A stretch of 64,000 nt of DNA, taken from an uncultured Kiritimatiellota bacterium. GTDB taxonomy: Bacteria > Verrucomicrobiota > Kiritimatiellia > RFP12 > DVOR01. Both the position numbers and the translations under genes were made by a program. The notes below the pieces were generated by a model. That model worked only from the letters and a program-made list of their open reading frames with translations. It searched no databases and was not told the origin of the DNA. The first letter of the stretch is position 1; every line of letters begins with the position of its first letter. Below, piece after piece: positions 1-64,000 of this stretch. The stretch spans positions 3,479-67,478 of the forward strand of contig CALXMT010000011.1 in NCBI GenBank assembly GCA_944389545.1, in the 5' to 3' direction.

Positions 1-3000
1 CCGCCGGCGGCAGACCCGACCTCATCCAGAAGACCCTCGGCGAAACCTGGGGGCGCGAACACGACAAAGCCCTCCGCGAACTCAACCGCGCCGTCCAGGG
101 CTTCGACAACTCCCTCACCGCCTGGAAGCGCCGCATCGTCGCCGCACTCTGGGACGACCGCGGCCCCGCCCTCGACCTCGTCCGCAAGGCCTACAAAGAA
201 CGCCTCGCCGAAATCCAGGAGGTCCGCCGCAAAGGCGGCGCCTCCGACCTCACCCTCAAACTCCAGGAGCGCCGCCTCCGCGCCCTCCTCGACAAGACCC
301 GCCTCAGCCACGTCCTCTACCGCCGCAAAGGCCCCAACAACGCACGCCTCTACCTCGCCGACGTCAAGGGCGAATTCCTCGAACGCCTCACCGACATCGA
401 CCCCAACCCCGACATCGCACGCTTCCAGGTCGAGCAATACGCGCACTGCCACCGCGTCATCGAGCTCGGCGGACGCGCCACCGCATACGGCCTCGACCCC
501 GTCCAGGCCCGCAACCAGCTCGCGCAGATGGTGAAGGACCTCGGCGTCGACAAGTTCCGGATGGTCGTCCGCGCCTGGAACATCTTCCGCGCACTCTACG
601 AGCGCGACGTCATCGAGCGCCCCGCCACCACCGAGCTCCTCGGCAAAGACTTCGTCGAGCTCATGCGCAAAAACACCCACTACGTCACCACCAAGCACAC
701 CGTCACCCCCGAACGCCTCCAGGCCCTCCTTGACGGCCTCGAACACGGCAAGGGCGGCGCACTCGAGCTCGCCGCCGAGCAGCTCATCAAGCGCTCCGGC
801 GAAGACACCGACGTCGGCGCCTTCCTCAAGGAATACAAAGGCTCCCTCGACCCCACCAAGAACCCCCTCCTCGAAACCATCAAGACCGCCGTCTCCATCA
901 TCACCCTCGCCGAACGCAACCAAACCGTCCTCGACTGGGTCCGCGCACTCCGCGCCCTCCGCTCCGACGAAGTCCAGGAACGCCCCTACGCACAGCGCGT
1001 CCGAAACGACCGCGTCGGATACGTCGAGTTCTACGAAAACGGCGAACGCAAAGTCCTCATCGTCCCCCGCTCCGTCGCCGCAGGATTCGAGCGCGTCGAC
1101 TCCACCTGGCTCACCGCCATCACCCACACCACCCGCGTCATCAACGCAGCCCTCACCACCAACAACTACGGCTTCATCCCCTTCGCGCAGATGCGCGACC
1201 TCTCCTCCGCCGTCTACAACACCCCCGGCCTCCACCGCTGGACCGCGCACTGGCTCTTCCCCGCCCTCGGCGACCTCGCAGCCCTCGGCGCACAGTTCGT
1301 CCCCCCCGCCGCCCTCCGCGCCCTCGCCGAACACCCCCTCGGCAAGCTCCTCATCAACAAAAACACCATCGAATACTGGTCCTCCTACGGCAACCGCGCC
1401 GCACGCCTCATCCACTCCGGCGACTTCCAGGGCGAACTCGAACGCGCCCGACAAGACCGCCTCGCCGGAAACGAAGCCTCCGCCCGCGACCGCGAATTCA
1501 TCGTCCAAATGGCCCGACAGGCCCTCCGCGACGGCATCCTCCTCTCCATGGTCCAGCTCCGCAAACAAGACTACAACGAATCCGAATGGCGGACCCTCTT
1601 CGCCAGATACAACCTCGACTTCGACGACATCCCCGCCAACGAATCCCTCCTCCTCAAAGGCGCCAAGCTCCCCGCACGCGCCATCGCCGCATACTGGAAC
1701 GGCGCCGGCGCACTCTCCGAGCTCGCCTCCGCCACCGTCAAGCTCGCCGCATACTGCTACCTCCACCAAGACGCCCTCCGCCCCGGCGCCATCGCCCTGG
1801 ACAACCGCCCCGCACCCTCCCTCTCCTCCCACGCCGCCTCCCGCATCGCCGACGGCGCCGCCCCCGCCTCCCCCTCCTTCGACACCCTCCAGCAGATCGC
1901 CAACGCATTCCGCGCAGCCGTCCTCGCCGGCGACCCCACCTTCGACATCCGCGGATACCTCATGACCTACTTCGAATGGATCTCCGGACCCTTCCTCAAC
2001 GCACGCCTCAAAGGCACCTTCCGAATCTTCCAATCCATCGCCGACGACGCCCCCAGGTCCCGCCGCCTCGACGGCAAACGCCCCTCCTCCACCAAGCTCG
2101 GCCACACCGCCGAATACGCCGCCAAACTCTCCGCCAAGGCCGCCGCGCGCACCCTCTTCTGGCTCGTCGCCTCCGGCGCCGCATCCACATCCGTCCTCGC
2201 ACTCTACCGATACCTCACCGGAAACCAAAACGCCACCCCCGAAGACATGGACGGCACCCCCCTCGGCGCACTCCACGGCACCCTCGACTGGATCGGACGG
2301 GGCCTCCGGAACATCTCCCCCTACTTCCTCCAAAACTACAACGTCTGCCCCCTCGCCACCTTCGGCGACGTCACCCTCTTCCTCGCCGCACCCGTCGCCG
2401 ACGAAGAGAAACTCTTCCTCCGCCTCTTCGACGCACTCCTCAACGCCTCCGGCGCCGACTGGACCCCAAACCCCGCCACCGGACCCGCCGACGTCGCCGC
2501 CGAACTCTTCGCCACCGTCGCCAACTCCCCCGAATCACAAGGCACCCTCGCCGGCCTCGCCATGCCCCTCGCACCCTGGATCTTCCAATCCAACCCCTAC
2601 GACCCCTTCCGACACACCAACCTCCTCACCGACGAAGAATTCGCCGCACGATGGACCAACCCCGCCGCCATCAAAACCGCCGGCGGAAGACTCATCGACT
2701 CCACCCCCCTCGCACTCATCCTCAAAGCGCCCAAACCCCTCACCCCCGAACGCCAAGCCTCCCTCAACCAATCCGGCTGGCTCGGAGACTTCCACGACAC
2801 CATCACCCGCACCCCCATCATCTCCAACGTCGCCGGCCGATTCCTCCGCGTCTCCGTCGGCGGCGAAACCGACCGCAGACGCAAACGCCAACAGCTCGAC
2901 CAACAACAAGTCCTCGCCGTCAGACTCCTCGCCAAACAAAACGCCGCCAAATACGCCCGCGGCGAACAGCCCGACGAACCCGACATCGACCCCGTCTACG

Positions 3001-3158
3001 CCCCAGACTACATCAAAGCCTACATCGACGCCCTCCAAGACCAGCCCTCCCCCGCCACCCTCCCCCGCCAACACATCCAAGAAATCCGCTCCACCCTCAA
3101 CATCCGAGACCCCCGCCTCCGCCAACAAAACCTCCGCTCCCTCCAATCCACCCCCTGA
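1..3158 (+). CDS. large hypothetical protein (>1050 aa, 5' end outside window); unknown function
   Basis: Continuous reading frame from position 3 to the stop at 3156-3158; the ORF track reports 528..3158 only because that is the first ATG. Codon use is extremely C-ending (Leu almost always CTC, Arg CGC, Asp GAC). No motif recognised. The Ser/Pro-rich and Arg/Pro-rich alternative-frame ORFs are shadows. Confidence 0.6.
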   Translation, partial: AGGRPDLIQKTLGETWGREHDKALRELNRAVQGFDNSLTAWKRRIVAALWDDRGPALDLVRKAYKERLAEIQEVRRKGGASDLTLKLQERRLRALLDKTRLSHVLYRRKGPNNARLYLADVKGEFLERLTDIDPNPDIARFQVEQYAHCHRVIELGGRATAYGLDPVQARNQLAQMVKDLGVDKFRMVVRAWNIFRALYERDVIERPATTELLGKDFVELMRKNTHYVTTKHTVTPERLQALLDGLEHGKGGALELAAEQLIKRSGEDTDVGAFLKEYKGSLDPTKNPLLETIKTAVSIITLAERNQTVLDWVRALRALRSDEVQERPYAQRVRNDRVGYVEFYENGERKVLIVPRSVAAGFERVDSTWLTAITHTTRVINAALTTNNYGFIPFAQMRDLSSAVYNTPGLHRWTAHWLFPALGDLAALGAQFVPPAALRALAEHPLGKLLINKNTIEYWSSYGNRAARLIHSGDFQGELERARQDRLAGNEASARDREFIVQMARQALRDGILLSMVQLRKQDYNESEWRTLFARYNLDFDDIPANESLLLKGAKLPARAIAAYWNGAGALSELASATVKLAAYCYLHQDALRPGAIALDNRPAPSLSSHAASRIADGAAPASPSFDTLQQIANAFRAAVLAGDPTFDIRGYLMTYFEWISGPFLNARLKGTFRIFQSIADDAPRSRRLDGKRPSSTKLGHTAEYAAKLSAKAAARTLFWLVASGAASTSVLALYRYLTGNQNATPEDMDGTPLGALHGTLDWIGRGLRNISPYFLQNYNVCPLATFGDVTLFLAAPVADEEKLFLRLFDALLNASGADWTPNPATGPADVAAELFATVANSPESQGTLAGLAMPLAPWIFQSNPYDPFRHTNLLTDEEFAARWTNPAAIKTAGGRLIDSTPLALILKAPKPLTPERQASLNQSGWLGDFHDTITRTPIISNVAGRFLRVSVGGETDRRRKRQQLDQQQVLAVRLLAKQNAAKYARGEQPDEPDIDPVYAPDYIKAYIDALQDQPSPATLPRQHIQEIRSTLNIRDPRLRQQNLRSLQSTP

Positions 3159-3165
3159 CCACCCC

Positions 3166-3255
3166 GCCCCGGCCCATCCCCGGTCCGGTGGCAGCCCTCC
3201 GCACCTCCCCACGCCGGCCCATCCCCGGTCCGGTGGCAGCCCTCCGCACCTCCCC
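3166..3255. repeat. tandem direct duplication, 2 x 45 bp (gCCGGCCCATCCCCGGTCCGGTGGCAGCCCTCCGCACCTCCCC)
   Basis: Two near-identical 45-bp units immediately after the stop codon of the 1..3158 gene; read directly from the sequence. Confidence 0.8.
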
Positions 3256-3394
3256 TGCGCCGGCAGGCCCCATCCCGCCGCCCTCGCCCCCGTCCGCCCT
3301 CCCCGGCGGGGGCTTTCACATCCCTCACCCCTTACACAAATCCTATCACACCTCACAATATCCCCTTGCCAATCAATCTATATAAACTCACCAA

Positions 3395-3729
3395 TAGTGT
3401 CCGGGGAAAATTGGGACCGCAAAGACGCAAGGGTGGGCGCGAACCGCTTCGGGCTCCGGCGGTCGCTCTGCGGCTTCGCCGCTGACCGCGACCGCCGCCC
3501 TCCGTTTCGCGCCGTGAGATAAGAAGTCAGGGTGTGGGGCGGAGCCCCACCAACAAAACCAAGCTTCTAAGCCTCCAAGCCTCTAAACTTCCCAATTCCC
3601 CTTTGAGCGCCCCTTCAGGGGCGCGCTAGCGTGGAAATCCCAAGGGCGGCGCGACCAACGGGAGCGATGGAGCCCGCAGGGTTTCCACGCAGGACCGTCT
3701 TCGCGGTAAAACTTCCCCGGACACTACTG
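3395..3729 (+). mobile_element. MITE-like palindromic repeat, family A copy 1 (~335 bp; TIR tAGTGTCCGGGGAAAA / TTCCCCGGACACTAct)
   Basis: Near-identical to copies at ~9254, ~46811 and ~61119. The left and right arms are imperfect inverted complements. It contains the conserved hairpin GCGCCCCTTCAGGGGCGC and the stem GCGTGGAAA...TTTCCACGC. The right terminal 11 bp (GGACACTACTG) is repeated once more at ~3734-3744. Confidence 0.75.
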
Positions 3730-3744
3730 CCTGGACACTACTGA

Positions 3745-3773
3745 GTTTGCGGAAGTGTGCATGATGTGGTATG
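3745..3773 (+). promoter_or_regulatory. candidate sigma70-type promoter for folD (TTGCGG -17 bp- TGgTATGCT)
   Basis: A -35-like TTGCGG and an extended -10 TGGTATGCT with 17-bp spacing lie ~35 bp upstream of the folD ATG, directly abutting the right end of MITE A1. Confidence 0.3.
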
Positions 3774-3805
3774 CTTTAAGCGTAAATCGAGAAAGTGAGC
3801 ATGAA

Positions 3806-4699
3806 ATGAAGGCTGAGTGCATTGACGGCAAGGCCTTGGCGGCGGAGACGCGCGCGAAGGTCAAGGCGGGTGTCGCGGAACTGAAGGCCAAGACGGGCAT
3901 TGTGCCCGGCCTGGGCGTTGTGTTGGTGGGGGATGACCCGGCCTCACGCAGTTACGTCACGGCCAAGGAGCGTGCCTTGGAAGAGGCCGGCATGCGCTCG
4001 GTGGACGTGCGTCTGCCGGAGGGGACGACGCAAGAGGAGTTGCTCGGTGTCATTGCACGGTTGAACGCGGACCCACAGGTGCATGGCATTCTGGTGCAGT
4101 TGCCGTTGCCGAAGGGATTGGACACAGAGGCCGTCATCCAAGCCATCGCGCCAGAGAAGGATGTGGACGGTTTCACGCCCATCAATGTGGGCAAGATGAT
4201 TTTGGGACAGGAATGCTTCCTGCCGTGCACGCCGCATGGCGTGTTGCGACTCCTACAAAAGGCCGGTGCGGTCACGCGCGGCGCACATGCCGTGGTGGTG
4301 GGCCGCAGCGACATCGTAGGGCGTCCGCTTGCCAATCTCTTGACGCGCAAGGCACCGGACGGTGACGCGACCGTGACGCTTTGCCACTCCGCGACGCCGG
4401 ATTTGGCGCGCTTCACGCGCGAGGCGGATATCCTCATCGTGGCAACGGGCCGCCCCCACACTGTCACCGGCGAAATGGTCAAGCCCGGCGCCGTCGTCAT
4501 TGATGTGGGCGTGAACCGTGTGCCTGACCCGACCGCGCAACGAGGATACCGTCTGCGCGGCGACTGCGACTTTGAGAGCGTCGCAGAGGTTGCGTCGAAG
4601 ATCACGCCCGTGCCGGGTGGCGTCGGGCCCATGACCATCGCCATGTTGCTTGAGAACACCCTTGTGGCCGCCCAACGCGCGGCGGGAGGCAAATCGTGA
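3806..4699 (+). CDS. folD: bifunctional methylenetetrahydrofolate dehydrogenase / methenyl-THF cyclohydrolase
   Basis: Full-length FolD-like sequence ([12 protein letters not shown]...GILVQLPLP...[17 protein letters not shown]...[10 protein letters not shown]). Start moved to the in-frame ATG at 3806; the track's 3755 start is a poor N-terminal extension. Confidence 0.9.
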
Positions 4700-6660
4700 G
4701 CACGGACAAGGACGACATCATTCGGTTGGGACCCGAGATTTTCGCGAAGGACGCGAAGGGGACGTTGCAGACACGCATCGGCACCATTTTCCTGCGCACG
4801 CCGGGCCTTGTCACCCTCCGCGGCATCCACGCAATGCAGCGCATCGCCTTCATCGATGCCGTCAACAAGCGCCGCGTGGCCCAGGGATTGCCCAAGCTCA
4901 CGCCACGCGAAGAAGAAGCGGAGATTGCCGAAAGCGTCGACCTGCTCTTTGACGAGAACTATGCGCTGATCCGTCCTGACCCAGACAACATGCCCGTGGC
5001 CATCCGTGGTGATGAGTTCCTGCAAAAGTTCGTCTCCAAGCGCAAAATCCGTTATCTGAACATCCAGAACCGTCAGGTGCGCGATGCCCTGCGTACGCGC
5101 GGCGAGGCGTGGCGTATGGCCCCCGTGCCGCGCTTCGAAGAGGAAATCAAGGCGCTCATCGAGAATGCCCGCGTCGGCATCGATGGTCGCGCCATTTACT
5201 ATTACAATCACCTCACCGGTACGCGTTTTCTCACCCTCGGCGCCTTCCGCGCATTGGGCGATCTGCCGGCGGACGAATTGCGTTCCCTGCTCGAGGAAAT
5301 CCACATCAACGCCGGGCGCACCAACCGTTTCGCGAATCCTGAGATTGACTCCCTGCCCCACGGCGCGCTTCCCACCGAGCTTGTGCAAGGCATGGATTTC
5401 ACATCGATGGATGAGTCCACGCTTCGCGCCACCCACCGCCGCCTGTTGGCCTCCTTTGCGGCTTCCGTCACAGACCCCTGCCTGAAAGAAGACGACCCGG
5501 ACGACCCGGGTTGGCGCAAGGCCCTCTCCGCGGCCCTCATCGAGGCACCCAACGAGACCGGTGTCTCCTCTGTCATCGAAGGCCTCTCGCCCGAATACTT
5601 CATGCAGATCGAGTGGCTCCCCGGCGGCCGCGTGGAAGAGGGCGAACTCTTCTTCGATCCCATCTTCCAAGAGGCCGATCGCCACCCGGACGATGAGAGT
5701 CTTCAGCATCTTTGTGACCCGCGCGCCAGAGCCATTCTCTTCAACTACGTGCGCGAATATTCGCAAATCGAGTACGTCAACATCGGCCGTACACGCCGGT
5801 CGCTCTCTCAACGCAAAGGCCAAGGCCCTCGCGCGCTCGTCTATATCGTTGAGCTCAAGGAACGCCACCGTCCGCGCCCGCAGGTCAAAATCATCCGTAT
5901 CCAGCGCTGGACTGTCGCCACCCACCTCGCCGCCGGACGCCCCCTGCTTCAATCCATCATCGATGCCGAAGACTACACCGATTACGTGATGGACCGTCGT
6001 CTCGGTGCGCGCCAACTGGGTATGCACCTGCCGCCGCTCATGATGCCGCGTACCTTCCGCGAGATTGTTCAAGCCCCGGATGGCACCATGCACAGCGTCC
6101 AGACCGGCTATTTCGAGCGCGACTACATCTCCGGTTTCGCCACCAACAAAATCCCCGAGACCTTCTACGCATCCTCCGCCTTCCGGCAAGGGCTCTGTCG
6201 TCTGCTCGGTCAAGCCGCGGCGCCCAACATCATTGTCGGGCGTGCCGCCGTGGAGGGCGGACGCACCATCTTTGACGATGGCGACGAGGTCATCCTCCTC
6301 AACGCCTTCCAACTCCCCGACCGTCTCATCCTTGCCGAGCCCACCGGGTCCTTCGTCAACTACAAGCGCCCTTACGGCGAGACCATCGCCGACTACGCCG
6401 CGGCCATGAACCGTCGCAAACATCTCCTCCCCGACTTCAAGCTCGCCGCCCGTATCTTTGTGGAGAGCTTCGAGGATGAACTCGCCCGTATTCAGCGCCT
6501 CTATCGCGAACGGCGTGACGGTTTCGATGGGCTGTTCCGCGACCGCCCCATTGACGAAAACGGTTCCATCTCTTGGCGTTGGAAATGTGTCCTCGAACGC
6601 CTTGACAACGTGAACGCCCACGCCCTCGCCCGACAACTCATGGACTGTATCGACCTTTGA
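4696..6660 (+). CDS. conserved hypothetical protein, 654 aa, unknown function
   Basis: Long ORF with host-like composition. Its start overlaps the folD stop (ATGA) and its stop is 4 bp before the murG start. No recognisable motifs. The long antisense ORF 3952..6636 is a GC-driven shadow. Confidence 0.6.
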
Positions 6661-7736
6661 CCATGCCAGACGCCAAACGCATCGCCATCGCCTGCGGCGG
6701 CACCGGTGGCCACATCAATCCCGCACTCGCCGTCGCCGACCGCCTTCGTACTGAGGGCCATGAACTTGCCCTTATCCTTTCCGGGACCCGCGCCGCGGAA
6801 CGCCACGCCGCCGAATCGTGGCAAGGCCCCCTACTCCGCTCCGGCGCGCGCCCCATCACCGACCCGCGTAACCTCGCGGCCATCCTCCGTTGCCGCGCCT
6901 TCCTCAAACGGTTCCGCCCCGACGTGCTTCTCGCCACCGGCGGTTACACCAGCTTCGCGCCCGTTGTCGCCGCGCGTCTGCTCCGCATCCCCGTGGTCTT
7001 GCACGAGGCCAACTCGCTTCCCGGTCGCGCCACACGCTTCCTTTCTAAGCATTTCCGCATCGCCGCCGTCGCGACCTCGTTTCCCGACACGGCCGAACGC
7101 CTCCCGTGGGCCAAGGTCGAGCTGACCGGCCTGCCTCTGCGGCAAAGCGTTCTCGATGCTTTGGCCCGCGCCGAAGCCGAACGTCACGCCGAAAGCCAAG
7201 GTTTTCACGTCCTTGTCACGGGCGGCAGTCAGGGCGCACACGGCCTCAATCTCTTGGTCGGCCCCATCCTCGCCTCCCTTGCGCTCAGCGACAAACACGT
7301 CACCATCACCCACCAGTGCGGAACGGCAGACGTTGATGCCCTACGCGAAGTCTACGCCCAGACCCCAAAACAGGTCGAAGTCGTCCCCTTCATCGAGGAC
7401 ATGGGTGCCGCCTATGCTCGGGCCGACCTTGTCATCGCCCGCGCCGGCGCCGCCACCTGCTTCGAACTCGCCCGCGCGGCGATTCCCGTCATCTTCATCC
7501 CGCTCCCCACCGCCGCCGATGATCACCAGCGCCTCAACGCGCAATCCCTCGTCACCTGCGGCGGCGCCCTCTGCGTTGACCAAAACGGCCCTGCCGCCAA
7601 CCTTGCCGAAGCCATCCGCCAGATTTACTCCGACCCCCTCTTGCGCAAAATCATGCGCCAGGCCCTCCAAGACCTCCCCCACCCCGATGCCACCCAGGCC
7701 CTCGCGGCTCTTATTCTCGCCAATGCTTCCCACTAA
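6657..7736 (+). CDS. murG: UDP-GlcNAc:undecaprenyl-PP-MurNAc-pentapeptide GlcNAc transferase (GT28)
   Basis: N-terminal GGTGGH G-loop, GGSQGA, and a C-terminal AGAAT..EL / DDHQ..NA pattern typical of MurG; ~360 aa. Confidence 0.75.
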   Translation: MTMPDAKRIAIACGGTGGHINPALAVADRLRTEGHELALILSGTRAAERHAAESWQGPLLRSGARPITDPRNLAAILRCRAFLKRFRPDVLLATGGYTSFAPVVAARLLRIPVVLHEANSLPGRATRFLSKHFRIAAVATSFPDTAERLPWAKVELTGLPLRQSVLDALARAEAERHAESQGFHVLVTGGSQGAHGLNLLVGPILASLALSDKHVTITHQCGTADVDALREVYAQTPKQVEVVPFIEDMGAAYARADLVIARAGAATCFELARAAIPVIFIPLPTAADDHQRLNAQSLVTCGGALCVDQNGPAANLAEAIRQIYSDPLLRKIMRQALQDLPHPDATQALAALILANASH

Positions 7737-7756
7737 CCCGCTTTTTTGCAACGATT

Positions 7757-8224
7757 ATGCTCTCGCAGCCGGATTGTGGATGGACAGACTTCCAACTCGA
7801 AGGGACGAAGCAGTATTCGCTCAGTGACCTCACTGACGTTCCCATGGAATGGCTGACCCAGGCCATCTATGGGCTCACAAACCGGCGCCCCTTCTGCGTC
7901 ACGGGCTTTATGGAACCGGATACATTGGTGTGTGTGGTCTGCGACCAACATTGCCATATTCTTTACGAATACGATCACGACAGATTATTGCCGGAGGCAG
8001 ACCTCCCTCACGAATACGCTCGTGTAGGGATGGAGCAATTCTGCAAAATGCTCCATGACGACATTGCCCATCACTTGGAAGATTGGACAGCCTTCGACCC
8101 GCTTCTCTCCCCCTCCGATTCTAAAAGTCGCGAGTATCGAGCACGTAAAGCTCAATTGAGGAAAAAGCTCGCAACCTTAGCACACCTGCTTGAAGAACGA
8201 GCGAGCTTCACTGCCAGAAAATGA
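7757..8224 (+). CDS. hypothetical protein, 155 aa, Cys/His-rich (CVTGF..CVVCDQHCH)
   Basis: ORF with noticeably lower GC than its neighbours (by eye, not counted); no known motif. Confidence 0.4.
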   Translation: MLSQPDCGWTDFQLEGTKQYSLSDLTDVPMEWLTQAIYGLTNRRPFCVTGFMEPDTLVCVVCDQHCHILYEYDHDRLLPEADLPHEYARVGMEQFCKMLHDDIAHHLEDWTAFDPLLSPSDSKSREYRARKAQLRKKLATLAHLLEERASFTARK

Positions 8225-8275
8225 GCATTCAGGCGAGTCGCTTGCCTTAGACCAAGGGAATCACCCACGTCTTAC

Positions 8276-9124
8276 TTAGGGTTCCAGCGCAGCGCTCAGC
8301 ATCTCCTGGCGAATATCCTCAATACCATAACGCGGCGGGTCGAAACCGTAGACTGCAGCCTTGCCGGCGGAGATTCCGCTTGCCAACAAGTTCGTGACAT
8401 AGGCTTTCGCCGCTTGGATGGCGTATATCGGCGCACCTCCCAAAGCCAAGTTAGCCGTGATGGCGGCACTGAGCGCACAGCCCGTTCCGTGGGTCGTGCG
8501 CGGTCTGGTCACGCGTGGGCCTTCGAACATAAGGAGCGTTCCATCCTGCAAGGAGAAGGCATCCACGCTTTGTTGACGCGCGGCGTGGCCGCCTTTCACC
8601 AACACCATGGTCTTCAATTCAAAGGCCAATTCCCGAGCCGCATCACGCAGGTCCGCCGCGCTCTTCAGTTCTCCCCAGTTCAGCAAGGCTGCGGCCTCAG
8701 GTAGGTTCGGCGTGATGAGCGTGGCCCGATGCAACAAGCCATACAGCGCCGCGACCGCGTCATCGTCCAACAGACGCGCCCCGCTCGTCGCCACCATCAC
8801 GGGGTCCACCACCAACAAAATCTTTGGGTGGGCCTCGGCGAAGGCCTCCACCACCGCAATGAGGTCGGCGTTCAACAACATACCCGTCTTCATGGCGCGA
8901 ATGTCAAAAGCCGCCGCCACGCGCTCCAATTGGTCGCGCAACACCTCCGGAGTCACCCCCTGCACCAACCCCACGCCAAAGGGATTCTGCGCAGTGATGG
9001 CCGTAATGGCCGCGCATCCATGCACGCCGTGCGCCCAAAAGGCGCGCAAATCGGCCTCGATGCCCGCGCCGCCACCACTGTCGCTCCCTGCAATTGTCAA
9101 TGCCACCGGAATCTTCTTTGCCAT
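8276..9124 (-). CDS. thiD: hydroxymethylpyrimidine / phosphomethylpyrimidine kinase
   Basis: MAKKIPVALTIAGSDSGGGAGIEADL...GCALSAAITANLALG is canonical ThiD. The start is set at internal Met 102 of the track ORF 8276..9427, because the upstream extension runs into MITE A2. Confidence 0.85.
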   Translation of the reverse strand: MAKKIPVALTIAGSDSGGGAGIEADLRAFWAHGVHGCAAITAITAQNPFGVGLVQGVTPEVLRDQLERVAAAFDIRAMKTGMLLNADLIAVVEAFAEAHPKILLVVDPVMVATSGARLLDDDAVAALYGLLHRATLITPNLPEAAALLNWGELKSAADLRDAARELAFELKTMVLVKGGHAARQQSVDAFSLQDGTLLMFEGPRVTRPRTTHGTGCALSAAITANLALGGAPIYAIQAAKAYVTNLLASGISAGKAAVYGFDPPRYGIEDIRQEMLSAALEP

Positions 9125-9253
9125 GATGTCCTCTTTCTTATCAACTGCCCTCGACTTCCCATATTCATTCAAGGGAACTGTCGATCGGCTCTGACTTCGG
9201 GACCAAAGTATAACATAAGCCTGTGCCAATCTGACGCATTCAAATACCAACCC

Positions 9254-9570
9254 AATACTGTCCGTGGAAAATTGGGACCGCAAAGACGCGAGGGGAGGCG
9301 CGAACCGCTTCGGGCTCCATCGGTCGCTCTGCGGTTTCGCCGCTGACCGCGCCCGCCGCCCTCCGTTTCGCGCCGTGTCTGATAAGAATAGTAAAGATAG
9401 AAGGCAGTGCGCCACCAAGAAGACCAATCAGCGAATCAGCTAAGCTTTCAATTCCCTTTTGAGCACCCCTTCAGGGGTGCGATAGCGTGGAAATCCCAAG
9501 GGCGGCGTGACCCAAGGAATCGACTGAGCCCGTAGGGTTTCCACGCAAGACCGTCTTCGCGGAAAAACAC
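9254..9570 (+). mobile_element. MITE-like repeat, family A copy 2 (right terminus degenerate)
   Basis: Aligns along its whole length with A1, A3 and A4. The left TIR is ACTGTCCGTGGAAAA; the right end (GCGGAAAAACAC) lacks the full TIR. Confidence 0.7.
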
Positions 9571-9697
9571 AAAGTAACGCAAGGGCCTAGACTCTTCACC
9601 GTGCCCATCCCTTACATTTCTTCCACTTTCTTGAAAAGTCCCCACAGACAAACCGGCACGCTTTGTGGGAAAAGTGAATGATTTGGGCATCTCCAAC

Positions 9698-9707
9698 TTG
9701 CTATAAT
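9698..9707 (+). promoter_or_regulatory. candidate extended -10 promoter element (TGcTATAAT) for the Sel1-repeat gene
   Basis: TTGCTATAAT read directly from the sequence. It overlaps the first ATG of track ORF 9706, which argues that the real start is the downstream ATG at 9730, preceded by GAAAGGG. Confidence 0.3.
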
Positions 9708-9729
9708 GAGAGCCAGAAAGGGCACCGCG

Positions 9730-10638
9730 ATGGCAAAAGCAAAGAATCAAGCAGGAAAAGCCGAGTCAAAAGCAGCAACCAAAGCCAAGACCACCACGCC
9801 ACGGAAGGTTCATGCGAAAGTTGACCCGGCGACACTCCCGGACGACCCGGCTCAATTGACAGAGCTTGGGGATGCCCATCTGCGAGAGGGCTCGCCGGCA
9901 GATGTTGCCTTTGCCGTAGCCTGTTATAAGAAGGCTGCACAACTGGATTCTCCCACCGCGCTCGGCCGCTTGTCTGCCATGTTCCGCCTAGGCGAAGGTG
10001 TCCGCAAAGACACGAAACGCGCCTTCCAATGCGCTCTTCGTGCGGCGGAACTTGGTTCTCCCACGGCGATGTATGACGTGGCGGTGCATTATCGCAACGG
10101 CATTGGCGTGGACCAATCCAACTCCGAGGCCGTGGCGTGGTATCGCAAGTCCGCGGAAGCCGGTTGCGCCGATGCACAAAGTGCCCTCGGTTATGCCTAC
10201 TTCATGGGCATATTGGACTTGAAGCGCGATATGGTGCAGGCGGAATGTCTGTTGCGGCAAGCCGCGGCGCAAGATTTCCCCACGGCGCTCTCCAACCTGG
10301 GCGCCTTGATCGCCGATGGTGTCATCAGCGGTACATGGGAAGAAGGCATAGACATGCTCCGGCGTGGCGCGGCATTGGGTTCCAATGAGTGTCGCTATAA
10401 CTTATTTTGCCAAATTTTGAAGCACAAAGAGCGCCTCCAAGACCCGACTGACACGTCGTTCCTTGAGCTTGCTCGGGAAGCGCTTTTGGCCCTTGAGGAC
10501 GCCTTCAACGATAACTATCCACCCGCTTACCAACTCTACAACATTGCCGCTAAGTCCATTCTGAAGGTGGAACGGGAACAGGCCAATCGTCCGCCCCGCG
10601 CCAAGGGAAAAAGCCGGACCGGTAGACGCCGTCGTTGA
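9730..10638 (+). CDS. Sel1/TPR-like repeat protein
   Basis: Multiple Sel1-type repeats (…AVAWYRKSAEAGCADAQSALGYAYFMG…, …ALRAAELGSPTAMYDVAVHY…); Arg-rich C-terminus. Start placed at MAKAKNQ. Confidence 0.6.
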   Translation: MAKAKNQAGKAESKAATKAKTTTPRKVHAKVDPATLPDDPAQLTELGDAHLREGSPADVAFAVACYKKAAQLDSPTALGRLSAMFRLGEGVRKDTKRAFQCALRAAELGSPTAMYDVAVHYRNGIGVDQSNSEAVAWYRKSAEAGCADAQSALGYAYFMGILDLKRDMVQAECLLRQAAAQDFPTALSNLGALIADGVISGTWEEGIDMLRRGAALGSNECRYNLFCQILKHKERLQDPTDTSFLELAREALLALEDAFNDNYPPAYQLYNIAAKSILKVEREQANRPPRAKGKSRTGRRRR

Positions 10639-10745
10639 TTGCAACTCCTGCCCATGGCGCGCGGGAGCACTGAATACGTCCGATATACCACTGGGCAAAA
10701 CGTAAGGCTTTCGTCCATCGCTCGGGTTTGGTAAAATAGCATCAT

Positions 10746-11390
10746 ATGTTCACCGGCTTGGTTCAGTGCATGGGTGAAGTGCTGGGGCTAAAGGCCCGCG
10801 GCGCGACGGGTGCCACACTCGCCGTACGCGCGCCGCGCCTGTCCACGCCTCAAGATCCGCTTATTCTGGGTGAGAGCGTGGCCACGGACGGCGCCTGTCT
10901 CACCGTCACCGCCGTCACCAATGATGGTTTTGAGGCCGAGATATTGGAAGAGACGCTCCGCTGCACCATGCTCGGCGACCTGCGCCCCGGCGACCGCGTT
11001 GACCTCGAACGCGCGCTGCGCGTGGGCGACCGCTTGGGCGGCCATTTCGTTTCCGGGCACATAGATGAGGTGGGCCGGTTGCTCGACAAACGTCCCGAAG
11101 GCGCCGACTTCCGCCTGCGCTTCGCCTGTTCCCCAGACTTCGCCCGCGGTGTCGTGCGCAAAGGCTCCGTCGCCGTCGCCGGCGTCAGCCTCACCGTTGC
11201 CGCCCGCGGCGGGGACTGGTTTGAGGTCGCCGTCATCCCCACCACCTTGCGCGAGACCGTGCTGGGCGACCTGCCCGTGGGCGGACGCGCCAACTTGGAG
11301 GCCGACCTCATCGGCGCCTACGTGCGCCGTGCGCTCGGCCAAGACTCCCTTTCCCTTGATCAACTTATCGCCGCGGGTTTCGCGGACTAA
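10746..11390 (+). CDS. ribE: riboflavin synthase alpha subunit
   Basis: [12 protein letters not shown]...[12 protein letters not shown]...[12 protein letters not shown]...GVSLTVA...VIPTTL. Two lumazine-binding repeats. Confidence 0.85.
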
Positions 11391-11404
11391 CGAAGGACAA
11401 CACC

Positions 11405-13006
11405 ATGGACATCGACACCGCCGAACAGCTGGAAGGCCAAATCGAGAGCAAGGCCCTCACCCTCAAAGAACTCTTTGCCGAAGACCCCAACCGCGCAGAG
11501 AAGATGACCGTCTCTGCCGCCGGCTGGACGCTCGACTATTCCAAGAACCTCATCGACGAGCCCACCCTCAAGCTCCTCGTCAAGCTTGCCGAGAAGGCCA
11601 ACCTCAAGGCCGAAATCGAGAAGATGTTCACCGGCGAGCACATCAACAAGACCGAGAACCGCGCCGTCCTCCACACCGCCCTGCGCTCCTCCAAGACCTC
11701 CGGCCTCGTGGTCGATGGGCAGGACGTCTACGCCGACGTCCACGCCGTTCTCGACCGCATGGGTGACTTCGCCACCCGCATCCGTACCGGCAAGTGGCGC
11801 GGCGCCACCGGCAAGACCATCCGCTACGTCGTCAACATCGGCATCGGCGGCTCCGACCTCGGCCCCGCCATGGCCTACCAGGCCCTCCAGCCCTTCTCCA
11901 AGCGCACCATCAAGTGCTTCTACGTCTCCAACATCGACGCGACGCACATGGCCGAGACCCTCCGTCAGGTCAAGGCCGATCAGACCCTCTTCATCGTCGC
12001 CTCCAAGACCTTCACCACTCAGGAGACGATGACCAACGCCCACACCGCCCGCGCCTGGCTCGTCGAGCGCCTGGGCGAGGCCGCCGTCCCCCACCACTTC
12101 GTCGCCGTCAGCACCAACGCCGCCAAGGTCAAGGAGTTCGGCATCGACGAGGCCAACATGTTCGGCTTCTGGGATTGGGTCGGCGGCCGCTATTCCCTCC
12201 CCTCCGCCATCGGCCTCTCCCTCATGATCGCCATCGGGCCCACCAACTACAAGCGCATGCTCGCCGGCTACGAGGCCATGGACAAACACTTCCGCACCGC
12301 GCCCCTCCGCCGCAACCTGCCCGTCCTCCTCGCCCTCATCGGCATCCTTTACTCCAACGGCTACGGCGCCGACTCCTACGCCGTCCTACCCTACGACCAA
12401 TACCTCGCCCGCCTCCCCGCCTACCTCCAGCAGCTCGACATGGAGAGCAACGGCAAGAGCGTCGACCGCGACGGCACCCCCGTCGACTACATGACCGGCC
12501 CCATCGTCTGGGGCGAGCCCGGCACCAACGGCCAACACGCCTTCTACCAGCTCATCCACCAGGGAACCCGCCTCATCCCCGCCGACTTCATCGGCTTCTG
12601 CCGCTCCCACAACCCCATCGGCGACCACCACGACAAGCTCATGGCCAACTTCTTCGCCCAGACCGAGGCCCTTGCCTTTGGCAAGACCGCCGAGCAGTGC
12701 CGCGCCGAAGGCGTTCCCGAGAACCTCATCCCCTACAAGACCTTCGAGGGCAACCACCCCACCAACACCCTCCTCGCCGACGAACTCACCCCCCGCACCT
12801 TCGGCGCCCTCATCGCCCTCTACGAGCACAAGGTCTTCACCCAGGGCATCATCTGGAACATCTACTCCTTCGACCAGTGGGGCGTCGAGCTCGGCAAGGT
12901 CCTCGCCGGCAAGATTCTCAAGGAACTCGCCGATCCGGCCCTTCCCCTCGCCCACGACTCCTCCACCAACGCCCTCATCGCCCGCTACCGCGCCGCGAAG
13001 GCCTAA
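11405..13006 (+). CDS. pgi: glucose-6-phosphate isomerase
   Basis: Full-length PGI-like sequence (…[11 protein letters not shown]…, …ESNGK…, …[14 protein letters not shown]…); C-ending codon style. Confidence 0.9.
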
Positions 13007-13025
13007 CGTGGAAGGCCGACGCTTG

Positions 13026-13088
13026 GAGGCTTGAACATCAAGCCTCCTCTCACCGGGGGTGGGGTTCCGTGCCCCACCCCATTCTTTT
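13026..13088 (+). terminator. tandem Rho-independent terminator hairpins downstream of pgi
   Basis: Two hairpins, GGAGGCTTGA-aca-TCAAGCCTCC and GGGGTGGGG-ttccgtg-CCCCACCCC, followed by ATTCTTTT. Confidence 0.55.
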
Positions 13089-13127
13089 CCAAATACCCAG
13101 CATGTGTCTATCTTTGTGGAGAAAAGT

Positions 13128-13547
13128 ATGGAATACCCAATTCAATCAATCCTACGAGTCGAGCGCGAACCCGTTCCTGAATGGCTCATGGCGTACAAAA
13201 AAGGCGATCCTCTTGACTGGGACAAGGTTTTTGGATCTCGAACCGTCTTCTATCCGGGTTCATTCATTGACGGCGATATCATCAAGTATCTTAACCGAGA
13301 ACATCTGGCACATACTTTTGTCTACGTTGACTATATGATGCGCCGCGAAACCCTGGAGGACGACATCGCAACTTCTGGCCTATGGGGATACACAGTCTAT
13401 GATTCCATTGAAGTTAGGGAAGAAGACCTCTTCCCGATGTCTTGGACACCACATTTCTCATTATCCTCCGAAGAACGGCAATATTTAACGCGTCACTCAG
13501 ATTGTCTATATGTGCCTTCGCGCGCCCCGGGTCATGAAGATTTTTGA
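13128..13547 (+). CDS. hypothetical protein (low-GC islet); possibly the 5' part of a frameshifted gene
   Basis: ORF starting MEYPIQSIL inside a clearly lower-GC segment (~13050-14600). The next ORF begins in another frame inside its last 38 nt. Confidence 0.35.
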   Translation: MEYPIQSILRVEREPVPEWLMAYKKGDPLDWDKVFGSRTVFYPGSFIDGDIIKYLNREHLAHTFVYVDYMMRRETLEDDIATSGLWGYTVYDSIEVREEDLFPMSWTPHFSLSSEERQYLTRHSDCLYVPSRAPGHEDF

Positions 13548-13923
13548 ACGGAAGCCCGACTTCCCGGGGCGGCATCGGGCTGACCGCTTGGCAGTTCTCT
13601 TCCTCTATGAAGATGGATGCGCGGCCTATGACGCACTCTTTGCCTCCCACCGATATCCCGCGCCATTCTTGATGGTTGTCAAAGACCACGGCATGGGGAT
13701 GAACTACACGCATTTTGGCTATGGCGGGCACCTTGAGGAAATCGCGAGGCGAAGCGGCGTCTATCCCCGCTTTATCTATCTCGGTCCTTTCACGGTTTCG
13801 TGGCCATATACCAGACGACTCTCCACTTCATTCTTCGTCCATGCACCGACTTGCCACAACGACCTCATAAGGCGTAATATGGACTCTGAAGATCATTATC
13901 CTTTTCCTTTCCACATGGTCTAG
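13510..13923 (+). CDS. hypothetical protein; possibly the 3' continuation of 13128..13547 across a frameshift (pseudogene or sequencing error)
   Basis: Overlapping ORF in a different frame, same strand and same low-GC composition. A C/G-rich run (cgcgccccgggtc, ~13524-13536) lies in the overlap. Confidence 0.3.
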   Translation: MCLRAPRVMKIFERKPDFPGRHRADRLAVLFLYEDGCAAYDALFASHRYPAPFLMVVKDHGMGMNYTHFGYGGHLEEIARRSGVYPRFIYLGPFTVSWPYTRRLSTSFFVHAPTCHNDLIRRNMDSEDHYPFPFHMV

Positions 13924-13961
13924 GAAACTAACCGCACGTAGCGTTAAACAAGGAGTTCCTT

Positions 13962-14522
13962 ATGAACCGTAATTCTTCTGCAACGATTGTAACACTTGCG
14001 GTATTCCTTTTCTGTGTTACAACGCTTCATGCAGAGTTGAGCCAGTTCGACAAGTGGCGGTTGGAGGATGCCAAGCGGGAGTGGCGCAACGAGCGGCATC
14101 AAGGCTTTGACTTCCGCGTACAGCAGAACGACTATCAGATCCGAGATGCCCTCCGTCGCGGTGAAGAAGGTGATCCTTTTTGGGAGAGCGACTTCGATAG
14201 ATTGATGGAAGAACGGCAACGTACCCGGCGAAACCTTGAGGCCATCGAGCAAGCCAACGACGCCTGGGAGCGTGAGCGCCGCCGCGGCAGCAACAACCTC
14301 ACAGACCCGCTTGATCATCGCATCCGCAACACGCTCAACGGCGCAGAGTATGACAATAACGGATTCTGGAAAGATGACTTTAATCGCCAGATGCGGCAAC
14401 GGCGCGAGATTCGCCGAGACTCTGAGTTCCGCTCAACTCCACTCCATTCTCCCATTCTTGATGTCCCCTCCCCCAATCTTGACAATCCCTTCGACAACGA
14501 CTGGATCATTCAAGTTTACTGA
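13962..14522 (+). CDS. secreted hypothetical protein with internal repeats (signal peptide; two FW[EK].DF[DN]R.M..R...RR repeats)
   Basis: N-terminal hydrophobic signal-like segment (IVTLAVFLFCVTTLHA). The repeats FWESDFDRLMEERQRTRR and FWKDDFNRQMRQRREIRR are present; low GC. Confidence 0.45.
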   Translation: MNRNSSATIVTLAVFLFCVTTLHAELSQFDKWRLEDAKREWRNERHQGFDFRVQQNDYQIRDALRRGEEGDPFWESDFDRLMEERQRTRRNLEAIEQANDAWERERRRGSNNLTDPLDHRIRNTLNGAEYDNNGFWKDDFNRQMRQRREIRRDSEFRSTPLHSPILDVPSPNLDNPFDNDWIIQVY

Positions 14523-14726
14523 TTTACTACCAATGCAACGCAGGTCTGGCCAGGAAGATTGGCAATGAAGAAGCCGACCTTCTTCCAAGCCTAATCGCGA
14601 CATTCACGTCATTACCTCGTGCAATTACTTTTCGATTTGGCGGTCTTTGTGATCCCATTTTTCCGGGCGGTATTGGCAAAACAGAGGATGGCGCATTTTT
14701 GGTATCCTATAGAAAAAGGAGTAACC

Positions 14727-15674
14727 ATGAAGAGACGTTTCTTGACGCTGTCTTTGGCCTTGTTGGCATACGCCGGGCTCCATGCTGAGCCAACCTTTTA
14801 TGACGGTGTGGCGGCTTATGTGAACGACAAAGTCATCACGGTGGACACGGTGATGCAGGAGTTGCACAATGGATTTGACCTTTCGTCGGTGCCGCCGGCG
14901 GAACAGGCCGCACGCGTCCGGGAACTCTTTCCCGTGGTGCGCGACATGCTGGTGAACCGGACGTTGATTCTGGAGGCCTACGAGGCATCCGGAGCGGAAC
15001 TGCCGAATGAAGTGGTGAACGAGCGCGTGCAGGCCATTATCGCCGACCAATTCGGTGGCGATGAAGCGAAACTCAAAGAGGCGCTCCGCAACTCCCGCAC
15101 GACCCGCGAGGAGTGGATGAAGAAGGTGCGCGAGAACATCATTGTGATGGCCATGCAACAACTGCAGGTAGACCGCAAGATTGTCGTCTCGCCGAAGAAA
15201 ATCAAGGAGTATTATGCGGCGCACGCGGCGGACTTCGCGGAAGGCGCCGGGACACACGTGCACTCCATCACCATTGACCCTGCGGGTGGCGCGGCCGCTG
15301 CGGAGAAGGCCCTCGCTGAGCTTAAGTCTGGCAAGACCTTCGCGGATGTGGCGAAGGCTTACTCCTCCGACCCCCAAGCGGCTCAAGGCGGTGATTGGGG
15401 CTTTGTGGATCCGGCGACGAGCTTCGCCGCACCCATCGTGGAGGCCCTTGCCAAACTGAAACCCGGCGAGACCTCGGGCATCATTGAGATGGGTGAATGG
15501 CGCGCCATCGTGCAAAAGGTGGCGGAGCGCGCGGGCGACCCGCCGAGCTTGGCAGAAGCCTGGCCGAAGGTCGAAGCCGCGGTGCGCGCCGAATTGGGCC
15601 AAGCTCGCTACAACGAGTGGGTCGACAGCCTGCGCAAGAACGCCTACATCAAGAACGTGGACGTGAAGCTATAA
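14727..15674 (+). CDS. SurA-like periplasmic chaperone / parvulin-type peptidyl-prolyl isomerase
   Basis: Signal peptide MKRRFLTLSLALLAYAGLHA, a SurA N-domain-like region and a PpiC motif (GGDWGFVD). Start at the ATG preceded by AAAGGAG; the longer track ORF 14619 has no RBS. Confidence 0.65.
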   Translation: MKRRFLTLSLALLAYAGLHAEPTFYDGVAAYVNDKVITVDTVMQELHNGFDLSSVPPAEQAARVRELFPVVRDMLVNRTLILEAYEASGAELPNEVVNERVQAIIADQFGGDEAKLKEALRNSRTTREEWMKKVRENIIVMAMQQLQVDRKIVVSPKKIKEYYAAHAADFAEGAGTHVHSITIDPAGGAAAAEKALAELKSGKTFADVAKAYSSDPQAAQGGDWGFVDPATSFAAPIVEALAKLKPGETSGIIEMGEWRAIVQKVAERAGDPPSLAEAWPKVEAAVRAELGQARYNEWVDSLRKNAYIKNVDVKL

Positions 15675-16519
15675 TGAATCGAACCTCGCCCAGCGACGTA
15701 CGGGCCTGGTGCCAAGCCCGCGGATTCCACCCCAACAAGACCTTGGGGCAAAACTTCCTCATCGACCGCAACATCCTGGAAGCCATCGTGGCCGAGACAG
15801 GCGCAGGCGAGGGAAGCCGCGTGCTGGAGGTGGGCCCCGGTCTGGGCGTGCTGACGGAAGGTCTGTTGCAGCGCGGAGCGCGTGTGACCGCAGTGGAGAA
15901 GGACCCCGCCCTGGCGGCCTGGCTCCGCGAAAGTCTCTGCAAAGAATTCCCGGATACGCTGGAATTGCGAGAAGGGGATGCCTTGGAGGCGGACTGGAGT
16001 ACGTTGTTGGCGCAAGGGTTTGATGCGTTTGCCTCCAATCTCCCCTACTCCGTGGGCACGCGCATCTTGATGGATCTGTTGGGGTACGCCAATGCGCCGA
16101 CGCGGTTGGTGATGTTGGTGCAACGCGAGGTGGCTGACCGGTTGGCCGCGCCGCCCGGTTCGCCAGACCGCGGAACGGCCTCCGTCTGGGCGCAGTTGGA
16201 TTATGACGTGCGCGTGGCGCGCTTGGTGAAGCCCGCGTGCTTCTGGCCACCGCCGGAGGTGACGAGCGCCGTGGTGACAATGACGCGCCATGGACGCTCC
16301 ACCTTGGACGCGCCCGGGAAGACCTTCCTGCGCGCATTGGTCAAGCAAGTCTTCACGCAACGGCGCAAACAACTGGGAACCGTGCTCCGCAAGGCACCTG
16401 AGCCGTTCCGCAATCTGAATCCGGAGGCCGCCGGCATCGACCCCACGCGCCGCGCCGAAACCCTCTCTTTGGCCGAATGGGAAGCCCTTGCCGCCCAACG
16501 AAAGGAGCCCACACCATGA
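15674..16519 (+). CDS. rsmA: 16S rRNA (adenine1518/1519-N6)-dimethyltransferase
   Basis: GQNFLID...VLEVGPGLG...FASNLPY motifs. The start overlaps the surA-like stop (TAATG). Confidence 0.85.
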   Translation: MNRTSPSDVRAWCQARGFHPNKTLGQNFLIDRNILEAIVAETGAGEGSRVLEVGPGLGVLTEGLLQRGARVTAVEKDPALAAWLRESLCKEFPDTLELREGDALEADWSTLLAQGFDAFASNLPYSVGTRILMDLLGYANAPTRLVMLVQREVADRLAAPPGSPDRGTASVWAQLDYDVRVARLVKPACFWPPPEVTSAVVTMTRHGRSTLDAPGKTFLRALVKQVFTQRRKQLGTVLRKAPEPFRNLNPEAAGIDPTRRAETLSLAEWEALAAQRKEPTP

Positions 16520-17289
16520 TTCAAGACGTCCCAGACCCAATTACGCTCTTCCCGGATGCCTCCCCCACCCCGGGCGATTGTGTGCTGTCGCTGAATCGCG
16601 AAGAAAAAGTGGCTCTGGCTCCTTGGACGCAGGTCTCGACGGCCACGATTCCCTTGGTGCGCGTGGGGGAACGAACCTTTTTCCTCGGCGCGACGCCGGG
16701 TGTGGAGTTGGGGACATCCCAGCAGTTGCGGGCCTTGCCTGAGCCGGGGCTCCGCTTCGGTGCCTTTTGTGCGTTGCACTTGGCCAAGTGGTTACTGACG
16801 CATCGCCATTGCGGACGTTGCGCGGCACCTTTGGCGCGGGCAAAGGGGTGTCTGAAGTGTCCGGAATGTGGTCTGGAGACCTATCCCACCATCGCCCCGG
16901 CCGTCATTCTTGGGCTGACGTACCGAGGTCGTCTGCTCGTGACGCGGTATGCCGACAGGCCCTATAAAGGCCCGGCGCTGGTCGCCGGATACTGCGAGGT
17001 GGGCGAGACGGCGGAGGAGACTTGCCGCCGCGAGGCCTTGGAGGAGACCAATCTGAAGGTAACCGATGTGCGCTACTTCGCCTCGCAGCCCTGGGGACTC
17101 AGCGGGTCGCTCTTGTTGGGATTCTTCGGCGAAGTGGAAGACCCGACCGCGTTGAAGTTGGCGGACGGGGAACTCTCCGTGGCCGAATGGCTCGCGCCTG
17201 CCGAATTGCCTCCCCCGCCTGATGCCGTTGGAGTCCTTTCCCTCACCGCGGCAATGATTGAAGCCTTCGCGAAAGGAGCCGTGCGATGA
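16516..17289 (+). CDS. NUDIX hydrolase with zinc ribbon (NudC-like NAD(H) pyrophosphatase)
   Basis: CGRC...CPECG zinc ribbon followed by a NUDIX box (GYCEVGETAEETCRREALEETNL). AAAGGAG precedes the ATG. Confidence 0.65.
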   Translation: MIQDVPDPITLFPDASPTPGDCVLSLNREEKVALAPWTQVSTATIPLVRVGERTFFLGATPGVELGTSQQLRALPEPGLRFGAFCALHLAKWLLTHRHCGRCAAPLARAKGCLKCPECGLETYPTIAPAVILGLTYRGRLLVTRYADRPYKGPALVAGYCEVGETAEETCRREALEETNLKVTDVRYFASQPWGLSGSLLLGFFGEVEDPTALKLADGELSVAEWLAPAELPPPPDAVGVLSLTAAMIEAFAKGAVR

Positions 17290-18647
17290 AAGCTGAATCC
17301 CTGGCCCATTGGAGTGGCGGAGTCTGGTCCGTCTTGCCTACATTCCCACTCACTCGCGTGACACAGGATAGCCGCGCGGCCTGCTTGGGTGCGCTTTACG
17401 TGGCGCTCAAGGGCCCGAACCACGATGGACACGACTTCGTGGCGGCGGCCTTTCGCGCGGGAGCCACAGCCGCGATGGTGCGAGCCGATTGGACACCTTC
17501 CCCGGAGGTCGCCTCCCTGCCGCTCTTGCGCGTGGCCGATCCCGCTGCGGCGCTCCTGGCTATCGCAAAGGGATACCGCGCTGAACTCAAACCCTTCGTC
17601 TGTGGCATCACGGGCAGCGCCGGCAAGACCACGTTGAAGGAACTCGCCGCGGCCATGCTCTCCGGAACCGGCCCCACCGCCGCCACGCCGGGGAACTACA
17701 ACAATGAGGTCGGCTTGCCACTCTCCGTCCTCGCCGTACCGGAAGACGCACGTTTCGCCGTCATCGAGGCCGGCATCAGCCATCCCGGCGACATGGACCC
17801 GTTGGCCGACATCCTCCGACCCAATGCCGCAGCCATCTCCTCCATCGGCCCGGCGCACATCGAGTTCTTCGGCACAGTCGAAGCTATCGCCGCCGAGAAG
17901 GCCAAACTTTTGACCGCGGTGCGTCCGAAAGGATTCGTGGTATTGCCGCTTGGTGTGCCCGGAGAATCCATCCTGCGTGCGGCATGCCGTTGCCGCGTGG
18001 TGACGACGGCGCTCGGCGATCCCGCGGCAGACTATGTGGGTGAGCCGCTCGCCAAAGGCGTTGTGCGTGTACGCCACGGCGATGAGCCGGCGGTTCTCTT
18101 GGAGACCGGGCTCTGCGGAGAGCACAATGCTTCGAACGCCTTGGTGGCCTACGCACTCGCCCGAGAAGCCGGAGCCACGGCCGAACAGGCATTGGCAGGA
18201 CTGGCTTCGTTCAAGGCGCCGCCCATGCGCTGGGAATCCGTCCAAGTCGGCCCCATCCATGTGATCAATGATGCTTACAACGCTAACCCGCTCTCCATGC
18301 GCGCCGCGCTCGAGACCTTCGCGGGGATGGAGGCGCCCGCAGGCAAGGTCGTCTGTGTCGGCGATATGTTGGAATTGGGCGATGCCTCGGACGCGCAGCA
18401 CCGAGCGGTCGGCGAGGCCTCCGGAAATGGCCCTTGGCGTCTGCTCGCGGGTGTCGGGCCCGCCTCCCGCGCATTGCTTGAAGGCGCGATCAAGGCAGGT
18501 TATCCTGCCACACAGACCGTCTGGTTCGCCACGGTCGCGGAGGCCGCCGAAGCCTTGCCGCTCCTGTTGCGTCCTGAGGAAACGCTTCTCCTCAAGGGCT
18601 CCCGTGGCATGCGGTTGGAAACGTTGGTTGACGCCTTGCGTCGCTGA
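17286..18647 (+). CDS. murF: UDP-MurNAc-tripeptide--D-Ala-D-Ala ligase
   Basis: GITGSAGKTT P-loop plus NYNNEVGLPLSVL; Mur ligase length and architecture. Confidence 0.85.
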   Translation: MKAESLAHWSGGVWSVLPTFPLTRVTQDSRAACLGALYVALKGPNHDGHDFVAAAFRAGATAAMVRADWTPSPEVASLPLLRVADPAAALLAIAKGYRAELKPFVCGITGSAGKTTLKELAAAMLSGTGPTAATPGNYNNEVGLPLSVLAVPEDARFAVIEAGISHPGDMDPLADILRPNAAAISSIGPAHIEFFGTVEAIAAEKAKLLTAVRPKGFVVLPLGVPGESILRAACRCRVVTTALGDPAADYVGEPLAKGVVRVRHGDEPAVLLETGLCGEHNASNALVAYALAREAGATAEQALAGLASFKAPPMRWESVQVGPIHVINDAYNANPLSMRAALETFAGMEAPAGKVVCVGDMLELGDASDAQHRAVGEASGNGPWRLLAGVGPASRALLEGAIKAGYPATQTVWFATVAEAAEALPLLLRPEETLLLKGSRGMRLETLVDALRR

Positions 18648-18652
18648 GTGTC

Positions 18653-19912
18653 GTGTCCCAAGCCAAACAGTTCTGGTTTAGCCTCCTGCTCGTCTTCGGC
18701 GCGCAGCGTTTGGCGGATTTATTGAACGCGTACACGGGGCTCTGGGTCATCCCTTCCAAGTTGCCGCAAGAAACGTTGGGCGCAGTGATGCCGCTCATGT
18801 CCTTTGGCGCCTTTCTGGCACTGCCGGTGACAATCTTCGCCACGGTCTTCACGCGACAACTCTGCACCTACGCCACGCTTGGCGACGGCCCCAAGGCGCG
18901 CGGACTCTTGTGTGACGCGTTCTCCGCAACGGTGCTCACCTTTCTGGCGGCGTTGCTCATCGCGACAGTCTGCCTGCCGTGGGTGTGCGATGCGTTGCGC
19001 ATTGAGGCGCGCTTGGCTGGCTATTGTGCCGTGGTTTGCGGATTGCTTGCGGCCATCACACCTATTTTCACGGCGGCTTTGCAAGCGCTTCGTCGATTCA
19101 AGGCTATCGCACTCTCTGGCTTGCTTGCCGCACCGACGCGTCTGCTCGTCATGCTGATCGCCTTGCCCACGCTAGGGCTTGTCGGCTACTTTCTGGGGCA
19201 GATGGCCCTGCTTGCCGTGACCATCGCGGTCGCCTGCCTAGCCTTGCGGTCACTCCTTTTCGGCAAAGGCGGCGATAACGCTTGGCGTGAAGATGCGCGC
19301 CGTATGGCGTGGTATGCCGCCAAGGTCACGCTCGCCTCCGTGATTGCCTTCCTCCCTGCGTTTCTCTCCTCTCTCCTCATCCGTACGCGATTGCCGGACC
19401 TTGACTCCGGGGCCTTTTACCTCATCAGCCGTTTCTCCGAAATTGCCACCTATTGCGGCGTGACCGTCACGCTGGTCCTCTTTCCCTTTGCCGCCGGGGC
19501 ACAAGCCAAAGGCGAATCCTCCTCGCCGCTCCGCAACGGTTCCATGCTCGCCATCTTGCTGGGCGGCCTCTTGCTTGCAACGGGCTTTTGGTTCGCCCTA
19601 CCTTGGTTGTTCACCCATATCCCGGGTTACACCGACTATGTGCCTTACGCCCGCCTTGCGGCTTATTTGACCTTCATCACGACCTGCAACCTCGCCGCCG
19701 CCACGCACTACACGCATGCCCAAGCCCGGGACGATTTTCGTTATCTCCGTTATTTCATTCCCCTCTCGCTGGCCACCATGGTCGCGCTCTGGCTTCTCGT
19801 TGATGGCACGCTCCTGCGTGTTCTTCACCTCCTTTTCGTATGTGCGCTCGCCCAGCTTGTCTGCGTTGGCGCCGACCTCATCCTCACCAAAACAAGGACC
19901 CGTCATGACTAA
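18653..19912 (+). CDS. polytopic membrane protein (about 12 TM; possibly an oligosaccharide/lipid flippase-like MOP-family protein)
   Basis: Repeated hydrophobic helices throughout with no soluble domain. The family assignment is inferential only. Confidence 0.35.
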   Translation: MSQAKQFWFSLLLVFGAQRLADLLNAYTGLWVIPSKLPQETLGAVMPLMSFGAFLALPVTIFATVFTRQLCTYATLGDGPKARGLLCDAFSATVLTFLAALLIATVCLPWVCDALRIEARLAGYCAVVCGLLAAITPIFTAALQALRRFKAIALSGLLAAPTRLLVMLIALPTLGLVGYFLGQMALLAVTIAVACLALRSLLFGKGGDNAWREDARRMAWYAAKVTLASVIAFLPAFLSSLLIRTRLPDLDSGAFYLISRFSEIATYCGVTVTLVLFPFAAGAQAKGESSSPLRNGSMLAILLGGLLLATGFWFALPWLFTHIPGYTDYVPYARLAAYLTFITTCNLAAATHYTHAQARDDFRYLRYFIPLSLATMVALWLLVDGTLLRVLHLLFVCALAQLVCVGADLILTKTRTRHD

Positions 19913-29400: not shown

Positions 29401-30908
29401 CGCGGGATCTGAATCCGCGCAACGCGTTGGTGACGGAGCACTTGCACCGTGACGTGGACGTGTCGGAGCCGAGTGGTTTTGCGGCGGAGGTGTCGGCGGA
29501 GATTTCGCGGTTTGGTACGCGTGAGGGGGATCCGACGTTGCGTGAGATTCGGGCGCGGTGTGGGAGCAAGGCGCGGTTTTATGAGGTGCTGGGGGCGGTG
29601 TATGAGACGGCGGAGGCTGTTCGGAGCGGGCTTGCGGATGTGGTGACGGGGCGTAAGCGTGCGATGATGGAGAACGCTGGGCTTCAGGCGGCGGACTTCA
29701 TCAAGCACAATGCGACGGCGCGTGCGACGGCGTTGGGGCGGAAGCTCTACCTGATGGGGCGTGAGTTTGCGTGGAAGCTGTATCAGGAGGACATCGCGGC
29801 GGCGCGTGCGGAGGTGGAGCGTCAGCGTAGGAAGGCGAGTGAGGCGCGTGGGGAGGCGCGTGCGGCGAAGGCGCAGACGCGGAACGCCGAGCGGCGCGAG
29901 GAGACGGCGCGGAATCAGGCGTACCAGAATCGGTGGGGGCTTGCGGAAGAGCGTTTCATGCGCGAGTACGAGCGGGCCTTGTTGCGCCATCAGGCGGCGC
30001 GGAAGGTGTCCGACGTGCGCGAGAAGATGCAGGAGCAGGTGGACCTCTTGCGGTTGCGGGAGGCGAAGAAGCGTGCGTTGGAGCGCGAGCGCGGGGTGAC
30101 GTTCACGGCGTTGAAGGCGACGCTTGGGGTGGACATCCCTGCGCGGTTGCGTGCGTTGGCCGGGACGCAGGAAGACCCATTCGAGGCGGCGGCGAAGCTG
30201 ATTGCGGAGATTGACGACGGGTTCGACAAGTGGGTGAAGCGCGACCGGCGGGATCTGTTGGACGGGACGGAGCCCTATACGTATCTGAACGAGCAGGGCG
30301 AGCGGGCGTACGCCGAGACGATGGGGAACGTGCTGAAGGCCGTGGCGCGGGATTTGTCTTACGGGACACTGCGCGAGGCCTTGCTGAACGCGGCGGACAA
30401 GATTGCGCGTGCGAAGCCCGAGGCGTTGCGCGTGATCGTGGAAGGGAAGCTGGGGCGCGTGGCGCGTGTGTTGCGGTTGGCGCAGAACGCGGACATCGTG
30501 ACGTTGGCGCGGCGGCGGATCAAGAGCGCGTTGGCCGAGGCGAACAAGCGGCTGTCGAGCGCGAACTCCGGCATGCGGACGCGGTACATGACGGCCATGC
30601 GCAAGCAAGCTAAGGAGCTCATCAAGACCATGCAACTGGCGGTGAGCGCACAGGACAACACGAAGGCCTCGGAGAAGAAGCGTTATGCGATGTTGGCCGA
30701 GCGTGCGCGGCTGGCCGAGGAGCTGAAGGTGATTGAGAGCGGGAAGACGCCTGACGACTTGGCGAAGGACGAGACGCTGACCGACCGCCAACATCAGGAC
30801 GCGGTGAAGCTGATGTTCTTGGAGAAGTTTGGGGATCTGAGCTATACGATCGACCCGGCGGAAGTGTGGGCGAAGGCGGCGGAGGCCGAGGGCTTTGTTG
30901 TATCTTGA
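26406..30908 (+). CDS. giant hypothetical protein (~1430-1500 aa): N-terminal HExxH zincin-like motif (HLIGHELGHNLM), then long Glu/Lys/Arg/Ala-rich coiled-coil regions; possible toxin/effector-like or phage-derived cargo
   Basis: Single uninterrupted ORF. The coding strand is strongly depleted in C at codon position 3, with interspersed AT-richer blocks. Low-GC DNA flanks both sides (26317-26600, 30909-31250). The true start is uncertain: GTG at 26406, or near 26592 where the composition switches. Confidence 0.6.
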   Translation: MEVINDSRTFAKDLASTFLTSMVTLLLIERCAISQTCHLTNYTHSPKHCPQSITFSPIRLESPLPHGADGVFIHDRLGRRKDATGAIVDLIRVASSSGMGSTHLIGHELGHNLMSIARDAGVITEAQQKELDALFTDKNGKFDEEAFAEAFARELKRAFFETVQKRMEDVPATKAGRALRRVADFVVTLARSFAFWRQERGLDPVTGQPLQAGQVLDAFLKRERTAEDEATQVANAARAAEARATQEAMAKAPTQTVVDEDGTEVAYHEAERGDKSNKKASELNSVPKHDGIGEDVLDALDVMLRTEGDTTIYTREFGDVLLPFGRFLNQVPGLKGKGFLHILEERTGKDNLSVPAAVEVFLRSVEAAVRGKEIRALNQENRYAIDLDGYRAIIADNGDSREFITGYKIFTEAEKKKREQEKKEKEEERSDVETDAIRQSANYDPARHGRLRQEGAERLRERIAQLLAGRQVPKSVEELAQELEDLDIAHYRLLNAQKKAEENGASQEELDALQKDIDENRAKSKQVAKAKKKLNQQRAKERKLYGDPNEERRDHIKVWSGAPQEFAVPSLAYVGSGTGGNNEGRGLYSSGVRGVAQDKYARGALRWWEPYVQTGRIIFDGKVFDNARRFFNSLGDSLAGTFYTGDGLKRTADGNYLADGVAYSEDVVLLYAIARGLSYSAFRSEEFYEFILFQGRSATNLKDDRIHKKTLEYANDIYDTLDDYKNPEDREMAKFFADLVKTKLAKKKDWIAFWDSILKKAEPELVRTEDPPPAVMEQTWFTNRPEGDVSHLLNWFEAVTPEQMGWILDGARKAGFSEEEIAFLQRERIDDDDVLIEDGNRMPSGREMYMRLEAIAMMRDGRYGEMSFDAITTEELWKAHANVMGDIGRFASEFFVSADIDGMMYPVDYRHGNRDGRVSGWNYVAFSDEHLRVDHVYEYNPETDDFELKWHESEGGASLRFTETPLGQELVAEAFDAIVGSRVDLLLRPSRYYGNPYETRDLNPRNALVTEHLHRDVDVSEPSGFAAEVSAEISRFGTREGDPTLREIRARCGSKARFYEVLGAVYETAEAVRSGLADVVTGRKRAMMENAGLQAADFIKHNATARATALGRKLYLMGREFAWKLYQEDIAAARAEVERQRRKASEARGEARAAKAQTRNAERREETARNQAYQNRWGLAEERFMREYERALLRHQAARKVSDVREKMQEQVDLLRLREAKKRALERERGVTFTALKATLGVDIPARLRALAGTQEDPFEAAAKLIAEIDDGFDKWVKRDRRDLLDGTEPYTYLNEQGERAYAETMGNVLKAVARDLSYGTLREALLNAADKIARAKPEALRVIVEGKLGRVARVLRLAQNADIVTLARRRIKSALAEANKRLSSANSGMRTRYMTAMRKQAKELIKTMQLAVSAQDNTKASEKKRYAMLAERARLAEELKVIESGKTPDDLAKDETLTDRQHQDAVKLMFLEKFGDLSYTIDPAEVWAKAAEAEGFVVS

Positions 30909-31236
30909 TACAAAACGTGCCGCCTGTTTTCGTTCATCGAGGCCTCAATAATAGAAACCGTAAACGCAGGCGGCACAAAAATAATGGACGCCGCTCAGCG
31001 ATTTGGCGGCGTTGAGTATGGAGGCACACCCACATCGCGGGACTTCCTCTAACCCTGACACCGATAGCATTGCACAATCTGGAGGGGATGTCAAACTTCT
31101 AGTCCCGGAAAGTTCTAGTGATCCTAGTCCTCCTAGAGGTCCGACCGCGTCGTGCTCTGCACTTTTCCTAAGAATACGCTATAAAAACAAGAGATAGTAC
31201 TTGCGATGCGCCTGCAATAAAGACGAATGGATAAGG

Positions 31237-31378
31237 GGTCGAGAAGGCCCCATAAAGGGGCTTTGGCGAGACCCTATAGGGGTCCGTGGTCAACCACTAT
31301 AGGGGTCGGGGTCGAGGCCCTATAGTGCTCCGAGGTGAGACCCTATAGTGGTCGGAGGCCAACCCTATAGGGTCTGAA
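31237..31378. repeat. array P1: ~6 tandem 23-bp repeats built on the palindrome CCCTATAGGGG (units …GAGACCCTATAGGGGTCCG…/…AACCACTATAGGGGTCGG…)
   Basis: Direct reading: period 23, a conserved CC(C/A)TATAG(G/T)GGTC core, no spacers. A homologous array lies at 47465-47605. Confidence 0.75.
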
Positions 31379-31387
31379 AAGAGGGGG

Positions 31388-32323
31388 TCAAAGGTAGGGA
31401 GAAAAGTCAGGGGGGAAGGGGGCCTGGAGGTCGAGGGGGAGGCCGGAAATGGGGTGGTTGAGGAGGAGGCGCCGAGCATGGAGGAGTTGGCGCGCAGGGG
31501 GATTGGGAAGGCGGTGGTCGAGCGCAGGTTTTCCATAGAGCGTGTCGCCAACAATGGGCGTGCCCAAGGAGGCGAGGTGGACACGGATTTGGTGAGTACG
31601 CCCGGTCTCGATGTCGCATTCCACGCGGGAAAGTCCATTCGGAAGGGTGGCAAGGACTTTCCAATGGGTGATGGCGCGTTTTCCGCCGGAGCGCAACACG
31701 GCCATCTTCTGGCGATTGGCGGGGCTGCGACCAATCTGCGTGTCGAGTGTGCCGGAAGGCGGCGGGGTGCCGTGGACGATGGCGACGTAGGTCTTGCGGA
31801 GGTCGTGGACGGCAAAGGCCTGGGCAAGCGCTTGATAAGCCCGATCATTCTTGGCAACGACCATGACACCGGAGGTGTCCATATCCAACCGATGGACGAT
31901 GCCGGGGCGCTTCTCGCCACCAATGCCACGAAGGTCGGGGCAATGCCAAAGGAGAGCATTGACCAAGGTGCCATGACTGTGGCCGCAGGCGGGGTGGACG
32001 ACCAGTCCGGCAGGTTTGTCGAGGGCCAAAAGGTCGTCGTCTTCGTAGAGAATAGAGAGGGGAATGTCTTCTGGGACAAGGTCAGTGGGTTCTGCAGGCG
32101 GAAGGGTGAGAATAAAGGTGGCACCGGGGATTGGCGCGGAGGAAAGCTTGGGCGCGGGGCGGCCCTCAAGGTCGGTGAGAAGGCCTTGTTTTGCAAGGGC
32201 CTGAATACGGGTGCGCGTGAGCTCGGGCAAGCGATGGGCAAGCCATTGGTCAAGCCGCCGCTCGGAGACACCCCCTTCGACAGTGAGGGTGAAGGATTCC
32301 AGTTCCTCGGGCGCCTCAGTCAT
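31388..32323 (-). CDS. RluA-family pseudouridine synthase (RluD/RluC-like, with S4 domain)
   Basis: HRLDMDTSGVMVVAKN catalytic motif, …GRTHQIRVHLA…, an N-terminal S4-like region. Start at MTEAP. Confidence 0.8.
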   Translation of the reverse strand: MTEAPEELESFTLTVEGGVSERRLDQWLAHRLPELTRTRIQALAKQGLLTDLEGRPAPKLSSAPIPGATFILTLPPAEPTDLVPEDIPLSILYEDDDLLALDKPAGLVVHPACGHSHGTLVNALLWHCPDLRGIGGEKRPGIVHRLDMDTSGVMVVAKNDRAYQALAQAFAVHDLRKTYVAIVHGTPPPSGTLDTQIGRSPANRQKMAVLRSGGKRAITHWKVLATLPNGLSRVECDIETGRTHQIRVHLASLGTPIVGDTLYGKPALDHRLPNPPARQLLHARRLLLNHPISGLPLDLQAPFPPDFSPYL

Positions 32324-33083
32324 ACCACACCTGCCAAAGGAAGAGTCCGCAAGCGGGCGCGGAGGGCACACGGGCCGTGCGAGGATTCCCCGGCGCGAGC
32401 AAGGCATCGACGGCCTCGGGCGGCTCTTGGCCGGCACCGACACGCAACAAAAAGCCGACCAGGCTACGCACCATCTTATAAAGGAACCCGTTGCCTTGGA
32501 CGCGGAAACAGATGCGCGAACCGCGCTTGGTCACCTCAAAGGCATAAATAGTACGGACGGTGGAGGCGATGGGACGGTTCGGATTGGCGGTGAAGGCCGC
32601 GAAGTCGTGCTCACCCACGAAGCGTTTGGCGGCCGCGCGCATAGCCGCGACATCGAGCGGGCGGACAATATGGGCGTGATAAAGCCGCTTGGTGGGAGGC
32701 ATCAAGCGCGTGTTCCAGACGTAGTAACGGTATTCCTTGTGATGGGCGGAAAAGCGGGCATGAAAGTCCGGGCCAACCTCTTTGCAAGAAAGGATGCGAA
32801 TGTCCGGGGGGAGGCGGCCATTGGCATTAAGCGCCATCTTGAGGCTGCGCTCGGTCATGCGGGTGACCAGGTCGCAATGGAAGACTTGGCCGCGGGCATG
32901 AACCCCATGGTCGGTGCGACCACTGGCGTGAATGTCGACGTGCGGGGCCTTGACGATGTCGGCAAGGACTTGCTCGATAGTCTCTTGCAGGCTGACGTAG
33001 CCAGGCTGGGTCTGCCAACCAAAATAGGCCGTGCCATCATAGGCACAGACCATCTTGAAGCGTCTGGGGGAAAGTGTATCCAT
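32316..33083 (-). CDS. truA: tRNA pseudouridine(38-40) synthase
   Basis: MVCAYDGTAYFGWQTQPG...RTDHGVHARGQV is canonical TruA; it overlaps the downstream rluA-family start by 8 nt. Confidence 0.85.
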   Translation of the reverse strand: MDTLSPRRFKMVCAYDGTAYFGWQTQPGYVSLQETIEQVLADIVKAPHVDIHASGRTDHGVHARGQVFHCDLVTRMTERSLKMALNANGRLPPDIRILSCKEVGPDFHARFSAHHKEYRYYVWNTRLMPPTKRLYHAHIVRPLDVAAMRAAAKRFVGEHDFAAFTANPNRPIASTVRTIYAFEVTKRGSRICFRVQGNGFLYKMVRSLVGFLLRVGAGQEPPEAVDALLAPGNPRTARVPSAPACGLFLWQVWYD

Positions 33084-33086
33084 GGG

Positions 33087-34022
33087 TCAGCAGACGACGC
33101 ATCGGGCGACAAGGGCACGGAGGTCGTCGGTGGGGGGCGCAAGGAAGTGAAGCGGCGCGCCGGTGAGCGGATGGGCGCAATCAATGGTACGCGCGTGCAG
33201 GAAGTGTCTGGGAAAACCTTCGATGGCGGGACCGCCGTAGCGGGAATCGCCCAGAATGGGAAGTCCGGCGAAGGAGAGTTGGGCACGAATCTGGTGGGTC
33301 ACACCGGTGCGAATGGTAACGTCCAGAAGTGTGCAGGGACAGTCGCCGAGACGCAGGTGCTTAAGCGGGCGGTAATCGGTGACAGCGCGCATGGGGCGCT
33401 TGGCATCGCGCCACTTCTCGGCATCGACCATTCGGCCCGGGGCACGGGGGTTGTGCGCCAACAGATTCTCAAGACGGGCAGGGGCACGCACTTCCCCGGC
33501 GACAAGGGCCAGGTAACGCTTGACGACAGTGCGGGCGGCGAACTGCGCGCGAAGGGCAAGATAGGCGGCTTGATTGCGTGCGGCCAACACCAGGCCAGAG
33601 GTGTCACGGTCAATACGATGAAGCACGCCGCAGGTCAGCGGGCTGTCCCCCACCCCGGCGACCTCCGGGAAGTGAGCCAGGAGCGCGTTGGCAAGGGTGC
33701 CCTGCTCGGCGGGGTCGTTGGGCTGGCAATTCATGCCGGCAGGCTTGCGCAGAGCGATGAGCGCATCGTCCTGCCACAAGATGTCAAGCGGCAACGCGCG
33801 ATTGGGAAGGGGTTTGTCCGGCGCGGAGGGCTCCCACCCCAGGACATAGGGCTCGCCCAAGCGAACGGTTTCGCCTTTGGCACAAGGACGGCCGCGAAGG
33901 GTAAGGGCGCCTTTGGTCAAGGCACGGCGGACATCAGCATGGGAAAGCGCCGGATAGCGCAGGGAGAGCCAAGCATCGATGCGCAGGCCCTCCTCTTCCG
34001 GTTTGGGGAACAACTCACGCAT
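33087..34022 (-). CDS. RluA-family pseudouridine synthase (second copy)
   Basis: HRIDRDTSGLVLAARN...GVTHQIRAQL motifs. Start at MRELF; it overlaps the upstream helicase-nuclease stop by 8 nt. Confidence 0.8.
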   Translation of the reverse strand: MRELFPKPEEEGLRIDAWLSLRYPALSHADVRRALTKGALTLRGRPCAKGETVRLGEPYVLGWEPSAPDKPLPNRALPLDILWQDDALIALRKPAGMNCQPNDPAEQGTLANALLAHFPEVAGVGDSPLTCGVLHRIDRDTSGLVLAARNQAAYLALRAQFAARTVVKRYLALVAGEVRAPARLENLLAHNPRAPGRMVDAEKWRDAKRPMRAVTDYRPLKHLRLGDCPCTLLDVTIRTGVTHQIRAQLSFAGLPILGDSRYGGPAIEGFPRHFLHARTIDCAHPLTGAPLHFLAPPTDDLRALVARCVVC

Positions 34023-36978
34023 CGGCCACCTCCACGGAACGCCCGCTCCGGGTGAAGAGCAAGACCATGCGGATGGACTCCGGCGCAAATCCCGTGAGCG
34101 CAGCCAGGGCCACGCGATAATCTCGAAGTTGACGCTCGTAGGCGGAAGTTGCGACCGGCTCTCGAGAGGTCTTGAAGTCGTAGATCACGGCGCGGCGAGA
34201 GTCCGGGAAAATATGAACGCGGTCGAACTGTCCGACCAAGCGCCGAGTTTTGCCGCCTTCGCGCACGGTGACGGCGAAGGTCCGCTCACGCCACAATTCG
34301 CAAGGCTCTGCGGGACGCCGGAAGACCTCCGGGAAACAGAGTGGCTCATCGGCCCAAGCGATGTCGGCCAGACGTGCATGTTCGGAAATGCCAAAATTGC
34401 GCGCCGTGTCGGCCCCCTCGGCCAAGAGATCGGCGACAGAGGCCGCGCGCGCACTTTCAGACGGCAACTCAATCTCGTCGGCACGGTCTTCATCGACACG
34501 CACCCACGGCGTACGCTCGTCGATGGGTGGCGCAGGGGCGCGGTCTGGAACGGCCTGCCACCAATCCGGCGAACCGGCGGCATAGACCTCGGCAGCCCCT
34601 TCGTGGTCGGGGATCTTGTTGACCTCCCCGGTCACGCGATGGAAGAGCAACCAAGGACGCTTGGTCGGTTTGTCAACGTCTTTCAGGGGTGCGAAGACGA
34701 GTTGCTCAAAACGGGCACGCGTGACGGCCACATAGAGAGCGCAGAGGTCATCGCGGAAACGGGCAGAACGGCGGCGAAGCGCGGCGGTTTGGAGCGCCGG
34801 AACGGCTTCTGCGGTCGCGGAGAGCGCGGGCGTCTCAAGCACCCAGTCCGGGCCGACCTCGCAGGTGACGTCTCGCTCATTGGAAAGGTCGCCGTCAAGA
34901 ACGGTGAAGACGACATCAAAGGTGAGGCCCTTGGAGTGGTGCACGGTCATGAGGCTGAGCGTACCGGAGTCCGCCGAGCAGGGAATCGTTAGGCCCTCCA
35001 CAAGCTCGACAGCCTCGGTGGGGTCTGCCGCACCGGCGGAGTCCAACGATTCAAAGCCCTGTCGGATGGCGGAAAGCCCCTCCAAGTCCTGAGCGGACAG
35101 CCGGTTCTCCCGAATTGCATCGGCGAAAATCCCATCCAACCACGAGGCGTATCCTTGTTCGGAGAGCTGACGATTCCAGCGGGCCAACAAAACCCTATCC
35201 GGCTCTTCGGCGAGTCCAATCCGACGCAAGACTTCGCCCCAGAGCGTCGCACGAGGATCCGCCAACCAACGCAACAGCGCCCGCACCAATTGCCCCATCG
35301 GCGTCTCGGCGACGGTCATGGCGCCATCAATGGCACAATCCACGCCACGCGCGCGAAGCCGATTCTGAAGTTCATAGAGCGCGTCCCGCTTGAAGGCAAG
35401 GACGGCCAGACGCAACCGTTTAGCGGAGAGTAGCTTCCACCGCTCGGCAATAAGGTCCGCGAGCTGCTCCAACCACAACTCTTTATTCTTCCCGTCCAGG
35501 GTAACACAGCGGGCATACCCGGCGTCTTTGCGATGGGCCACATGGGGCCGCCAGGTCTTTTGCCAGGCCTGCAACGCTTCGTGCTGCCAAGGCGCCGCCG
35601 CGGTCGCCGTCAGAATATCGTCATCGGAAAGTTCGAAGACAGCGTTGATGAAATCGATGACAGCCGGGCTTGAACGATACGACTCCACCAAGGGCGCGCC
35701 GGCCGGGACATCCGGCACGCGTTGCACATCGCCGAACAGCGTGACATCGCCTCCGCGCCACCCATAGATGGATTGCTTCACGTCTCCCACATAGAAAAAG
35801 GTAGAATCCTCACCTTCGGCCAGTTCACGCGCGAGACTCGACAACACGTCCCATTGGGTGACGCTGGTATCCTGAAACTCATCGATCATCAAGTGACGCA
35901 CCGCCGTATCCATGCGATAGGCCACATACATCGCGGCCTCATCAGTCACGGAGAGTCGGCCACCCAAGCGCCGCGCCAACGTCTCAGTGAGTGCACCAAA
36001 GGTCAGCCTTCCCGTCTCATCGGCCAATCCGTCCGCCGCTCGATTGAGCGCGAGAATGGCGCGGTGAAGGCTAGCGGTATGATCCGCGGTCTGGCGCAAG
36101 TCACGCGCCAACAGGTCGTCCCACAGGGCCTTGGCGGCTGCTTGGCCATCCACCCCCAGTTCCAACACCTTCTTATAATATTTGTAGATACCCGTCTCGG
36201 CAAGCCCCCGCAACTTGTCTAGCTTGGCTTGGTCGGGAGAGACGCGTGCCTTCCACTCCCGAATACTCTTCAGTTCCGGATGATAAAGGTCCAAAGCCTT
36301 GAAATACGCCTTCGCGTGGGCGTCCGTCACGTCGGCGACCGGGACATCACGCAAGACCTGTACCAGGGCCTCCCGGTTGGTACACTCCTGCGGCAAATTC
36401 CCAAGACGCGAAAGGTCACCCCAGCCATCCGGATGTTCCCGCGCGACCTCCCCGAAGGCACTCAAAAAGCTGCGTAACCGTTCTGAAAGGGCCACGGCCG
36501 TCGCGGCGCCCTCGTAGTGCACGTCAAAGAGATTCAGCAATTCATCGCCAGAAGAGGCCGGCGTGTTGCGAAGGGCGCGGGCGACCGTTTCACGGAGCAT
36601 CGCCTTGGCCTCGGGGCCGTCTCCTTCTTCATAGAGCATGAAGTCCGGGGAAAGGCCCAGTTCGTAAGCGAAGAGTCGCGCCACCCGCGAGGAAAAGGCA
36701 TCGATGGTCGAGATTTGGAGCCGTGGGAGCGCGTCCAGCACAACTTCAAGGGCCTGGTCGCAGGTCAGCCAAGCAGGCTCCGACTCCACCTCATGATTAA
36801 GCAGACGCTCCACCACGGCGGCAAAGATTTCGCGCGTGGCGGCCCGCGTGAAGGTCAACGCACAGATGGTCTCAGGCCGAGCCCCGGCCATGACAAGACG
36901 GCAATAACGGCGCGAAAGCGCGAAGGTTTTGCCGCTTCCCGCCGAGGCACTGAGATACTGCGAGCCCAGGTCCTTCAC
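34015..36978 (-). CDS. UvrD/PcrA-like SF1 helicase fused to a C-terminal PD-(D/E)XK nuclease domain (AddA/AdnB-like)
   Basis: ASAGSGKTFAL Walker A, DEFQDTS motif II, and a C-terminal …AVIYDFKTS… nuclease motif; 987 aa. No partner subunit gene in the window. Confidence 0.7.
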   Translation of the reverse strand: MKDLGSQYLSASAGSGKTFALSRRYCRLVMAGARPETICALTFTRAATREIFAAVVERLLNHEVESEPAWLTCDQALEVVLDALPRLQISTIDAFSSRVARLFAYELGLSPDFMLYEEGDGPEAKAMLRETVARALRNTPASSGDELLNLFDVHYEGAATAVALSERLRSFLSAFGEVAREHPDGWGDLSRLGNLPQECTNREALVQVLRDVPVADVTDAHAKAYFKALDLYHPELKSIREWKARVSPDQAKLDKLRGLAETGIYKYYKKVLELGVDGQAAAKALWDDLLARDLRQTADHTASLHRAILALNRAADGLADETGRLTFGALTETLARRLGGRLSVTDEAAMYVAYRMDTAVRHLMIDEFQDTSVTQWDVLSSLARELAEGEDSTFFYVGDVKQSIYGWRGGDVTLFGDVQRVPDVPAGAPLVESYRSSPAVIDFINAVFELSDDDILTATAAAPWQHEALQAWQKTWRPHVAHRKDAGYARCVTLDGKNKELWLEQLADLIAERWKLLSAKRLRLAVLAFKRDALYELQNRLRARGVDCAIDGAMTVAETPMGQLVRALLRWLADPRATLWGEVLRRIGLAEEPDRVLLARWNRQLSEQGYASWLDGIFADAIRENRLSAQDLEGLSAIRQGFESLDSAGAADPTEAVELVEGLTIPCSADSGTLSLMTVHHSKGLTFDVVFTVLDGDLSNERDVTCEVGPDWVLETPALSATAEAVPALQTAALRRRSARFRDDLCALYVAVTRARFEQLVFAPLKDVDKPTKRPWLLFHRVTGEVNKIPDHEGAAEVYAAGSPDWWQAVPDRAPAPPIDERTPWVRVDEDRADEIELPSESARAASVADLLAEGADTARNFGISEHARLADIAWADEPLCFPEVFRRPAEPCELWRERTFAVTVREGGKTRRLVGQFDRVHIFPDSRRAVIYDFKTSREPVATSAYERQLRDYRVALAALTGFAPESIRMVLLFTRSGRSVEVADA

Positions 36979-36982
36979 GACC

Positions 36983-38470
36983 TCACTTCCGTTTTGGACG
37001 GCGCGATTTCGGCGTCAGACTCCCACCCTTGCGTCCCTTCGCCAGACCTGGCTTGCGGCCACCCGCACGACGCGCGGGCTTCGCCTCGGCGGTCTCGGCC
37101 TCCTCCGGCGTCTTGGGGTCGCCGGGACGCGTACGCGAACGGAACTGCAGGATGAGCGCGGCACCCTCGAGATCGAAGGACTCACGCAAGGTACGAATCA
37201 AAAAGTCCTGGAAGGGCTTGGTGGCCAACCGCGCGTCATTCACGAAGAGACGCAAAATCATGGGGTTGGAACCCGTCTGCGTGGCGTAGAAGAAACGCAA
37301 TTTACGCCCCTCGCGACCGGGCGTCTGCACCCGCTCCAACGCATTGAGCAAGGTGCGATTCAGCACGCCCGTGGGCAAGACGCGGCGTTGGTTGCCGGCC
37401 ACTCGGTCAATCGCTTCGATGGACGTGCGGACGTTGTAACCCTCTTGGGCACTCATGAAGACCACCGGCACGTGGCGCAGATAGGGCATGAGCTCCCGCA
37501 TATGGGCGATGGCAGCCGTCTCTGTGGCTCCTTTGGCGCGGGCAAGGTCCCACTTGTTCACAAGGATGACGCAGGCGCGCCCCTCACGCTGAATCATGTT
37601 GGAGATGTACTTGTCCTGCGTGGTCGGGCCGATTTCTGCGTCCATCACCAAGACGGCCACGTCGCACTCGCGCACGGCCTCCTCACTCCGGAAGAGGGAG
37701 AAGCGTTCCACCGACGTGTCAATCTTGTGCACATGGCGCATACCGGCGGTGTCAACGAGGGTGTAGTGGCGCGCGGTCGGGCCGGAACCGATGGTGAAGG
37801 GCACGTCCACGCAGTCACGCGTCGTCCCGGCCACATTGCTGACGATGACGCGGTCGCTACGCAACAAGCGGTTGATGTAACTGCTCTTGCCGGCGTTCGG
37901 ACGCCCCACGATGGCCACGCGCAAGGGCTTGGCCTCGGCCGCACGCTCCGCCTCGGTCTCTTCCGGCAGATGCTTCAACACCTCAGCCATGAAGGGTTCC
38001 ATGCCACGACCATGCGCCGCAGAGATGGGAAAGACGGGAAAGGCCAGCTTGGCGAACTCGTGGGCGCCATGCTCATGGCTCGGCAGGTCGCACTTGTTCG
38101 CGGCCACCACACAGGGGCGACCGGCCTTGCGCACCAGACGGGCGACTTCCTCATCGGCCGGCTGGAGACCGGCCTGCGCGTCCACCACCAAAATGACGCA
38201 CGCGGCATCGGCCAAGGCCACGGCGGCCTGGTCACGCACGGCCATTTCAATGACGTTCCCCTCCTTGATGCCATCAAAGAGTCGGATACCGCCGGTGTCG
38301 ATGAGTCGGAACTTTTGGTCGTCCCACGCCACCTCCCGCACGATGCGATCACGCGTCACCCCGCTCTGGTCATGAACAATGGCGATACGCCTATGCGCGA
38401 TACGGTTAAAGAGCGCGGACTTGCCCACATTGGGCCGCCCCACGATTGCCACTGTCCTGTTCAATTCCAT
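36983..38470 (-). CDS. der: ribosome-associated GTPase EngA/Der (two tandem G domains + KH-like C-terminus, Lys-rich tail)
   Basis: MELNRTVAIVGRPNVGKSALFNR... and a second G domain RVAIVGRPNAGKSS. Start at MELN (or the MEAQ Met 12 nt upstream); the track start is a GTG extension. Confidence 0.85.
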   Translation of the reverse strand: MELNRTVAIVGRPNVGKSALFNRIAHRRIAIVHDQSGVTRDRIVREVAWDDQKFRLIDTGGIRLFDGIKEGNVIEMAVRDQAAVALADAACVILVVDAQAGLQPADEEVARLVRKAGRPCVVAANKCDLPSHEHGAHEFAKLAFPVFPISAAHGRGMEPFMAEVLKHLPEETEAERAAEAKPLRVAIVGRPNAGKSSYINRLLRSDRVIVSNVAGTTRDCVDVPFTIGSGPTARHYTLVDTAGMRHVHKIDTSVERFSLFRSEEAVRECDVAVLVMDAEIGPTTQDKYISNMIQREGRACVILVNKWDLARAKGATETAAIAHMRELMPYLRHVPVVFMSAQEGYNVRTSIEAIDRVAGNQRRVLPTGVLNRTLLNALERVQTPGREGRKLRFFYATQTGSNPMILRLFVNDARLATKPFQDFLIRTLRESFDLEGAALILQFRSRTRPGDPKTPEEAETAEAKPARRAGGRKPGLAKGRKGGSLTPKSRRPKRK

Positions 38471-38536
38471 TTGCGCTTCCATGCCTCTTATTTTAGCAAA
38501 ATCCCCCCTACCCCGCAGAAACACAGGTCTAAACTC

Positions 38537-38665
38537 AATACTGTCCAGGGAAAAGGATAAACCGCAAAGACGCGACTCTTGCCAAAAAGACTTGAAAGAG
38601 GCCCAAGCGCGAAGACGATGATCGGGAGGATACGGTCAGCGGGCGTTTAGCCCGCAAAGCGAGGC
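38537..38665 (+). mobile_element. MITE-like repeat family B, truncated/deleted copy (B1)
   Basis: Left TIR TACTGTCCAGGGAAAAGG plus internal segments (…ACCGCAAAGACGC…GCCCAAGCGCGAAGACGATG…CAGCGGGCGTTTAGCCCGCAAAGCGA) that match family B. No right TIR. Confidence 0.5.
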
Positions 38666-38695
38666 CTCGGGTTCAAGTAACGCTTTCTTAGCCTT

Positions 38696-39463
38696 TTAAC
38701 GTGCAAGGGCCGCCGTGGCGATGTCGCAACACCGATCGATGACAGCTCCATGCGCAGGCAAGAGGGAGTGAAGATAACGGCGGCGGATGTCGACTTCACC
38801 GCGTTCAAGCGCCAAGCGACGCGAGGCGGCATAGTAAAGTCCACCGTTGCACCAAGCCAGCTGAATGAAGACAAAGTCAGCGAAACTCTGGATATCGGCG
38901 TAATCGACACTGTCGCCGCGTTCAAGGGAGGCAACGACCTTGGGCGAAGGCGGGCCGTCAAGCGGCAAGCCCCAGTAGACGTCCGGGTGCGAGGGCAGAT
39001 AATCCGTCTCAATGGCATGATCAAGGACGGTGTAGATGTCGAGCTTGTCGGCATCGCGGACAAGGTGCGCCAGGGCAAGCTCGTCCGGTGGGAGATGTGG
39101 GGGCAAGTCGCGCAAATTGTGACACTCGATGGCGCGAAGAATGGCGTTCCGCTCAGGTGCGGGGCGATCATCGAGCCACCCCAACCGCAAGGCCTCGCCG
39201 CAACTGAGGAGGGCATGATTCACGCTCACGCGGTCACTGAAGGTGCGATACTGGCCGTATTGACGAAAACGGCCGAGATCATGCAACCAAGCGGCTGTCT
39301 CGCCCAGTCCACGCAACCGGTCCGGGAAGGCCTCACCCGCCATGATGGCCTTTGCGTTCGCAACGACACGGCGGGTGTGTTCCAGCTTAAGGATGTTCAT
39401 CTCCTCGGCCGGGAAGGTGGCGGCATAAGCCTCAAAGGCGGACGCAATCTCAGAGTCTTTCAT
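38696..39463 (-). CDS. HD-domain phosphohydrolase
   Basis: …AAWLHDLGR…, …VRDADKLD… HD motif pattern; 255 aa. Confidence 0.65.
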   Translation of the reverse strand: MKDSEIASAFEAYAATFPAEEMNILKLEHTRRVVANAKAIMAGEAFPDRLRGLGETAAWLHDLGRFRQYGQYRTFSDRVSVNHALLSCGEALRLGWLDDRPAPERNAILRAIECHNLRDLPPHLPPDELALAHLVRDADKLDIYTVLDHAIETDYLPSHPDVYWGLPLDGPPSPKVVASLERGDSVDYADIQSFADFVFIQLAWCNGGLYYAASRRLALERGEVDIRRRYLHSLLPAHGAVIDRCCDIATAALAR

Positions 39464-39471
39464 GATTGACC

Positions 39472-42216
39472 TCAGTGTGCGGAAAGCCAGTCTGGGCCGA
39501 CTCCAATGGAAACGGAGAGCGGAACGGCCAAATCGATAACGTTTTCCATGGCGGTCTTGACCAAGGGGCGAACGACCTCCAACTCCTCCTCGGGGACATC
39601 GAAGAGCAATTCGTCATGAATCTGCAACGTCATCTGGGTGCGGAGCCCTTGGGCGCGCAACTCGCGGTCAATGCGGACCATCGCGAACTTGATGATGTCT
39701 GCGGCAGAACCTTGAATCGGCATGTTGATGGCGACACGTTCGGCGGCGGTGCGGGTGCTCACATTACGAGAGCCGATTTCCGGGACGGCGCGGCGGCGCC
39801 CAAACAGCGTCTGTGCATAACCGCGCTCACGGGCTTCGGCGATGCTCTTGTCCATATAGGCGCGGACGGCGGGGTATTGCGTGAAGTAGGCATCGATGAG
39901 TTCTTGAGCCTCTTTGCGCGGAATGCGCAGGCGCGAAGCCAGACCAAAGGCCGAGATGCCATAGATGATGCCGAAGTTGACCATTTTGCAATGAGAACGC
40001 TGCGCCGGCGTCACCTCGTCCAAGGGCACGCCATAGACGACAGAGGCCGTCTGCGCGTGAATGTCTTCGCCGCGCTTGAAAGCACCAATCATGCGTTCGT
40101 CGCCGCTCATGGCGGCCATCAAACGAAGCTCGACCTGTGAGTAGTCTGCCGAAAGCAACGTCCAGCCCGGGCCTCGCGCAACGAAGGCGGCTCGGATACG
40201 CTGGCCTCGATCGGAACGAACGGGGATATTTTGGAGGTTCGGGTTGGAGGAAGAGAGGCGCCCGGTGTCGGTAAAGGTCTGATTGAAGGTGGTGTGGATG
40301 CGCCCATCGGCGGGATCGATGTGATCAGGAAGGCGATCCACATAGGTATTCTTGAGTTTGACGCAGGCACGCCAATCGAGAATCAAATCGATGATGGGAT
40401 GACGGTCGCGCAGTTTAAGCAACAGCTCCTCATTGGTGGGGAATTGCCCACGCGACGTGCGTTTGACGGTCGGGTCCAACTTGAGGTATCCAAAGAGAAA
40501 CTCACCCAGCTGCTTGGGAGAGGCAAGGTTGACGCCGGCACCGGTGTAATTCCGAATGGCGAGCTCTTGGCGGATGACCTCCCCCTCCAACTCTTGACGG
40601 AATCGACGCAACGCGGAGACATCCAGGCGAACGCCAATGGTCTCCATGCGCAACAAAACACCGGCAAGCGGCTCCTCGCAATCGGCCAAGAGATGGTCAA
40701 GGCCCATCTCCTTGATTTTCGGCATCAGCACGGCATGGAGACGAAGGGCGACATCTGCATCTTCCGCTGCGTAATCCAGGATGGCTTCCGGCGGAACATC
40801 GGCCATGGTTCGCCCTTTGTCAGTGCCAAGCACCGCAGAGATGGGAATGGGTGCGTAGTCCAAAAAGACGTTGGCGACATGATCCAAGTCGTGGCGATCC
40901 GTCGCGTCCACGAGGTAATGCTCCAAGAGCGTATCGTGGAGCGGGCCGCGAAGCTCAATGCCCAGGCGCAACAAGACGGCTCGGTCAAAACGCAAATGAT
41001 GGCCGACCTTCGCGATAGTCTCGGACTGAAAGACGGGCAAGAAAGGCGCCAACGCCGCACGCTGCTCGTCATCCTGTTCCGGCAAGGGGACATACCACGC
41101 GCGCCCGCCTTCGATGGCGAAGGAACAGCCAACCGCACGATCGTGTCGCGGTTGCAGACCAATCGTCTCCGTGTCAAAGGCGACCACTGGTGCCTTCATG
41201 AGTTCGGCCGCGAGCGCTTCGCGCGCCTCCGGCGTCTCCGCCAGTCGATAGTCGTGCGGGACATCCGCCAGCGTCTTGTAGGTCGATGGCGTCGTCTCCT
41301 GGTTCTCCAGAAGCGTCGCCGTAAATCCGAATTGGGTCTGGGCGGCAGTGGCCGCGATGCCAATCCGGTTGGCCACTTGACGCAATTCATACTTGGCGAG
41401 AACGGGCGCGAGCCTCGCCACGTCCAAAGGCCCCAAGGTCAAATCATCGAGCGACGTTGCGACAGGGGCATCGCGGACGATTGTCACCAAGCGCTTGCTG
41501 AGGCGGGCATCTTCGGAATGGGTCTGAATCGTCTCGCCCGTCTTCCCCTTCACCTCCCCCGCGTGCGCCAAGAGATTGTCCAGCGTGCCATAGGTCGCCA
41601 AGAGCTTGACGGCCGTTTTGGCCCCAACGCCCGGAATCCCGGGGATATTGTCGCTGGCATCCCCGGCGAGAGCCAGATAGTCGATCATCTGCTCCGGCGT
41701 TGAGATTCCCCATTTGGCGCAAACCTCCTCGGCGGAAAGCGCCACCTGTTCCCCCGGATGGAGAATCGAGACGTGCGGACCGGCAAGTTGTCCCAAATCC
41801 TTATCCGGTGTCGCAATGATGACCTGGGCGAATCCGGCCGCCACAGCGCGCGCCGCAAGCGTCCCCAAAACATCGTCCGCCTCATAGCCCTCGGCCTGGA
41901 CCGTACGGATGCCCCACGCTTCCGCCAATTCCTTTGCTTGTCCAATGGCGGCGGCGATGTCTTCCGGCATTTTTTCGCGCTGGGCCTTGTAGGGCGCATA
42001 GAGCTTGTGGCGAAAGGTCGGCCCCTCACTCTCCAAGGCGATGGCCATATGCGAGGGGTTGAAGAGACGCAACATCTGCTCCAACGTGGTCGCAAAGAGC
42101 GAGAGCGAGGACGTCACAATCCCGGAGGCCGTACGTCTGGGATTCTTCAGAAAGACAAAATGCCCCCTATAAAGAATAGGCATCAAGTCGACCAAAAGAA
42201 GCGTTGTACCGTTCAT
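39472..42216 (-). CDS. polA: DNA polymerase I (5'-3' exo, 3'-5' exo-like and polymerase domains)
   Basis: N-terminal FEN-like region, and a C-terminal …RRAAKMVNFGIIYGISAFGLASRL… motif B. Start at MNGTTLLLVDL. Confidence 0.9.
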   Translation of the reverse strand: MNGTTLLLVDLMPILYRGHFVFLKNPRRTASGIVTSSLSLFATTLEQMLRLFNPSHMAIALESEGPTFRHKLYAPYKAQREKMPEDIAAAIGQAKELAEAWGIRTVQAEGYEADDVLGTLAARAVAAGFAQVIIATPDKDLGQLAGPHVSILHPGEQVALSAEEVCAKWGISTPEQMIDYLALAGDASDNIPGIPGVGAKTAVKLLATYGTLDNLLAHAGEVKGKTGETIQTHSEDARLSKRLVTIVRDAPVATSLDDLTLGPLDVARLAPVLAKYELRQVANRIGIAATAAQTQFGFTATLLENQETTPSTYKTLADVPHDYRLAETPEAREALAAELMKAPVVAFDTETIGLQPRHDRAVGCSFAIEGGRAWYVPLPEQDDEQRAALAPFLPVFQSETIAKVGHHLRFDRAVLLRLGIELRGPLHDTLLEHYLVDATDRHDLDHVANVFLDYAPIPISAVLGTDKGRTMADVPPEAILDYAAEDADVALRLHAVLMPKIKEMGLDHLLADCEEPLAGVLLRMETIGVRLDVSALRRFRQELEGEVIRQELAIRNYTGAGVNLASPKQLGEFLFGYLKLDPTVKRTSRGQFPTNEELLLKLRDRHPIIDLILDWRACVKLKNTYVDRLPDHIDPADGRIHTTFNQTFTDTGRLSSSNPNLQNIPVRSDRGQRIRAAFVARGPGWTLLSADYSQVELRLMAAMSGDERMIGAFKRGEDIHAQTASVVYGVPLDEVTPAQRSHCKMVNFGIIYGISAFGLASRLRIPRKEAQELIDAYFTQYPAVRAYMDKSIAEARERGYAQTLFGRRRAVPEIGSRNVSTRTAAERVAINMPIQGSAADIIKFAMVRIDRELRAQGLRTQMTLQIHDELLFDVPEEELEVVRPLVKTAMENVIDLAVPLSVSIGVGPDWLSAH

Positions 42217-42608
42217 GCGCGGGTCCTTTCCGGGGCGGTGCGCCACCGTTCTGCCAAAATGCCCAAAGGCGTGGTGAGCACATCGTCCGACTGGGGACCA
42301 AGACGGGCGGTCAATTGCGCGCGGAAGCGTGCCGGCTCGCAATCATCATAAATGCAGTGCTCCGGATAAAGCACCAAGTAAACGGACATCGGCGTGGCCT
42401 CCGAGGGAAGCGACGCCGCCATACCCGGCCTTAACCGATAAGCCTCCTCAAAAGCCCTCAGAAAGGCCTCATCCTCCTCCTGCCAAGCAGGATTTTGCAA
42501 GGGAAAGGCCTGCCGAAAGCGACGCCGTTGGGCGCCACGGTTCCACTGCCAAATCATCCACGTGACAAGCACCAATCCGGCGAAACACAGTATATGCGAG
42601 AAGTTCAT
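42213..42608 (-). CDS. small membrane-anchored hypothetical protein (131 aa)
   Basis: N-terminal TM helix. 4-nt overlaps with both neighbours, so translationally coupled inside the asmA-like…polA operon. Confidence 0.4.
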   Translation of the reverse strand: MNFSHILCFAGLVLVTWMIWQWNRGAQRRRFRQAFPLQNPAWQEEDEAFLRAFEEAYRLRPGMAASLPSEATPMSVYLVLYPEHCIYDDCEPARFRAQLTARLGPQSDDVLTTPLGILAERWRTAPERTRA

Positions 42609-43198
42609 CGCCTCTTCCTTTGAACCGTATAACGCGGCCTCAACGCACGCTTTCTGCGCCGCACCCGAACCTGTGGGCGCACGCCATGTTCCAACAACGC
42701 CGCCACCTGCCGTTGTACGGTCGGCAAGTCTATACCCGCGAGCACAGGTTCTGTCACGGAGATCAACTCACCTGAACCGCGATACTCATAAACATGGACG
42801 CGCCGCCCCTCGCCATCCGTCGTGACCTGACGCTCCACGATGTGCTTGCCACGCTCCAACAACAGCGCAAGGACGTAAATAGAGGCACGATCGCGTGGGT
42901 CGCCACGCTCCACCAAAATCCGCAACACCGTCTCGGCGGATGCTCGATGCGCAGTCTCTGAGACCGTCTCTCGCGATGCGGATGTGGCGGGAACGGTAAA
43001 CGTCCATGCGGCGGAGGCCGTTGCCCGTTCGTTGTCCGAAAGCGCCGAAAAGCACCCTGGACACAAATCGCGACGAGCGAACCCGCCCTCCGCCTCCGGC
43101 ATCAGCAGCGAGTGTCCCACGCCGCCCGGCGCGAAAGGCCGACCGCAGGCCACGCACCGTTGGGCTCTGGGTTTGAGGCGCCAATCGGCCACGATCAC
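42605..43198 (-). CDS. hypothetical zinc-ribbon protein (CxxC…CxxC N-terminus, Arg-rich C-terminus)
   Basis: CVACG...CPGC pairs; 4-nt overlaps with both neighbours. Confidence 0.4.
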   Translation of the reverse strand: MIVADWRLKPRAQRCVACGRPFAPGGVGHSLLMPEAEGGFARRDLCPGCFSALSDNERATASAAWTFTVPATSASRETVSETAHRASAETVLRILVERGDPRDRASIYVLALLLERGKHIVERQVTTDGEGRRVHVYEYRGSGELISVTEPVLAGIDLPTVQRQVAALLEHGVRPQVRVRRRKRALRPRYTVQRKRR

Positions 43199-46100
43199 TC
43201 CCCAAGCAGGCCGCGCAAGGCGTTCAGCCCACCGCGGACAGCCTCACGCTTGGCCTCTTTCTTGGCTTCTTTCTCCTGCTCCTCGGCGGTTTTCGGCTTG
43301 GCAGCCTCAGCGGCGGCCTTCGCCTCTCTTTCCTTCTGCTTCTCTTCCAAGATCGCGCCGCCATAGTTCAGCGCGGCGCCGAGCAAACCATCGTCCTTCG
43401 CTTTCGCGGCCTCGGCGTCATCCGCCTGGGGTTCTTTCTCGGCTTCCGCTTCGTTTTCATCCGAGCCGAAAAGTCCGCCGATAACGGATGTGGCGGCCTT
43501 GTCGATGAGCTCTGCCTCGGCGGCCTTCTTGGCGTCGCCGGTCGCCTCAGCCTTGGCACGCTTCTTGTCGAGATGTTGCTGCAAGCGAGAGACACCCACA
43601 GAGATGCCGGTCTTGGCGGCGGAGTCCACCAATGCCCCGACCTCGATGTTGGGGTCGTCGATGGTGCCGGTGATGGGCAAGGAGACCGGCTTGAGCACAG
43701 AGGTATCGGCGACCTTATCGCCCAACACCCCGTCAAGCGGGACAGAGAGCGTGTAGTCAATCGCCCGAGTGGAGAGATCGGTCCGCCCCTGACAGGCAAC
43801 CGTCCACTCGTCGTTGATGTCCACCTCAATCGGCTTGTCGGTGGAGAGCATGCCCTCCTTCACCTCGACCTCCAACTCCTGCGGCTTCATCGAAACCGCA
43901 TCGGTGCGCTTCCCGGTCGCCTCAAGCACACGGCCAAGGATACCGTTCGGCTGCAACGTGATTTCGCTTGTGGAGAGTGCGACATTGAGATCCAGCGACT
44001 GCAACGGATCCCCTTCGCCAAGCTCCAACCGCATCCGGCGGCTCTGGACGCTGATAGACCCTGTGGGCTCCGCGGAGCCCTTGAGAATCGGGCTGACCAG
44101 ACCCAGGCCGGCATCCATCAGCTCGGGCGTCACGTTGAAGTCCTTGAGCAAATAGTCGCCCTCCGGGATGTAAAGCACGTAACCGGAATCGGTGACCTCC
44201 AAGCGCGGGGAGAGACGCACTTCGCCACCGTTCATCGCCACCACCGCATCAACGGAGGCCTTGCCATCCTTCAACATCACCTGCGCCTCGCCCTTCGGGA
44301 TGTCAAGCCCAGGGACTGTCACGCGGTCAAACGCCACAGCGGCATTGGCCCGGCCATCGCGCAAGATTCCCTCCGCGCCGGACTTGATCGGCAGGACAAA
44401 CGAGAAGTCCCGCGCAATCCGCCCTTGCATGGCAATGCCCTGCTCGTTCGCTTTGTCCAAGAAGGGCAATTCCCAAATAGCGCCAAAGTCCGGGGTCAAG
44501 GTGCCATCCATCGCCACGATGCCGGACTCCGTGCCGAAGGAGCCCTTCATTGTCAACTCCACGTAGGGCGACTGCACCGCGAGTTGCCGCAGGAGGAAGT
44601 CCTTGCCCTGACCGTCAACGCGCAAATCCACATCAAAGGGAACCTTGAAAGGCCGCATCTCGCCCAGCGTCACCTTCAAGTCCTCCGAATCCACGGCCAC
44701 AACCACACTCGGCACCGTAGCCTCCAACGCAACCGGACGAGCCGTCAACGCCAAATTGATCTTGCCTTCCACGATGTTCATCTTCGCGGGGTCGGCAGGG
44801 ATCAGCCACTCACGCATGGCGTGCTCGGGCTCCACCCAGCCGGAGAAATCGGCAGTGACTGCCTCCCCCGTCGACTTGCCCAGCACATAGGTCAGCGAAC
44901 CCTCCACGTGCGAGGCCGCCGCCGTGTCAAACGACAGCTCCGTCACGTTCAGGCACTGCTCCGCGAAACGTACCTTGAAGGAGCCAGAGGCAAGCGAAGT
45001 CTCCTGCAGTCGGTAGTTCGGGCCGGTCACGTCAATATCCGTCACCTGGATATCCGTGGTTGCCTCAAACGCCCCTTCGCGCAGGCTGCCCCGCAGATTC
45101 ACCTTCGCCAGGCCATCCTTGATTTGGGGTTGCTCCAACTTCAGATATTCCGCCACCGTGAAGAAGTCGACAAGCGTCGAAAGCGTCAACTCGTTGATTT
45201 GCTTCGCCTCAACGTCGATGCCCTTCGCCGCCACTGTCGCCGTGACCAACTCATCACGATTGGAGGTGACCTTGACGGGGAAGCGCAGCGCGCCGTCTTT
45301 GGTCTCGCCGTCCAACGTCACCGTCACCGGCCCGGGCGTGGCAATCTCCCCGATGAAGGGCGCCAATGCGTTCAGCACCTCCTGGCTTTCCATGCGAGCG
45401 TGCAATGCGCCGTTCTCCAAATCACCCTGTCCTCGGATGTCCACGCCGGGGAACGTGATGCCCAGCTCGCCAATCTCCAACGCCAACAGATTGGCAGGAT
45501 CCACGACGATGTCATCCACGGTCGCGCTCACCTTAGGCAAGGTCGCCACGCGTCCCGCCTGCTCGGTCACGATGTCCGTTGTCGCAAGGCTGACCAAGGC
45601 GAGCAAGGCCTTGTTATTTCCGGGATTTCCCTTCAGCGTAGCAATGAGGTTCATTTCGCCCTTGTCAATCGTTGCGCCGGAAGGCAACGCCACTCCGAAA
45701 TCTCCCGCCACCTTCATAGCCTTCGCCAAGTCAATCGACAGTGCACTCTTCACCTCCGGCCAGACATCCGCCTCCGTCGCCGTGGCATCGACACCAACGG
45801 TCACCCACGGCGCCTCCGCTTCAAAGAACGCCGTCCGGAAGAAATCCGCGGGCTGCTTCGCCGCCAAAAGCGCATTCGCCGACACCGTCTCCACCTTCGT
45901 GTTAAGGGCCAAATCCAAGACCTTGCCGTCCACCACAGCCGTGATGGCATCGTTCAGCGAAGGCATCGTGACCTCCACGTTCACCCCGGAGACGAGCGGA
46001 TCCGGCAAGCCCTCCTTCTTGAACGAGGCATTCTTCACCACAATATGCGCCTGAACCGCCCAATCGGGCAACTTAAAGGGTTCAGCCGCGGGGGCCGGCG

Positions 46101-46740
46101 CCTGCGGTTGCGGGGCCGGTTGCACTTCAGCCACGGGTTGCGGCGGCTGCGGTTCCGGCGCCGGTTGCGCCGGTTGCGGCGGGGCAGGCGGAGGCGTGAA
46201 GAGCGCCACTGCAGGCGAATCCACCTCCACGTCCACCGTCATCTGCCCAAGCGGGATCAACTTCCACAGCGAAGAGAGACGGACCGACTTGACCTGGGCA
46301 TCGACACCCTTCGTCTCATCGCGATAATGGATGCCCTCCACGGATTGCTTCGTAAACCAACCAAAGCTCCAATCCGCGATTTCCACCTTGGCCGGCGCAA
46401 TGGCACCATTCACGATGTTCAGCGCCACATTCCGCGTCACGCCAAGCGACAGCAACGTCGGCAACAAGAGAATCAAAACCAAGAGAACGATGCACGTCCA
46501 CCCCAGCCACTTCAGCAAACGCTTCCACCAGGGTTTTTTCCCCTTGTCGGCGTCCTCCTTCGGAACGGCATCCGCCTTTTCTACGGCTTCTTCCTTTCCG
46601 GTTTCTGGCGCAGGCACTTCCGCCGGACTGGTGGACGCAGCCTCCTGCACATCCTGCTCGACATCTGCCGCCTTAGCCCCCTCCGGCTTTTCCACCGGTT
46701 GCTTGGGCTCTTCCTGCTTACCTACGTTCATCTCGTCCAT
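43195..46740 (-). CDS. AsmA/TamB-like giant envelope protein (N-terminal TM anchor, long beta-rich body, Lys/Glu/Ala-rich C-terminal tail)
   Basis: Lys/Glu-rich N-terminus, then a TM helix (WLGWTCIVLLVLILLLP), a ~1000-aa low-hydrophobicity beta-like region and an …AKAEATGDAKKAAEAE… tail. The family call is by architecture only. Confidence 0.5.
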   Translation of the reverse strand: MDEMNVGKQEEPKQPVEKPEGAKAADVEQDVQEAASTSPAEVPAPETGKEEAVEKADAVPKEDADKGKKPWWKRLLKWLGWTCIVLLVLILLLPTLLSLGVTRNVALNIVNGAIAPAKVEIADWSFGWFTKQSVEGIHYRDETKGVDAQVKSVRLSSLWKLIPLGQMTVDVEVDSPAVALFTPPPAPPQPAQPAPEPQPPQPVAEVQPAPQPQAPAPAAEPFKLPDWAVQAHIVVKNASFKKEGLPDPLVSGVNVEVTMPSLNDAITAVVDGKVLDLALNTKVETVSANALLAAKQPADFFRTAFFEAEAPWVTVGVDATATEADVWPEVKSALSIDLAKAMKVAGDFGVALPSGATIDKGEMNLIATLKGNPGNNKALLALVSLATTDIVTEQAGRVATLPKVSATVDDIVVDPANLLALEIGELGITFPGVDIRGQGDLENGALHARMESQEVLNALAPFIGEIATPGPVTVTLDGETKDGALRFPVKVTSNRDELVTATVAAKGIDVEAKQINELTLSTLVDFFTVAEYLKLEQPQIKDGLAKVNLRGSLREGAFEATTDIQVTDIDVTGPNYRLQETSLASGSFKVRFAEQCLNVTELSFDTAAASHVEGSLTYVLGKSTGEAVTADFSGWVEPEHAMREWLIPADPAKMNIVEGKINLALTARPVALEATVPSVVVAVDSEDLKVTLGEMRPFKVPFDVDLRVDGQGKDFLLRQLAVQSPYVELTMKGSFGTESGIVAMDGTLTPDFGAIWELPFLDKANEQGIAMQGRIARDFSFVLPIKSGAEGILRDGRANAAVAFDRVTVPGLDIPKGEAQVMLKDGKASVDAVVAMNGGEVRLSPRLEVTDSGYVLYIPEGDYLLKDFNVTPELMDAGLGLVSPILKGSAEPTGSISVQSRRMRLELGEGDPLQSLDLNVALSTSEITLQPNGILGRVLEATGKRTDAVSMKPQELEVEVKEGMLSTDKPIEVDINDEWTVACQGRTDLSTRAIDYTLSVPLDGVLGDKVADTSVLKPVSLPITGTIDDPNIEVGALVDSAAKTGISVGVSRLQQHLDKKRAKAEATGDAKKAAEAELIDKAATSVIGGLFGSDENEAEAEKEPQADDAEAAKAKDDGLLGAALNYGGAILEEKQKEREAKAAAEAAKPKTAEEQEKEAKKEAKREAVRGGLNALRGLLGE

Positions 46741-46810
46741 AGCGTGACTCCTTTATCTTTATTATAGCACTTTCCCCCACCCCAGGCACCACCCATCAGC
46801 AAAGTCACAG

Positions 46811-47139
46811 TAGTGTCCGGGGAAAATTGGAACCGCAAAGACGCAAGGGTGGGCGCGAACCGCTTCGGGCTCCATCGGTCGCTCTGCGGCTTCGCCGCTG
46901 ACCGCGACCGCCGCCCTCCGTTTCGCGCCTTGTGGTCTTTTCTAAAGAAGAAGGGTCGGGATGTGGGGCGGAGCCCCACCAAGAACTCCAATCAGCTAAG
47001 CTTCCAACTCCCTTTGAGCGCCCCTTCAGGGGCGCGATAGCGTGGAAATCCCAAGGGCGGCGCGACCAACGGGAGCGATGGAGCCCGCAGGGTTTCCACG
47101 CAAGACCGTCTTCGCGGTAAAACTTCCCCGGACACTATT
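46811..47139 (+). mobile_element. MITE-like repeat family A copy 3
   Basis: Full-length copy with both TIRs (TAGTGTCCGGGGAAAA…TTCCCCGGACACTATTG). Confidence 0.75.
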
Positions 47140-47152
47140 GAGTAGCGTCCAA

Positions 47153-47421
47153 TACTGTCCGGGGAAAATGGAGACCGCAAAGACGCAAATCTTGCAGGAA
47201 AGGTGGGGCGCTAACGCCGGGCGCACGGTCGTGCGCCCTCCCGCCCCCCACTTTCCTGCGCCCAAATGACTTATTAAGACAGCTCAAGCGCGAAGACGAT
47301 GGGCGGAAGGGAGCGATCAGCGGGCGTTTAACCCGTAAAGCGACCGGCGTTAGCCCATCTGGCTTCGCGCTTACTTGCGTCTTTGCGGGAAAAGAAGGCT
47401 TCCGAATTCTCCGGACACTAT
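47153..47421 (+). mobile_element. MITE-like repeat family B copy 2 (full length, ~270 bp)
   Basis: TIRs are TACTGTCCGGGGAAAATGGAGACCGCAAAGACGCAA… and …TTCCGAATTCTCCGGACACTATT. The first ~35 bp is shared with family A; the internal sequence is different and also palindromic. Confidence 0.75.
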
Positions 47422-47464
47422 TACCTCTGTCTATCTCTGTTCCCGCCTTTCCCAGGACACTACG

Positions 47465-47605
47465 ATCCGAGACCCTATAGGGGTCCGCGGTCAACCACTA
47501 TAGGGGTCGGGGTCGAGACCCTATAAGGGTCCGAGGCGAGACCCTATAAGGGTCGGAGGCGAGACCCTATAGTGGTCGGAGGCGAAACCCTTAAGGGCCC
47601 AGAAA
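47465..47605. repeat. array P2: ~6 tandem 23-bp CCCTATAGGGG-palindrome repeats (homologous to P1)
   Basis: The first ~70 bp are near-identical to P1 (GAGACCCTATAGGGGTCCG(C/T)GGTCAACCACTATAGGGGTCGGGGTCGAG…). Confidence 0.75.
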
Positions 47606-47690
47606 CGACCTAGTACGAGACAAAGGAGAAGTATGCGACTCTTCCTCAAAAAGGGTGTGATTGTCTAAAAATAATCGCTTACCCTAAAAC

Positions 47691-47717
47691 AAAAAAGCCC
47701 GCCGGGGCGGGCTTTTT
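47691..47717. terminator. bidirectional Rho-independent terminator (AAAAAAGCCCGCC-gggg-GGCGGGCTTTTT) downstream of pfk
   Basis: Perfect GC stem flanked by an A-tract and a T-tract, ~20 bp past the pfk stop. Confidence 0.8.
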
Positions 47718-47735
47718 GAGGAGGTCGCCTTGACC

Positions 47736-49106
47736 TCAGGGGACGTAGAGGGTGGAGGCGGACTTGTTGTCGGAGGGGTTGAGGTAGTACTCCTGGCCGG
47801 TGGCGACAAGGACGGAGGACCAGAGGTTGGAGGTGAGCTCCACCTTGCGGCGCTCGATGGTGGCCAACGGAATCGGCACGAGGGAGTAATCGTCGTTCAG
47901 GCGACCGACGACGCAGTTGGTACGACCGGCCATGGCGGCGTGGGCGGCCATGCGGGCGAGGCGGTAGCAAAGAACCGCGTCGGAGGCGTCGGCGGGGCAG
48001 GAACGGATGGTGTAGGAGGGGTCGATGTACTTGACCGTGACGTCTTCCTTGCGAGCCTTGAAGTGCTCAAGGATACGGTTTTTGAGGTATTCGCCGATGT
48101 CCTTCTTGAGGATGTTGCCGGAGGCGTCGCGCCGCTCCTCGCCTTCCATGAGTTCCTGGCCGGCACCTTCGGCGACGACGATGACGGCGTGGCTCTTGCC
48201 GGAAGCGAAGCGGCGCTCGAGGGCCGCGAGGAGGCCATGCTCGCCGTCAACGGTGAAGGGCTGCTCGGGAATGAGGCAGAAGTTCACGACGGGGTTGGCG
48301 AGGGTGGCATAGGCGGCGATGAAGCCGGAGTCACGCCCCATGAGCTTGACGAGGCCAATGCCGTAGTGGGCGCCGAGGGCCTCGGAGTGGGCGGAGCGGA
48401 TGGCGGGGACGGCGGCGGCCACGGCGGTCTCGAAACCGAAGGTGCGGCCAACGAAGTGGAGGTCGTTGTCGATGGTCTTCGGGATGCCGACGACGGAAAT
48501 CTTCAGGCCGCGGCGACGGCACTCGTTGGAGACGTCGCGGGCGCAACGGAGCGAGCCGTCACCACCGATGGCGAAGAGTACGTTGATGCCCATGCGCTCG
48601 AGAGTGTCGACCATGCGGGCGGTGTCCTGCTGGCCGCGGGAGGAACCGAGCATCGTGCCGCCCCACTCGTGAATGGTGTCGACCTTATCCGGCGTGAGAA
48701 TCATGGGCTCGTAGCCGAACTCGGGGATGAGGCCGGCGTAGCCATAACGGAAGCCGTAGATGGTCTTGATGCCGTAGCTGAAGGTCAGAACCTCGACGAG
48801 GCCCTTGATGACGTTGTTCAAGCCCGGGCAGAGGCCACCGGCGGTGACGATGGCGGCGCGGGTGGCGCTGGGATCATGGAAAATCTTGCGATGGGGACCG
48901 GCGCTCTCAAGCTTGGGAGCAGACCCATACTTCTTGACGAACTCCTGAACGTAGCTGGAACGCACGCTCAGCAGGGAGTACATATCGTCCTCTTCCACGA
49001 AGTTCGTGTTCTTGACCGGAGAATCAACCTTGCACTCACCAAGATTCTCGGTGATGAAAGTAAACTTGGAGGGGTCGTTGAAAATACGCTCGAATAACGA
49101 AGCCAT
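47736..49106 (-). CDS. pfk: 6-phosphofructokinase (long PFK-A form, possibly PPi-dependent)
   Basis: …AAIVTAGGLCPGLNNVIKG…, …GYAG…, …MLGSSRG…, …AIGGDGS… Start at MASLFERIF; C-ending codon style. Confidence 0.8.
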   Translation of the reverse strand: MASLFERIFNDPSKFTFITENLGECKVDSPVKNTNFVEEDDMYSLLSVRSSYVQEFVKKYGSAPKLESAGPHRKIFHDPSATRAAIVTAGGLCPGLNNVIKGLVEVLTFSYGIKTIYGFRYGYAGLIPEFGYEPMILTPDKVDTIHEWGGTMLGSSRGQQDTARMVDTLERMGINVLFAIGGDGSLRCARDVSNECRRRGLKISVVGIPKTIDNDLHFVGRTFGFETAVAAAVPAIRSAHSEALGAHYGIGLVKLMGRDSGFIAAYATLANPVVNFCLIPEQPFTVDGEHGLLAALERRFASGKSHAVIVVAEGAGQELMEGEERRDASGNILKKDIGEYLKNRILEHFKARKEDVTVKYIDPSYTIRSCPADASDAVLCYRLARMAAHAAMAGRTNCVVGRLNDDYSLVPIPLATIERRKVELTSNLWSSVLVATGQEYYLNPSDNKSASTLYVP

Positions 49107-49191
49107 AAAATGTCCTCTCGTGTGCTCGACCCAAGGTGGGTCAAGTTGGCGTAATATTATACGGTTTTGCCTCGCGTCCGTCAAATCCAAT

Positions 49192-49459
49192 GGTGTCCGG
49201 GGAAATCGAAAAGCCTCCTTTTCCCGCAAAAACGCCAGTGCGCGCGAAGCCAGATGGGCTAACGCCGGTCGCTTTGCGGGCTAAACGCCCGCTGATCGCT
49301 CCCTCCCGCCCATCGCCTTCGCGCTTGGGCCGTATTTCAAATCCCTTTGGCGCAGGAAAGTGGGGCGCGGGAGGGCGCACGACCGTGCGCCCGGCGTTAG
49401 CGCCCCACCTTTCCTGCAAGAATTGCGTCCTTGCGGTTCCCGTTTTCCCCGGACACTAC
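49192..49459 (-). mobile_element. MITE-like repeat family B copy 3 (reverse orientation), flanked by a 10-bp direct repeat CGTCAAATCC
   Basis: Reverse complement of B2. The identical decamer CGTCAAATCC is present immediately outside both ends (~49179-49188 and ~49462-49471), consistent with a target-site duplication. Confidence 0.75.
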
Positions 49460-49473
49460 TGCGTCAAATCCTG

Positions 49474-52170
49474 TCAGCGACGCAAGAGGGCGCGAAGGAG
49501 GAAGCGAATGGGAAGCGGCGTAATAACCAACGTGGCGACAAGCAGGACGACCAAGCCCTCCGCCAGGCGTGCCCAGGGCAAGACCAACACGGTCGGGAGT
49601 CCGCCGAAGGGCATCCAGGCAAGCGTCCAGCCCGTGAAGCCCCAGCCAATCGAAAGGCCGAGCAACAGGGAAAGCACGGCGGCCACGACGCAAAGGAGCA
49701 AGGCTTGCGCCAAGAGGAAGCGTCCCAACTGCCCACGCGTCATGCCGATGGCGTGAAGGGTGCGCAACTCACCGGCCATGGCGCGAACATTCGCGGCCAG
49801 CAGGGAGACAAAGCCGAAGCTGAGAATGAGGAGCGACCACAGCGGAATACGCGCCAATTCACCGAGCAATTCTGAGCTGTGCGCCAAGGTCCCCTCGGAA
49901 ATCTCGTCGCGCAGATGGAGGACCGCATTGGGGAAGGCGGCCTTCGCCCCAGGCCCAAAGCCACGCCCGCGCCACGGTTCGGGGTCGGCCTCGGCGGCCT
50001 GTTGAAGGCGCAGTTCCAGACGGTCGCCGGCGGAATAGAGCGCCGCCGTGTCTTGGGCCGTCGGAAGCTCATCGAGCCAAAGGAAACGGACACGTGCGGC
50101 CTGCTCCGGGTCCCAAGCCTTGGCAACGTCAAGCCCCACAAAGACAGGGCCGAGGGTGCCAAAGGGCGCGCCATTGCGGGCACGGAGGCCGGCCCGGGCG
50201 GTGACGAGGTGCCAGTTGCAACGGACGATGGCGGTGACGGTGAGCGGCAGGGTGTGGACGGTTCCTGCCGCGTCGCGCCGTTGGATGGAGAAGGTGTCGC
50301 CGATGCCAATGCGGCATTGACGGGCGAACATCTCGGTGACGGTGACGCCTGTCTCCCCGGCGGTGCCGACAAGAAGGATGTTGTTCTGCTTTGGGAGTCG
50401 CCCGGCACGCTCGCCAATGGCCGTGAAGTCAGCATCGGAGAGACGGTATTGCTCGGCGAAAAAGGGTCGGACGGGGAGGTTCTTGACCAGAGCGTCCGCG
50501 CAGGTTTGGCTAACGCCATTGGGCAGGAATGAGACGATGGCCGGCGGCAAATCGCGTGAGGGAATGAAGGGGTCGGTGAGCGAGGCTCCCCAGATATGGA
50601 TGGCGAAGAAGGCACCGAGGCCGGCCGTCAACGTGAGAGCCATGCGGGCGTTGCGGTCGGCGGAACGGGTGAGGACACCGCGCAAGAGTTCCGGCCGCAA
50701 CCGCAACACGGCACCGAGCGGACGCGCCAGCGCCCATTCGCAGAGGGCCATCAAGGGGCGCGTGAACGCCATCAGGCCAAAGACGGCCAACGGCAACGCA
50801 ACCAAGAACCACGCGCTCCGCAACCACGGATTGGGCGTGAAAGGAAGGACCGTAAGCACAATCGGCACCAGGCAAAGCAGGGCCAAGACCCCACGCCAAA
50901 TGGGATGGGCCACACGCCAAGCCTCGGGGCGCACACGCAAATCGCAGGGACCGAGCCGCGCCGCCCGGCGCAGGGGCACGCACAATGCGATTCCGGCGGA
51001 AAGCATCAACAGAACCGCCACGACAAGCGGCGTGGCCCAACCAATCACAAGCCCATCCGGGAAGGCCAAGGGATTCGTCCGCACGAAAACGGCAAGCGCC
51101 CCCACCCCAACGCCAAACCCGATCACGCCCCCCACGCCCGCGAGGAACAGGGCCTCGCGGGAGACAAGCGCCATGAGCTGACGCGACGTCATGCCAAGGG
51201 CGCGCAGGCGGGCATAGCGGACACGGTTTTGTTCCAGGCCCACGCAGAGCGCATTCACAATCATGCAAAGCGTGGCCACGCAAGCGAGGGCCACCAGAAG
51301 CGGAAGCTGAAAGAGAAGGTTGTTTGTCGCATCAGAGCGAAGTTGGCGCAACAGGCCTTGCCGCGTAACCAACGTGGCCGCATCGTCGTCCGGCGAGACG
51401 GTTCGGACAGTCTCGGCCAGGGCATCAGGCGACCGGAAGGGTTTCAAGCGGATGAGCATGAGATTGCACAGCCCCTTGGTCTCGGCCAAAGCGGCGGCCT
51501 CGGCAAGCGTATCGCTGGCAAACATCGTTGGGAACCCGCCCACAGGGCGAATGGATTCAGCAAGATAACCACAAATCGTTGCCTCAACGCGCCCCTTCGG
51601 CGTGATGACCGGGACCTTTGTGCCAATGGGCGGGGCATCGCGCAACCCCTCTTCACCGAAGGCACGCGGGGAGATGACAAACTCCGGCTCAGACGCATCG
51701 GCCTGGGGCCATCGCCCGGCGGCCAGACCATCCGGATAGGGGCACTCAGGGAAATCCCGGACCGGCGCGATGCCGCCCCCCACCCCGGGGCCTTGAAGCG
51801 GACGCCCCTCGGGACGCCAATCGAGGCGACAGCGAAAAACGGTAGTGGCGAGGACGCTCTCAACGTCCGGCGAGGCCTTGACCGCATCCGCCACGGCACG
51901 TGGGATCATCTTGACGGGCGAACCGTGCGTGAGCGACTGCATGCCGCTACCTTTCGGCGCGGCGGCAGAAGCACGCCCCGTGGCGACCCAACAGTCGAAC
52001 GGCTTGCCCATCGTCTCGGCAAGCGACTTGCATTGCGCCGTTGTGGTCACGGCCAAGCCGATGGACCAAGCCAACAGTGCGGCTGCCGCGGCCACGCCCA
52101 ACAGCGCGCAAACCAAGCGCACGCGGTCACGCCGCAGTACGTCGCGGAAGAGAAGCCCCAGCGCACTCAC
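49474..52170 (-). CDS. ABC transporter permease, FtsX/MacB-LolCE-like, duplicated (two 4-TM FtsX modules with large periplasmic loops)
   Basis: 898 aa with two clusters of TM helices separated by soluble loops; overlaps the upstream ATPase gene by 4 nt. Confidence 0.6.
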   Translation of the reverse strand: MSALGLLFRDVLRRDRVRLVCALLGVAAAAALLAWSIGLAVTTTAQCKSLAETMGKPFDCWVATGRASAAAPKGSGMQSLTHGSPVKMIPRAVADAVKASPDVESVLATTVFRCRLDWRPEGRPLQGPGVGGGIAPVRDFPECPYPDGLAAGRWPQADASEPEFVISPRAFGEEGLRDAPPIGTKVPVITPKGRVEATICGYLAESIRPVGGFPTMFASDTLAEAAALAETKGLCNLMLIRLKPFRSPDALAETVRTVSPDDDAATLVTRQGLLRQLRSDATNNLLFQLPLLVALACVATLCMIVNALCVGLEQNRVRYARLRALGMTSRQLMALVSREALFLAGVGGVIGFGVGVGALAVFVRTNPLAFPDGLVIGWATPLVVAVLLMLSAGIALCVPLRRAARLGPCDLRVRPEAWRVAHPIWRGVLALLCLVPIVLTVLPFTPNPWLRSAWFLVALPLAVFGLMAFTRPLMALCEWALARPLGAVLRLRPELLRGVLTRSADRNARMALTLTAGLGAFFAIHIWGASLTDPFIPSRDLPPAIVSFLPNGVSQTCADALVKNLPVRPFFAEQYRLSDADFTAIGERAGRLPKQNNILLVGTAGETGVTVTEMFARQCRIGIGDTFSIQRRDAAGTVHTLPLTVTAIVRCNWHLVTARAGLRARNGAPFGTLGPVFVGLDVAKAWDPEQAARVRFLWLDELPTAQDTAALYSAGDRLELRLQQAAEADPEPWRGRGFGPGAKAAFPNAVLHLRDEISEGTLAHSSELLGELARIPLWSLLILSFGFVSLLAANVRAMAGELRTLHAIGMTRGQLGRFLLAQALLLCVVAAVLSLLLGLSIGWGFTGWTLAWMPFGGLPTVLVLPWARLAEGLVVLLVATLVITPLPIRFLLRALLRR

Positions 52171-52892
52171 GCCATGCGCTCCAAATAGTTGGCGGAGACG
52201 GTGGCAGGGTCATGGCCCGTCTCGAAGGCGCCACAAATCTGTCCGTCGCGCAGGATATGAACGACATCGGCGGCGGCGGCGACCTGCGGGTCGTGGGAGA
52301 TGAGGAGAATGGCCGCGCCAAGCTCACGGTTGAGCCGCGTGAGGGTGGCGCAAAACTCGGCGGCGGCAGGTGAATCCAGGTTGCCGGTGGGCTCATCGGC
52401 CAGAATGATATCCGGGGCCATCGCGAAGGCGCGAGCGATGGCGGTGCGCTGGGCCTCGCCGCCGGAGAGGCGATCGGCAGGTTGATTGCGGCGATGCGTC
52501 AACCCCACCAATCGTAGGAGCGTCTCCATCCGCTCGGCGGGAACATCGCGGCCATCGAGGAGCGCAGGCAGTGCGATATTTTGCGCAACGGTGAGGGTCG
52601 GGATGAGGTTACAATCCTGGAAGACAATGCCGACCGAACGGCGGCGGAGCAAGGTCAGTTCATGGTCGGGAAGGCCAACCAGTGAACGCCCCTTCACAGA
52701 AACCTCGCCGGAGTCCGGCGGAAGCAACCCCGCCAGAAGATTCAGAAGCGTGCTTTTGCCCGCGCCGGAGGGTCCCATGACGGCATGGAAAGCCCCTTCC
52801 GGGACGGCAAGCGTGACGCCGCGCAGGACATCGATGACGCGCCCTTCCACACGGAAGGATTTGCGCAGGTCTGTGGCTTGAAGGGCGTTCAT
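52167..52892 (-). CDS. ABC transporter ATP-binding protein (LolD/MacB-type)
   Basis: GPSGAGKSTLLN Walker A, LSGGEAQRTAIARA signature, ILADEPTGNLD Walker B. Start at MNALQATDL. Confidence 0.85.
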   Translation of the reverse strand: MNALQATDLRKSFRVEGRVIDVLRGVTLAVPEGAFHAVMGPSGAGKSTLLNLLAGLLPPDSGEVSVKGRSLVGLPDHELTLLRRRSVGIVFQDCNLIPTLTVAQNIALPALLDGRDVPAERMETLLRLVGLTHRRNQPADRLSGGEAQRTAIARAFAMAPDIILADEPTGNLDSPAAAEFCATLTRLNRELGAAILLISHDPQVAAAADVVHILRDGQICGAFETGHDPATVSANYLERMA

Positions 52893-52893
52893 T

Positions 52894-55014
52894 TTAGAAG
52901 CGGAAGCGAAGGGAAAGCTCAAAGGTGCGCCCATCGTTGGCGAAGGCCTGCAGGTTGCGGGCGGACTCCACACCACGCGAATCGAAGATATTGCGCACGG
53001 CAAGCCCCAGGGAGAAGTTCTCGGTGAAGGGGAAATCGACGGAAGCATCGAAGGTGAGGAGGCGCTTGGCGATTTGGTCCTCGCCCGCGGGCTGGCCGCG
53101 GAAGGTCATCATCCACGCGTCGCGCCAACGGCAACCGAAGCCGAAGACGGCGTCGTAGAACCACGGGGCCTTGTAGCTCGTCCAGAGCGAGACGGCGTGC
53201 GGCGGGAAACGGTCAAAGCGGAGGCCGTTGGTCTTGTCGTAGTAATCGATGTAGGCGTAGGCCAGGTAGATGGACCAATTGTCGGTGATGTCGCCGGAGG
53301 CGGAGAGCTCCACGCCCTGCGAATAGGTCTTGCCGTCGTCTGAGTAGTAACCCTCACCGGTGAGATCGTTGTCCATGGCGATGGGCGCATTGGACTGGTC
53401 GATGCGGAAGACCGTGCCCGTGAGCCAGAGGCTGCCGGTGGGATTCACGCGGATGCCGGCCTCTTTCTGCACGGCGCGCCACGTGCTGTCAAGGTAATCC
53501 GAGGGCGAGGTGCCGATGTTGTCGGGCCAACGCTTGTAATTGAAGTTGGGGGTCTCGGTGAGGGAGACGTTGGCGAAGAGGATGGCGCGTCCGGCCTCGA
53601 GAATGTCGTAAGAAATGCCAAGGCGCGGGGAGAAGGTCCACTCGTGCACGTGGTTCACGCTGTCGTGCCAGTCGGCACGCACGCCGGCGATGACACTGAG
53701 CCCGTGCCACTCCAACAGGTCCTGCACGTTGATGCCGACCTTCTGCTGACGCGTGTCGGAATAGCCCGAGGCCTTGATTGTCTCGAGGTAGTTCTCTTCT
53801 GTAATAGTGCCACTGCGGCCCGTGGAGGTGAAGCCGCCCCAGCCTTGACTCTCCTTCACGGTGGTGCTCACGCCCACAAGGAACTGGTGGTCGATGCCCC
53901 AAGTGTCGAACTTGAAGATGGCGTCCTGGCCGGCGTAAAAAGTGCGAGCCAGGCGGTCGCCCGCGCCCCACTCATACCGCTTGTTGCTGGCCGGATCGGG
54001 GTCGAAGCCGGTATTCGAATAGGGCCCGCGGTAGTCATAGCGGCTCTCGGTCTGAAAGAAGGAGAGGCGCGTACGCAGGGTCAACCAATCCGTCACGTCG
54101 CCATCCAACCGGAAAGTGCCGCCGAAGGTCTGAAAGCGCATCCGGTCACCGGGGCGCGTGTAGGTGTCGTCCCAACCGCTGCCATACGGTTTCCCATAGA
54201 GCGTGCGCACGCCCTGGAAGGCCGGCTGGTCGCTGTATTGATAGAAGAGGTCAAGCCCCGCCTCCAAACGGTCGGCCACGCGCAACGAGAGACTCGGCGC
54301 CGCAGAGAAGGTCGTCCCGTGCCCGGCGTCCGAGGGCGCCCAACCTGGCTCACGCCATTCGTAAGCCATTGGCACACGCACCGCAAGCCGCTCATCCTCG
54401 AACACTTGATTCACGTCCGTAGCAAACTTTAGGCGCGTTCCGGACGCCTTGGAATAAGACCCCTTTAGCAAGAAGTCGTAGAAATCTTCCTCGAAGGAGG
54501 CCCGCTTAGGCTGCAGGATGACCGTACCGCCTGCGCCCATGAGATCGGTCATGCTCCCCATCTGTGCACCGTACGCACCGCCGACCGGCCCCTTCACGAT
54601 GTCCACCCGCTCCAAAAGCGTCGGGTCAAGGAAGGTCGCCACGCCACCGGCCAACGGCACCCCGCCCAACAAGACCTCACTTCCCGAATAACCACGAATT
54701 GTATAGGTGCCGGCCTGTCGTGCCATCACGGTCTTGCCACCCTGGTAAATACCCGGCTGAAGCGTCAGCAACTGATCGAGATCGGTCGTGTTTCGTTCGC
54801 GGATAAAGTCCTCGGTCAGCGAATCGACCGTAAAGGGCGACCGCTCCGGCGGTAGTTCCACCAACGTTCCGGCGTCTGTCGTCTCCGTTCGATACTTCGG
54901 CAATGGCGCGGCCGTCACTTGAACCGCCTCGTTCGTCGTCACCGCTTCTTCGCCCAACGTCATGCCCGGAAGAAGCGCGAGCAAGCACAACAAAACCTTT
55001 TCTGAAACTTTCAT
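52894..55014 (-). CDS. TonB-dependent outer-membrane receptor
   Basis: Signal peptide, an N-terminal plug region, a long beta-barrel body and a C-terminal …LSLRFRF aromatic terminus. Start at MKVSEKVLL. Confidence 0.7.
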   Translation of the reverse strand: MKVSEKVLLCLLALLPGMTLGEEAVTTNEAVQVTAAPLPKYRTETTDAGTLVELPPERSPFTVDSLTEDFIRERNTTDLDQLLTLQPGIYQGGKTVMARQAGTYTIRGYSGSEVLLGGVPLAGGVATFLDPTLLERVDIVKGPVGGAYGAQMGSMTDLMGAGGTVILQPKRASFEEDFYDFLLKGSYSKASGTRLKFATDVNQVFEDERLAVRVPMAYEWREPGWAPSDAGHGTTFSAAPSLSLRVADRLEAGLDLFYQYSDQPAFQGVRTLYGKPYGSGWDDTYTRPGDRMRFQTFGGTFRLDGDVTDWLTLRTRLSFFQTESRYDYRGPYSNTGFDPDPASNKRYEWGAGDRLARTFYAGQDAIFKFDTWGIDHQFLVGVSTTVKESQGWGGFTSTGRSGTITEENYLETIKASGYSDTRQQKVGINVQDLLEWHGLSVIAGVRADWHDSVNHVHEWTFSPRLGISYDILEAGRAILFANVSLTETPNFNYKRWPDNIGTSPSDYLDSTWRAVQKEAGIRVNPTGSLWLTGTVFRIDQSNAPIAMDNDLTGEGYYSDDGKTYSQGVELSASGDITDNWSIYLAYAYIDYYDKTNGLRFDRFPPHAVSLWTSYKAPWFYDAVFGFGCRWRDAWMMTFRGQPAGEDQIAKRLLTFDASVDFPFTENFSLGLAVRNIFDSRGVESARNLQAFANDGRTFELSLRFRF

Positions 55015-55360
55015 GCTGCTAATAGTAGCACATCCATTTCCGTAAAAGTAAGTAAAATCTTTCCCCTTTTCAATCCAGCAACGCAAAGTATACAAGCCCC
55101 TCCAGCACCACCAAGCGATGCCTTCCAACACCCTTCACATCCTACCGCGTCACGGGGCCGCTTCACCGTTTCAGCGACGTAGGCTCCTGCTCTCCTGTCT
55201 GCCTGTGCACTGAATACCGCTCAAATTGGACCGGCGCCAACTGTTCTTCTGGCTCCGAGCCTAAAACCTTGCCATCCTTCGCCGCACCTGGCGCTTGGTG
55301 GAGGCGGGTCGCTTGACTGCCGCTTCCTGCTTCTTTGGCGGCGTCCATGGGCAACGCCAA

Positions 55361-55628
55361 TACTGTCCGGGGAAATCGGCAAGCCTCTTTTCCCGCAAAG
55401 ACGCGAGTGCTCGCGAAGCCTGATGGGCTAACACCGGTCACTTTGCGGGCTAAACGCCCGCTGATCGCTCCCTCCCGCCCATCGTCTTCGCGCTTGGGCC
55501 GTCTTTCAAGTACCTCCGGCGCAGGAAGTGGGGCGCGGGAGGGCGCACGCACGTGCGCCCGGCGTTAGCGCCCCATCTTTCCTGCAAGATTTGCGTCTTT
55601 GCGGTTCCTTTATTTTCCCGGCCACTAT
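55361..55628 (-). mobile_element. MITE-like repeat family B copy 4 (reverse orientation)
   Basis: Aligns with B3 end to end. Flanks share AACGC(C/A)A on both sides, a possible degenerate TSD. Confidence 0.7.
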
Positions 55629-55907
55629 TGGAGTAACGCAACGTTTCCTCAAACCGCGCTTGCGGCACAGGAAACGCCAACGATCGCCAAAACGCCTCAT
55701 TCTCCTACACCCGCAATCTCGTCTGTAACGTGCTAGGTACGATGGATGATGCTTCCCGAAAAACACTAGAAACGCAAGGGATGGGCACGGTAGTGAGGCC
55801 CGGAGGGCCGAACGGTGAAGTGCCCAGGCCCTTGCGTTCCTTCGTGTCTTCGTGGAAACTTCCCCGGCACCGCATGGATGCCACGGATTTGGTACACTAA
55901 TGCCGTT

Positions 55908-64000: not shown

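Follow-up and report, generated by a model that had tools for sequence, protein, structure and literature searches.

A dispersed family of fixed-order arrays of 23-bp palindromic modules between the genes of a Kiritimatiellota lineage

Background

Bacterial MITEs with long inverted ends include the Correia (NEMIS) elements of Neisseria and the ERIC elements of enterobacteria. Mycobacteria carry a repeat of another kind, the MIRU, whose units are 40-100 bp long, are non-palindromic, and often come with small overlapping ORFs.

REPs, in turn, are extragenic palindromes; most are found downstream of coding regions and in spacers whose ORFs are unidirectional or convergent (PMC3733652). The members of two large REP super-families carry an unpaired tag, GTAG or CGTC, at one end of the palindrome (PMC3733652). 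In BIMEs, REPs are regularly spaced and alternate in orientation (PMC2817692). They can also form ordered tandem arrays, which are known in Pseudomonas fluorescens SBW25 (PMC3116915). In E. coli, a REP cluster serves both as a 3'UTR terminator and as a stabilizer of mRNA (bioRxiv 10.64898/2026.03.23.713779).

Here, we describe a family of palindromic repeats from two arrays in a stretch of DNA of 64,000 nucleotides, the whole of which is called the window below. A search of the full-text literature returned no description of such repeats in Kiritimatiellota, a little-studied phylum to which this analysis adds an abundant, well-defined extragenic family with ~1 copy per 30 kb. The arrays are probably copies of a high-copy, non-coding, intergenic element, palindromic, selfish or tolerated, that is like a REP/BIME or a MITE and behaves as a VNTR. 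The likeness is, of course, one of resemblance only; membership of either family is not established. The family itself is real, well defined, abundant and ordinary in kind. Its interest is moderate, and lies in its architecture, in the phylum that carries it, and in its value as a strain marker.

Two arrays in the window

The window belongs to the core chromosome of an uncultured, gut-type Kiritimatiellota bacterium with ~62% G+C. In addition to the genes in Table 1, it holds housekeeping genes for RecD2, DNA polymerase I (PolA), the NAD-dependent ligase (LigA), EngA, NadE and an AddA-like helicase; a scan of the window for tRNAs found none. A preliminary description of this DNA had reported two homologous arrays with a period of 23 and no spacers. 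Both are present where it placed them. Each has about six head-to-tail modules of 23 bp, a count that includes the degenerate modules at the ends, and in both the module core is CCCTATAG(G/T)GG.

Three kinds of evidence bear the arrays out. Tandem Repeats Finder reports a period of 23 at 31271-31372 (array 1, 4.5 copies) and at 47468-47591/97 (array 2, 5.4 copies). A repeat search returns overlapping copies in register with an exact spacing of 23 nt, five over 31244-31378 in array 1 and four over 47463-47600 in array 2. Last, the core CCCTATAGGG, with at most one mismatch, has 10 matches in the window, every one within the two arrays. Dinucleotide-preserving shuffles (n=100) lead one to expect 0.57 +/- 0.78 matches; their maximum was 4, and 10 was reached in 0/100.

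The modules abut at the 23-bp period and have no unique spacers between them, the linkers being repeated variants. This rejects a CRISPR, as had been concluded from the sequence before. It had also been held that the first three units are nearly identical between the two loci. By direct reading, this is right for modules 1 and 2, which together differ at 1 of ~46 positions; module 3 differs at ~5.

Table 1. Positions in the window of the two arrays, their modules, and the neighboring features.
Feature	Position	Strand	Sequence	Remarks
Giant ORF, 1500 aa	26406..30908	+		no Pfam domain; central ~2 kb strain-variable
Array 1	31246..31374	no strand		six modules at 23-bp spacing; sequence, Tandem Repeats Finder, register copies, core enrichment
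Array 1, M0	31246-31261		GGCCCCATAAAGGGGC	degenerate
Array 1, M1	31270-31284		GACCCTATAGGGGTC	
Array 1, M2	31292-31307		AACCACTATAGGGGTC	
Array 1, M3	31316-31330		GGCCCTATAGTGCTC	
Array 1, M4	31339-31353		GACCCTATAGTGGTC	
Array 1, M5	31361-31374		AACCCTATAGGGTC	
Pseudouridine synthase gene (PseudoU_synth_2)	31388..32443	-		longest ORF; Pfam E = 9e-35
Dispersed repeat family X	46996-47140	no strand		BLAST against window and MAG tiles
Dispersed repeat family Y	47150-47422	no strand		BLAST against window and MAG tiles
Array 2	47471..47599	no strand		six modules; sequence, Tandem Repeats Finder, repeat search
Array 2, first module	47471-47485		GACCCTATAGGGGTC	
Array 2, terminal module	47586-47599		AACCCTTAAGGGCC	
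Canonical right arm	47600-47606		CAGAAAC	directly after array 2
Intrinsic terminator of PFK	47692..47717	-		11-bp stem, then T run; between PFK and array 2
Phosphofructokinase (PFK) gene, 456 aa	47736..49106	-		Pfam PFK E = 4e-60; exact-protein look-up

The giant ORF converges on array 1 and ends ~338 bp before it. From the other side comes the pseudouridine synthase gene, on the opposite strand to the giant ORF. Because its stop codon is only 13 bp from the array, array 1 is probably within the 3' untranslated region of this gene. In the gene calls of other strains (L001-L006), the synthase has 311 aa, which places its start near 32323. The preliminary description had set array 1 exactly at the edge of a giant-ORF islet. 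This does not hold: the array sits in the 3'-3' spacer that follows the ORF, and the strain-variable part of the ORF is ~2 kb or more away, with the intervening sequence conserved in six strains.

Array 2 lies 137 bp downstream of the PFK stop codon. Since the terminator of PFK itself stands between the gene and the array, array 2 is not needed as its terminator. Stacked beside array 2 are two other dispersed repeats, families X and Y, which are separate from the 23-bp family.

Range of the family

How many copies the genome holds was left to a genome-wide count by the preliminary description. One genome per species was scanned with a pattern of two adjacent cores, CTATARKGGTCN{9,10}CCN{0,1}CTATA, which matched at least 85 stretches. 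Among the matches listed, 73 are 8-kb tiles from one MAG, that of uncultured Kiritimatiellaeota bacterium BRZ_KQ bin80 (CALXOF01), and the others are isolated single matches in unrelated genomes. The contigs of this MAG that were seen total ~2.2 Mb. Its tiles contain at least 71 arrays of 3-8 modules (mode 5) on at least 25 contigs, or ~1 array per 30 kb, a density that the window equals.

Over 27 kb of shared genes, CALXOF01 and the window are ~90% identical; judged by this identity, the MAG is from a sister lineage of the window organism. Both arrays have orthologues there, with 5 modules for array 1 (L055) and 4 for array 2 (L069), versus 6 for each in the window.

Other collections gave single chance matches only. 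This was the outcome with the same two-core pattern in 2.9 million viral contigs, where no arrays were found, and in a complete scan of the JGI metagenome collection. Judged among the genome matches listed, the 23-bp family is likely to be absent from other sequenced species.

Anatomy of the composite element

The statistics of the element come from ~680 kb of sequence, about a quarter of the MAG plus the 64-kb window. This holds ~295 units in 73 arrays, 71 from the MAG tiles and 2 from the window. When copies are anchored and aligned, what is repeated proves to be not a free 23-mer, but an ordered composite of ~110-135 bp with 3-8 (typically 5-6) palindromic modules of 23 bp. The order, constant across loci, is cTTTCTGAG - ACCCTATAGTGGTC - CGAGGTCA - ACCACTATAGTGGTC - linker B - ACCCTATAGTGGTC - linker C - ACCCTTAAGGGTC - CAGAAAGgg. 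Linker B takes the forms GGGGTCGAG, GGGGGCGAG, GAGGGTGAG and GGAGGTGAG, and linker C the forms CGACCCGAA, CGCCCCGAA, CCACCCCGAA and GGGGTCGAA. Of 37 canonical copies, 35 have one and the same distance from anchor to anchor, a core of exactly 85 bp. The two window arrays match this scheme, having a degenerate M0 or M5 and conserved inner modules; array 2 has extra inner modules.

Variation is found in the linkers, and hardly at all in the palindromic cores. The cores are palindromes of 12-14 nt, such as ACCACTATAGTGGT and ACCCTTAAGGGT, or asymmetric, such as ACCCTATAGTGGT. The commonest unit is, in fact, an asymmetric one, GACC.CTATAG.TGGTC (CCCTATAGTGG), with 120 of the 295 units. The perfect 14-nt palindrome ACCACTATAGTGGT (CCACTATAGTGG) accounts for 56/295, and the terminal unit ACCCTTAAGGGT for 25/295. 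The asymmetric modules M1 and M3, which have the commonest form, point the same way and are therefore direct repeats. The linkers, of 8-9 nt, come in a few variants that are likewise repeated. Recurrent combinations of linkers B and C define sub-families, and an inverted terminal module, GACCACTATAGGGTC, is found in some sub-families only.

The ends of the element are inverted repeats of each other, either CTTTCTG...CAGAAAG or CTCCGCG...CGCGGAG, and the terminal inverted repeat continues inward as GACCC.../...GGGTC. The sequence of the element is thus itself an inverted repeat. Its 7-nt end arms are 75.5% paired in register. When these closing arms are taken jointly with a helix between linkers B and C, the two tested helices show 69% pairing in register, versus at most 53% with the partner slid. 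Outside the ends lie further, degenerate hairpin modules (for example, CCCC-TAAA-GGGG), so that conservation fades gradually and has no sharp edge. Units are essentially confined to arrays, with 286 in arrays and 1 solitary, and no solitary element end occurs in the ~680 kb read.

A 23-mer amplified in place would, of course, also give tandem structure and a copy number that varies between strains, as would iterons that mark a replication origin. Iterons of an origin form one cluster per replicon, beside a rep or initiator gene. Here, one ordered series of distinct modules and linkers, with its core always 85 bp long, is found again at over 35 unlinked loci. Such conservation of module order across unlinked loci rules out independent amplification. 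An origin-specific set of iterons is likewise ruled out by the number of loci, at least 70 per ~2.2-Mb genome, beside housekeeping genes. Both readings are refuted and keep next to no probability. Thus, where the preliminary description had left a choice between a dispersed family and an amplifiable satellite, the dispersed family stands and the independent satellite falls to the fixed order of modules; its comparison to iterons fails as well, the sites being chromosomal and not at the origin of a replicon.

Resemblance to phage promoters

A unit containing CCACTATAGGGG, read twice in the window (31294-31305 and 47495-47506), had led to the suggestion that the arrays might be promoters of the T7 group, served by a single-subunit RNA polymerase. 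Promoters of this group have 23 conserved bp that include a specificity region from -17 to -5 and GGG from +1. The two window units do contain CACTATAGGG, which matches positions -7 to +3 of the T7 promoter. However, by direct reading, the 10 nt upstream (CGTGGTCAAC) match the specificity region TAATACGACT at 1/10 positions. The T7-like unit makes up only 11/295 units, and the dominant units have TAGTGG where +1 to +3 would fall. Further, the units, themselves palindromes, are found either way round, and no viral contig carries an array. The setting is core chromosome, with PolA, LigA, EngA, NadE and PFK, and no RNA_pol domain was found in the window ORFs scanned, these being the 20 largest and those flanking the arrays. 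The T7 reading is therefore a matter of chance. It is effectively refuted, and is the least credible of all the readings considered.

The period of 23 bp is also the spacing, start to start, of the -35 and -10 hexamers of a sigma-70 promoter. Neither window array contains a promoter-like site, which rejects this reading of the period too; nor was any T-tract terminator found inside either array. For annotation, the consequence is that phage-promoter, iteron and CRISPR-like labels are removed.

Genomic context

Gene context was assigned from codon usage, by a gene caller trained on the data. Some genes escape it (one at 25042-26316 among them), and the context classes that follow are accordingly approximate. 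All 59 scorable arrays (59/59) are intergenic, in sampled DNA whose non-coding share is only 21.7%. By these approximate classes, the flanking genes are convergent for 19 arrays, divergent for 9, and tandem (co-directional) for 31, where the number of intergenic regions of each class would predict 8.6, 7.2 and 43.2, respectively (p = 2e-4). The convergent enrichment is weaker when it is normalized by base pairs (p = 0.085).

Between co-directional genes, 15 arrays have the same orientation as the genes and 17 the opposite (p = 0.86). Of 32 such arrays, 21 have the upstream stop codon nearer than the downstream start codon, a difference that is not significant. Many copies begin 0-50 bp from a stop codon. 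The arrays are flanked by housekeeping genes that are unrelated, and no DNA-binding gene recurs near them.

Thus, the composite has spread in one piece to 70 or more places between genes, in either orientation and never inside a gene. Dozens of unlinked sites have kept one module order and one core length, from which it follows that the composite was copied as a unit. Avoidance of genes, use of both orientations, sub-families, inverted ends, and a narrow range of lineages together make up the signature of a REP/BIME/REPIN-like or MITE-like element.

Folding, RNA function, and protein binding

As RNA, both strands of both arrays are predicted to fold far better than shuffled sequences (z = -4.0 to -5.6). 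Array 2, folded as single-stranded DNA, does likewise (z = -3.0). In the predicted folds, modules pair with each other and with themselves, and the whole element can fold as one long hairpin.

If the folded structure were what selection preserves, changes in one strand of a helix should be matched by changes in the other. Over the closing arms and the helix of linkers B and C, pairing is seen in 69.0% of cells, versus 69.2% in shuffles. Double changes number 26, versus 18.5 +/- 5.1 in shuffles, a count reached in 50/500 and thus not a significant excess. The arm pairs CTTTCTG/CAGAAAG and CTCCGCG/CGCGGAG are suggestive to the eye, yet covariation is no better than in shuffles. With no excess of compensatory change over shuffles, selection on a folded structure is not demonstrated. 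Rfam, searched at gathering thresholds over the whole window and in E-value mode at both loci, returned only chance matches to terminator tails and long hairpins.

These results bear on the proposal that the arrays are genes for structured small RNAs, or dedicated terminators, transcribed one way and acting via RNA hairpins. The very stable predicted folding, the many copies that start just after a stop codon, and the enrichment in convergent spacers are what such a role would produce. Against it, the orientation relative to flanking genes is random. The arrays lack promoter-like sites and T-tract terminators, have no Rfam match, and show no compensatory covariation. PFK is served by a canonical terminator before array 2 is reached, and nine copies stand in divergent spacers, on the promoter side of genes. 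We regard this reading as very unlikely.

The main live alternative is that the arrays are platforms for protein, kept for what binds them. Here, a dimeric DNA-binding protein would recognize each palindrome of 14-16 bp, be it a protein of the nucleoid-associated kind, a regulator, or a recombinase belonging to the element, and the 23-bp spacing, ~2.2 helical turns, would align several dimers. This would account for cores that stay nearly invariant while linkers vary, for the exact phasing and the 85-bp core length preserved in all but two of the canonical copies, and for units that are essentially never solitary. The lack of both orientation bias and compensatory covariation also fits recognition of double-stranded DNA better than a constraint on RNA structure. 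Conversely, no candidate protein was identified, and the unrelated housekeeping genes that flank the arrays include no DNA-binding gene as a consistent neighbor. Nor does tight constraint go well with a module number that is free to range from 4 to 8 between near-identical strains, and promoter-side, divergent spacers are avoided by the arrays, not favored. On balance, we consider a binding platform unlikely, and a dispersed REP-like or MITE-like element the better account.

A dispersed element of this kind might still have effects on its hosts. Where a copy is transcribed within a 3' UTR (as array 1 may be with the pseudouridine synthase), it would form highly stable hairpins, which could stop exonucleases or attenuate read-through in the manner of E. 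coli REP clusters; by the same analogy, copies that lie just after stop codons could stabilize or attenuate transcripts.

Comparison with known repeat systems

REP, BIME and REPIN elements, of enterobacteria and Pseudomonas, are associated with RAYT, a transposase of the Y1/HUH type. The Kiritimatiellota family is like them in being made of short, GC-rich, imperfect palindromes in high copy that are strictly extragenic. It is like them also in its favored places, which are downstream of ORFs and in spacers whose genes converge or run the same way, in forming regularly spaced composite mosaics that include ordered tandem arrays, in varying between strains, and in its stable hairpins when transcribed, which are predicted here (PMC3733652, PMC2817692, PMC3116915).

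The differences are, however, several. The 85-bp consensus core contains, by direct reading, none of GTAG, CTAC, CGTC or GACG. Its palindromic core, of 14-16 nt, is shorter than that of a REP and is TATA-centered. The spacing is regular, as in a BIME, but the asymmetric modules are direct, not alternating. REPs may stand alone or in simple doublets, while here units essentially never do; the fixed-order array of 3-8 modules is obligate. The tandem REP arrays of SBW25 are a precedent for the tandem form, but not for a tandem form that is obligatory. Last, no RAYT or IS200 transposase was found when unverified query sequences for IS200 TnpA and E. coli RayT were run with phmmer against the six-frame ORFs of the ~680 kb (best E > 1). 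An architecture that is untagged, obligately tandem, and of fixed order thus fits neither of the large REP super-families.

One gene only, in tile L017, is bracketed by two arrays. By eye, its product is leucine-rich-repeat-like, and it is matched by neither transposase query.

MITEs are the other model. Like them, the element has a defined size (~110-135 bp), terminal inverted repeats, sub-families, a predicted fold as one long hairpin, and intergenic copies that number in the tens to hundreds and face either way. Its interior, unlike theirs, is not unique sequence but one 23-bp module repeated in tandem. A sharp boundary is lacking. When boundary offsets were searched systematically for a target-site duplication, direct repeats of 3 bp or more were nowhere consistent, and the best direct-repeat matches fall within the conserved arms. 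No parent insertion sequence was identified within the ~680 kb read.

Tandem repeats used in typing offer a third comparison. With the mycobacterial VNTRs of the MIRU type and the STAR repeats of S. aureus, the family shares short tandem units, many intergenic loci, and a unit number that varies between strains and can be used for typing. MIRUs differ in that the Kiritimatiellota units are 23-bp palindromes in a fixed order, between inverted-repeat ends.

As has been proposed for REP/REPIN and MITE elements, the composite may have spread by copy-and-paste through an enzyme that works in trans, with insertions presumably surviving only where no gene is disrupted. A bolder hypothesis is that the family represents an untagged, RAYT-independent class of REP-like element, an obligate, phased, fixed-order array of five or six TATA-centered palindromes with a dedicated putative protein partner in Kiritimatiellota. 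The partner would be a new mobilizing enzyme, or an architectural protein that reads the 23-bp phasing genome-wide, and the array, not the single palindrome, would be the unit of function and replication. We put this forward as a speculation, and a doubtful one.

Strain variation and turnover of loci

The same loci were retrieved from other metagenome assemblies by exact-protein look-up. Array 1 is kept in 6/6 other strains, with 5 or 6 modules when M0 is included (4 or 5 core matches, M0 omitted). Array 2 is freer. In contigs whose PFK protein is 100% identical, its locus has 4, 5, 6, 7 or 8 modules. Since module number differs between strains at an orthologous locus, the arrays behave as VNTRs. 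Modules may be gained and lost by replication slippage or by unequal recombination between 23-bp modules. One MAG tile (L010) has four identical consecutive units, a local expansion. Because the number varies between strains that are otherwise nearly identical, the arrays can be used as strain markers in metagenomes.

Entire intergenic regions also turn over. At three sites, orthologous to ~14.7 kb, 55.1-55.9 kb and 61.06-61.5 kb of the window, the MAG has an array and the window has none. Two of these, ~14.7 kb and 61.06-61.5 kb, were compared. Neither gave a clean empty site, the MAG and the window having unrelated sequence throughout the intergenic segment; for this reason, the boundaries of the element are not definable from empty sites. 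Together with families X and Y, the arrays mark intergenic DNA whose turnover is complete between lineages that are no more than ~10% diverged. Dispersed copies might also supply homology for rearrangements.

The thought that arrays mark the boundaries of acquired islets is not upheld by array 1, and elsewhere it finds suggestive cases only. In strain L102, array 2 is kept and both of its flanks are different, with an acyltransferase gene on one side and genes for a LysR protein and an aldo-keto reductase on the other. In L004 and L020, an extra array lies in a strain-variable segment, beside a gene for an Mrr-type nuclease.

Intergenic repeats, either the arrays or their neighbors X and Y, may also break assemblies, since several contigs end in the repeat-rich spacer that holds array 2.

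Turnover of intergenic repeats between strains and lineages

The repeat content of the intergenic regions turns over very fast. Here, the comparison is with an uncultured Kiritimatiellaeota metagenome-assembled genome (BRZ_KQ bin80, the MAG), examined in 8-kb tiles. The genes that flank the window spacer at 61060-61495 are conserved, being ~94-95% identical in the window and in the MAG; the spacer itself has no similarity to its counterparts in MAG tiles L011 (1918-2100) and L037 (1400-1800). It holds fragments of two other dispersed repeats, families X and Y; the MAG spacers hold arrays of the palindromic 23-bp modules. A second candidate spacer of this sort lies at window 55105-55868 (within MAG tile L050); the alignment covers 61060-61495.

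The surroundings of the 23-bp arrays also vary by strain. In one strain, contig L102 (3920-6371) carries a variant of window ~47.4-47.7 kb in which the window's flanks of the second array (array 2) are replaced by genes for an acyltransferase, a LysR-type regulator and an aldo-keto reductase, and array 2 is the only sequence that the two have in common at the junction. An extra array on contigs of other assemblies occupies a strain-variable segment adjoining a gene for an Mrr_cat nuclease; the window counterpart of that segment, at about 13000-15000, has a low G+C (0.50-0.54) and different content.

The 1500-aa open reading frame near array 1 appears to be a polymorphic gene of the cassette type. 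Its central ~2 kb are swapped among strains, giving alleles of 1421-1535 aa. Pfam returned no domain in the allele of the window strain; other alleles match LPD1, or weakly LPD3 and MuF_C, which are polyvalent-protein domains.

Dispersed families X and Y

Copies of family X in the window are 89-95% identical (n = 4), and many more are found in the MAG tiles. A 23-bp array is often present within ~150 bp of a family X copy. The three full window copies of family Y are 87-88% identical, with further copies in MAG tiles L047, L013 and L075. Neither family X nor family Y has a match in Rfam. Inverted repeats are dense in family Y (for example, TTCCCCGGACACTATTG / CAATACTGTCCGGGGAA), which may be a MITE or a structured RNA.

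Several metagenome contigs (L100, L106-L110) end inside the repeat-rich spacer of array 2, X and Y, a pattern suggesting that short-read assembly of the organism breaks off at these repeats.

Coordinates of repeats and associated features
Feature	Location	Copies
Extra 23-bp array	L004 20430-20580; L020 2921-3026	
1500-aa ORF	window 26406-30908; counterparts L001-L006 ~3830-8434	
Family X, ~145 bp	window 46996-47140, 3583-3729, 9435-9568, 61347-61482	4 in window
Family Y, ~275 bp	window 47150-47422, 49189-49461, 55359-55632	3 full in window
GC-rich hairpin beside arrays	MAG tiles L018, L029, L036, L037, L071, L075, L077	
CTATAGGG-type arrays	L118 (~292), L126 (~3272, ~3730), L157 (~3788)	
45-bp tandem repeats	window 3158-3264, 46081-46168	2.0-2.4

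Other short repeats

Directly adjoining 23-bp arrays in the MAG, a GC-rich hairpin, GGGGCGC-TGAC-GCGCCCC, recurs with relatives such as GGGGCGGC-nnnn-GCCGCCCC. Such hairpins could represent one more family of small palindromic repeats; alternatively, they may be terminators.

Unrelated JGI metagenome contigs carry different short tandem arrays with CTATAGGG-type cores, as in L126 (CCACTATAGGGAGGTTC, period ~25). Their linkers differ, and they are outside the 23-bp family.

The window also contains two 45-bp tandem repeats. The one at 46081-46168 lies inside a 1181-aa open reading frame (43195-46740) in which Pfam finds no domain, the one at 3158-3264 overlaps long open reading frames of uncertain status, and both are probably within-protein repeats.

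Follow-up and report, generated by a model that had tools for sequence, protein, structure and literature searches.

The 64,000-nt stretch of DNA analysed here (hereafter the window) carries two families of short dispersed repeats, A and B, lying between protein-coding genes. By BLAST and repeat finding, family B is represented by three full copies and one remnant, and family A, approximately 335 bp long, by four copies. With a solitary tip, this makes seven full or near-full copies, one remnant and one solo tip in the window. The features are as follows.

3392-3729, + strand: A1, family A copy, 338 bp
9253-9585, + strand: A2, family A copy, right tip missing
38536-38665, + strand: family B remnant, between an HD-domain gene and der (engA)
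46808-47140, + strand: A3, family A copy, 333 bp, same 18-bp tips, right tip 9 bp from B1
47150-47423, + strand: B1, family B copy, 274 bp, no recognisable target-site duplication
47448-47465, - strand: degenerate tip standing alone (TCGTAGTGTCCTGGGAAA), from a truncated third element, immediately right of B1
49156-49184, - strand: promoter-like site of the PFK gene, TTGACG-17-TATAAT, 11/12 matches, kept in relatives
49179-49187: B2 duplication, promoter-side copy, CGTCAAATC on the + strand, which includes the PFK promoter's -35 hexamer, TTGACG (- strand)
49188-49461, - strand: B2, family B copy, 274 bp, between the stop of an FtsX-permease gene (49474) and the PFK promoter
49462-49470: B2 duplication, far copy, CGTCAAATC, matching the promoter-side one at 9/9
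55349-55357: B3 decayed duplication, left, GGGCAACGC, 7/9 match, P = 1.3e-3
55358-55630, - strand: B3, family B copy, 273 bp, between the divergent genes for a TonB receptor (Plug) and a protein kinase
55631-55639: B3 decayed duplication, right, GAGTAACGC
61116-61482, + strand: A4, family A copy, 367 bp

An earlier note on this DNA had described family B as a multi-copy element with a palindromic interior, sharing its terminal sequence with family A. All of this was borne out, but the copy boundaries given there had to be shifted, the true ends lying 2-4 bp further out. The repeats are far above chance, the window containing 5 occurrences of the common terminus pattern against 0.00 expected. 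Pairwise identity among the full family B copies is 87-90%. Positions 46-111 of B are self-complementary and form a 66-bp interior palindrome, and folding of the family is strong (z = -7.4 and -7.6, one per strand). In the remnant, only B positions 2-47, which include the left tip, and 112-195 are present, the palindrome and the right end being gone. The first 40-44 bp or so are common to both families (93% identity), and family B has the structure of a mosaic: a short left end as in A, then the palindrome, then a right end that corresponds to the left subterminal module of A, inverted and diverged (72% identity). The element tip, CA(A/G)TA(G/C)TGTCCGGGGAAA, is 18 bp long and was found with 0-3 mismatches at both ends of B1, B2, B3, A1, A3 and A4. 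A second conserved box, CCGC(A/G)AAGACG (the CCGCAAAGACG box), is located 25-37 bp from the tip in all four end types.

Related copies were found elsewhere, at no fewer than 15 loci in the MAG CALXOF01 and at one in Ca. Spyradenecus faecavium; homologous copies and loci from two other Kiritimatiellia MAGs are numbered L001 to L016. Element sizes range from 194 to 465 bp. No ORF across the elements gave a Pfam match at E<=0.1, and neither interiors nor ORFs showed similarity to IS4 transposases or to any transposase gene.

The earlier note had also reported a 10-bp target-site duplication, on the basis of an exact repeat bracketing B3. Such a decamer pair exists (CGTCAAATCC, at 49179-49188 and 49462-49471), but it flanks B2, and B3 has only the 7/9 match listed above. 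Its length had to be revised as well: the left decamer ends on the conserved C that opens the element, and the tenth position mismatches in L007 and L013, two copies with intact duplications. The duplication is therefore 9 bp. Tabulated over the 15 two-ended copies of the window and L001-L016, flanks match at 9/9 in three (B2, L007 with CTTCAATAC, and L013 with TCGCTGAAG), at 8/9 in two (L001 and L016) and at 7/9 in one, while a 9/9 match in a fixed register has a chance probability of 3.8e-6. Flanking repeats at other copies, on which the note had made transposition depend, are thus present, with 6/15 copies matching at 7/9 or better; the other 9/15 have no recognisable duplication.

Two larger mobile units were considered and rejected. 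A composite transposon made of B2, the FtsX, ABC and Plug genes, and B3 does not fit, since B2 and B3 have separate duplications and mismatched outer flanks. Likewise, A3, the 9-bp spacer and B1 do not form a single unit, since the outer flanks of this arrangement mismatch in the window and in L007, and the B copy of L007 has a perfect duplication of its own.

Insertion of B2 left the PFK promoter-like site intact. Filled and empty sites, a comparison that the earlier note had proposed, could be set against each other on one side. In a relative whose PFK block is 94.5% identical at the nucleotide level (PFK 99% identical), a single GATTTGACG is present, without element, and homology to the window ends exactly at 49187, the element boundary. 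The upstream flank of this relative is non-syntenic, so that the empty site is one-sided; no clean one was found. PFK homologues at 85-89% identity lie in other gene neighbourhoods, without elements.

The proposed search for an insertion sequence (IS) with this terminus led to full-length IS4-family elements with the exact tip, in other organisms. The exact 18-mer is present on at least 120 metagenome contigs. Many of the tip-bearing elements are 1313-1654 bp long, are bounded by the tip on either side and contain a single ORF of approximately 400 aa, and at 25 or more metagenome loci an IS4 transposase lies directly inside the tip. The transposases of the full-length elements score 168-258 bits with NCBIfam NF033592 (transpos_IS4_1; cut-off 115), and Pfam detects DUF4372 and DDE_Tnp_1 on these elements. 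The Y-(2)-R-(3)-E-(6)-K motif was seen in full-length relatives (for example YRVRWQVELFFRWIK), whereas the window elements have no transposase. Duplications of the full-length elements are 8-10 bp, all three lengths being seen, and match at 9/9 in L051, L089 and L099. GC content of the IS4 elements with the exact tip varies from 31% to 68%.

Among named relatives, the tips of ISGme2 from Geobacter metallireducens read ..TACTGTCCGGT.., and the first 13 tip bases of the window elements follow the common CAnTAnTGTCCGG pattern of such elements, with the whole 18-mer unchanged in at least 25 full-length elements from metagenomes. The IS4Sa subgroup is defined by ends CA------T, a length of 1150-1750 bp, presence of YREK, and direct repeats of 8-10 bp (PMC2266710, Table 1); ISGme2 is not named in the supplements of that paper. 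With C1, A2 and T9, the tip CAGTAGTGT fits the 5'-CA------T end of IS4Sa, and the 9-bp duplication of the window family falls in the 8-10 bp range. The window elements differ from IS4Sa-type and ISGme2-like ISs by their size, 274-367 bp, and by the lack of a transposase, and their interiors are unrelated to any of the full-length IS4 elements found.

Families A and B have inverted tips and 9-bp duplications, lack coding capacity, are dispersed between genes in several copies across three genomes, and share their tip with full-length IS4 elements, and the name of MITE given to them in the earlier note is well deserved. We estimate at about 90% the probability that both are non-autonomous MITEs with the tips of a widespread IS4-family group, characterized by IS4Sa-type ends and ISGme2-like transposases.

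How these elements would move can be proposed from their ends. A DDE transposase of the IS4 family, acting in trans, would bind both tips and excise the element, by cut-and-paste of the Tn5/Tn10 type via a hairpin on the transposon end, as for the IS4 family. Insertion at a 9-bp staggered cut, followed by repair, would then yield the 9-bp duplication. Because A and B have the same terminal sequence, a single transposase class is the natural mobiliser of both, as the earlier note had supposed. The origin of the transposase, the chemistry of the reaction and the use of one enzyme for A and B are what we infer.

We looked for an autonomous partner at several levels. The 64-kb window, 126 kb of sequence from the two related MAGs and the ENA contig flanks yielded neither a transposase nor a remnant of one. 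In an all-against-all comparison of the ORFs of the window and L001-L016, the only multi-copy proteins were Sel1-repeat proteins and aminoacyl-tRNA synthetases. A tblastn search with 72 ORFs from inside the tips of metagenome loci, 25 of them confirmed IS4 transposases, gave no match. The left-end pattern had 16 matches in 185,579 species-representative genomes, all of them short elements and none a full-length IS, and no match in JGI metagenomes and viral contigs. The recent activity suggested in the earlier note is not supported: copies are 10-13% diverged, no transposase was found in the window or in related loci, and presence/absence polymorphism was not seen, the ENA contigs assembled from three different samples showing 100% identity to the window over every copy.

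The missing autonomous copy would be expected if the elements were immobile wreckage, that is, full-length IS copies that underwent independent internal deletions and were never mobile as short units. Many copies also lack duplications or one end (A2 and the remnant at 38536, for instance). However, the same internal architecture recurs at unrelated loci in three genomes, the interiors resemble no transposase gene, and it is the short units themselves that are directly bordered by duplications, all of which makes this origin very improbable.

We also hold it very doubtful that the elements are structured ncRNA genes or RNA regulators that have inverted ends by coincidence. Folding is indeed strong (z about -7 to -8), copies adjoin promoters and gene ends, and a subterminal module of approximately 80 nt varies less between copies and between genomes than the adjoining spacers. 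Yet the two strands fold equally well (-132 versus -136 and -172 versus -173 kcal/mol), as DNA palindromes would, and compensatory changes were seen in 0/13 predicted pairs of the conserved module. No match in the window reached the Rfam 15 gathering score, the sole match over A3 and B1 being chance-level (E = 0.26) and located on a neighbouring tandem repeat. Orientation relative to neighbouring genes is not fixed, B1 lying against local transcription and B2 along with it. Finally, the duplications imply that copies arrived by transposition.

Scarcely credible is the alternative that the earlier note had itself raised, a host REP system served by its REP-associated tyrosine transposase (RAYT) rather than a classical IS: REPs and BIMEs are likewise abundant, intergenic, palindromic and clustered (here A3, B1 and the solo tip, 46808-47465), but REP units are 20-40 bp long, rely on a Y1 (HUH) transposase and are not known to make target duplications, whereas the present units measure 270-340 bp, 9-bp duplications flank six copies, the tips are those of IS4-family DDE elements, and scanning or annotation of approximately 45 major ORFs of the window gave no Y1_Tnp match.

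Comparable elements occur elsewhere. Derivatives of 417 bp (L057), 416 bp (L134), 316 bp (L136), 372 bp (L138) and 244 bp (L074) from freshwater-sediment metagenomes are bounded on both sides by this 18-bp tip and have perfect or near-perfect 9-bp duplications, 9/9 in L057, L134 and L136. Unlike the window elements, they belong to other organisms, and their interiors are unrelated; these MITE-like derivatives are of independent origin from the same IS group. In the Bacillus cereus group, the IS231-derived MITEs or mobile insertion cassettes (MIC231) are non-autonomous elements with IS4-family terminal repeats that depend for movement on the cognate transposase of that family, acting in trans, and MICs can carry passenger genes. 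The window elements resemble MIC231 in being non-autonomous with IS4-family ends, and differ by the lack of passenger genes. The IS231 subgroup has ends CAT and duplications of 10-12 bp (PMC2266710, Table 1). IS231 and MIC231 belong to another IS4 subgroup, and to another phylum, than the window elements.

The subterminal module deserves separate mention. Between copies, and between the three genomes, its approximately 80 nt are more than 90% conserved, unlike the variable spacers that flank it, and it is found in both families, in opposite orientations. Moreover, a B copy lies exactly 9 bp from the same A end at unrelated loci in two genomes. It is conceivable, if rather unlikely, that selection maintains the module and its CCGC(A/G)AAGACG box, either as a second site for the transposase or a host factor, which would steer insertions beside an existing end, or as an exapted, promoter-proximal host function.

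Kiritimatiellia are a little-studied group of gut and sediment bacteria, known mostly from MAGs. Our literature search found no paper pairing Kiritimatiellia with MITEs, and as far as we could tell, families A and B are the first MITE families described in them, here tied to a specific IS group. They are an ordinary kind of selfish DNA, a known element type that is new to this bacterial group, and they leave the understanding of transposition itself unchanged. Their practical consequences are more immediate. Assemblies break at these sites because of the elements, contig L018 ending inside A3 and L139 inside B2; the elements should be masked in small-ORF calling, and they may serve as strain markers. 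Since the exact 18-bp tip occurs on IS4 elements over so wide a range of GC content, it is a handy key for searching metagenomes for this IS group and its MITEs.

Two MITE families, A and B, are carried by this Kiritimatiellia genome. Both are real and well delimited, with IS4 ends (IS4Sa-type, ISGme2-like) and 9-bp duplications. They were confirmed by direct reading of the four regions named in the earlier note, whole-window repeat finding, alignments, and a sensitive BLAST search of the window with each copy. The earlier note, which had read the repeats as MITEs, was right in substance, as shown by the IS4-type tips, the duplications and the dispersed non-coding copies. However, judged by the conserved tip, CA(A/G)TA(G/C)TGTCCGGGGAAA, its element boundaries lay 2-4 bp too far in.

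Copies of families A and B in the window, refined boundaries
3392-3729, + strand: family A, copy A1
9253-9585, + strand: family A, copy A2, right tip lost
46808-47140, + strand: family A, copy A3
61116-61482, + strand: family A, copy A4
47150-47423, + strand: family B, copy B1
49188-49461, - strand: family B, copy B2
55358-55630, - strand: family B, copy B3
38536-38665: family B remnant, B positions 2-47 and 112-195 retained

Family A copies are 333-367 bp long, and pairwise BLAST identity within family B is 88% (B1/B2), 87% (B1/B3) and 90% (B2/B3). All copies are intergenic, and ORFs across the elements revealed no coding capacity. The first 40-44 bp are common to A and B, with about 93% identity (family D4 in repeat finding), and a pattern for this shared end gave 5 matches in the window versus 0.00 expected.

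Oriented tip inward, the elements have four types of end, each made of the 18-bp tip, a variable spacer, a box CCGC(A/G)AAGACG 25-37 bp from the tip, and then a differing module. Conservation is higher in the subterminal modules than in the adjoining spacers. In family A, the left end (“alpha”) and the right end (“beta”) are mutual inverted repeats over some 70 bp (73% identity). In family B, the “gamma” left end consists of the shared 44 bp and a 66-bp palindrome, whereas the “delta” right end is an inverted homologue of the A alpha module (72% identity, B1 140-240 versus A1 126-31), so that B is a mosaic around two left-type ends. Other module combinations occur in a related MAG: elements of 194 bp and 232 bp pair alpha with a plain end, and in other cases alpha runs into unrelated sequence. 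Just beyond the right tip of A1 (window 3730-3743), the last 14 bp of that tip are repeated in tandem (CCTGGACACTACTG), and the related locus L014 has a B tip that runs into a truncated right tip of A type (GAAAACTTCCCTGG|CAGTAGTG); each resembles the trace of an insertion into an element end.

A and B both fold as long hairpins, with energies on the two strands of -132.4 and -136.2 kcal/mol for B1 and -172.0 and -173.4 kcal/mol for A3 (z = -7.2 to -8.0 for both copies, both strands). Such folding could denote a structured RNA family, but this is not supported: the strands fold equally, as expected of DNA palindromes, no Rfam match was found, and in the conserved module, none of 13 predicted base pairs shows compensatory change.

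Flanks were tabulated, from the refined boundaries, for 15 two-ended copies in the window and related loci.

Two-ended copies with a flanking duplication
Window B2: CGTCAAATC / CGTCAAATC, 9/9
L007, B copy: flanking 9-mer CTTCAATAC, 9/9
L013: flanking 9-mer TCGCTGAAG, 9/9
L001: 8/9
L016: 8/9
Window B3: GGGCAACGC / GAGTAACGC, 7/9

In a fixed register, chance would give 9/9 with a probability of 3.8e-6 and at least 7/9 with 1.3e-3. A duplication was borne out (at least 7/9) at 6 of the 15 copies and was not recognisable at the other nine, including window B1, A1, A3 and A4. Its length is 9 bp and not the 10 bp first proposed, because the tenth position is mismatched in L007 and L013, and the apparent tenth base at B2 is the conserved first C of the element itself. 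The exact flanking repeat previously assigned to B3 sits at B2. A reading of the elements as immobile wreckage left by deletions is contradicted: one and the same architecture recurs at loci that are unrelated, and the short units themselves are bounded directly by duplications.

The left-end pattern had no match in JGI metagenomes or viral contigs. The bare 18-bp tip was found in at least 120 metagenome contigs, with a GC content of 31% to 68% among the matches listed. Many of these listed matches lie near contig ends, and many are complete elements of 1313-1336, 1372, 1408-1410 or 1654 bp; these have the tip or a near variant at either end and just one ORF, of about 400 aa, whose start lies 60-120 bp inward of the left tip. 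Among the listed matches, the ORF is homologous to verified transposases at 25 loci. Thus full-length IS4-family elements having the same tip, sought as the earlier note had proposed, do exist in contigs of other organisms. All five representatives scored as IS4-family transposases, four of them with NCBIfam NF033592 (transpos_IS4_1, 168-258 bits, cut-off 115 bits) and Pfam DUF4372 plus DDE_Tnp_1. The fifth, from L090, matched NF033591 (IS4_2, 276 bits) and is without the DUF4372 domain; its element (L090 150-1803) is an AT-rich (32% GC) IS of 1654 bp with perfect copies of the same tip. As it falls in a different NCBIfam model, the identical tip spans deeply diverged IS4 transposases. The Y-(2)-R-(3)-E-(6)-K motif can be made out in these sequences.

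Duplications of the tip-bearing metagenome elements are 8, 9 or 10 bp. Perfect 9-mers flank full-length elements (L051, L089, L099) and short MITE-like derivatives in other organisms (L057, 417 bp; L134, 416 bp; L136, 316 bp). In one subgroup of full-length IS (L029, L030, L034, L066, L082, L103, L112, L117, L126, L128 and others), the element is always preceded by YTTTG-N6-C and the duplications, of 8 bp, are bounded by CTTT...AAAG, pointing to a target for that subgroup that is specific and palindromic.

Among plasmids, the nearest named element is ISGme2 of Geobacter metallireducens (56.6% protein identity; PGAP name “IS4-like element ISGme2 family transposase”), with ends TACTACTGTCCGGTAAA and CACTACTGTCCGGTTAA. 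The IS4Sa subgroup is characterized by CA------T ends, a length of 1150-1750 bp, the YREK motif and direct repeats of 8-10 bp (De Palmenaer et al. 2008, PMC2266710 Table 1). All four features fit, size and YREK being seen in the full-length tip-bearing relatives. IS10 and IS50 likewise produce repeats of 9 bp, but their ends begin with CT or CW. REP elements served by a RAYT, the alternative raised in the earlier note, are excluded on four counts: the duplications, tips of DDE type, the unit size, and the lack of a Y1 transposase among the roughly 45 major window ORFs scanned or annotated.

Metagenome contigs from three samples in ENA (ERZ28614349, ERZ28613991, ERZ24773299) are 100% identical to the window, and the best named matches of its PFK protein are in Kiritimatiellia MAGs. 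With one genome scanned per species, the shared left end was found at 16 loci, 15 in the Kiritimatiellaeota MAG CALXOF01 (BRZ_KQ bin80) and one in Candidatus Spyradenecus faecavium. These loci are non-syntenic, and their A and B copies reach 92% identity with those of the window. The genes neighbouring the elements are of the ordinary housekeeping kind (polA, der, pfk, ligA, nadE, folD, pgi, murG-like and others).

Some neighbours recur. A class II aminoacyl-tRNA synthetase gene (tRNA-synt_2) adjoins the element at 3 of the 16 related loci (L003 1173-2147, EpmA/AsnRS-like; L007 5871-7340, LysRS-like; L014 3213-5030, AspRS), more than chance given 3-4 such genes per genome. Sel1-repeat protein genes are met repeatedly at element-bearing loci (window 9682-10635; L002 3-839; L006 5644-7905; L014 5546-6436), and two of these genes directly adjoin an element (A2 in the window, the B copy in L014). 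Tandem arrays of about five 23-bp units, each with the palindrome GACCCTATAGGGGTC, lie at window 31267-31372 and 47468-47597 (repeat family D3), one directly adjoining a solo tip beside B1; these arrays have no Rfam match. Such units are also present at L003 ~2170-2200, L008 ~1990-2025 and L004 1843-1860, and in the related MAG similar repeats, of GTCCTATAGG type, adjoin elements. Tandem repeats of 45 bp (window 3158-3264 and 46081-46168) are inside large ORFs adjoining A1 and A3, encoding proteins of 876 aa and 1181 aa without Pfam match.

B2 sits in the gap between an FtsX-type permease gene, with its stop at 49474, and the promoter of PFK.

49184 to 49156, - strand: PFK promoter, TTGACG-17-TATAAT, 11 of 12

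The -35 hexamer is inside the duplicated 9-mer, so the B2 insertion regenerated the promoter beside PFK. This promoter is kept at the PFK loci of six relatives. In one relative (L151/L152), a single GATTTGACG is found without the element, and homology with the window ends exactly at 49187, the base adjoining B2; the empty site is one-sided, because the upstream flank is not syntenic. The PFK gene, promoter and terminator form a 1500-bp block (window 47688-49187), 94.5% identical in DNA in L151/L152, with entirely different neighbourhoods on both sides there and likewise in relatives at 85-89% protein identity. B2 and B3 (49188-55630) bracket three genes (FtsX permease, ABC ATPase, TonB-receptor) in direct orientation. 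A composite transposon was rejected, as each copy has a separate duplication and the outer flanks differ.

At unrelated loci of two genomes, a B gamma-end and an A beta-end face each other across exactly 9 bp.

Window 46808-47423: A3-AGTAGCGTC-B1 junction
L007 4831-5422: B-CTTCAATAC-A junction

Since the L007 junction 9-mer is B's own perfect duplication, B inserted there into the 9 bp abutting the A tip. Insertion may be targeted to the flank of existing ends, a lead from two cases. Nothing points to current activity, and the recent activity once proposed is unsupported: divergence between copies is 10-13%, some of them have been truncated, and no presence/absence difference was seen among three independent assemblies.

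No cognate transposase was found for this lineage in the window or the related loci. IS copies are typically lost from MAG and short-read assemblies, so that this is weak evidence. The inverted tips, the duplications, the lack of coding capacity and the dispersal in three genomes were seen directly. By analogy with Tn5 and Tn10 of the IS4 family, a DDE transposase acting in trans would synapse both tips and excise the element via a hairpin on the transposon end, and insertion would take place at a 9-bp staggered cut. Because the tips are identical and the subterminal box is shared, one enzyme would serve both A and B.
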